Source: Chiloscyllium plagiosum (lineage: Eukaryota). From it: a stretch of DNA of 42,176 bases. The translations under genes and the position numbers were made by a program. Below are positions 1 to 42,176 of this stretch, one piece after another. The stretch lies in contig NC_057753.1 in assembly GCF_004010195.1 (NCBI RefSeq), forward strand, positions 2,676,881-2,719,056, in the 5' to 3' direction. Position 1 is the first letter of the stretch, and each line of letters begins with the position of its first letter. The notes beneath the pieces are model-generated. The model made no database searches. It had not been told where the DNA came from and saw only the letters and a list, made by a program, of their open reading frames with translations.

Positions 1-902
1 ATAATGTGCTTACCTCGGGTGGGAACGTTTGGAATCAAATTCCCACTCAGGACAACGTGACAACGGAAATAGGATCAAACATATCCACTGAGACTGATAA
101 AGAAGATTTCGTCATTATCTCGGTTTCTATAACAATATTATTCTATTGTTAATATGTCTCAATTATTAATTCATCGTGTTTCTTCTCTGTAGTTGTCAAT
201 ACAACAACAAATCTACAATTACACACTGAACAATTTGAAAACGCATCCACATCTGAAGTGAATAACAGAACAGGACGTAATTTGCTCATTGATAACAATA
301 AGTGAATTTCAGTGTGACGACGGAACTAATTTACACAGCGATAAGGTTTTCTTTAATTCATCCACGATAACACAGTCAATAGCAGAATAGAATACAATTG
401 ACGACATGATAACATGATGTGCATTCACTGCAGGAACAGGGCCAGTTGCACATGACAACTGCCTTTACCTTGTAAGGTGAAAGCACTAACCGGGAGGCAT
501 CATCTAATTAGAATATCGAAATTGCATGTGTTGCCAGAGACAGAATAATGCCAAACATCATTTCTTGGGAGAAAATGAAGAAGCCTTATGGTTTAGAATT
601 TGAAATAAACACGATAACGTGGAGAAGATACCGATTGCGTGATGCTGATAATGCCGAAATTTTTTGGAAAGGATAGAAGTGGAAGAGATCATATGGTTGC
701 AATCGCAAAGTAACGCACAGTTGATAAAAAAACAATTATCACCGTTCAACGAAATCGAGTATCCTAGTGACAGGGAAATGAGAAGATATTAAATCCGGGA
801 AAGAGTAACTGAAAAGTGGAAAAAAACAATTCGAATGCAATATATCTATCACTGCCGCGTCCCCATTGTTCATGCAGTTGCTAACAAGGTACAGCAACTT
901 AC

Positions 903-972
903 CTGGAACTCCGATTACTCCAATGATGGGATAGTAAATGGCAAACAGCAAACCTTTTGGTGCGTCGTGCAT
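903..972 (-). CDS. Exon 1 of a second, near-identical GPR139-like copy; exon 2 would lie beyond the left window edge
   Basis: Exact reverse complement of 17831-17900 with the GT donor at 902-901. It may be a paralog or an uncollapsed allele. Confidence 0.75.
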
Positions 973-1369
973 TTCTTTCTGATCCTGTGTACTCGTTCAG
1001 AATTTCAGTGTAAAATTGTTATATTTATGTCTCATTCCATGCTCCGGGGATTTCGTTAGTTCATTCAGTTTTATTAAAGTCCTTGTAATGAGCAGATCTG
1101 CGCAGCTGTTGCTCAGGTGGTGTTAATGCATTGTTGAATGAAATATTTACCTTTGTGATATTTCTAACGCGATATATACTGAGACCCAATAACATTTCTT
1201 GATAGAGACAGTAAATGTCTGGATATTGAGATAATGCTAAAGCTTTGATTTGCACAGTTACCTGCGATGATAAATGAAACTTCCATCGCAAATTCTGCAA
1301 ATTTCTGCTTCTGAACATTATTCAGGACGTGTGACCACAGAGCAAGAGCGATGCAGCTCCAACTCTGTT

Positions 1370-1830
1370 CTCTCCAGAGAAACAAAGGAATTTGAAGCAG
1401 GAACACTTTATTCGACTCTTGCAGACTTCCTTGTTTCTTGACTCCCTGGTCATCGAGAACATCCTTTCCATGTTGACCCTGTCTACTCCTGCTAAATATT
1501 CATAGATTTTTTCTGAGATTCCCACTTAATTTTCTTAGCTGCAGCATATTCAGCTCTAACTGATCGACTCTCTCTTTCTGTGACAGTCCTATCATCACAG
1601 GATTCATTCTGGCAAACAATCGTTCCGTTTGCTCCATTACCAAAATATCCTGTGGTCTCACTCAGGCCCGATGCAAAAGCCAAAAGACACTTGTGTTCTG
1701 TCCTTCCATGATGAAGTTGTTCTAGTCCAACAGTTTGATGATAACCTGCTGCTATGTTCTTTTTAATTTTGTCCACCCCAGTCCAACACAGATATGGCCA
1801 CATCATTGTATCAATTATGAATGCCAAAAT
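1370..1830 (-). mobile_element. Old CR1 LINE 3' ORF2 fragment (mirror at ~16970-17435 +; paralog at 40095-40560)
   Basis: The mirror ORF 17143 reads RQDILEMAQMERMFARMNPVMIGLSQKERLDQLEL..GVDRVNMERMF..ESRNK, a degenerate CR1 ORF2 C-terminus. Confidence 0.7.
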
Positions 1831-2819
1831 ATCATCTGCCGTACTTCACCGCCATTACACAATAGTAACAAACACCATTATCACCGCTATTTCCTGTTTC
1901 AAATTTGTGAAATTATTTTCTGCTGTATTCTTATCAAATTTTTAATTTCAGTCTTTAGGCTTCTGGAAGCAGTCAGAAGAAAATGATTATTCAATCATTA
2001 TCAGCACTTTTTAAAAGGATAAATGCAAATATATTTAAACAATTTTTAATCTGAAACCATTCATGTGGAAACACAATCGAATTTTCTCTGTTTGTTTGAT
2101 CCTTGGAGAAAATGTTTTAAGTTTCTATGATTTTTTTTTGCTCTCTTGACATTTTCGGATTCCAATTGCATAAACATTTTATTCCAAGTCCAGTTGAACA
2201 CTCAATCATCAGCCATTTTCCATAAAGTTTGCTTTTCCTGTTTGCCGCTCAAAAATATATCTCGCAATTGTATGGGTAGTATCATAACATTTGAGTGTCG
2301 TTCATGGAGACAACAGTTGAAAATAACCAAAAGGTGTTATGTCAAGGTATTGGTACTGCATATGTTATCTACCTCAGTGGTTGAGTATGTTTGATTTAGA
2401 GATCAAAAGATTTACAAATACCAATAACTACATGGAAGCCAAACCAAGTTAGGATGGTAAAGGACATTAATGAGCCCACAAAGACAGTCACCCGAGGCTG
2501 GAATCGAACCTGGGATCCTGGTGTTGTGAGGCTGCACTGCCTCAACCTGTCCAACCTGCAAACGTTACTTGGATTTAAGTAACGATTCGCTGTCATCTCG
2601 AGACACTTAATTTCTGTATTATATTGAATTCAATTTCCATTATCTGCCATGGCATATTCGAACAGGAGACCTCACCCTTGAACTAATAGTGCAGCATTAC
2701 CAGCGTTATGCCATCGCCTCCGCTCGCGCATCGATGCGGATCAACAACCGATTATGCAGCAGGAACAGGCTTAGCAGCCTGAAGTGACTTATGGCACCGT
2801 GGCTACCTTTTTGGCACTG

Positions 2820-3440
2820 TTCCTTAACGTAGCCAGGAGCATTGGTTCGGAGTCAGACCTCATGTAGATTCTGATCATACAACATTTAGAGCATTGTGAG
2901 CAATTTTGGCGCCAGACCTCAGGAAGGATGTACTGACCCTGAGCGTCCAGTAGATGTTCACAAAGAGTATCCCACGAATGGAAGGCTTAACATATAAGGA
3001 ACGTTCGTGGAGTCAGGGAGTACACTCGATGGAGTCTAGAAGGATGAAGAGGAGTCTAATTGATACTTGCAGAATACTGACTGGCCTGGACAGAGCGGTC
3101 CGTGGGAGGAGGGTTCCATTGGTAGGAGAGAGGAGGACCCAAGGGCACTCCATTAGATTAAAAGTAAGACCCTTAAGAATGCAGATAAGGCGAATCTTCT
3201 TCAGTGCGGGAGTGGTAAATCTATAAAATTCATTGCCACAGAAAGCTGTGGAGCCAATCTCCTTGAGCATAAACTAAACAGGGATAGATATGATCTTGAT
3301 TGCGAAAGGCAACGGAGGTGAAGTGAAAAAAAAACATGAAAATGGGTTTAAAAATCCTATCAATCTTAATCGAATGGTGGAGCAGACTCGATGGACTGAG
3401 TGGTCTAATTTCTGCTTCTACGTCTTACACTCCTATGGAA
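2820..3440 (+). mobile_element. CR1 LINE 3' fragment (mirror at ~15357-15960 -)
   Basis: ORF 2954 reads FTKSIPRMEGLTYKER..RRMKRSLIDTCRIL.GLDR..RTQGHS..RRIFFS..VVNL, followed by a CR1-type 3' UTR. Confidence 0.85.
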
Positions 3441-3445
3441 TCGTC

Positions 3446-3680
3446 CCTTGGGCGACTGTCTGTGTGGAGTTTGCACATTATATCCGTGTCTGCGTGGTTA
3501 CCTTGCGGCCCTCTGGTTTTCCTCCCACAGCCCAAATATGTGCAGGCAAGGTGGATTGGCCATGGGAAATGCAAGAAAACGATTGTGGTTGTGTCTGGGT
3601 GCGATGCTGGTCGGTGGTTTGTTTTGGACTCGATTGTCTGAATGATCGACTTTCACAGCAGAATTTTAAGTGTGATTAGC
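3446..3680 (+). mobile_element. 5'-truncated HE1/V-SINE-type SINE (mirror at 15117-15350 -; paralog at 41510-41730)
   Basis: V-domain-like core ggcgactgtctgtgtggagtttgcac...ggttttcctcccacag...gtgcagg..ggtggattggccatg. Confidence 0.75.
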
Positions 3681-4229
3681 TTCTCATCAATATTTCATTC
3701 ATGCAAACGAATTTTCAAAAATATACGCTGTCACGTGACAGCACAACCCCCTTGCGGCAACAAACAACGGCAATTTTACTTTGATAGAATGCCTTGTTCA
3801 TCTTCAGGCTGTCCAAAGTGAGTCAAAGAAACAGTTGGAGGCACTGGACAATGAAAATCCTGAGTAACGCTGACAAGATTACGGTAATTATTATGAAGAT
3901 TTGTGCTCCAGAATTGTCTCACTCTTCGCCAAGTTATTGTTTAAGCACAACACAGACATATCCACGATAATTTGGCAATTTACCCAGATATGCCCAGCGC
4001 TCTAAAAGCAGGCCAAATAACATTTGACCAATTACCATCCCATAGTCAGTCTGTTGTGTCACCATAGTATTAGAAGACCGTAGAGGCTGCTGTCTCATGA
4101 GAGAGATAAGAGACTGGTAGTGATTTAACATGAAGGCCACCAGAACTCACGCAAGCGAGGAAGTTGAGAAGAACAGCACTTCATATTAACCTCAAACTGG
4201 AGATGGGAATTGAACCCGTGCTGTTGGCA

Positions 4230-4729
4230 NNNNNNNNNNNNNNNNNNNNNNNNNNNNNNNNNNNNNNNNNNNNNNNNNNNNNNNNNNNNNNNNNNNNNNN
4301 NNNNNNNNNNNNNNNNNNNNNNNNNNNNNNNNNNNNNNNNNNNNNNNNNNNNNNNNNNNNNNNNNNNNNNNNNNNNNNNNNNNNNNNNNNNNNNNNNNNN
4401 NNNNNNNNNNNNNNNNNNNNNNNNNNNNNNNNNNNNNNNNNNNNNNNNNNNNNNNNNNNNNNNNNNNNNNNNNNNNNNNNNNNNNNNNNNNNNNNNNNNN
4501 NNNNNNNNNNNNNNNNNNNNNNNNNNNNNNNNNNNNNNNNNNNNNNNNNNNNNNNNNNNNNNNNNNNNNNNNNNNNNNNNNNNNNNNNNNNNNNNNNNNN
4601 NNNNNNNNNNNNNNNNNNNNNNNNNNNNNNNNNNNNNNNNNNNNNNNNNNNNNNNNNNNNNNNNNNNNNNNNNNNNNNNNNNNNNNNNNNNNNNNNNNNN
4701 NNNNNNNNNNNNNNNNNNNNNNNNNNNNN
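4230..4729. other. Assembly gap (500 N)
   Basis: Run of exactly 500 N. Confidence 1.
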
Positions 4730-5421
4730 TCAGTTATGTAGAGTGAGGTTATAGTGTCCAGTGAAGAGTGGAGAAGTTGTAGTAGGAGTACTCGGCAAAC
4801 TCTCAGCTCCAACAATTTTTCCTTACTAATGATACGGCTGGTTCACGGGTAGGAATGTTGTCTCCTCTGCTTGAAACGCCAGTGGAAACTCAGGCAACTG
4901 AACTATTGCAGTAAGTGTAAGCTGGGACGTTTCCTGACTGTGTGGTAACAAGGTCACAAAGTGACCAGTTGAAATAGCAGAAATCAGAAAGCACAAATAA
5001 GAAAGTTGAAGTGGAATTAGTAGAGACTCTGTTTGATCAAGTGGTTGAGACAAACTAGGAGAAGATTGATGACAAAGTGGACATCTTTAGTGCAGAGAAA
5101 TTAACTGTGTTACAGCAGAAATATGAAAACCTAACGCAATTCTTTCAAAAAGCAGACACAGAGAAAGAATCTGGATGTATTCCTGAGGACTACTACCTTA
5201 CAACTGATGCATTAATGAGGAAATGGTGATGATCATATATTCAGGCAGATGTGAAATGGGCAGATGTTCATAAAGTCCTATTACAAGTGAGTTAAAGAAA
5301 TGAGTTGTTTCGGGTTCACATGAATTAAAACTCGGAGTTCATTTACAGTTAAAAAAACTCAAACTAAAACATTTTTAAAAACTGGCATGGACTACATAAG
5401 GACATAGTTGAATTTTGCCAG

Positions 5422-6039
5422 TGTCACAAAACTAGTCCTTTCTTTTGTAAAACCTGTTCCTTGGCTCTAGGATATTCCGTCCTTGGTTTTATTTTAGAGG
5501 GGCTTTAAACCGGGCCGAGCTTCAATCAATCTGGTTTGGTAGAGAGTTGAAAAAGATTTTGAGAGGCCTTTTGTCTATTTGTAAACAGATGAGACGTCAG
5601 GCCAAAGTGGTCGTGTTTTCGAAGTGATCTTTATAAAGAGAAGGGAGTGGTCAGCTCTCTAGCTGAGCTGAGCATTTTTAGTCCAGTCTTGAATTGGTTG
5701 GAAGTTCAACAGGGAGCTGTGTGAAAACTCTCTCTCTCTCTTTCTGTATTCCATTTGTACTGGTTTTTAAAGTGAGTTTGTTTATTGGGACTGTTGTGTG
5801 TATTTGGAAGAGCATCATTAGCTCCAGTTGGATAGTTGAGTTCTGCAAGGGTTCTTTATTCTTTGTGTTTAATTATGTTATTTTGAGAATAATGTTTTGT
5901 CTGTTTCAAAATCGAGTAGTCAACCTCCCTAACTTAATGCGGGTAATATTCTCTGTACACTTATCAAAACAAATTGCAAAGTTATGTTCTGAGCTGCCGG
6001 CTTCAGGACATTTTGAGTGGTCTGCCTTCGTCCATAACA
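5422..6039 (+). mobile_element. Solo LTR (618 bp) inserted in the integrase zinc finger of the Gypsy element
   Basis: TGTCAC...ATAACA termini with flanking 4-mers CCAG (5418-5421) and CTAG (6040-6043). Removing the insert restores DIVEFCQ-TCHTCQ. Confidence 0.8.
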
Positions 6040-6650
6040 CTAGACATGTCATACATGTCAGCCAGTTAGAAAATCATAGACAGTAATAAAACTCGCACCT
6101 TTAATACCTATTTATGCATTTGTGAAAGCTTTTATAAGAGTCTTAGTTGATTGCATGGAAATCTACCTAAAATGAAAAGTGAGAAACAGTATTTGTCAAT
6201 AATAATGGATGCGTCCCGAGTCCATTTCGTTATGCAATATCATAGTATTAAAGGTTGTGGACGAGTTAGTCAAATCTTTGACGAGGTATGGACTTTCCAC
6301 AGAGATGAAATCGGATCAAGCAACTAACTTTGCATTAAAAGTATTCAATGAAATTATGGACAACTGTGAAATAAAACAATTCAAATCTACTGCATATCTT
6401 CCAGAATCGCAGCCGGGTCTAGAAAAGTGGCATCGGACACTGATGACCGTATTGGCAGCTTAGAGTCAAGACTATTCAGATAATTGGATAAAAGAAGTCC
6501 GTTTGCACTTTCTGCCATCAGAGATGCCCCAAATGAATCGACTAAATTCAATTAATTCGAATTCGTTTTTGGGCATGAAGTGGGAGGACCGTTAAAATTG
6601 ATTAAGGAGAAATCGGTAAGTAATAATTCGGAAATCAGATATTTGAGATT

Positions 6651-6800
6651 AGTAAAAGGTAAAAGCCAGGTTCTAGATTAGAGTGGTGCTGGAAATGCAG
6701 AGCAATTCAGGCAGCATCCGAGGAGCAGTAAAATCGACGTTTCGGGCAAAAGCCCTTCATCCGGAATACAGACAGAGTGCCTGAAGGGTGGAGAGATAAT
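6651..6800 (-). mobile_element. Short non-autonomous element of the hammerhead-bearing fold-back family (one arm), inserted in the Gypsy integrase
   Basis: gagtggtgctggaaa..caggcagcatccgaggagcag.aaaatcgacgtttcgggcaaaagcccttcatc is homologous to the arms at 26886, 28705 and 40379. Confidence 0.75.
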
Positions 6801-9589
6801 TTAAGCTTCGTGTCAGAGTTTAGGGGACAGTTCAATAAAGCCAGCGAGTTGGCTTGACATTATGTAAAACGTATTAAAACATATGATGAGACGGGAAACA
6901 GACAAGAAATAAAAAAAACTCTCAATTTTGCTATCAGAGGCAAAGTGGTAGCGTTACTTCTAGTGGTCGTTGAACCTTGAAAACCAAGGTTTAGTGGACC
7001 GTATCAAGTCGAAAGGAGGTTGAGTGAATGAACTAATTGACATGGATTCCAGATAAAAAGAAATCTCACAGTGTGTCATGCGAATATGCTCAAATGGCAT
7101 TTTAACAGGCAAGGAAATTCAAATGACACTTGGTAATTGGTTACAACACAGAGGGAAGAACCAAGTTCTGAATTGGACTGTCCTCAAATTAAATTGGATA
7201 ATGAGGAAGTTGTGCAAAATTGGGATAAATTACTGAGGTACCTTCCAGAGGAAAATCGAAACGACCTGAAAGAATTAGTGCTATCGCATGGGGAGATATG
7301 TGGAAATAAGATGGAATGTATTAATTTAATTATGCATGGTGTAAATACAGGAGATGAGGGTTCCAATTAAGCAACATCCATAGAGGCATAACCCTCTAAA
7401 GTTGGTACAGGTTCAAAAGGACATTGAGCGCATGCCCCAAGACAACATCATTGAAGTGAGTTACAGTGACTGGAGCTCACTCACAGCAATGATGCCAAAA
7501 CCAGGTGGCCCCCAACGGTTATGTGTGGACTATCGCAAAGTGCATGCAGTTCAAACGACTCATGCATGTCCGCTTTAACGTTTGGAAGATGGTCTTCAAC
7601 AGGTGGGACAAGGAACTTATATTTGAAAGTTGAACTGGCTGAGAGGATAATGTCAAGTATCTTTCTCCGAAAGAGTGAAGACTATTTCGAATTTTGTAAC
7701 GACCAATGGAGTGTATCAATTTAAAGTCATGCCATTTGGTATGAAAAATGTGCCAACCACATTTCAAATACTTACCAATAAACTCTTTTTCGGATTGCTA
7801 AGTTCTATAGTTTATATTGGTCATCTGATAATTTTTAGGAAGGAACATTTGCAACGTTTGTCAGACTTGTTCAATCGGTTTGGGAGGCAGGGCTGGTGAT
7901 CAATCTGGCTAAGGGTGAATTTCCCAAAACCCAAGTCACCTTCCTGAGCCATGTTATTGGAAATGGACAAATGACCCCATGAAACGCAAAAGTAAAGGTT
8001 ATTAGGGAGTTTCCCATCCCATCGACAAAAAGAGCAGTACTACGATTCCTGTAATTACGTGAATTTTATCAAAACTACGTACCAAGTTTTACCAGTGTGT
8101 CTGCTCCACTCACTGAACTTATAATGAAAGACAAGAAGCTGAAGTGGACAGCGGACTGTCAGAAGTTTCCTGAAAGCTGTGTTAACCAGTTGTCATGGAG
8201 CCTGTGAGATTAGTGTCATTTGACAACATTTTAACGTTTATGTTAGCAGTCGTATATCTGAGACAACCACATACACTGATCATAACCCATTGACGTTTGT
8301 GGAGAAATTTAAGTGCAAAGCTTCCAGATTATTTAGATGGAGCGTTTTGTCACAACCATTCAATTTGAAAATTGTGTATGTGACAGGACGAGCAAACGTG
8401 ATTGCTGAATGATACGAGTCTTGACTGATCCATAATACCAGTTAAGAATCATTTTCTGAAGCTTGGAATATTTCTCTGAACTGTAGCAGCTTCTACACAC
8501 ATCTAAATCAGCAGCTTCTCACAATTGCAACGAAAATGAAGCGGAAAAAAATACATGAACTGAGTGAATGGGCCACTCGTCTGACATTGATGACGAAAGG
8601 ACACATTCGGTAGCAGCAGTAAACGGACTGCAGTAGAATGTAGCAGTGCATGTTTGCATGCTGATAGTCAATGTAATGTATATATGTATATATGTGTTGT
8701 CGCATACTAATAGGTTAAGATGTTTGAAAATGAAGCCACCTTTGGATATTGGTGGTTCATTCTTTTCAACGGGTTAGATGTGAGGATGTTGCTCCTTTAA
8801 CAAAGTTAAGTTGTCTTTGTAATTTTTTGGAGGTATGGTTAGGGCAGAGGTTCTAATATGTTTGGAAGTATTTTTAAAAATCTTTAAAATCTTTCTTTTA
8901 AAACACTTGTACAATGAAAGGGGAGTTAACAGTTCTCCCATGTCAAGGTTTAGTTCTGTTTGGTTTTAGCAAACAGTCAGTTTTTGATGCTGTTGATCAA
9001 AGAAACAGCTCTAAAATGATGTTTGTTCATATTGCACAATAACCAAACAAATCTATGCAAGTATCACTCACATTCAGCTGGGCGCCACGAAAGCTTTAGG
9101 CAGTTATTTTGTTCTCTGTTACGCACTCATAGAGTCATAAAGTCATAGACGTTTACAGCACAGAAACAGACCCATCGGTCAAACTCGTCAGTACCACATC
9201 AATTCCTTAGGTCCAGCCTTGCACAGTCGATTTTTTTTTTTTGACATCTTGAAAGTCAAATTGTACTCATTTCTGAGCTTAAAGGTTCAAAGTGAAACTT
9301 TAGTGCAATTATGCCATTCTTGGGCCAATGTTTGTGATCGAGACTCAATGTGTTTTATTATTTCAATCAGGAAACGGTTCAAGTTTGTTTCGAAAAAAGA
9401 TGCATAAAGTGTGGTGCATAAATGGAATGAGTTGCCACAATACGTGGTGCAATGGACAAAAATTGCAAAATTTAAAACGCATTTGAACAGTAACATGGAT
9501 AGGAAACATGTCGAGGGCAATTGGAGGCAAATGGATGAGCCTAGTTTTGGAAACCTGGCCAGCACGGATGAGTTCAGCCATGGTGAAAG

Positions 9590-10395
9590 CAAATTCCACA
9601 GATTCATAACCCTTTGGGAGATGTAGTTTCTCCTCAACTCTCTTTTAACTTTGCTACCCATTACCCTAAGACTATGACCTCTCATGCCACAATGCCCAAC
9701 AAGATGAACCATCCGCTCCACACCAATTTCATCCATAGCTTTTCCCATCTTGAATGTTTCAATTTGATCTCCACTCATTTTTTTTTCTAAATTCCACATA
9801 GTAGAGCCAAACATTGTACATTGTTTCTTCATATGACAACCCACCTCCACCCCCCATCGCTGCGTTCAATCTAGTGAACCACCTCTGAACGATCTCCAAG
9901 ACTACTAGAGCCTTTGGGGACGTCACGGTGACTCAGTGGTTAGCACTACGGCCTGACAGCACGAGAGATCCAGGCTCGGTTCCAACCTCGGGCGACTGTC
10001 TGTGTGGAATTTGCCCGTTCTCCCACGTATCTGCGTGGGTTTCATCTGGGTGCTCCGTTTTCCCCCCAAAATCTGAAGACGTGCAGGTTAGGTGAATTGG
10101 CCATGCCAAATTTCCCACGGTGTTGAGGAATGTGTAGGTGAGGTGTATAAGTCAAGGATAAATATAGGATAATAGGGATAGTGGAATGGGTCTGGATGGG
10201 TTCGTCTTCGGAGTGTCGGAGTGGACTTGTTGACCTGAAGGGCCTGTTTCCATGCTGTAGGGATTCTATGATTCAGAATCAGATCTTTCCTCAAATACGG
10301 GGTCAAAACTGTGCACAATACTCCAGGTGCAATCTCACCAATATCTTGTATAGTTGCAACAATACTTTCTTACTTCATATTATATTCCTTTAGAA
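9590..10395 (-). mobile_element. CR1 LINE 3' fragment interrupted by a SINE
   Basis: ORF 9287 (-) reads GDQIETFKM..MRGHSLRVMG..ELRRNYISQRVMNLWN. The element resumes after the SINE with an LVRLHLEYCAQF-like sequence at 10290-10390. Confidence 0.8.
9916..10274 (+). mobile_element. Full-length tRNA-derived HE1/V-SINE-type SINE
   Basis: A box tgactcagtgg, B box ggttccaacc, V-domain core, and a CR1-like tail gggcctgtttccatgctgtagggattctatgattc. Confidence 0.88.
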
Positions 10396-10539
10396 TTATC
10401 AATTTGGGAGTGCCGTGCTGTGCAGCATTATAACCACACAAGCGACAGGCAATGATCATCTACAAAGAAAATTAAATCTAACCACTTCCAGTTGTCACTC
10501 AATTGAATTACCATTGCTGAATGCGCTATTATCAGCTAG

Positions 10540-11110
10540 ATGGAGATTATCATGGACGAATACGTTAAATGGTAAGTCATAGTGTGGCAATTATGTGAAG
10601 TGTATTTCATCGCTTGAATTACAAACGTCTTCCAGCATTTAAAAGACATCAATGAGGAGTGGGACAGACTGCCCTCTACTTTCTTGGGTGGATGCAACTC
10701 TAACAATATTCCAAAGGCTTTAATTTTCAGAACAAGACAGCCCACGTGATGGGAAACCCATCCAATACTGTCACATAGTGACAGCAATCAGAATTATTTA
10801 TAATACACACTGTACTAACTCACTAGGTTCCTTCCATAGTAACTTCCAAACCATTAACCCCAACACTTAGATGGATAGAGCAGAGAATTTACTGGAAGAT
10901 TTACCATCACACACAAGCTCGCCTCCAAGACATGCACAATCCTTATTTCAAACCATGACAGCATTTCTATTCAGTAGCTACATCAAAATCTTGATACCCC
11001 TTCGTTAAGGCTCTGTCGAGTTACATCTATCCCTAGACTATAGAGCTTCAAATCATTCTCAAGGAATAATGGGGATCGAGAATAGATATAAGGTCAACCA
11101 GCGAATATCA
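10540..11110 (+). mobile_element. Highly decayed LINE 3' end (CR1/L2 group)
   Basis: Degenerate RT C-terminal and 3' UTR-like sequence (ttgggtggatgcaactctaacaatatt..caagacagcccacgtgatgggaaac). Confidence 0.45.
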
Positions 11111-11660
11111 CCTTGCCATGAAGGAATGCAATAGCGAATTATAGGTGACAGGAAGAAGGTATCGAGAACTGATTGAAAAGCATATTAGTCATAATCTAAT
11201 TGTGGAGCAGACTGAATAGCTGAATTGTCTAATTCTATTCCTATATCCTATGATCTTATAGTCTAATAATTAGTAGAGCCTTTACAGGTAAACGGATGGA
11301 ATGCCTTCCTCCATATGACAAGATTCTTTGAATCTACTTGACTCGGCAAAAAAATAACTCTGCACACTTTAATCGAAGTGCAGAATCCTAGTATTCAGCA
11401 CTCCGTCCACATCACAACTTATATGAAAATGATCTGACGAATTTGATGGAAAGATTGACTTGGATATTATCAGAAATTGAAGTTTATTGTAAAATGCAAT
11501 AAGTTAGTGCCACACTGCGTCATTTTAAGCATTTCACCTATGTGCAGTTTAGTGAATTTGCCCTCTAAGTTCTGTCTAGTCGGCTCACGACAAAGCATTC
11601 TATTTTATTCTATTCTATTTTTGCCTGTGAAATTCAAAACAATATTGCAACGATGATGCA

Positions 11661-12432
11661 TTCTGTTGATCTGTTGGCCAAGCTAGTAGGTTTGTTGGCA
11701 GCTGTTTCGTCCCCTTCCTAAGTGACATCATCAGTGCAGTTCACTCTCAAATTATGTGATTCTGTTTGACCTGTTTCCGGTTGGTGCCGGTTCTGGTATT
11801 TTCCATTGCAGTGATCTGTATATGGGGTCCAGGGAGATGTGTTTGTTGATGGATGAGTACCATGCTTCCAGGAATGCCATTGCTTTTCTTTGTTTAAATT
11901 ATTCTAGTATTGTTGCGTTCTCTCAGTCAAGCTCTTGGTTCGTTTTGGCCGCTTGTATGAATACCAGGGAGACTTTGTCGTGTCGCTTAGTTGCTAATTG
12001 GTGCTCATGGATGCGTTTCACTAGCTGTCTGCATCTTTGTCTTACATAGTGCTTAGTCACTGTGTGGTATTTTGTAAAGTACGTATGTCCCGCACATAGT
12101 GGGAATCCGTACAGGGACAGGCTAAACAAAGAACAGCATACGAATTCTTGGAAGCATGGTACTCATCTTTGGACTGCATCAACGAATACATTGAGCTCGA
12201 CCCTACAGACAAACCTCTGCAATGGAAAAAAAAACAAAACTGACGCCAACCAGCAACAGCACAACCAGAATAGCATAAAACAGCAAAGGCGCGTTTCACA
12301 GTTGGAAACACAGTACTGATTATGTCACCTGGACAGGGGAGGAAACTTCTGTCAACACAGCCACCAGCTCGGCGAAAAGACCAACAACGAATTCAATCAG
12401 CTCCTGAGCTACATAATTTCACAAACACTTGA
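11661..12432. mobile_element. Old Penelope-like element with inverted (tail-out) arms
   Basis: The minus strand reads TKHYVRQRCRQLVKRIHEHQLATKRHDKVSLV (GIY-YIG region); the plus arm is 12100-12430. It is homologous to the element at 22200-23285 and absent from the paralogous site at ~39100-39150. Confidence 0.82.
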
Positions 12433-12894
12433 ATTCGAGATGCTGTTTGTCCTCCACATGAACAGTCAAAATAGGGTATCCGATTCGGATAGTCGCTGCT
12501 TTCTGCACTTTCATTCCCACTTCTTGATGCTAAAAGGTTCTCAAGACCAGGTCAATCGTTAAGAAAATTCTGACACTAAAAGTTTACATGTTATTTATTC
12601 TCAAGTCCTCAACAAGTGAAGACATCGTACCTGCAGCTGCTTTGTCAATAATTTTCTGTTAAATATGGGTTTCTCTTATCACACTTCTCATTCCTCACTA
12701 TTTAAGAGAACAGAAGTCCCGACTGACCAATCTCAATTCAAAGAACTCTCCTGCAAATCATGCAAATGAGTCGAGTGAAACTTTATTTCACTACTTCTAT
12801 GGATGCAATATCCTTTTCGTGATAAGGAAAGCAATACTATGCAAAGTATTCCAGGTGTGTACTAAACAATATTTTCTTGAAGCTAAATATTCTT

Positions 12895-13120
12895 GTAACG
12901 AAAACAAAAAAAGGTGAAAATTGCCGGATGGTCCAGAAACATCTGCGAAGAGAGTAGTAAATGTAACGTTTACACTTCACAGTCTGTTCTTTGGAAATAA
13001 GACAATTTGGAACTTGCAACGCTGAACTTCCAACTCCAACACTACCTTTGTTACTGTTCCACCGATGCTGTCAGAGTTGCTGCCTTTCTCCAACATTTTC
13101 TGATTTCACTTTAGATTTAT
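12895..13120. mobile_element. Strongly decayed fold-back short element, possibly an older relative of the hammerhead family
   Basis: Imperfect inverted arms gaaaattgccgga..cagaaacatctg and gatgctgtcagagttgctgcctttctccaacattttc. Confidence 0.4.
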
Positions 13121-13621
13121 ATCGGAAGCAGTAGTTTACTACTACAAAATTTCCTAAATGTAAAAGTAAATACCGATGAGAATTCCAAAGATTATTCAGG
13201 CTCTGAAAGAAATTTCTCTTCATCTGAATCTTAAGTACACATCGTTTATTTCTCCAGAGAGTATTTGTCATAGTTCTAGAGTCATAGTTACAGCGATGTA
13301 CAGCACAGAAACAGACCCTTCCATTCAGCTCATCCATACCGACAAGATATCCGAAATTAAATCAGAATGAAACATGAGGTAGAAGAGGGTGTGCTGCAAT
13401 GTACAATAATTTTCACGGTCAATTATTCTATTTTCATATTTAATTATTTTTATAGAGGTTCAGTGGATATTTTGTTTCACCATGGACGCTAGGACAAATA
13501 CAGAGATTGCTGCAGAAATTTAATTACTGAAAAATACATCCGATTTCTTGAATGATAAATGCAGAATTGCTGAAATTGAAACCTTAAATCGAAGTAACGT
13601 TTGCAGGTTGGACAGGGTGAG

Positions 13622-13913
13622 GCAGTGCAGCCTCACAGCACCAGGATCCCAGGTTCAATTCCCGCCTCAGGTGACTGTCTGTGTGGAGTATGCACATTCT
13701 CCCTGTGTCTCCCTGGGTTTCCTCCCAGTGCTCAGGTTTCCTCCCACAGTCCAAAAATGTGCAGGTCAGGTGAATTGGCCATGCTAAATTGCCCATTGTG
13801 TTATGTGTATTAGTCAGAGGGAAATGGGTCTGGATGAGTTGCTCTTCGGAGGGTCGGTGTGGACTGGTCGGGCTGAAGGGCCTGTTGCCACACTGTAGGG
13901 AATCTAATCTAAT
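13622..13913 (+). mobile_element. HE1/V-SINE-type SINE with replaced 5' end
   Basis: B box ggttcaattccc, V-domain core, and tail gggcctgttgccacactgtagggaatctaatctaat. Confidence 0.88.
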
Positions 13914-14369
13914 AACAATTATAAAAGGATGAAACTACCTGAAGGTTGTGAAGAGTAAATCAATTAACCTTCTCCCCTCCACTATCTCTCGGTCTGTCTC
14001 ATTTTATTCCATTCCTCTAAGACCAGAGTCGCCTGCCACATCTCTGGTCGCCTCAGTATGCTTGACAGTAAGAGCATTCAGCAGTAAAATCAGAATATGT
14101 AGGAGTACAGGTGTTAAAATAAATGTAAACCAGTTATGGCATATGTTCGTGATGTAGAAGCAATGACTTTTATGCTGTAGAACCGGAAATCTTTTTAATT
14201 ATGTACGAAGCTTCCTGTTGCAAATAAAACACAACATTTTTGCACAGGTCAGGGTGAAGATGAGTCCTCCTATAATTCATGCTCCCATCTTCGCAGTGCA
14301 ATGCCGCCTTAGTGTAAAGGGCTGTCATTCTGATTTCACCTCTGGAATTCTGCTCTTTTCTCCATGATT

Positions 14370-15110
14370 AAACCAAGGTTTCACTGAAATCAGGAGATGA
14401 GTGACACTGGCGGAGCTCAAACTGGGTGTCACTGTCCAGCTCACTGTTCAGCAGGTGCTGCTTTACAGCACTGTTGACTAAACATTCCATTGCTGACAAT
14501 GAATGGAGTTGGCTCAGTAAGCTGAATTGTTGGTTGACAGAACAGTGTGATGCCAACAGCACGGGTTCAATTCCCATCTCCAGTTTGAGGTTAATATGAA
14601 GTGCTGTTCTTCTCAACTTCCTCGCTTGCGTGAGTTCTGGTGGCCCTCATGTTAAATCACTACCAGTCTCTTATCTCTCTCATGAGACAGCAGCCTCTAC
14701 GGTCTTCTAATACTATGGTGACAAAACAGACTGACTATGGGATGGTACACTGATGGGATGGTAATTGGCCAAATGTTATTTGTCTTGCTTTTAGTGCGCT
14801 GGGCATATCTGGGTAAATTGCCAAATTACCGTGGACATGCCTGTGTTGTGCTTAAACAATAACTTGGCGAAGAGTGAGACGATTCTGGAGCACAAATCTT
14901 CATAATGATTACCGTAATCTTGTCAGCGTTACTCAGGATTTTCATTGTCCAGTGCCTCCAACTGTTTCTTTGACTCACTTTGGGCAGCCTGAAGATGAAC
15001 AAGGCATTCTATCAAAGTAAAATTGCCGTTGTTTGTTGCCGCAAGGGGCTTGTGCTGTCACGTGACAGCGTATTTTTTTGAAAATCCGTTTGCATGAATG
15101 AAATATTGAT
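14370..15110 (-). mobile_element. Old LINE RT fragment interrupted by a SINE (copies at 3700-4055 + and 41770-42176 +)
   Basis: MKICAPE..LFAKL, NYHPI and MECLVNSAVKQHLLNSELDSDTQFELRQCHS match the N-terminal RT region of CR1-group LINEs. Confidence 0.7.
14509..14727 (+). mobile_element. tRNA-derived SINE of a second family (mirror at 4055-4229 -; fragment at ~34695-34750)
   Basis: A box tggctcagt and B box gggttcaattccc. It is absent from the paralogous LINE site at ~42105. Confidence 0.7.
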
Positions 15111-18100
15111 GAGAAGCTAATCACACTTAAAATTCTGCTGTGAAAGTCGATCATTCAGACAATCGAGTCCAAAACAAACCACTGAACAGCATCCCACCCA
15201 GACACAACCACAATCGTTTCCCTGCATTTCCCATGGCCAATCCACCTTGCGTGCACATACTTGGGCTGTGGGAGGAAAACCAGAGGACCGCAAGGTAACC
15301 ACGCTGACACGGAAATAATGTGCAAAGTCGACACAGACAGTCGCCCAAGGGACGATTCCATAGGAGTGTAAGACGTAGAAGCAGAAATTACACCATTCAG
15401 TCCATCGTGTCTACTCGACCATTCGATTAAGATTGATTGGATTTTTAAACCCATTTTCATGTTTTTTTCACTTACCTTCGATGCCTTTCGCAATCAAGAT
15501 CATATCTATCCCTGTTTAGTTTATGCTCCAGGAGTTTGGCTCCACAGCGTTCTGTGGCAATGAATTTTATAGATTTACCACTCCCACACTGAAGAAGATT
15601 CGCCTTATCTGCATTCTTAAGGGTCTTACTTTTAATCTAATGGAGTGCCCTTGGGTCCTCCTCTCTCCTACCAATGGAACCCTCCTCCCACGGACCAGTC
15701 TGTCCAGGCCAGTCAGTATTCTGCAAGTATCAATTAGACCCCTTCTGGACTCCGTCGAGTACACTCCCTGACTCCACGAACATTCCTTATATGTTAAGCC
15801 TTCCATTCGTGTGATACTCTTTGTGAACATCTACTGGGCGCTCAGAGTCAGTACATCCTTCCTGAGGTCTGGCGCCACAATTGCTCACAATGCTCTCAAT
15901 GTTGTATGATCAGAATCTACATGAGGTCTGATTCCGAACCAATGCTCCTGGCTACGTTAAGGAACAGTGCCAAAAAGGTAGCCACGGTGCCATAAGTCAC
16001 TTCAGACTGCTAAGCCTGTTCCTGCTGCATAATCGGTTGTTTATCCGCATCGATGCGCTTGCGGAGGCGATGGCATAATGCTGGTAATGCTGCACTATTA
16101 GTTCAAGGGTGAGGTCTCGTGTTCGAATATGCCATGGCAGATAATGGAAATTAAATTCAATATAATACAGAAATTAAGTGTCTCAAGATGACAGCGAATC
16201 GTTACTTAAATCCAAGTAACGTTTTCAGGTTGGACAGGTTGAGGCAGTGCAGCCTCACAACACCAGGATCCCAGGTTCGATTCCAGCCTCGGGTGACTGT
16301 CTGTGTGGGCTCATTAATGTCCATTACAGAAGGAAGCTGCCATCCTAACTTGGTTTGGTTTCTATGTAGTTATTGGTATTTGTAAATCTTTTGATCTCTA
16401 AATCAAACATACTCAACCACTGAGGTAGATAACATATGCAGTACCAATACTTTGACATAAGACCTTTTGGTTATTTTCAACTGTTGTCTCCATGAACGAC
16501 ACTCAAATATTATGATACTACCCATACAATTGTGAGATATATTTTTGAGCGGCAAACAGGAAAAGCAAACTTTATGGAAAATGGCTGATGATTGAGTGCT
16601 CAACTGGACTTGGAATAAAATGTTTATGCAATTGGAATCCGAAAATGGCAAGAGAGCAAACAAAATCATAGAAACTTAAAACATTTTCTCCAAGGATCAA
16701 ACAGACAGAGAAAATTCGATTGTGTTTCCACATGAATGGTTTCAGATTAAAAATTGTTTAAATATATTTGCATTTATCCTTTTAAAAAGTGCTGATAATG
16801 ATTGAATAATCATTTTCTTCTGACTGCTTCCAGAAGCCTAAAGACTGAAATTTAAAAATTTGATAAGAATACAGCAGAAAATAATTTCACAAATTTGAAA
16901 CAGGAAATTGCAGTGATATGGTGTTTGATACTATTGTGTAATGGCGGTGAAGTACGGCAGATGATATTTTGGTATTCATAATGGATACAATGATGTGGCC
17001 GTATCTGTGTTGGACTGGGGTGGACAAAATTAAAAAGAACATAGCAGCAGGTTATCATCAAACTGTTGGACTAGAACAACTTCATCATGGAAGGGCAGAA
17101 CACAAGTGCAGGGATGGCTTTTGGCTTTTGCATCGGGCTTGAGTGAGACGACAGGATATTTTGGAAATGGCGCAAATGGAACGAATGTTTGCCAGAATGA
17201 ATCCTGTGATGATAGGACTGTCACAGAAAGAGAGATTGGATCAGTTAGAGCTGAAGATGTTGCAGCTAAGAAAATTAAGTGGGAATCTCAGAAAAAATTA
17301 TGAATATCTAGCAGGAGTAGACAGGGTTAACATGGAAAGGATGTTCTCGATGACCAGGGAGTCAAGAAACAAGGAAGCCTGCAAGAGTCGAATAAAGTGT
17401 TCCTGCTTCAAATTACTTTGTTTCTCTGGAGAGAACAGAGTTGGGGCTGCATCGCTCTTGCACTGTGGTCACATGTCCTGAATAATATTCAGAGGCAGAA
17501 ATTTGCAGAATTTGCGATGGAAGTTTCATTTATCACCGCAGGTAACTGTGCAAATCAAAGCTTTAGCATTATCTCAATATCCAGACAGTTACTGTCTCTA
17601 TCAAGAAATGTTATTGGGTCTCAGTATATATCGCGTTAGAAATATCACAAAGGTAAATATTTCATTCAACAATGCATTAACACCACCTGAGCAACAGCTG
17701 CGCAGATCTGCTCATTACAAGGACTTTAATAAAACTGAATGAACTAACGAAATCCCCGGAGCATGGAATGAGACATAAATATAACAATTTTACAGTGAAA
17801 TTCTGAACGAGTACACAGGATCAGAAAGAAATGCACGACGCACCAAAAGGTTTGCTGTTTGCCATTTACTATCCCATCATTGGAGTAATCGGAGTTCCAG
17901 GTAAGTTGCTGTACCTTGTTAGCAACTGCATGAACAATGGGGACGCGGCAGTGATAGATATATTGCATTCGAATTGTTTTTTTCCACTTTTCAGTTACTC
18001 TTTCCCGGATTTAATATCTTCTCATTTCCCTGTCACTAGGATACTCGATTTCGTTGAACGGTGATAATTGTTTTTTTATCAACTGTGCGTTACTTTGCGA

Positions 18101-18802
18101 TTGCAACCATATGATCTCTTCCACTTCTATCCTTTCCAAAAAATTTCGGCATTATCAGCATCACGCAATCGGTATCTTCTCCACGTTATCGTGTTTATTT
18201 CAAATTCTAAACCATAAGGCTTCTTCATTTTCTCCCAAAAAATGATGTTTGGCATTATTCTGTCTCTGGCAACACATGCAATTTCGATATTCTAATTAGA
18301 TGATGCCTCCCGGTTAGTGCTTTCACCTTACAAGGTAAAGGCAGTTGTCATGTGCAACTGGCCCTGTTCCTGCAGTGAATGCACATCATGTTATCATGTC
18401 GTCAATTGTATTCTATTCTGCTATTGACTGTGTTATCGTGGATGAATTAAAGAAAACCTTATCGCTGTGTAAATTAGTTCCGTCGTCACACTGAAATTCA
18501 CTTATTGTTATCAATGAGCAAATTACGTCCTGTTCTGTTATTCACTTCAGATGTGGATGCGTTTTCAAATTGTTCAGTGTGTAATTGTAGATTTGTTGTT
18601 GTATTGACAACTACAGAGAAGAAACACGATGAATTAATAATTGAGACATATTAACAATAGAATAATATTGTTATAGAAACCGAGATAATGACGAAATCTT
18701 CTTTATCAGTCTCAGTGGATATGTTTGATCCTATTTCCGTTGTCACGTTGTCCTGAGTGGGAATTTGATTCCAAACGTTCCCACCCGAGGTAAGCACATT
18801 AT
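14551..18802 (+). repeat. Partner arm of the 4.2 kb inverted duplication (upstream region, exon 1 and 5' half of the intron of gene A)
   Basis: Direct reverse-complement match to 1..4229. Confidence 0.97.
17831..17900 (+). CDS. Exon 1 of intact GPR139/GPR142-like class A GPCR (gene A); CDS = join(17831..17900,19804..20714), 326 aa
   Basis: ATG at 17831 encodes MHDAPKGLLFAIYYPIIGVIGVP plus 1 nt, followed by a consensus donor CAG|GTAAGT at 17901. The phase-1 junction with exon 2 restores the TM1 motif GVP-A-N. Confidence 0.9.
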
Positions 18803-19803
18803 TCCTGCAACAAAGAGCTGAAATGACGTCTGCATAAACATTGTTATCATTGCATCTTTATGGATCACTAATATGTGTCATTTATTTCGTTCTCAGCCTC
18901 TACAGAACTCAGTCATTCAGCATGGTTTGCATTCACCACATTCGCTGTTGCTGAGGGTTCTTTAATAACTGGTTTCCTTTATTTTCCTTTTCTCTTCATC
19001 ACACAGAAATGCCCAGACAACATCGTCATCATATTCTTCAGACTGAGCAAAACCGTACACATTGTAGGAACTCTCATCGCCATGTTGCATGGATTCTTGC
19101 TTTAAATGTCCACACAACAATGAAGCCAATTGTTGATCCACACAGTGTAGCAGGTGCATTGGGCGACATTTTAAAAGAGGTTTCCACTGGTTGCACTTCA
19201 CCGTCTGCAGTTATAGTCAGTCCACTCGATACCAACAAATGCCCATTTATACTCGGTGTTGGGGCTCAAATTTACAACTGAACTCTACCTAACATGTTTT
19301 TTTTTCAAAGTCGAAGATAAAAGTATTGCCATTGTACATTCATCTTGCTCTGAATATTTTTGAGCATCCTCACTGCTGACATTAACATCAACGAATCATT
19401 TTGAAATAGTTTCTTGAATTCAGTCATTTTGGATGTGCAGTGTGACACATTAAATGTCCTTGCTAATATTGATACTTATCCTCAGTTGCTCTATCTTTAG
19501 TTATTTCAACATTTCCCAAACTTTTCTGTACGGTTCCTAAGTCAGCTCTGTTTTTTTTTTAATCTTGGAAGATATTAAGTTAATTTTCCTTTCTGTTGAC
19601 ATTACTTGGTGTACTTTCTCATCTGGCAGGCATAATGAATTGAATAAATACTTTTGGACAGCATTCTGAATAATTCACATTCAAGTCTTGCATCATTAAA
19701 CTCTTAAATTTCCGAAGATTTCATGAATGAAGAATGAAATATTTTGTGATTAAAATCTGCAAAATTCATCTTCTTCCTCTATTCCTCTTTCTGTCTATTA
19801 CAG
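17901..19803 (+). other. Single phase-1 intron of GPCR gene A (1903 bp)
   Basis: GTAAGT...polypyrimidine-TTACAG boundaries; colinear with the paralogous intron at 29422-31282. Confidence 0.88.
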
Positions 19804-20714
19804 CTAACTTAGCAGTTATTGTGATCCTCTCACGAAGCAGATGTGGTATCTCTGGATGCATCGTTTATTACCTGGTGGCAATGGCAGTGTCAGATCTACT
19901 GGTCATCCTGACAGCTATCATATTAAACCGCGTTGCTGGGATATACTTTCCGTTCAGTTTTCTCTCAATCACGCCAGTGTGCAGTTTGCGTTCTGCATTC
20001 AATTATGGAGTTATTGATAGCTCTACCTGGTTAACAGTCGCTTTCACCATTGATCGTTTTTTAGCCATTTGTTGTCAGGCGCTCAAAATAACATATTGCA
20101 CCAGGAGGATAGCAACATACGTTGTTGGAATTGTGGCCACATTAAGTTGCATAAAAAATGCTTTTGTGTATTTTATACATGAGCCGAGGTACGTGGTAAA
20201 AAGTATACCCTGGTTCTGTAACATAAAAGACACATATTTCACTTCAATTGCATGGACTACATACGACTGGGCTCGTTCAATTTTATCCATTTGCCTCCCA
20301 TTCATTCTGATTTTGCTGCTCAATGGTCTGACTGTCAGATACATTCTCGCGGCTAATAGAGCTCGCCGGAGACTGCAGAACCAGAACATTGGAAAAAATC
20401 AGAGTGATGCAGAGCTGGAGAAGCGGAGAAAGTCAATTGTTTTGCTCTTTGCCATTTCAGGCAGTTTCATTCTGCTCAATGCATTGTGCTTTATAATAAT
20501 CCTGTATGTCCGCGTTACCAATCTTATTTATGCCTCCGGTTCCGACTTTAATAATCTTCTTTTTGTCCTCAATGAAAGTGCAATCATGCTTCAGTTTTTG
20601 AGTTCCTGCATTAACCCATTTATTTATGCTGGAACTCAAAACAAATTCAGAGCTGAGTTAAAGAATGTGGTACAATATCCTTGGAGACTTTTTCTGAAAA
20701 AGTTGAACATTTGA
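19804..20714 (+). CDS. Exon 2 of intact GPR139/GPR142-like 7TM receptor (gene A)
   Basis: A polypyrimidine tract and TTACAG acceptor end at 19803, and the frame is open to TGA at 20714. Motifs: ANL (TM1), YYLVAMAVSDLL (TM2), C...WLTVAFTIDRFLAIC (TM3, DRF), LPFILILLLN (TM5), RRKSIVLLFAISGSF (TM6), SCINPFIY..Q.KFR (TM7/helix 8). Confidence 0.93.
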
Positions 20715-22199
20715 AGGTCAGCAGGAGGGAGGGAATGCAATGGTATTGCCAATGAATTAGCAATCCAGAGTTTCAGACTGATACTTAGAACGTACATTGT
20801 GAAACGATTCAATGAAGCAGGTCATTGTCAATTAAATTCAAACCGATAAATCTGGAATATAATGCTGGTCTCAATAACAATGACTTCCAACCTCTCATAC
20901 AGAGCAAAGTTCATTCATGGAGGATCTCCGGGAATAGAAAGTGATCCCAATTCCTTTGAAATGTGGTTCACTACGAACTGTTCTCTGAAATATTCTCGAA
21001 AATAATTCAATTCAAGGGCTATTGGGGACGAGGGATTGTTATGATGCTGGGGTCTTACCTCTATGTTAACTAAAACCAAATGCCCAGAAAAGCTCAACTC
21101 ATAATCTGCAAAATAAGTGTGAGTGACAGAGATCGCCTAATTTCGACTATTTGAAGAAAAATAACAATTTAGTTTCCAAACAGAACACTAAACAAAACTA
21201 TTAACAAACTGAACATTCTTTCCCCTAACTGAACACAATCTTATTAACAAGCTGTTCCAGTAGCACGCATATTAAAGTGTGACGTTGAGATGGTTCCAAT
21301 AAGGCAATAGAGACTTACAGATTAGCTCGGAAGGATTTGAAGAGAGAGTTAAGAAGAGCAAGCATTGAACATGAGCACATCTTTCGCAGTTAGAATACAG
21401 AAAATCCCTAAAACCTTCTATGGTGTGTGAGGAACAAAAGGATGACTAGGGTAGGAATAGGGCCAGTCAAAGAGAGAAGTGGAAGGTTGCGTGTGGACCT
21501 TGTGGAGATCTGAGAGGTGCTAAACGAATATTTCTTATCTGTTGTCACTCAAGAAAAAGCGAATACTGTAGAGGAGAAGGCTGTGATACTGGATATTAAA
21601 CTAGTACTGGATATTAAACTAGTCTAGAGTATCAATTCTAGAAAGTGTGAAAGTAGCTAAGTCGCCCAGGCTGGATGGGATCCAAGGATTATCTTTGGGA
21701 AGCTAGGGAGGAGACGGTGGAGCCTTTGGCCTTGATCTTTGAGTCGTCATTGTCTCTAGGTTTCATACCAGAAGATTGGAGGATTATAAATGTTGTGCCC
21801 TTGTTCGAGAAGGGCAGTAGAGATGACTCAGGTAATTACAGACCAGTGAGCTGTACGTCTGTTGTAGCAAAACTTTTAGAAAGGATTATAAGAGGTAGGA
21901 TTTATAATCATCCAGCAAGCAACAATTTGATTGGAGATAATCAACATGGTTTCGTCAAGGGCAAGTCGTTTCTCACAAACCTCATTGCGTTTATTGAGAA
22001 AGCGATCAAGCATGTGGATGAGGGTAGGGCAGTTGACATGGACTTAGTAAAGCCTTTAATAAGGTTCCACATGGTCGGCTTTTGGAGAAAATGTGGAGTC
22101 ATGGGCCTGAGGGTGATTTAGCAGTTTGGATTAGAAACTGTTTTTTTTGTAAGAAGGCAGCGAGTGGTGGTTGATGGAAAATATTTAGCTTGGAGTCCG

Positions 22200-23285
22200 A
22201 TTGTTATGGTTCTGTTCGCCGAGCTGAGAATTTGTGTTGCAGACGTTTCGTCCCCTGTCTAGGTGACATCCTCAGTGCTTGGGAGCCTCCTGTGAAGCGC
22301 TTCTGTGATGTTTCCTCCGGCATTTATAGTGGTTTGTATCTGCCGCTTCCAGTTGTCAGTTCCAGCTGTCCGCTGCAGTGGCCGATATATTGGGTCCAGG
22401 TCGATTTGCTTATTGATTGAATCTATGGATGAATGCCAGCCCTTTAGGAATTCCCTGGCTGTTCTTTGTTTGGCTAGTCCTATAATAGTAGTGTTGTCCC
22501 AGTCGAATTCATGTTGCTTGTCATCTGTATGTGTGGCTGCTAAGGAAAGCTGGTCGTATCGTTTCGTGGCTGGTTGGTGTTCATGAATGCAGATCGTTAG
22601 CTGTCTTCCTTAGCAAACACCTACCAAAAGAGGGAGTTTGATCCCACCCCACGCTCACCAATAGGATAAACAACACACTGAGGAACCTACAAAAAAAAAC
22701 GGACAGATAACCAGGTTCGACCTACAAAGAATGAACCCTGAAAGCAACAATACCCCCAGATTCTATGGACTACCTAAAAAGCAAAACCAATGTAGTGTAC
22801 AAAATCCCATGCAAGGACCGCACAAAACACTGCATAGGACAAACAGGAAGACAGCTAACGATCCGCATCGATGAACACCAACTAGCCACGAAACGAAACG
22901 ACCAGCTATCCTTAGTAGCCACACACTCAGATGACAAGCAACATGAATTCGACTGGGACAACACTACTTTTATAGGAATGGCCAAACAGGGAACAGCCAG
23001 GGAATTCCTAGAGGGATGGCATTCATCCACAGATTCAACCAATAAGCACATCGACCTGGACCCAATATATCGGCCACTGCAGCGGACAGCTGGAACTGAC
23101 AACCAAAAGCAGCAGATACAAATCACTATAAATGCCGGAGGAAACATCACAGAAGCGCTTCACAGGAGGCTCCCAAGCACTGAGAATGTCACCTAGACAG
23201 GGGATGAAACGTCTGCAACACAAATTCCCAGCTCGGCGAACAGAACCACAACAACGAGCACCCGAGCTACAACTCTTCTCACAAA
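22200..23285 (+). mobile_element. Penelope-like element (RT-deleted, GIY-YIG endonuclease remnant, inverted 5' copy) inserted in CR1
   Basis: TSD cttggagtccg (22189-22199 and 23286-23296); PRFYGLPK RT motif fused to NVVYKIPC..CIGQTGRQL..RIDEH; 410-bp inverted arms at 22201-22610 and 22845-23254. Confidence 0.93.
22239..22278 (-). ncRNA. Minimal type I hammerhead ribozyme motif in the Penelope terminal repeat
   Basis: The minus strand reads GCA-CUGAGGA-U-GUCACCU-AGAC-AGGGGAC-GAAAC-GUC-UGC: intact core, helix II, 3-bp helix I, and a loopless palindromic helix III. Confidence 0.75.
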
Positions 23286-25857
23286 CTTGGAGTCCGGTTA
23301 CTTGTGGTGTACCACAAGGATCTGTTTTGTGTCAGCTGCTGTTTGGCATTTTTTATAAATGACTTGGACGCAGGCATAGGTGGATGGGTTAGTAAGTTTG
23401 TTGTTGACATTAAAGTTCGTAGAGTGGTGGACAGTGTGGAAGAATGTTGCAGGTTGCATGGGGTCTTCGATAAGCTGCAGGCTTAGGCTGAGACGTAGCA
23501 AATGACATTCAATGCAGATACCTGTGAGCTAATTCAGTTTGGGAAGAATAACAGGAAGGCAGAATACTTGGTCAATGGAAAGATTCTTGGTATTATGGAT
23601 GTGCAGAGGGATCTTGGTGTCCATGTAAATAGACCACTGAAAGTTGCCACCCAGGTTGATAGTGATGTTAAGAAGGCCTTGGGTGTCTTAGGTTTTTTTG
23701 GGAGGTTGATTGGATTCCGGAGCCGTGACGTCATGCTGCATCTGTACAAAATGCTAGTGCGGCCTCACTTGGAATATAGTGCGCAATTCTGGTCGTCCAA
23801 ATTACGGGAAGGATGTGGAAGCATTAGAAAAGGTGCAGAGGAGATTTATCAGGATGATATTTAGTCTGAAGGGAAGGTCTTATGAGGGAAGGCTGAAGAT
23901 CTGAGGTCTGTTCTCATTGTGGAGAAGTCAAAGAGGGGATTTAAAAGAGACACAAAAGATGATCAGAAGATTAGGTACGGTGGACAGAGAGAGTGTTTGT
24001 TTTCTAGGATGACACCGGCATTTAAGAGGGGGCATAGCTACAAATTGAAGGATGAAAGATTTAAGACAGATGTCAGAAGCAGGTTTTTTACTCAGAGGGT
24101 GTTAAGGGCGTGCATCGCCCTGACTGTCAATGTAGTTAACTGAGTCCTTCGATAAGTGTATGGATTGTAATGGGATAGCGTAGGGGATGGACGTACGTTC
24201 GTTCACAGGTCGGCGCAACATTGGGAACCGTCAGGCCTGTTCTGCACTATATTGCTCTATGTTCTATGTTCTAAACATTGTATTAACTTAATCTCAAGAC
24301 CACGCAATCTCTATCTGCCCACTGTCTGCAATCTTCGGCTTGCTTATTTCCCTCAGTTTTATTTCTTCCTTTTTACTGCAAGTATTTTTTAAATGAAAAG
24401 GTACCATTTTCAGAGAATGAGTTTTCTAATTTTTTTGACAGCAAGATGCTACGTGGGCAGTTACCTCTCTAAGTCTATGGCATGTGCTCTGCCGATTGGT
24501 GGCAGTTGCATTGACCAGTTTCAAAATACCAGTGTATTTTCCCACCTTATTGCTGGGATGTTGTCAAAACAATAAATTGAAACTCGATTTTTTTTAATTA
24601 TCCGAGTGGTAATTAAAAATCATTGGTCAAATTTGAATTGTTGTCAAAACTGCAAACAAAAACCCAGGTATTCCTTCAACAAATAATTTTTACATGAATC
24701 TCTCTTGAAACAGACTCTCTCCCAATCGTTCTGATCGAGCAGCTGAGCCTGCAGTTTAAGTTTATTTCAATATTCAGAATACACTCTCTATTTCAAAGTG
24801 AACAGATTATTTCGGCATCTTAACACTTCCATCCTTGAGAAAAAATGAGTTATCATAACGAAAAGTTGGATTCATTTAATTTTGTCCAATTCCTAATACC
24901 ATTTCAATGAAATGCATATGCCATTAATCTAATTAATTCTGCACACATAAAGAACATTGGAATCGGTACAGTCCTATCTTATCTTAACACTTTCTTTTAA
25001 AACCGTGATAACATATCTGCTGATACATTCTTACGACCTGCAACATGCACAATTTCTAAATTTAAAGTCTGTAACATAATCTTCAATGCAATTGTCTCAC
25101 AGTTTTGTCTTTACATCTCTCCAAAATGTGACAGAATTTGTGCTAAATGTACACAACAGTCTCGAACACGTTGTTCATAACATAAACATTAAAATGTTGT
25201 CACGCCTGTACGAAACTCAATAACTCTTCTTCGGTAGTGGAGCATTTTCTCTGGTGGATATTTCGTTTCTTTGAAAAGTAGCCAATTGGATGCTCAGTTT
25301 CACTATCCTCTTCCTGCATCAAAACACCTCCATTCCCGCTGTGGTTAACAACGATTACAACTTTAAAGGATTTCAAAATATTTGATGGGCTAAAACTGGT
25401 CCGATGGATAATGTTGCTTTTAATTTCTCAATAGCCTCTTGCAATTGTTATATCCACTGAAATTTCGTGTTCTTCTTTGGTAAATGCTCCAGTGGTGCCA
25501 TCACACTGCTGAAGTTTGATACAAATTTTCGGTAGAATCTATTCAGTCCCAAATCTTGGCCCATCCTCTTTCTTTGAGGATGGATGTGGAATGTTCTTTA
25601 ATGGCCTTCATCTTCACGTTCCGTGAGGTCATCCTTCCATGTCCGGATGTATGGCCCAAGAACATCACCTCTGTCTTAGTGAATTCTGTATGCTTTGTAT
25701 TTTTTTTGCCAATTTCATTTATCAAAATCGTTCGAAGAGCTCTGCCAACTGTACTATGTGATCTTTCCATAAATGGTTGAAGATCACCACATAATCAAGA
25801 TATACAGCACAATTATTTAATCTTGATGCAACTCTGTTCGTGATCTTTGGAATGTTG

Positions 25858-25985
25858 CTGGTGCATTCTTGATTCCAAAGGACACCATTTTGAATTGCAA
25901 CTCCACGGTACCCTAATTTACCTGGTGCATTCTTGATTCCAAAGGACACCATTTTGAATTGCAACTCCTCAGTACCCTGATTTAC
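25858..25985. repeat. 64-bp tandem duplication (2 copies, 3 mismatches)
   Basis: ctggtgcattcttgattccaaaggacaccattttgaattgcaactcc... occurs at 25858 and 25922. Confidence 0.95.
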
Positions 25986-26885
25986 CTTTGACTTTTCCAC
26001 CGCAAGGGGCGTCACTCCCAACTCGGATCCCGTCACCTCGTTACCGGGAACAAACTGGCAATATCTCCCATTGTTACTTCCACAGTCTTGATTGCCTCTG
26101 CAACCTGATGTTACACAAAGAAGTGTAAAATTTCTGTCCATCTAGTCTATAAATTATCACCTCCCAGGTAACATTTCGGAATGAGTATAACTACGTTCGT
26201 CTATTATTATTAGAGAGAGATTAAGATTTTCTTTCCCTTCTCCACCTGTTCTTCCTGAATAAACGTTACCCACAGAGATGAGGTCTTTGTAGAGATTGGG
26301 CACTAACTCAATACATAGCCTCTGTCGAGGCTGTGTACTCTCCTGCAGCTCCTCGACCTTTCTTGATGTTTCCTTTACACCTTGCACTTATCCCACTGGT
26401 GTCGTCTCTTTTCACACAGTAGCTTCCTTCAACAACCAGCATTGTAATTTAATTTGTCCTGCCTCACAGAAGTCGAAACACTTGAAATATTTCATCTCCT
26501 TTGAATACCCTGAGGCTTCTTTCTTCACCTGTGACAAATTGTCGCCAGTGTTCTCCAGTTTTTGCTTTTTAGTGATGGATGTTTCCTGAGAGAATTTCTG
26601 AAAGTCATGGGATGAAATTCCTGTCAGAAGATAAATTTCACTTTATGCAACAATGCATATTCATCTGCCTTCTCAGCCATTTTTCTCATTTCTTGACCTA
26701 TCCGTTCATTCACATGAAGTTTTTGCCATCTCTGGAAGTGGGTTATTAAACTCCTCCAGCAGAATACTGTCTCGTAGGCCCGCACACATATATCAAAATG
26801 ACTATGTCCAATTCGTTCAAATTCATCATAAGTCTGACGTGGTCCCTTCTTCATGCTTCTGAACTGCTGTCTATACGCTTTTGGT

Positions 26886-27103
26886 GCTGAAAATGTGTTG
26901 CTGGAAAAGCGCAGCAGTTCAGGCAGCATCCAGGGAACAGGAGAATCGACGTTTTGGGCATAAGCCCTTCTTCATGAATCCTGAAGAAGGGATTATGCCC
27001 GAAACGTCGATTCTCCTGTTCCCTGGATGCTGCCTGACCTGCTCGCTTTTCCAGCAACACATTTTCAGCTCTGATCTCCAGCATCTGCAAACCTCACTTT
27101 CTC
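26886..27103 (+). mobile_element. 218-bp fold-back non-autonomous element with 15-bp TSD, inserted in Gypsy gag
   Basis: TSD ctatacgcttttggt (26871-26885 and 27104-27118); near-perfect hairpin 26886-27069 plus a 34-nt unpaired tail. Confidence 0.92.
26976..27013 (+). ncRNA. Minimal hammerhead ribozyme motif in the fold-back element
   Basis: GAAUC-CUGAAGA-A-GGGA-UUAU-GCCC-GAAAC-GUC-GAUUC, with a 5-bp helix I (GAAUC/GAUUC). Predicted cleavage is after C27008. Confidence 0.72.
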
Positions 27104-28704
27104 CTATACGCTTTTGGTACCGATTTTCAGATACTTAAAATAGACTTTCTTGGCATCTGCGTAACCTCTTGACCCGTCACAGCGCTGCAAATACCTCAGT
27201 AGTTCTGCCTATCAGCTGGGTCTGAACTAGCATTAGCCACAATTTCTCTTGCCTCTCTTTATCTCCAGGCAGTATTTCAAATAAAATATATAAGGTTTCC
27301 ACATCATCCTCATCAAAATGTGCTATTATTTTGAAATATCAATAACTTCTCCCTTCATCTTCATTCTGTTAACTTGAATTTCCTGACTAATTAGCAATTT
27401 ATGAAGTTCAAGTTCTATCTCTCTTTCTTATCTCTCTCTCTCTCCATGTCACCGCCACCTCCCCCCGCTCTTTTACTCAGCCAAGTACCTTCTCTCCCTT
27501 TCTTTATCTTTTAACGCCAACTTTGTGGTCCAATTGCAAGTTAAGTCTTTCTAACTCTACTGCACTGCCCTGTTTCTCCGAAATACCTAAGTGCTTGAAA
27601 AACTCTACCAAAATTCCAGCTTTCCTTTTGTCCAGAGATAAACAGATTTCTAACCGATTTGACATCACTACATTTCTCTCCTCTGTCAGTCTTTCAAAAC
27701 TTCCTTGGCAGATTTGGGAAGCATCCTCAAACCTGAGAATCGCTTTCCCAATGATAACATTACTAAAGAACCATATCCCTCACTTTTAATTTAACCAACC
27801 ACAAGTAACGAAATTAAACAAATTTTCTTATGTAAGTTTTATTTAACGACCTAAGGCACTAATAAACAAGTGCTTAAATCTGTTGGGATCAGTTGTACCC
27901 CAATTCATTTCAAATCTGTCCAAATCCCTGACTGGATTTTTCTAAACCTGTCCACATCTGTCCAACTCTCGGATGACGAGCTACCAAACCTTTACAACCC
28001 GAAAGTGAACCTTTTCTGCTAACTAAACCAGACACCGAGAGAAGCTTGCCTCGATTCGCAATCTCTTAAAGTTGGAATGACAAAGAGCTCCTAAATTCCA
28101 CTATTTAAAAAAAAACATTTTTCTTCCTCTAAACGTGAACATTAAACAAAAATAACTATTCACAAATCTAAGACCCCCTTTCTGTTATTTGCTTACACTC
28201 TGAAACCAACTCTGCAATCATAATCTGTTCCAGTAAGATGCTTATTAAAATTACATCAAAATAATTTCAAAACCACATAGTCTCTGTCTTCTTCTGTGTC
28301 TTCACTCTTCTGGCTGTTGATCTCCATGAGGCGTCTTCTTTTATTTTATTGTGAGTATGAAGAGGTACTTTTCATAGAGCGCATTCTCAAATTTCTTTGA
28401 GATTGTCTCCAACGAGTTTCTCCTTTCTCGGCAATTGTTCGTTCTGAGCATTTTTCAAAATGTCCACGTCATTTTCTCCCCAAGTATCGATCGACTGATT
28501 GGTTCGATGTTGGGAAAACAATAATTTCAAACTCAGTTCTGTTTTAATATGCTGGGACATCATTTAAACTGATTGGTTAAATTCGAATTGTTGTCAAGAT
28601 ATCAACCAAAAATCGGGTATCCATTCCACAGGTAAATTTTACATATCTTCAGTGTTCCAGTACACTCTGGGACTGCCATCTAGTCATATACGCAGGTGCT
28701 TGTA

Positions 28705-28870
28705 CGTTTAGAGTAGTGCTGGAAGAGCACAGCCGGTCAGGCAGCATCCGAGGAGCAGGATAAAAAGCGTCCTGCTTCTCGGATGCGACTTGACCTGCTG
28801 TTCTTTTTTTTCAGCACCATTTTAATCTTGACTCTAATCTCCAGCATCTGCAGTCCTCACTTTCGCCAAA
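28705..28870 (+). mobile_element. Fold-back element with deleted centre, inserted in the Gypsy 5' LTR
   Basis: TSD gtgcttgta (28696-28704 and 28871-28879); arms gcatccgaggagcagga and tcctgcttctcggatgc; family tail ctccagcatctgcagtcctcacttt. Confidence 0.85.
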
Positions 28871-29351
28871 GTGCTTGTAAGCCGTCAGTTCAGAACAGAT
28901 TTCTCTGTCTCTTAAAAGTACAGTACTTGCTTTCAACTACATATCATGGTGGAGAGATACAATTGGATGTGGGGCCATATCGCGCTTCTACTGTGGTAAT
29001 ATGTACTGAATAATGGATCAGGACACAATTTTGAAGTATTTGGCATGAAAGGATAATTTTTCATCACCGGTAATGGTGTAACTCACTGCTTTGGCCTTTT
29101 CTCAATATCCACAAAGTTATTGTTTACATCAAGAAATATTAGTGTGAAGGCTTTGAATCACAGCGTATTTCACTTCAGAAATATCACGAAGGTAAATAAT
29201 TCATCCAACAAAACATAAACACAATCTGAACAACAGCTACACAGATCTGTTTTTTTGCAAGGACTTCAATAAAACTTAATAAACTAATGAGCTTTCGGGA
29301 ACCTGGAATGAGTCATTAAGATTCTTAACGAGCTCACAATAACTGAGAGGA

Positions 29352-32231
29352 ATGAATGAAGTAGTAAAAGCTGTGATGTTTGCCATTTACTGTCCCGTCA
29401 TTGCAGCAATCGGAGTTTCTGGTAAATTACCTAGACACTGACTACACAACTGATGGGTAATCAGCAGCGAATGAGATGTTTCAGTAGAACCACTTCTCCA
29501 CTTTTTAGGTACTCTCTCTCCGATTTAATGTCTTCTCATTTCCCCTCCATCACTGTACTGAATTTCATTTAACTGTGATAATTGTTTTTCTCCACACTTG
29601 CATTATTCAGTATTTCAAACTCTCCTACTTTTTTCATTTTTGACAAAACATGAGATTGCATGGAATTTCACCACGTTATTATGTTTATTTCAAAACCTTG
29701 AGTATAACGTTTCTTCACAAATCCCCTATAATTTGATGTTTAGCTTTATTGTGTCTCCCGACACATTTACAACTTCGTTGTTATAATTACATGATTCCTC
29801 GAGTTTCGTGATTACATCTTACCAGGTAAATGTAGTCCTCATATGCAATTGGCCCAGTTTCTGCAGTGGATTGGGATAATGTTATCATGAAGTTAATTCT
29901 GTTCTATTCTGCTATTGACCTTGTTCATGTGGGTGAATTAACGATGCCTTGTTGTGTAAATTAGTTCTGTCGTCACACTGAAATTCACACGTTATTTTCA
30001 TAATGTTATTCTGTTCTGTTCTTCGGGTGAATTGCCATATTGTTTACAGTGTGCAATTCTAGTTTTTTGTGATATTGAAAACTACAGAGAAGTGACACGA
30101 TGAATGATAATTGAGATTTGTTAATGGAAAAACATATATGACTGAATTTAATTATGAAAAATATTAAGGAGACAGTAGAAAACACCAAGATAATGACCAA
30201 GTCTTTTTATGCATCTGTCTGGAATATTTGATCACATTTCCATGGCTTCATTCTCTGAGACAGAACTTGAATCTCAGTGTTTGCAACTGAAGTAATAAAT
30301 TCCCACTGCAAGAAAATCATGAAATGTCTTCTGCATAAACATCGTTGTTGTGACATTTTTATGGATTACTGGTATGTGTCATTTTCTTTTGTTCTCAGCC
30401 TCTGCAACACTGGGTCCTTCAGCATGTTTATCCTTCACAACATTCGCTGCAGATGATGACTCTTTCATGGCTGATTTCCTTTCTTTTCATGTTTTCCCCT
30501 ACACAGAAATGCTCAGACACCATCTTCACTATGTTCTCCACACTGAGTAACATTCCATCGATTGCACTAACTCTCAAAGGCATAGTGCACAGATCCTTGC
30601 TTCAAATGTCCACTCACCAATGAAATTATTTGATAATCCATCCAATACTGCTCGAGTATTGAGCTACAATATGGCTTCTTACTGTCTGCGCCTTGCTTTC
30701 TTTTTTTGCAGTCCATCCAATCGATATCTACAAAACCAAATTTGTTACTTGGTGTTTGGTCTCACATTTATAACTGAGATCGACCGAATATGTCCCTTTC
30801 AAATGGAAGATAAAACTGTTGTGATTTTGCATTCATCTTGATCTGAAAAAAACGTTGCACATCTTACTTGCTGTCCAACAATGAATAGTTTTATAATAGC
30901 TTATTGAATGCAGTCAATTTGAACATACAGTGTAACATACTCAGTGCCCATGTTGCTTTAATTGCTTATTGTCGGTTGCTTTACATTTTTTGTATATTTT
31001 CGACAACTATCTGTAATGCTACCGAGTCAGTTGTGTCTTAAATGTTAGAAGACACGAAAATAGTTTGCATTATATTGACATTGACTTCGTGTACTTTGTC
31101 ATCTGGAAGCCATAATAAATTGGATGTATACCATTGACTGGTTTTAAGTGTAATTTACATTTGAGTTTTGCGTCATGAAACTTTCAAACTTACAATTCCA
31201 TTGAAGAGAAGGGTGAATTCTTTTCAGAGTAAAATCTGCAACATTCATTTTCTTTTTTTCACTCTCTTTGTGCCTATTACAGGTAGCTAAACAGTTATTA
31301 TGATCGTGACTCGATGCAAGTGCGGTATCTCCAGATGTATTGATTATTACCTAGTGACAATGGCAGTATCAGAAATACAGGTCATAGTGACAGCTGTCAT
31401 ATTAAATCGCATTGCTGGAATTTATTTCCCATCGTTTTTTTTCTCTCAAACACACTAGCGTGCAGTGTGTGCTCTGCTTTCAATTACGGATTTATTGATA
31501 GCTTTGCTTGGTTAACAGACAGTTTCACAATTGATCAATTTGTATCCATTTCTTGTCTGACGTTCAAAATAACATTGCATCAGGAGGACGGCAATGCGCG
31601 TTGGAGGAATTGTGACCACATTAAGTTGCATACAAATATATTTGTATATTTTACATATGAAACGAACCAAGTAGTACAAAATATACATTGGTTCTGCAAA
31701 CTAAAAGATATATCTTTCACGTCACTTGCATGGGCTGCATATGATTGGATTTGTTCAATTTTAATCACTTGTCTCCCATTCATTATGATCTTACTGCTCA
31801 ACGCTCAGACCTGCCACATATGTTCTAGTGGCTAAGAGAGCCTGCACGAGACTGCAGACTCAGAGGATGGGAACGAATCCGCGCGATGCAGAGATGGAGA
31901 AGGGGAGGAAGTCAGTCGTTTGCCCTTTGCCTCTTCAGGCAATTTCAATCTGTTCAATGTATTGTACGTTATAACAATTGCACGCATTGGGAATCTTAGT
32001 TGTGCATCCGGTTCTGACTTTAATAATCTCTCTTTTGTGCTCAGTGAAAATGCATTTATGTTTCAGTTTTTGAGTTTCTGCATCAACACATTTATTTATG
32101 CTGGAACCTACGATAAATTCAGAGCTCAGTTAAATAATTTGGTAGAATATCCCTGGAAGCTTTTCTACAAAATTTCAAGATTTCAAAGTTGGAAAAAGGG
32201 AGAGAGCGAAGTTTTATTGTCAATACACTAA
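29352..32231 (+). pseudogene. GPR139-like pseudogene (gene B): exon 1 29352..29421, exon 2 from 31283
   Basis: Exon 1 encodes MNEVVKAVMFAIYCPVIAAIGVS followed by a GTAAAT donor; the acceptor TTACAG ends at 31282. Lesions: in-frame TAA at 31288-31290, frameshifts near 31440, 31575 and 31810, DRF changed to DQF, NPFIY changed to NTFIY. Fragments appear as ORFs 31467 and 31920. Confidence 0.9.
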
Positions 32232-33949
32232 TAAACCAGAGCATCAGACCAACAGTGTCAGCAAATCTTGTGAAATTCTTCAATGAAACATGCCGTTGAC
32301 ATTTAAATTCAAACTAATAAATCTGGAATATAATGCGAGTTGGAATAATAGTGACATCCAAGCTCTCATCCAGTCCCAGGTTCATTCACCGAGGGACTCT
32401 ACAGATGGAAGTCTGCAACGTTGACTTGATTCTGTCTACGTGAGACCCCAATTCATCTGAATTACGCTTGGCTACGAACTGTCCTCTGAAATAGTCTGGA
32501 ATACAATTCAGTTTAAGGGCCCCTGAGGTCAGGAAATGAGTCTTGCATTTGTAAGGAATGCCCATGGCAGGAAATGATTGTCGGAAAAAAAGGATACATT
32601 ATATTCCAACAGCTCCTTTTCTTAACCATGTGCCGCCTCGAGAAATGTATCCGAAAGACCAGTTAACCAATTGAAGCCTGACCAGCTGGGATTTGTGTTA
32701 AATTGATCTTCAATGTGTTCTAAAAATCTCAATTAATTAATTGTCAATTCTACAACCTTTCATTATGAGGGAGCCGTTGTCGTCAATTTGAAAAGAAAAT
32801 CCTTTCAAAAGGTATCAGGGTTCTTGTGGCGCGGGTTCAATTCCTGCCTGCTCCTGAGTTTTCCAGTAACATAATCATAGTGATAGATCTGCACCTCCAC
32901 CTCTAAAGGATCCAGTGCCACTTATGCCACAGTTGCACAGTAAGATTTCTAAAGAAATTGATGGGGAAATTACATTGACCAGGACTGCTTGTCTTCTGTC
33001 AGCAAAGTGCTATGTAACATATTTTGATTAAACTTTCTCATATTTAGCTTTATTGCCATTTAAGTTGCTACTACCCTGCCAAAACAAAGCATTACAGTGA
33101 GTGAAAATAATTTGTCAATTTAACACATCTGAAAATGAAATTATGCAAAATCAAACGGAGGGCCCACACCAGGAATCGTATTTATTAACCTAAATCTTTT
33201 GGCTTTATAAAATGCTAAGCTGTACATCCGATGATTAGGGATCCAAGGGGCGATGTTAGGTTTTTTTTTCTCACTAAATAGAGGCAAAAACTGTTAGATA
33301 AAGGTGAATGTGGGTTGTTTGAGAAGAGATACTCAACGTCCATCACTGCAACGATGGACGTTGCTGAGATAATAGGATTTGAACAACAATAGAACATTCC
33401 GCCATGTTTACGATCATGAGTGAAATGTGGCATGACTGCATATGCCTGTCCCGAGGCCATAACTCTTGCTTACAGCAAAAAATATCTCAGATTCAAAAGT
33501 AACGATAGATCTAACATTAACTACCTTTTGTGGAAAAGAGTTTCAAACATCTGTCGCCCTCTGTGCATTGAAGTGCTTCTGAGCATCTCTCCTGACTGAT
33601 TGGACAGAATTCTTAGACTATTTATTCCCCAGCTCCTGAATCTCCAAACAATGGAAATAGTTAATGTTTACCTTTGCTGTCTTTTTCCTGTTAATATATT
33701 TTCAACTTCCGTGAGATCACCCCTTGACTTCGAAATTCAAAAGAATTCATCTGGAGAGCCCGTGTTGTTTGTTGGAAGCTTGGTAATGTTGTTGGGCTTT
33801 CTTGTTCATAAATCTAAGTTTACCAAATAAGCTCGATGTAACATAGTTTTTACTCGCAGCATTTACTTTCAAATTGCATAAAATCTTTATTGGTGTCTCG
33901 TCGTTATTTGTATCCATTTTGTTGTCTATATGTGGATTGGTGTTGATTG

Positions 33950-34075
33950 TTTGGATAGGCATATGGACGAGAATGGAATTGTGCAGGTTAGATGGGCTTC
34001 GGATTGGTTTCACAGGGCAGTGCCACGTCGAAGGCCAATGCACCTGCACTGCGTTGTAATGTTCTATGTTCTATG
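33950..34075 (+). mobile_element. Short CR1 3' UTR tail
   Basis: Ends gaaggcc..ctgcactgcgttgtaatgttctatgttctatg, similar to 24160-24273. Confidence 0.7.
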
Positions 34076-34959
34076 CATGTGTCTAAATGTGTGTGTGCCT
34101 CTCTCTAGCTATGTTACTGTGCTTCACATATACAGTGTGTTCTTCTGATGCGTTCGTCATTGACTGTCTCTCCGATTTCTCATCATATCGCTTTGGATAT
34201 TCTTTAGATCAGTTTTGAACGTGAAAATTTGGATGCTTTGAAAACTCCACAATCAAAAGTTCTACTAATGATCATTAAATTAGCTGTTGCAAATCTTCAT
34301 TGGTAAAGGAAGCAACATTATCGTGGCCATAAGCAACGGGTTGATATTCCACGCTTTGGTTGTTAGAGAGTTGCCAGCATCTGTGTGCATAAAATAAGAG
34401 CAAACTATTTTAATCCACTTCTTCACAATAATTGAATTCATTCAAAGTCATTTCCTTGCCACTGTGAAACTTCAGAAAGTCTTCATCGAATATACAGAAG
34501 CTTCTTTAATGATTATTTTACTCTGATTTTAGGCTTTTTAACGCTACTATGGTTTGCGGAGCACTGGATAAGTGAGATTTTAACTGTGCAGCATATTACA
34601 AATCACCACAGCTGAATGTTTGCTGGTCTCTACCAAGCTAAGCGATTTGGCTGCACAGATTTCACAGCTCTCACATTCTCGAAATTGCCCATCTCTTGAG
34701 ATGTGATGACCCTCTGGTTAAACCACGACCAGTCGCCTCGCTCTAATAGGAGGTCAATTTAAGGTGAGAGGTGAAAACTTTAAATGGTACCAAGGCCCAA
34801 CTTTTCCAGAAGGTGGTTGTGTAGTGCTCTCAAAGGAAGTGACAGATTCGGGTGCAGTTACAACATTTGAAAGACATTTAAACAGGTAAATAAATAGGAA
34901 AGATTCGACAGGCTCACGCTGAAGTGTAAATCGCATGAGATACAGAGAGAGATAGTCAA

Positions 34960-36035
34960 TTGGATACAAATTGGGCTCGAAGGTGTGAAGCAGACCGTGA
35001 TGGTTGAAGGTTGTTTCTCGAACTGGAAGCCTGCGACAACTAATGGTGTGCCAGAGATGTCTGTGCAGGGACCTTTGTTATTTGTTGATTACATAAATGA
35101 CCAAGATGTGAACGTACAAGGCATGATTAGTGATTTGTGGGTAAAATAAATTAGGAGGTATCGTTGATAGCGTGAAAGGGTATCAAAAATTGCAGCAGGT
35201 TCTTGATCAGTGGGCTTAGGACTGTCAATTTCAATTCAATGCAGATAAGTTTGAGGTGTTGCATTTCGGAAAGTTAAATCAAGGTACGACTTACATAGAA
35301 AATGGTAAGGTCCTGTGGAGTTGTGTGGAACAGAGGAACCTTAATTCAAATACATAGTTCTTTCACAGTGGCATCACAAGTCGACAGGTTAGTGAAGAAA
35401 ACATTTAGCATGCTGACCTGCACCTGTCGAAACATTGAGTAAAAGAATTGAGACGTTATCCTACTGTTGTGTATATCGTTGGTGATGCTGTACTCGGAGT
35501 ATTGTTTACAGTTTTGGTCACCCTGTTGTAGTAAACACATAGTTAAACGAGAAAGAGTGGAAGAAAGATTTACGTGTATGTTACCAAGACTAGTTGACCT
35601 GATTTACAAGGAAAGTTTGTTCAAGATGAGACTTTATTTCTTGGTACTTTGGAGAATGAGAGGTTACCTCATTGATTTGTAGAGACTCATGAGGGTCATA
35701 GATATCGTGATTGCATTTTGACTTTTTCCCAGGGATGGAGATTTGCAAACTAAATGCCATAGGTCTAAGCATGGAGAGGTAAAGATTTAACATAGACCTG
35801 AGGGGCAACGTCTTCATGCAGAGAGTGATGCGTAAAGGGAATGAACTGCCAGAGAAAGCGGCTGAGGCAGGGACAAGAGCAACATTTTTTTAAATGAATA
35901 GCTACATGGACGGGAAGAGTGTCAAGTGATATGGACCAAATGCGGACAATTGGAACGAGCTGAGTGGCCATCATAATCAGCATGGAACAGCTTGGGCCGA
36001 AGGGTGCACTTTAACACTCTGTGACTTTATGACTG
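34960..36035 (+). mobile_element. CR1 LINE 3' portion (decayed RT and 3' UTR)
   Basis: GVPEMSVQGPLLFVDYIND, KFEVLHFG, YSEYCLQFWSP..ERVEERFTCMLP, then a CR1 3' UTR. Confidence 0.88.
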
Positions 36036-37316
36036 TAAAAGGAAAAAAGGTCATACGCAGAGTAGTGGAACTGGGTTAGTTTGGGAAACGTCGTCACCAT
36101 GTACAAGGGTCTGTTTCCATGCTGTATGACGCTATGGCTTCATGACTGATGGTCATCTCGAACTATGACGACTTAAACTTTTTTATAATGTATATGATTC
36201 CCCTCCACATTCCCTGAATCTGCATTTTTCGCCAATTTGATATTTATGTCACCGCATAACGCTTCCATGATACTTCTTCACTTTCAAATGCCTTTATTTT
36301 TAAAGGTCCTGAGGCAGTTAACAGATTATATTTATACATAAGCTGGTCATTCATTCTGTCAGTTATCTGTCTCTGTCTTTCTATGTAACCTGTCAGCCTG
36401 TATATCTGATCAGCTTTGTTTTTCTCTGATGCTTATTGTTTCTTTCTGATTGAAGACACTCTGGGATGGAACGTTTCTCTGTCTAGTGACTATAATAATA
36501 TCAGGATTATTTCCAATTTGCGCCTTGCTGCGATATTTCTAACCTACAATTATGATGATGAAAGGGATTAGAAGTCAATAAAACAATTGAAAACACAAGT
36601 CATTACGTATTCGAGCAGGTTCTTGTCTCTGATAGACAAAATATGCATATTTTAAGCGTCCAATTTGCAGTCTCCAGAGATGAGGCACTTCTGCTACGGG
36701 ACAGCTCAGGAAACGGAGAACCGTTCTCTCTTGAAGAATGGAAAGTTATAATTTAACTAAACTGCTCAAAATTCTGAGACATTTGAGCAAAATACATTAT
36801 CAGCAAATTTCTGCCAAAAACTATAGAGCAAAGATTGAACTTAGAAAAGCAACGTTAGATATTAAATGCAGCTTATGTTTCAGCTATGTAGTGGACTGCT
36901 GTGAGTGCAGTAGACACTGCGTTAAATCATATGGCTACATATTAAACAGTTCCAAACAAAAACAAACATAAGCAAGGCGTGAGAACAAATGCCTGCACAT
37001 GAAATGCAAACTGAATTATCTCTGTACATGTGCTGCTCAGATTTTGTTCAGTGGGAATATTAAATGTCATTTTAAAGAAAAAATCAGGTTTCTGCCATTG
37101 GTTTTTCATCAAGCAAGCTTTTTCTTTTACATTTCCAAACTGAATGAAGTAATACTGTGCATATCCTTGGTTCTAAGTTTAAGGACGCCTGCTTGGATTG
37201 ATTCTGAGTGATGACCTGAATTTGTGTCACAAGTATAGCTTCAGAATTTGTTTACAGCAAGTAACTTTGAGAGATTGTTGTGAACATAAAATTGAACGTC
37301 AAAACGATATAGAGTA

Positions 37317-37456
37317 TATGTTACCAAGACTAGTTGACCTGATTTACAAGGAAAGGTTGGTCAAGATGGGACTTTATTTCTTGGAACTTAGGAGAATGAG
37401 GGGTTACCTCATTGATTTGTAGAGACTCATGAGGGTCATAGATATCATGAATGCAT
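37317..37456 (+). repeat. 140-bp local direct duplication of 35577..35716
   Basis: 8 mismatches in 140 nt with no indels. Confidence 0.93.
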
Positions 37457-38049
37457 ATATCAAGTGGAAAATGAAATTTAATTCATTGAACAGTAAAGAG
37501 TTTATTTGTTGTTCAGGAAAGTTTAGACAATACTCAAAGAGAACATGTTTCTACAACGCCTTCAAAAGCAAGACAGAAACAAAGGCTTGTGCTTTCAAAT
37601 GTGCACAGGTTTGAGAACGCGTCATTGAACATAGATGCCCATTTGAAATTCACATACAATATTCCGGAATTTATACATTGACTCGCTGAGAACACGTACA
37701 AAATATATTACATCAAACCAATGTAACACAGTGGCTTGCCGAAACTGACGAATTCTATTCTGTTATGAACCCTACTCTTTGACAAAAGTTATAAATATTG
37801 GCTGGAGTCCATTAAATATCAACGAGACCATTTCGAGGGAGGCACTTCTGCTACGTAGATGGCAGAGAAGTTGGAACTGTTCTTTCCTGCAGAACACAAA
37901 GTTGTGATTTAGCTGAGGTCTTCAAAATCCTGAATGATTTGGGCAGAGCAGGTAGTCAGACAGTTCCTATTGATGGAAGGACGACCAAAGCAAAAGGTCA
38001 AAAGTTGTATACAATCGTTAAAAGAAGCAAAAACATCATTATAATCGCT

Positions 38050-38325
38050 TAAATCCTCTCGTGTGGCACAAAAACATTCAGCCCATCGAATCTGCACTGA
38101 TCCTTTGAAGAATGTACCAGCAGACCGAGCCCCGAACCTACGTACGCATTTACCACGGCTAAGCTACGCATCTTTGGATTGTGAGAAGAAAGTGGCACAG
38201 CCGATAGTTACCCAGACAGACATTGGAAGAAATTCCCTGTTTACCGTCGCCAAGATTGGAATCAAAACCAAGTTCCAAATGCTGTGAGGTAGTCCTGATA
38301 ACTATTGAGCGGCCTTGGCACCAGT
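38050..38325 (-). mobile_element. Decayed HE1/V-SINE-type SINE
   Basis: The reverse complement carries a degenerate V-domain and tRNA head (gcatctttggattgtgagaagaaa..acccagacagacattggaagaa..attggaatcaaa). Confidence 0.55.
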
Positions 38326-38459
38326 TGAAAGCAAATACTTTTTTATAAAGAACATTTACTTGTGATATTTAATGCACTGCTAAAGAGCATTATAACATTC
38401 AAAAGCGAATAGACAACCAGCCTGGTATTTTCCTCTGAAACCAAAGTTTTCCTTTATCA

Positions 38460-39594
38460 GTAATGATGTTTGTTCTTATTGCACAATAATCAGACCAAAC
38501 TATCCAGGCATCACCCACATTCTGCTGTATGCCACTAACGCTTCAAACAGTTATTCTGTCATATGTTACACACTTCAGGTAGCGTCATCATCTTATTCAC
38601 ATCGATTCCTTATGTCGAGCCTTGCATATTTTTTTCACTTTTGGCAGGTCAAATTGAACTCAGTTCTGACCTTAAAGTTTAAAAGTAAACCTTTATTTCA
38701 AATCATCCATTCTCAGGCCAATGGTGTTGACGGATTTTTTTTTATCTAATTTTAATCAGGAAACAATTTTGGTTAGTTTCGAAAGTGTGGTGCATAACTG
38801 GAACGAGCTGCCATGAAATGAGGCTTCCTAATATTCAACACTTAGGTCACATCGTAACATCCTTTTTGCAAAAAAAAAAGAAAATTGCATGGCAATGAAC
38901 TGAGGAATTTCCTGGAAATTTCTGATGTAGATATTATCATAAAATGAAACGTTTACAGTAGAACGCAATAAGTTGGAACCACACTATATCACTTCAAGTC
39001 TTTCACAGGAATGCAGTTTGATGCGATTTGTCATCCATATTCCGTTCATTCTCATCACTGCAAAGCATTCAAGTTTATCATTGACTGAGAAATTCAAAAA
39101 GATTGCATTCGATAACACTTGCATAAAGTTATGTTAATATCATTCAGAGAAACTGTTTTGTCCTCCACATGAACAGTCAAAATAGAACAAAAGCATATCC
39201 GATTCAGATAGCCACTGCATTCTGCACTTTCATTCTCATTTCTTGATGTCAAAATATTCCCAAGAGCAGGTCACGCATTAGGAATATTCTAACATTCAAA
39301 ATGTTTAAAAATCATCTATTTTTCAATTCATCAAATTGCGAAAAACACTTAACTGCATCTGACTTGTCAATCCTTTTTACGTAAAATATGGGTTTCTCTT
39401 ATGACACTACAGGAGAGAACAAATGTTCTGGTTGACCAATACCAATTCACAGAACTATCCTGACATCACGGAAGCAAGAATCTTTATTTCGCTCTTTCTT
39501 TGGGTGTAATCTCCATTCTGTGGTAAGGAGAGTGATACTGTGCAAAGTACTCGACGTATGACCTGAACAATGTTTTGTTGAGACTAACCTTAGA
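38460..39594 (+). repeat. Diverged paralog of the gene A upstream spacer 9017-12890 (same orientation, lacking several insertions)
   Basis: Colinear blocks: 38465-38820 with 9017-9430, 38890-39110 with 11430-11660, and 39145-39594 with 12435-12890. Confidence 0.85.
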
Positions 39595-40094
39595 NNNNNN
39601 NNNNNNNNNNNNNNNNNNNNNNNNNNNNNNNNNNNNNNNNNNNNNNNNNNNNNNNNNNNNNNNNNNNNNNNNNNNNNNNNNNNNNNNNNNNNNNNNNNNN
39701 NNNNNNNNNNNNNNNNNNNNNNNNNNNNNNNNNNNNNNNNNNNNNNNNNNNNNNNNNNNNNNNNNNNNNNNNNNNNNNNNNNNNNNNNNNNNNNNNNNNN
39801 NNNNNNNNNNNNNNNNNNNNNNNNNNNNNNNNNNNNNNNNNNNNNNNNNNNNNNNNNNNNNNNNNNNNNNNNNNNNNNNNNNNNNNNNNNNNNNNNNNNN
39901 NNNNNNNNNNNNNNNNNNNNNNNNNNNNNNNNNNNNNNNNNNNNNNNNNNNNNNNNNNNNNNNNNNNNNNNNNNNNNNNNNNNNNNNNNNNNNNNNNNNN
40001 NNNNNNNNNNNNNNNNNNNNNNNNNNNNNNNNNNNNNNNNNNNNNNNNNNNNNNNNNNNNNNNNNNNNNNNNNNNNNNNNNNNNNNNNNNNNNN
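39595..40094. other. Assembly gap (500 N)
   Basis: Run of exactly 500 N. Confidence 1.
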
Positions 40095-42176
40095 CAGTCT
40101 CTGTTTTTGACACAGGCCTGCCATCCTAGGAATCATTCTGGCAAATAATCATTGCGTTCTCTCCTCAGTCAAAAGATTCACTGGTCTCACTCAGGCCCTA
40201 TTCAAAAACTGAAAGAAATCCCTGCTCTTGTATTCTACCCTTAAATTAATAAGTTCAAAATCACCCAACATACGGTTCTAGTTCAACAGTTTGACGATAA
40301 CCTGCTGTTGTGAGTTTTTAAATTTTGTCCCCCTAAGTCCAACACCGGCATCGCGACATCATTGTATCCATTATGTACTGAAAATGTGTTGCTGGAAAAG
40401 CAACAGGAAGGGCTCATGCCCGAAACGTCGATTCTCCTGCTCCTTGGATGCTGCCTGACCTGCTGCGCTTTTCCAGCAACACATTTTCAGCTCTGATCTC
40501 CAGCATCTGCAGTCCTCACTTTCCCCTATCCATTATGTACGCCAAGATGTAATCTGCATTCTTCACAGTCAATACACAGTAGTAACAAACGTCATAATAA
40601 CTTCCTTTCTGCTTCAAATTCGTGAAATTATTTTCTGCTGGATTATTTTCAAATTTCTAAACTTCAGTCTTTCGGCTTCGAGAAACAGTCAGAAGACAAC
40701 GATTATTCAATCATTAACAATACCATTTTAAGATAAATGCAAACTATATTAAAACAATTTTTAATCTGAAGCCATTCATTCAGAAGCACAACCGAATTTC
40801 CTCGGCAGTTTGATCCTCAGAAAATTTGGTTTAAGTTCCTATGATCATTGTTTTGTTGTCTTGCCAATTTCAGTTTCCAATTTCAGAAGCATTATATTCC
40901 AAATCCAGTTGAACATTCAAACATCAGCCATTTTCGATAAAGTTTACTGCTCCTGTTTATTGCCTGAAAATCTATCTCACAATTGCATGAGTAGTCTCCT
41001 ATTATTTGTGTGTAGTTCTTGGATGCAACAGTTTGATATCGCCAAAGGTCTTATGTCATGTCATTGCCAAAGCATATGCTATCTACATCTGTTGTTGTGC
41101 ATGTTTGAATTAGAGATCTACGGTTTTCCAGATAGCTACAAATACATAGAATTCAAACTAAGTTAGGATGCCAGCTTACTTCTGTAAAGAACATTAATGA
41201 GTCCGATGGTTTTCCCCCGACAATCGACAATTGATTCACGGTCATCTTGAGACTCTTAATTTCGGGTTTTTATTTAATTCAATTTCTGCCATCTCCCTTG
41301 GCAGGTTCCAACATGGGGTATTACCCTGGTTCTTATATTGCAGCGAGAACAGCATTATGCAATCGCCCCCGTTAGCGCATTGATGTGTATAAGCAGCTGA
41401 TCATTCGGCAGAAATAGGCTTGGCAGCCTGAATCGACTTGTGGAACGGTGGCTACTTTGTTTACACTACATTAGAGTAAAAGGAAGAAACTTAAGAACGG
41501 AGATAAGGATAAACTGTCTGTGCGCAGTTTGTACATTCTCCCTGCTTCAGCGGGGGTTTGCTCCAGGTCCTGCGCTTTTCTCCAACAGTCCAAGTATTTT
41601 AAGTTTAGGTGGACAGTCCATGGGGAATGCCGGGAAACGGTTGGGGTTGTGCCTGGTGAGATATTTTTCGTGGGATCTGTTTGGACTCGCCTGTCCGAAT
41701 GACATGTTTTCACAGCAGGATTTTAACTTTGATTTGTTTCTCAGCAATATTTCATTCATGCAAGCGAATTTTCAACAAGAGACTGTCACGTGACAGTTCA
41801 AGACGATTACGTAAGCAAACAATGTAAGATTTATTTTGATATAAACTCTTATTCACCTTCAGATTGTCCAAAATTCATGCAAAAGAAACAATTAGAGATA
41901 CTGTACACGGCAAAGCCTTTGGACTCTGTCAGCATTATGGTAATTGTAATGAAGGTCTGTGCTCCAGAATTTGTTGTACTCTTCGCCAAACTATTGTTTA
42001 AGCCACAATACTGTCATCTCCCGACAATTTGAGAAATCAACCAGATATGCCCAGTGCACAAAAATCAGGAGAAGTCCACCATGACCAATTACCGCCCATT
42101 CAGTCGACTCTCCATCGCCACGAATGGAATGTTTAATCAACAGTGCTAGAAAAGAGCTGTTAAGGTTTTATCTGCT
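40095..42176 (+). repeat. Diverged paralog of ~1565-4055 (inverted relative to the gene A upstream region 14450-17240)
   Basis: Colinear matches, for example 40600-41200 with 1890-2475, 41240-41460 with 2585-2815, and 41510-42105 with 3450-4050. Confidence 0.88.
40379..40526 (+). mobile_element. Fold-back element, partly deleted, with 14-bp TSD
   Basis: TSD tatccattatgtac (40365-40378 and 40527-40540). The empty paralogous site is at ~1809-1822. Confidence 0.9.

Follow-up and report, generated by a model that had tools for sequence, protein, structure and literature searches.

Introduction

Among relatives of the wider clade to which the receptors described here belong, the G protein-coupled receptors (GPCRs) GPR139 (human structures PDB 7vug and 9m42) and GPR142 have been characterised best; they share with the present family the class A fold and a short N-terminus. 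GPR139 is called highly conserved across vertebrates in one report (PMC12208981), and another (PMC5430874) gives four pocket residues defined by mutagenesis (F109, H187, W241, and N271). Both receptors are grouped with the MIP/sex-peptide, proctolin, and FMRFamide receptors (PMC8514136; PMC12208981), their invertebrate relatives include FMRFamide-type receptors (PMC8514136), and receptors of this type have expanded in a snail (PMC11589774). Together with the srw genes of nematodes (PMC3963977), these Lymnaea FMRFamide-like receptors represent large expansions on the peptide-receptor side of class A.

The OR, TAAR, V1R/ORA, and V2R/OlfC families resemble the family described here in their genome behaviour, with clusters, pseudogenes, a variable pocket, and a conserved inner face. 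The FPR and MRGPR clusters of rodents are expanded, comparable defence repertoires. Sharks are generally credited with very small sets of chemoreceptors. A "relative paucity" of GPCRs is stated for cartilaginous fishes in PMC8455134. For the catshark, PMC11979771 counts 2 canonical OR and 6 OR-like, 3 ORA, 3 TAAR, 2 TARL, and 32 canonical V2R genes, and PMC10116579 describes an olfactory organ dominated by V2Rs, with microvillous neurons. In the literature searched, which left subscription journals mostly outside, no description of the present family was found; a search of the supplement of PMC8455134 gave a single GPR142 orthogroup label, and that of PMC13188829 none.

Here we describe a stretch of 42,176 nucleotides from Chiloscyllium plagiosum (the window). 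It represents part of a birth-and-death cluster belonging to a family of class A GPCRs that expanded in cartilaginous fishes.

Results

Three coding units were directly visible in the window: an intact gene (gene 1), a pseudogene, and an old remnant of exon 2. They occupy both strands and do not lie head-to-tail; the cluster anticipated by the original prediction of a tandem array is real. Gene 1 and the pseudogene match over the whole unit including the intron (17427-21038 vs. 28950-32538, about 70% identity), with 78.6-78.8% identity in the exons and 71.5% in the intron. Long non-coding flanks were included in the duplications, and several retroelement insertions sit within the units. No Rfam match was found.

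Gene 1 lies on the plus strand and consists of coding exon 1 (17831-17900; 70 nt for the N-terminus and the start of TM1, with a phase-1 GT donor), a GT-AG intron (17901-19803), and coding exon 2 (19804-20714), whose open frame runs from the remainder of TM1 to the stop. The predicted two-exon gene was recovered, with 981 coding nt and 326 aa free of internal stops. A block upstream (17427-17830, plus strand), 74% identical between gene 1 and the pseudogene, presumably comprises promoter and 5' UTR. Judged from its sequence, the product is a class A (rhodopsin-like) GPCR, with the motifs D2.50, C3.25, DRF, P5.50, and NPxxY present and a Pfam 7tm_1 score of 74 bits against a cut-off of 30.5 (E 1.6e-20). 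Annotated relatives share the N-terminal peptide of gene 1, and in 72 of 74 full-length ones 24 residues precede N1.50; this N-terminus is very short, and a glycosylation sequon is absent from it in all 74. Structure was modelled for a relative, P0001 (79% identical to gene 1); the model (pLDDT 89.5) has a fold matching class A receptors, and a prediction lacking TM1 (pLDDT 54.8) was discarded.

The pseudogene, foreseen as such, retains exon 1 (29352-29421) and exon 2 (31283 to about 32185) on the plus strand, the latter having P0001 as its best protein match. Exon 2 carries an in-register stop at 31288, six frameshifting indels (31433, 31573, 31631, 31810, 31918, and 32160), and a 6-nt deletion at 31978. 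Between gene 1 and the pseudogene dN/dS was 0.54 over 293 codons, a value to which one functional and one dead branch both contribute. The decayed exon-2 remnant on the minus strand (13446-14306) covers the TM4 to TM7 region; it was detected by tblastn (E 6.5e-8 and 2.4e-5) and nhmmer (E 7e-28), and a dispersed repeat at about 13622-13906 splits it. This remnant is an addition to the units listed previously.

A third, near-identical exon 1 had also been reported; it was found on the minus strand at 972-903 and did not differ at all from that of gene 1. It belongs, together with part of the intron, to an inverted near-copy (1-4229, minus strand) of 14551-18802. This 4.2-kb piece adjoins a 500-N gap and differs from its counterpart by 108 substitutions; only four of these lie past 17500, and the last 563 bases are free of them. 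One contig of run X1 that carries the 16-base deletion of the copy runs on into 14400-14550, that is, the neighbourhood of gene 1. At four diagnostic indels X1 displayed only the 1-4229 type and X5 both types. Since contigs demonstrate presence and not absence, an allelic origin is favoured but unproven: the copy is probably the second allele of the gene 1 region, placed inverted in the assembly, and possibly a recent paralogue. Collapse of units as haplotigs, considered in the original prediction, probably applies to this one unit and not to the family.

The stretch 9015-12886, on the downstream side of the minus-strand remnant, consists of non-coding blocks that are collinear, in three pieces, with 38462-39587, a paralogue of that downstream flank. 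A 500-N gap follows (39595-40094), and beyond it 40095-42113 (minus strand) is a paralogue (71-73%) of the upstream flank of gene 1; 14740-17238 matches 42113-40095, also in three collinear pieces. On its left side the gap is bordered by a flank of downstream type and on its right side by one of upstream type. The orientation of both is that of a minus-strand gene, and from these flanks we infer that a fourth unit, a further family member, lies inside it. The downstream flank of gene 1 matches 9015-12886 via dispersed repeats only, so that the hidden unit is deduced from the flanks of two different units. The paralogous spacer blocks noticed earlier correspond to six flank pieces (E 1e-165 to 1e-25), and these matches, like those of the coding units, far exceed what chance would give; the count of at least four repeat units stands as three coding units seen plus the one placed in the gap, a fifth being doubtful.

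Searches for homologues used exon 2 only (302 of the 326 aa) as query, and 761 protein clusters matched at E ≤ 1e-3. The best 120 of these 761 (60-81% identity) came from 12 shark species in 119 cases, with one cluster lacking a species label. The horn shark Heterodontus francisci contributed 69 of the best 120, of which 51 lie on a 59.5-Mb sequence, 9 on one of 62.8 Mb, 8 on one of 83.8 Mb, and 1 elsewhere; these paralogues are 68-96% identical (median 77%). Also within the best 120, 12 of 16 whale shark matches fell on one 11.7-Mb sequence. A profile search yielded 131 representatives (clustered at 50%) with E ≤ 1e-30, and 97 of them outscored the first bony-vertebrate protein; among 21 of the 97 that were checked, 20 came from cartilaginous fishes (sharks, skates, rays, or chimaeras), with 1 carrying no species label. 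RefSeq models from sharks, skates, rays, and chimaeras (XP_048419836.1, XP_007902368.1, and XP_078286301.1) belong to the same family. Both sharks and batoids have full-length members whose motifs are intact, the median identity among deep representatives being 45%. When contig depth was summed, exon 2 (43-441 in X1, 74-261 in X5) exceeded most of the intron (9-22 in X1, 13-19 in X5, in bins from 18096 to 19712), as is compatible with many paralogues, although such depth gives no copy number.

In two trees, both built without any true GPR139 or GPR142, the receptors formed a chondrichthyan-only clade. In one of the trees this clade had a support of 97/93 and was sister to a lineage B (98/96), with a lineage A as the next branch. 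The search for lineage B (e.g., XP_069092602.1) gave 20 amphibian rows from 20 species and one sturgeon, and lineage A (e.g., XP_005988539.1) extends from sharks to reptiles. Both are represented by about one match per species, are 25-35% identical to gene 1, and score 188 (A) and 194 bits (B) with the family profile; the family alignment A1 matched the bony-vertebrate alignment A2 at E 7e-55. The expansion apparently arose from a low-copy GPR139-related gene.

An automatic name of the type "probable/putative G-protein coupled receptor 139" is carried by 103 of the best 120 matches, and other members are labelled capa-, TRH-, apelin-, GPR15-, sex-peptide-, FMRFamide-, or vasopressin-receptor-like. 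Compared with exon 2, human GPR139 reached 24.6 bits (E 1.5e-4), which places it at rank 18-19 of 26, below CCKAR and NMUR2; it is 21% identical to P0001. The best human matches of the family profile were nearly tied (TRHR 55, PrRPR 51, and GPR139 50 bits), with GPR139 within the top five. The fold search of P0001 placed GPR139 second in a near tie of peptide and chemoattractant receptors and did not discriminate among peptide receptors, whereas the top solved-structure match of lineage A was GPR139 (70 vs. 44 bits for the next). The mutagenesis-defined pocket residues align with Y91, R181, N249, and I284 of gene 1, none of the four being identical and one conservative. The low score and identity and the pocket residues uphold the prediction that gene 1 is not the GPR139 orthologue, and with no identity at the four pocket residues amino-acid sensing, proposed by analogy with GPR139, finds no support. 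The shark family, in contrast to GPR139, numbers its clustered paralogues in the dozens in each genome, and their pocket is variable.

Only 7tm_1 exceeded its Pfam cut-off in gene 1, matches to 7tm_4, V1R, and the class C ectodomain being absent, and position 3.32 is N90 and not the aminergic Asp. Membership of the OR, TAAR, V1R, or V2R families was excluded on these grounds; the shark family also differs from them in its two coding exons and lack of a class C ectodomain. Srw clusters appeared among the ESM Atlas look-alikes at 0.95, and lineages C and D and the outgroup passed the Pfam Srw cut-off; no Srw match was obtained for gene 1, P0001, or the chimaera member. The shark expansion is nested in a gnathostome clade and is independent of those of srw and Lymnaea.

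Evolution of the pocket was analysed through protein site rates (not dN/dS), comparing pocket positions, in sets taken from general class A work, with other outer-half helix positions. In the 69 horn shark paralogues, which were chosen as best matches to gene 1, pocket rates were considerably higher (1.63 vs. 0.90 for 26 positions, p 1e-4; 1.87 vs. 0.94 for 17 positions, none in 20,000 draws, to 4 decimals), and 28 deep representatives behaved likewise (1.56 vs. 1.01; p 0.002). The effect was reversed in lineage A (0.44 vs. 0.62; 118 proteins) and lineage B (0.32 vs. 0.66; 23 proteins), used as controls, in both of which the pocket evolves below the average rate. The inner, G-protein-facing half was the slowest in the 69 paralogues (0.59), and an entropy measure agreed with the site rates on the pocket effect. 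In two scans of metagenomes, a search for the coding DNA of relatives produced 67 and 176 pattern matches, none of them confirmed. The predicted lineage-expanded repertoire is thus borne out by the 761 clusters, the chondrichthyan-only clade, and the selectively fast-evolving pocket positions, and the family very probably represents a diversified repertoire of one kind or another.

Two single-cell RNA runs from one sample of unstated tissue, read to about 2 and 6%, yielded 58 (X21) and 0 (X22) reads; the 58 were partial, nearly all over dispersed repeats, and included no splice joint.

Discussion

We consider it slightly less than an even chance that the family serves as a chemosensory repertoire for outside small molecules or short peptides, a suggestion drawn from sequence. 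Each paralogue is predicted to bind different compounds of this kind, and the ligand would sit in the transmembrane pocket, as the very short N-terminus without glycosylation sequon suggests. Through their conserved inner half, all members would signal via a single transducer, perhaps Gq (a guess from GPR139), and expression would be expected in scattered sensory cells of olfactory, oral, gill, skin, or gut epithelium. A diversified pocket is the mark of every kind of repertoire, immune repertoires among them. The V2R-dominated, microvillous catshark nose leaves less room there for a large class A family. More tentatively, cartilaginous fishes may possess their own large chemoreceptor family, unrelated to OR, TAAR, V1R, V2R, T1R, or T2R, co-opted independently from the GPR139/FMRFamide-receptor branch, outnumbering the V2Rs, and with a role in the nose or in sensory epithelia elsewhere.

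A defence repertoire, with which leukocytes, mast-like cells, or somatosensory neurons would detect irritants and peptides of microbial, parasite, or damage origin, is less likely. The same clustering, pseudogenes, and pocket diversification would be expected of it, the closest solved folds include chemoattractant receptors, and MAS1 and related receptors are reported missing from cartilaginous fishes in PMC8455134, so that another family could fill their role. Against it, the nearest characterised relatives, to judge from the match of lineage A to GPR139, are neural or metabolic sensors and not chemoattractant receptors. That the ligands are endogenous or social peptides (hormones, pheromones, or reproductive peptides) which co-diversified with the receptors seems rather improbable; the grouping of GPR139/142 with receptors for MIP/sex peptide, proctolin, and FMRFamide and the human profile matches headed by TRHR and PrRPR agree with such a role, but lineages A and B, with apparently one fixed ligand, conserve the pocket. 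A correspondingly expanded family of peptides is not known to us.

Of the three coding units in the window, two are broken, and both the retroelement insertions and the duplicated non-coding flanks would fit a largely non-adaptive expansion, in which a duplication-prone segment generates mostly silent or dying copies with relaxed pocket constraint. Relaxation would lift all outer-half positions alike, whereas the pocket exceeds lipid-facing positions about 1.8-2 times while the inner half stays slow, and intact members at a median identity of 45% in sharks and batoids imply long retention; we regard this explanation as improbable. Hardly credible is that gene 1 is the shark orthologue of GPR139 (or GPR142) with local duplicates: the automatic names and the second rank in the fold search point that way, but GPR139 falls below CCKAR and NMUR2 against exon 2, scores far less with the family profile than lineages A and B do, has low identity to P0001, and shares none of the four pocket residues.

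A single horn shark genome holds at least 69 distinct members of the gene 1 subclade, above the 32 canonical V2Rs of the catshark. Surveys restricted to known families would miss these receptors, and the misleading automatic name hides them. If the family is immune, it would be the shark counterpart of FPR/MRGPR-type repertoires; if it is sensory, the account of shark smell changes, and the notion of an olfactory sense resting on a few dozen receptors would be overturned.

Results

Gene 1, the intact two-exon receptor gene of the window, lies on the forward strand. By translation, its two exons occupy 17831-17900 and 19804-20714 and are separated by a GT-AG intron (17901-19803); together with self-comparison this gave a product of 326 residues; the splice was corroborated by annotated relatives, with the same 24 residues before N1.50 in 72 of 74 full-length proteins. 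A second whole unit (28950-32538) displayed around 70% identity to the gene 1 unit over 3.7 kb, intron and flanks included, and its exon 2 was broken by six frameshifts, a 6-base deletion and one stop. A third and much older coding remnant was found on the minus strand (13446-14306) by self-comparison and profile search. The blocks at 38462-39587 repeated the downstream flank of this remnant and those at 40095-42113 the upstream flank of gene 1, in reverse orientation; with these flank types on either side, the 500-N gap between the blocks is therefore bracketed as for a minus-strand gene, and one presumably lies inside it. The locus is an unremarkable piece of the cluster. Every element inventoried in the original prediction was present, but one of them is probably an allele and the remnant had been overlooked.

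That element, positions 1-4229, was the reverse complement of 14551-18802 with 96.3% identity; of the 108 substitutions, 104 fell before position 17500, and the two copies agreed throughout the final 563 bases. Contigs were compared for X1 and X5, 2 of the 20 DNA data sets listed, which came from two samples of the best-matching organism. Those of X5 carried letters and indels of the inverted copy at 15540-16034, 16280-16640 and 17007-17235, and followed gene 1 at 16917, at 17297 and, without a single difference, over 14881-15127. X1 contigs presented the inverted-copy type alone at four diagnostic indels, and the one with a 16-base deletion extended into 14400-14550, the behavior expected of an allele of the same locus. 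We consider it probable that the inverted copy is an allele of the gene 1 locus. Less likely is a longer inverted duplication that underwent gene conversion close to exon 1; it stays in consideration since variants get dropped from contigs and 3.5% is a large distance for alleles. Both X1 and X5 differed from the window at 18803, the base just past the end of the match to position 1, so the window appears to begin with the end of a contig that falls on a variant site.

Several repeats were also present. An inverted pair (22177-23278; 91%, 434 bases) belonged to a decayed retroelement within a LINE remnant starting near 21300; we take this retroelement to be Penelope-like by its look, it gave no Pfam match, and a self-inverted stretch at 11657-12395 was related to it. 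A 185-base near-palindrome (26886-27069, 94%) was built from a short repeat in two opposing copies, and this repeat recurred at 6683-6767, 28708-28825 and 40407-40529. Decayed elements bearing reverse transcriptase, presumably of LTR type from their appearance, occupied ~4730-8450 and 25000-28250 in opposite orientation and were 58-64% alike in two blocks.

The exon 2 query retrieved 761 protein clusters at E ≤ 1e-3. Identity was 60-81% in the best 120, of which 119 came from 12 shark species and 103 bore the automatic name GPR139; Chiloscyllium and Hemiscyllium were closest among the matches listed (79-81%), which points to a hemiscylliid shark as the likely source. The horn shark, Heterodontus francisci, contributed 69 of these 120 clusters, and a single 59.5-Mb sequence carried 51 of the 69. 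When 1.84 billion proteins were searched with a profile of 30 sequences, 131 representatives reached E ≤ 1e-30; 97 outscored the first bony-vertebrate protein, and 20 of the 21 checked were from a shark, skate, ray or chimaera. In the protein cluster listing, a whale-shark model (P0103) joined a family member to C2H2 zinc fingers, a hint that family clusters adjoin zinc-finger genes.

The nearest relatives outside chondrichthyans were low-copy bony-vertebrate genes, likewise named GPR139 automatically, among them lineages A and B. Lineage A ranged from sharks to reptiles with around one match per species (best 120 of 164); the 25 matches of the lineage B search comprised 20 amphibian rows from 20 species, one sturgeon and four chondrichthyan proteins. 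In a 41-row mixture-model tree, rooted on three long-branched outgroup proteins and with rows other than true GPR139 or GPR142, the 24 chondrichthyan rows including gene 1 formed a clade (97/93) that was sister to lineage B (98/96); a 91-row quick tree was concordant (91 and 98).

The top solved-structure match of lineage A was GPR139 (70 bits vs. 44), and the link of the shark family to this receptor is indirect. The name GPR139 was rejected for the family: gene 1 exon 2 alone scored 24.6 bits against GPR139, and the family profile scored 50 bits with it, below TRHR (55) and PrRPR (51). "GPR139-related" would be a fair label as judged from these comparisons.

Lineage A is a conserved, GPR139-related receptor gene found in sharks, bony fishes, amphibians, turtles and squamates, apparently single-copy; mammal and bird names were absent from the matches listed (best 120 of 164). 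Two of its models were named as TMEM183A isoforms, which suggests that the gene adjoins TMEM183A. Its pocket was highly conserved (D3.29, Q5.42, R6.51, Q6.55), and it is a nameless orphan receptor, likely with a fixed ligand. The pocket of lineage B was almost invariant (R2.61, D5.39, K6.51, K6.55, R7.35). Two more divergent GPR139-named paralogues, from an anchovy (P0256) and a caecilian (P0267), lay above the Pfam Srw cut-off.

Pocket-facing positions were defined by two sets (30 and 17, Ballesteros-Weinstein), which we take from general class A work; the rate columns cover 26 of the 30 positions of the larger set, and the measure is protein site rate rather than dN/dS. Among the 69 horn-shark paralogues, pocket rates were 1.63 and 1.87 vs. 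0.90 and 0.94 for other outer-half sites (P of 1e-4 or lower), and 0.59 for the inner half. In 28 deep representatives the values were 1.56 and 1.71 vs. 1.01 and 1.04 (P = 0.002 and 0.0008). The pocket, by contrast, was slower than its neighbors in 118 lineage A proteins (0.44 vs. 0.62; P = 0.04) and in 23 lineage B proteins (0.32 vs. 0.66; P = 0.005). Entropy was concordant with site rates, with a weaker effect (ratio 1.32, P = 0.03) for 16 paralogues of the whale shark. The main new evidence is the reversal between paralogues and orthologues, read at the protein sequence level. The class A toggle Trp 6.48 (TM6, gene 1 residues 249-251) was retained in 89% of deep representatives; it was Tyr in 96% of horn-shark paralogues and Asn in gene 1, whose subclade mostly lacked Pro 6.50.

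Four pocket residues are reportedly required for activation of GPR139 by L-Trp and L-Phe (PMC5430874). In the profile alignment, where the human GPR139 number equals the chain number minus 212, these residues aligned with Y91, R181, N249 and I284 of gene 1, which do not match them. An amino-acid ligand is therefore not transferable, and the amino-acid sensing that had been suggested by way of GPR139 is not supported.

Discussion

The family combines whole-unit duplication, loss by frameshift and the retention of many intact paralogues, in which the cytoplasmic half is conserved and the pocket variable. Each paralogue would bind different small ligands in its helical pocket, and all would share a common G protein as output; GPR139 itself reportedly couples to Gq in one study. 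A set of many variable receptors that feed a single output is well fitted to sensing a wide range of external chemicals, and for this reason we favor, tentatively and at somewhat under even chances, a chemosensory repertoire; the sensory role is a prediction. In two single-cell runs of one sample, of which ~2% and 6% were read, the partial reads numbered 58 and 0, respectively, with no splice joint.

An immune or irritant-sensing repertoire, for which FPR and MRGPR served as the comparison, is the main rival to the chemosensory reading, although on the unlikely side. Endogenous or social peptides co-diversifying with their receptors appear a good deal less probable, and drift is more doubtful still. 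Orthology to GPR139 is very improbable. The chondrichthyan clade (97/93), the 761 clusters and the variable pocket bear out the original prediction of a lineage-expanded repertoire distinct from that orthologue. The original interpretation is partly supported: the receptors form a lineage-expanded, pocket-diversified repertoire other than GPR139, whose sensory role and ligands are putative. As to where it is used, the olfactory organ of the catshark is described as V2R-dominated and microvillous (PMC10116579), which counts against the nose specifically.

The family itself is the main finding. It has been catalogued under a wrong automatic name, and no description of it was found in the available portions of the literature searched on GPR139 in sharks and chondrichthyans, GPR139 expansion and phylogeny, chondrichthyan orphan GPCRs and shark olfactory transcriptomes. 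Lineage B, as its sister, is the most promising route to the ancestral ligand, and in at least one shark the family outnumbers the known chemoreceptor families of the catshark.

Follow-up and report, generated by a model that had tools for sequence, protein, structure and literature searches.

A near-perfect palindrome with a hammerhead ribozyme motif in each arm raises the question of whether the two motifs belong together, as parts of a distinct mobile family, or were brought face to face by the way in which a known retroelement inserts. Such a unit is present in the shark Chiloscyllium plagiosum, within a stretch of 42,176 nucleotides of contig NC_057753.1 that was analysed as a whole and is referred to here as the window. 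The first-pass annotation, made from the letters alone, had proposed a non-coding, ribozyme-bearing family mobilised by Penelope reverse transcriptase (RT). The analysis described below indicates that an endonuclease-bearing Penelope-like element (PLE) very probably gave rise to the unit through a truncated fold-back insertion.

Structure of the focal insertion

The focal unit measures 218 bp in total and has no remaining coding sequence (Table 1). Its first 184 nt (26886-27069) form a near-perfect hairpin with a minimum free energy of -167.4 kcal/mol (z = -25.7); none of 200 shuffled sequences folded as well, and comparison of the arms gave 5 mismatching columns out of 92. The hairpin recognised in the first-pass annotation was thereby confirmed, together with its 15-bp target site duplication (TSD), which is exact and is the sole exact flanking repeat of at least 6 bp near the ends of the unit. 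Between the hairpin and the right TSD copy lies a tail of 34 unpaired bases, on that side only, and the first one to three bases of the TSD (27104-27106) are the same as the 3' end of the PLE family itself. The outer end of the inverted arm coincides with the inner boundary of the tail, and the inverted arm of a sibling copy at 40379 begins at the identical point. The two arms share a single nucleotide, 26979, and the locus holds one head-to-head unit, with no tandem array. Both arms carry the same minority letter at 27023, where the family has T in 63-97%, which makes it likely that they derive from one donor. An assembly artefact was ruled out, as the arms differ, the TSD is exact and a contig from organism A (see below) spans the tail and the flank.

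Table 1. Positions, within the window, of the parts of the focal unit and of related copies
Feature	Position	Strand	Remarks
TSD, left copy	26871..26885		exact 15-bp repeat
Inverted arm, tail-less PLE end	26886..26979	-	pairs with 26979-27069, 5 differences; ends 4 nt upstream of the hammerhead core
Mirror hammerhead, dead	26948..26975	-	C3>A and G12>A, from the arm differences
Junction	26976..26980	+	the 5-bp helix I takes its 5' strand from here; first three bases derived from the inverted arm
Direct arm, PLE 3' end (part of the pLTR)	26979..27069	+	5'-truncated 2 nt upstream of C3
Minimal type I hammerhead	26981..27013	+	fits the min-HHR traits given in PMC4209133
Tail, 34 bp, one-sided	27070..27103	+	family end at 27104-27106
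TSD, right copy	27104..27118		exact 15-bp repeat
Sibling insertion, focal subfamily	40365..40540	+	14-bp TSD, tail, inverted arm of about 24 bp
Older fold-back sibling	28696..28879	+	tail, 9-bp TSD, no hammerhead
Sister-subfamily copy	6683..6799	-	no tail, no fold-back; about 35 nt of native upstream sequence
Second-family PLE control	22189..23296	+	11-bp TSD and tail; hammerhead; coding remnant in the direct arm, which follows an inverted arm

The unit is flanked by a single-exon ORF for a rhodopsin-family GPCR (19731-20714, Pfam 7tm_1) and by the frame-broken paralogue of this ORF, located 11.5 kb downstream (about 31344-32231). The window also holds an inverted duplication of more than 4 kb (1-4229 and 14551-18802, 94-99% identical) and older direct duplications that are 70-80% identical (17496-20928 with 29024-32399, and 1569-3726 with 40098-41783); these duplications appear to make up a locally expanded gene cluster, and the young inverted pair borders a gap of 500 N and is possibly a misassembly. 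A dispersed repeat with a tRNA-like head, presumably a SINE, occurs at 3455-3564, 9943-10105, 13622-13783, 16244-16325 and 41513-41622, and a 64-bp tandem repeat of two copies (25858-25987) is located beside a 139-aa ORF on the minus strand.

The hammerhead motif

The right arm contains the full core claimed for it in the first-pass annotation, extending from C3 (26981) to C17 (27008) with an extra A at 26988 and a predicted cut after 27008; helix II occupies 26989-27000, the palindromic ACGU 27004-27007 and the 3' strand of the 5-bp helix I 27009-27013. Thus, the conserved core, the extra base after A9, the G10.1-C11.1 pair and the palindromic 15.2-16.2 are all present in this arm, whereas the left arm fails these features and, also as annotated, carries a mutated copy on the opposite strand, with the changes C3>A at 26975 and G12>A at 26955. 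A search with hammerhead descriptors had been recommended along with that annotation. A relaxed min-HHR descriptor, composed once the motif was already known, recovered the motif as one of two matches in the window (the other at 22275-22242), against 2 in 100 shuffles, that is, a chance expectation of 0.02 per window, and an Rfam search of the window returned two weak matches and no hammerhead family at E≤1.

Helix II of the focal copy has only 3 bp, as the A at 26992 is private to it (the family has C in 91-97%) and 4 bp are normal; relative to the family, this copy is therefore damaged. Helix I reaches 5 bp by way of the junction, where the inverted arm supplies its first three bases, and is hence a junction product. 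With the upstream letters usual in the family, helix I would shrink to 2 bp and a single further pair beyond a U-U mismatch, and the variant T>A at 27011 (7, 0, 29 and 11% across the four runs described below) would extend it to 4 bp.

When the whole element was folded, both hammerhead helices had a probability of 0 and forcing them cost +43.5 kcal/mol, in contrast to helix probabilities of about 0.7 for the right arm by itself. In any read-through RNA the 92-bp hairpin would form, so that the hammerhead at this locus is most likely buried and the ribozyme inactive. Moreover, as the motifs occupy opposite strands, no single transcript can contain both in ribozyme form and a dimer in cis is precluded. 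Folding of a 38-nt motif dimer gave -13.5 kcal/mol for the designed active dimer, versus -20.6 kcal/mol for a non-ribozyme dimer and -14.6 kcal/mol for two monomers; these energies say nothing on cleavage activity and lend the active dimer no support.

Related copies in the window

The three fold-backs of the family in the window, a small sample, have three different centres and TSDs of 15, 14 and 9 bp. In the sibling at 40365-40540, the direct arm begins inside the core, with C3-A7 missing, and the inverted arm is about 24 bp long versus 92 bp at the focal unit; its empty site is kept in two paralogous segments of the window. The tail is repeated at 40492-40526 and, in the older sibling, at about 28830-28867. 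The sister-subfamily copy has native upstream sequence that differs from the CCTCAT type of the loose ends (see below), and its helix I has only two contiguous pairs. A decayed fragment of the focal family was also noticed at 13047-13108 (E 2.4e-05).

A second PLE family is represented 4 kb away from the focal unit by an insertion of the same layout (22189-23296), with arms of 434 bp. Its coding remnant is 85% identical to P0001, a protein bearing RT and HTH regions, and the ORF remnant is 76-88% identical to proteins from Chiloscyllium and Hemiscyllium. The ORF of this insertion is from the endonuclease region, and its end is overlapped by the hammerhead; on either side the insertion is bordered by an RT-like LINE fragment (ORFs at 21657 and 23499). 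A related PLE family has left an older fold-back in a worse state of decay at about 11664-12426. Its protein identity to P0001 is 59%, and the search for a TSD gave no convincing one.

The family in reads and contigs

Four runs out of 24 listed were mapped to 26972-27400, namely three DNA runs (organisms A, B and C) and one RNA run. The copy number of the family is very high, with 43,317, 30,316 and 42,538 contigs in the DNA runs of organisms A, B and C, respectively. The depth is more than 100-fold lower past 27106, and hundreds of dissimilar loose ends appear behind 27103-27106, which together fix the 3' end of the family at the tail. One contig of organism A covers both the tail and the flank; those of organisms B and C begin to match at 27104 and leave the tail unmatched, so the insertion site is apparently empty in these two. 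The flank diverges by 4.7% from organism B and 5.5% from organism C, and the two arms differ by 5.4%; as a rough inference, the insertion would be about the same age as the splits from both organisms.

At the other end, 463, 342, 366 and 423 loose ends were found before 26979 in the four runs, and in all four their last six letters are CCTCAT; further upstream their agreement is low, 0.36-0.51. The 423 of the RNA run, with an agreement of 0.51, go loose at 26979 rather than tracking the centre of the hairpin. A rough mixture estimate assigns one common upstream body to roughly one-third of the RNA reads and to 5-13% of the contigs that go loose at this point. As far as so rough an estimate allows, this low share suggests that many family copies stop only a few bases before the hammerhead core and are hence short, like both arms at the focal locus; part of the family extends upstream into a longer body. 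The motif of this upstream body is absent from the window.

The family variants listed lie at the free position N7 (16-37%), within loop II (with frequencies of up to 37%) and at C11.1 (4-14%), and none is in a core box; the list covers part of the variants, and the mapping favours similar copies. Opposite-strand joints, among those listed, lie at scattered positions with one or two contigs each, and head-to-tail joints are present too (27104 back to 26979).

The indexed runs listed as carrying the sequence included no RNA run. The raw RNA run that was mapped contained 2,621 family reads from both strands, 13 of them at 99% or more, and almost none on the unique flank. No pile-up of read starts or ends was observed on the family sequence in this run, a polyA single-cell library of which about 2% was read, and thus a poor test of ribozyme cleavage. 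Separately, 183 reads of the RNA run (X21) continue behind 27103 into one downstream sequence, with an agreement of 0.86 and a motif like a polyA signal; they probably stem from a single expressed transcript that carries a family copy close to its 3' end.

Fold-backs beyond the window

A scan with a general hammerhead-type motif found at least 120 metagenome loci, none of which resembles the focal family outside the motif; the same motif had no match in viral contigs, and a family-specific DNA motif had none in metagenome contigs or in genome contigs. Among the matches listed, an inverted copy lies upstream in 28 of the 110 loci with enough upstream DNA. After three duplicates were dropped, 25 distinct fold-back loci were left, with inter-arm gaps from 4 to 751 nt (at most 42 nt in 10 of the 25), and six of these have a 12-15 bp TSD beyond a tail of 30-53 nt. 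Three loci (L015, L018 and L034), which are unrelated animal DNA, are fold-back units of 240-267 bp in which the hammerheads stand back to back, the tails measure 44-53 nt and the TSDs 12-14 bp. The spread of the gaps and the existence of such small units place the focal mini fold-back at the short extreme of a continuum.

Two loci have this hammerhead type downstream of an ORF: in L020 it lies 86 nt downstream of one with a weak GIY-YIG match (E 0.0046, below the cut-off), and in L068 it lies 159 nt downstream of an HTH_animal-like ORF, for which the comparison with P0001 was not significant (E 0.10). The ORFs of the metagenome loci had no tblastn match in the window, and Pfam gave no match for the GIY-YIG-like ORF of the window or for three ORFs of the loci.

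Origin of the unit and alternatives

The favoured explanation, with a probability of about 0.8, is that the unit is a dead-on-arrival insertion made by the RT and GIY-YIG endonuclease of a high-copy PLE through a two-nick scheme. The PLE enzyme would nick both strands about 15 bp apart, as the observed TSD suggests, and each nick would prime a cDNA on PLE RNA. One cDNA, from an inner start site, would give the tail-less left arm, and the other, from a start about 34-37 nt further out, the right arm with its tail; both arms read as first-strand cDNA from the two TSD edges, one per start site. Both cDNAs would then have stopped where the arms are seen to end, 2-4 nt upstream of the core, and have been joined head to head over 1 nt. 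The two start sites and the extension of both strands are transferred by inference from work in vitro on an anole PLE. The hammerhead would be the ordinary pLTR motif of the parent PLE, passively carried along. Priming at two nicks on the RNA of one donor would be the simplest model, and resembles the twin priming of L1, which no publication found in the literature clearly applies to PLEs.

Several traits of endonuclease-bearing (EN+) PLE insertions are present, namely an inverted, 5'-truncated copy upstream, a tail of 30-40 bp at one end and a short TSD of variable length, with the hammerhead on the sense strand of the terminal repeat and upstream of the tail. This match to the architecture of published PLE insertions supports the two-nick PLE origin, as does the same order in the coding PLE remnant at 22189-23296. 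Differences among the fold-back centres could in part reflect later deletions in unstable palindromes. Against the two-nick PLE explanation, no RT/GIY-YIG ORF is tied to the focal family: in two sets of candidates, one of 3 and one of 14, none scored as a protein link, and a full protein scan for a parent ORF returned five matches, all to unrelated repeat proteins. In addition, Arkhipova et al. (2013, PMC3846280) favour self-priming on an antisense template.

A more far-reaching version of the same scheme is conceivable, although unlikely. The hammerhead would mark the 5' end of the copied RNA, a dimeric PLE enzyme would start at both nicks, yielding two short run-off cDNAs to be joined head to head, and the RNA of roughly 125 nt from hammerhead to tail would have turned into a non-autonomous element that depends on PLEs and has reached a very high copy number in sharks. 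If this is true, thousands of fold-back junctions would offer a natural read-out of the PLE integration mechanism.

Quite doubtful is the alternative that a short non-autonomous RNA of about 125 nt, from hammerhead to tail, is the template for PLE proteins acting in trans, with the fold-back arising anew at each insertion. It would account for the ends of both arms 2-4 nt upstream of C3, for the very high copy number, for the loose ends, whose nearest six letters are the same in every one of the four runs and which diverge further out (0.36-0.51), and for the common upstream body being limited to a minority of loose ends, so that many copies are short; pLTR sequences alone are also described as able to act in trans (PMC3846280). 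However, the pile of ends would arise equally from RT run-off at the 5' end of a normal PLE mRNA or from a stall at the structured motif, a longer body does exist, as the 423 loose RNA reads indicate, and there are no promoter boxes: simple patterns for Pol III A and B boxes matched neither strand, as the first-pass annotation had stated. On the same grounds, a tRNA-type SINE was ruled out for the focal unit.

It is highly improbable that the palindrome of 218 bp propagates as a unit and thus constitutes a discrete family with ribozymes of its own. Two copies with identical outer starts, the perfect 5-bp helix I of the focal copy and the similar units of 240-267 bp in other animals (L015, L018, L034) speak for it, but all three copies in the window differ in their centres, the hammerhead is missing from one of them, the junction is required for helix I, the motif is buried (+43.5 kcal/mol), opposite-strand motifs cannot be two ribozymes of one RNA and the 423 RNA reads go loose at 26979 without following the centre. 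At this locus, the reading is largely refuted. Of the earlier proposal, therefore, the Penelope origin, the minimal hammerhead and the retro-type insertion have stood, and the distinct non-coding family with meaningful back-to-back ribozymes has not, given the varying centres, the junction-made helix I, the buried motif and the longer body in part of the family. Finally, a MITE or fold-back DNA transposon with a hammerhead motif by chance, already disfavoured in the first-pass annotation, is hardly credible, as its long inverted repeat, small size and high copy number are set against TSDs of 15, 14 and 9 bp in place of the fixed length of a DNA transposon, a one-sided tail that separates the inverted repeat from the TSD, varying centres, head-to-tail joints (27104 back to 26979) and a motif expected only 0.02 times per window.

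Taken by itself, the focal locus is of little weight, being one among very many PLE stubs. The population of stubs could matter for the mechanism of tandem and inverted PLE insertion and for the role of the hammerhead in vivo, which is still open; according to PMC11167929, the motif is dispensable for insertion in vitro.

Comparison with known systems

No publication on this shark family was found in a search of the literature, and sharks are not named in the portion of PMC4209133 consulted. General background on the topic is provided by PMC8969392, PMC5753468 and PMC6765202. Typical PLE traits described by Craig et al. (2021, PMC8557442) include the inverted 5'-truncated copy and the one-sided tail of 30-40 bp, and the mechanism of tandem and inverted insertion is termed undefined there. 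Arkhipova et al. (PMC3846280) described PLE insertions with an inverted pLTR, a 31-bp tail and TSDs of 8-10 bp, and proposed the self-priming mentioned above for inversions. For an anole PLE protein, Frangieh et al. (2024, PMC11167929) demonstrated cutting and extension of both strands, with reverse transcription from two internal sites whose distance equals the tail, and hammerhead mutants left insertion in vitro unaffected. The focal unit is like the EN+ PLE insertions in these three reports in its inverted copy, one-end tail, variable TSD and sense-strand pLTR hammerhead, and differs from them in its extreme truncation, to 218 bp without coding sequence.

The min-HHRs of metazoan PLEs have low activity and thousands of solo copies, as reported by Cervera and De la Peña (2014, PMC4209133), who also described opposite-strand hammerhead pairs at distances of 100-700 bp and found most motifs to be solitary ones left by truncated PLEs. 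The focal motif is similar to them in its full core, the extra base between 9 and 10.1, G10.1-C11.1, the palindromic 15.2-16.2 and the lack of a stem III. In contrast, helix II has 4 bp in the focal family (3 bp in the focal copy) and 7-8 bp in Schistosoma, the native helix I of the main focal subfamily has 2 bp and a mismatch, and the two focal motifs are only 5 bp apart. The inverted arm, the one-sided tail and the opposite-strand hammerhead pairs have all been published for ordinary PLE insertions, and they lend no support to a separate family for the focal unit.

The last comparison is with the non-LTR retrozymes of Li, Clavereau and Pollet (bioRxiv 10.64898/2026.07.22.740005), head-to-tail tandems derived from PLE pLTRs with a hammerhead in each unit, which are reported as present in the single chondrichthyan sampled. 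Like them, the focal unit is non-coding, has a type I hammerhead and originates from a PLE pLTR; unlike these head-to-tail tandems, it is arranged head to head and contains no same-strand dimer.
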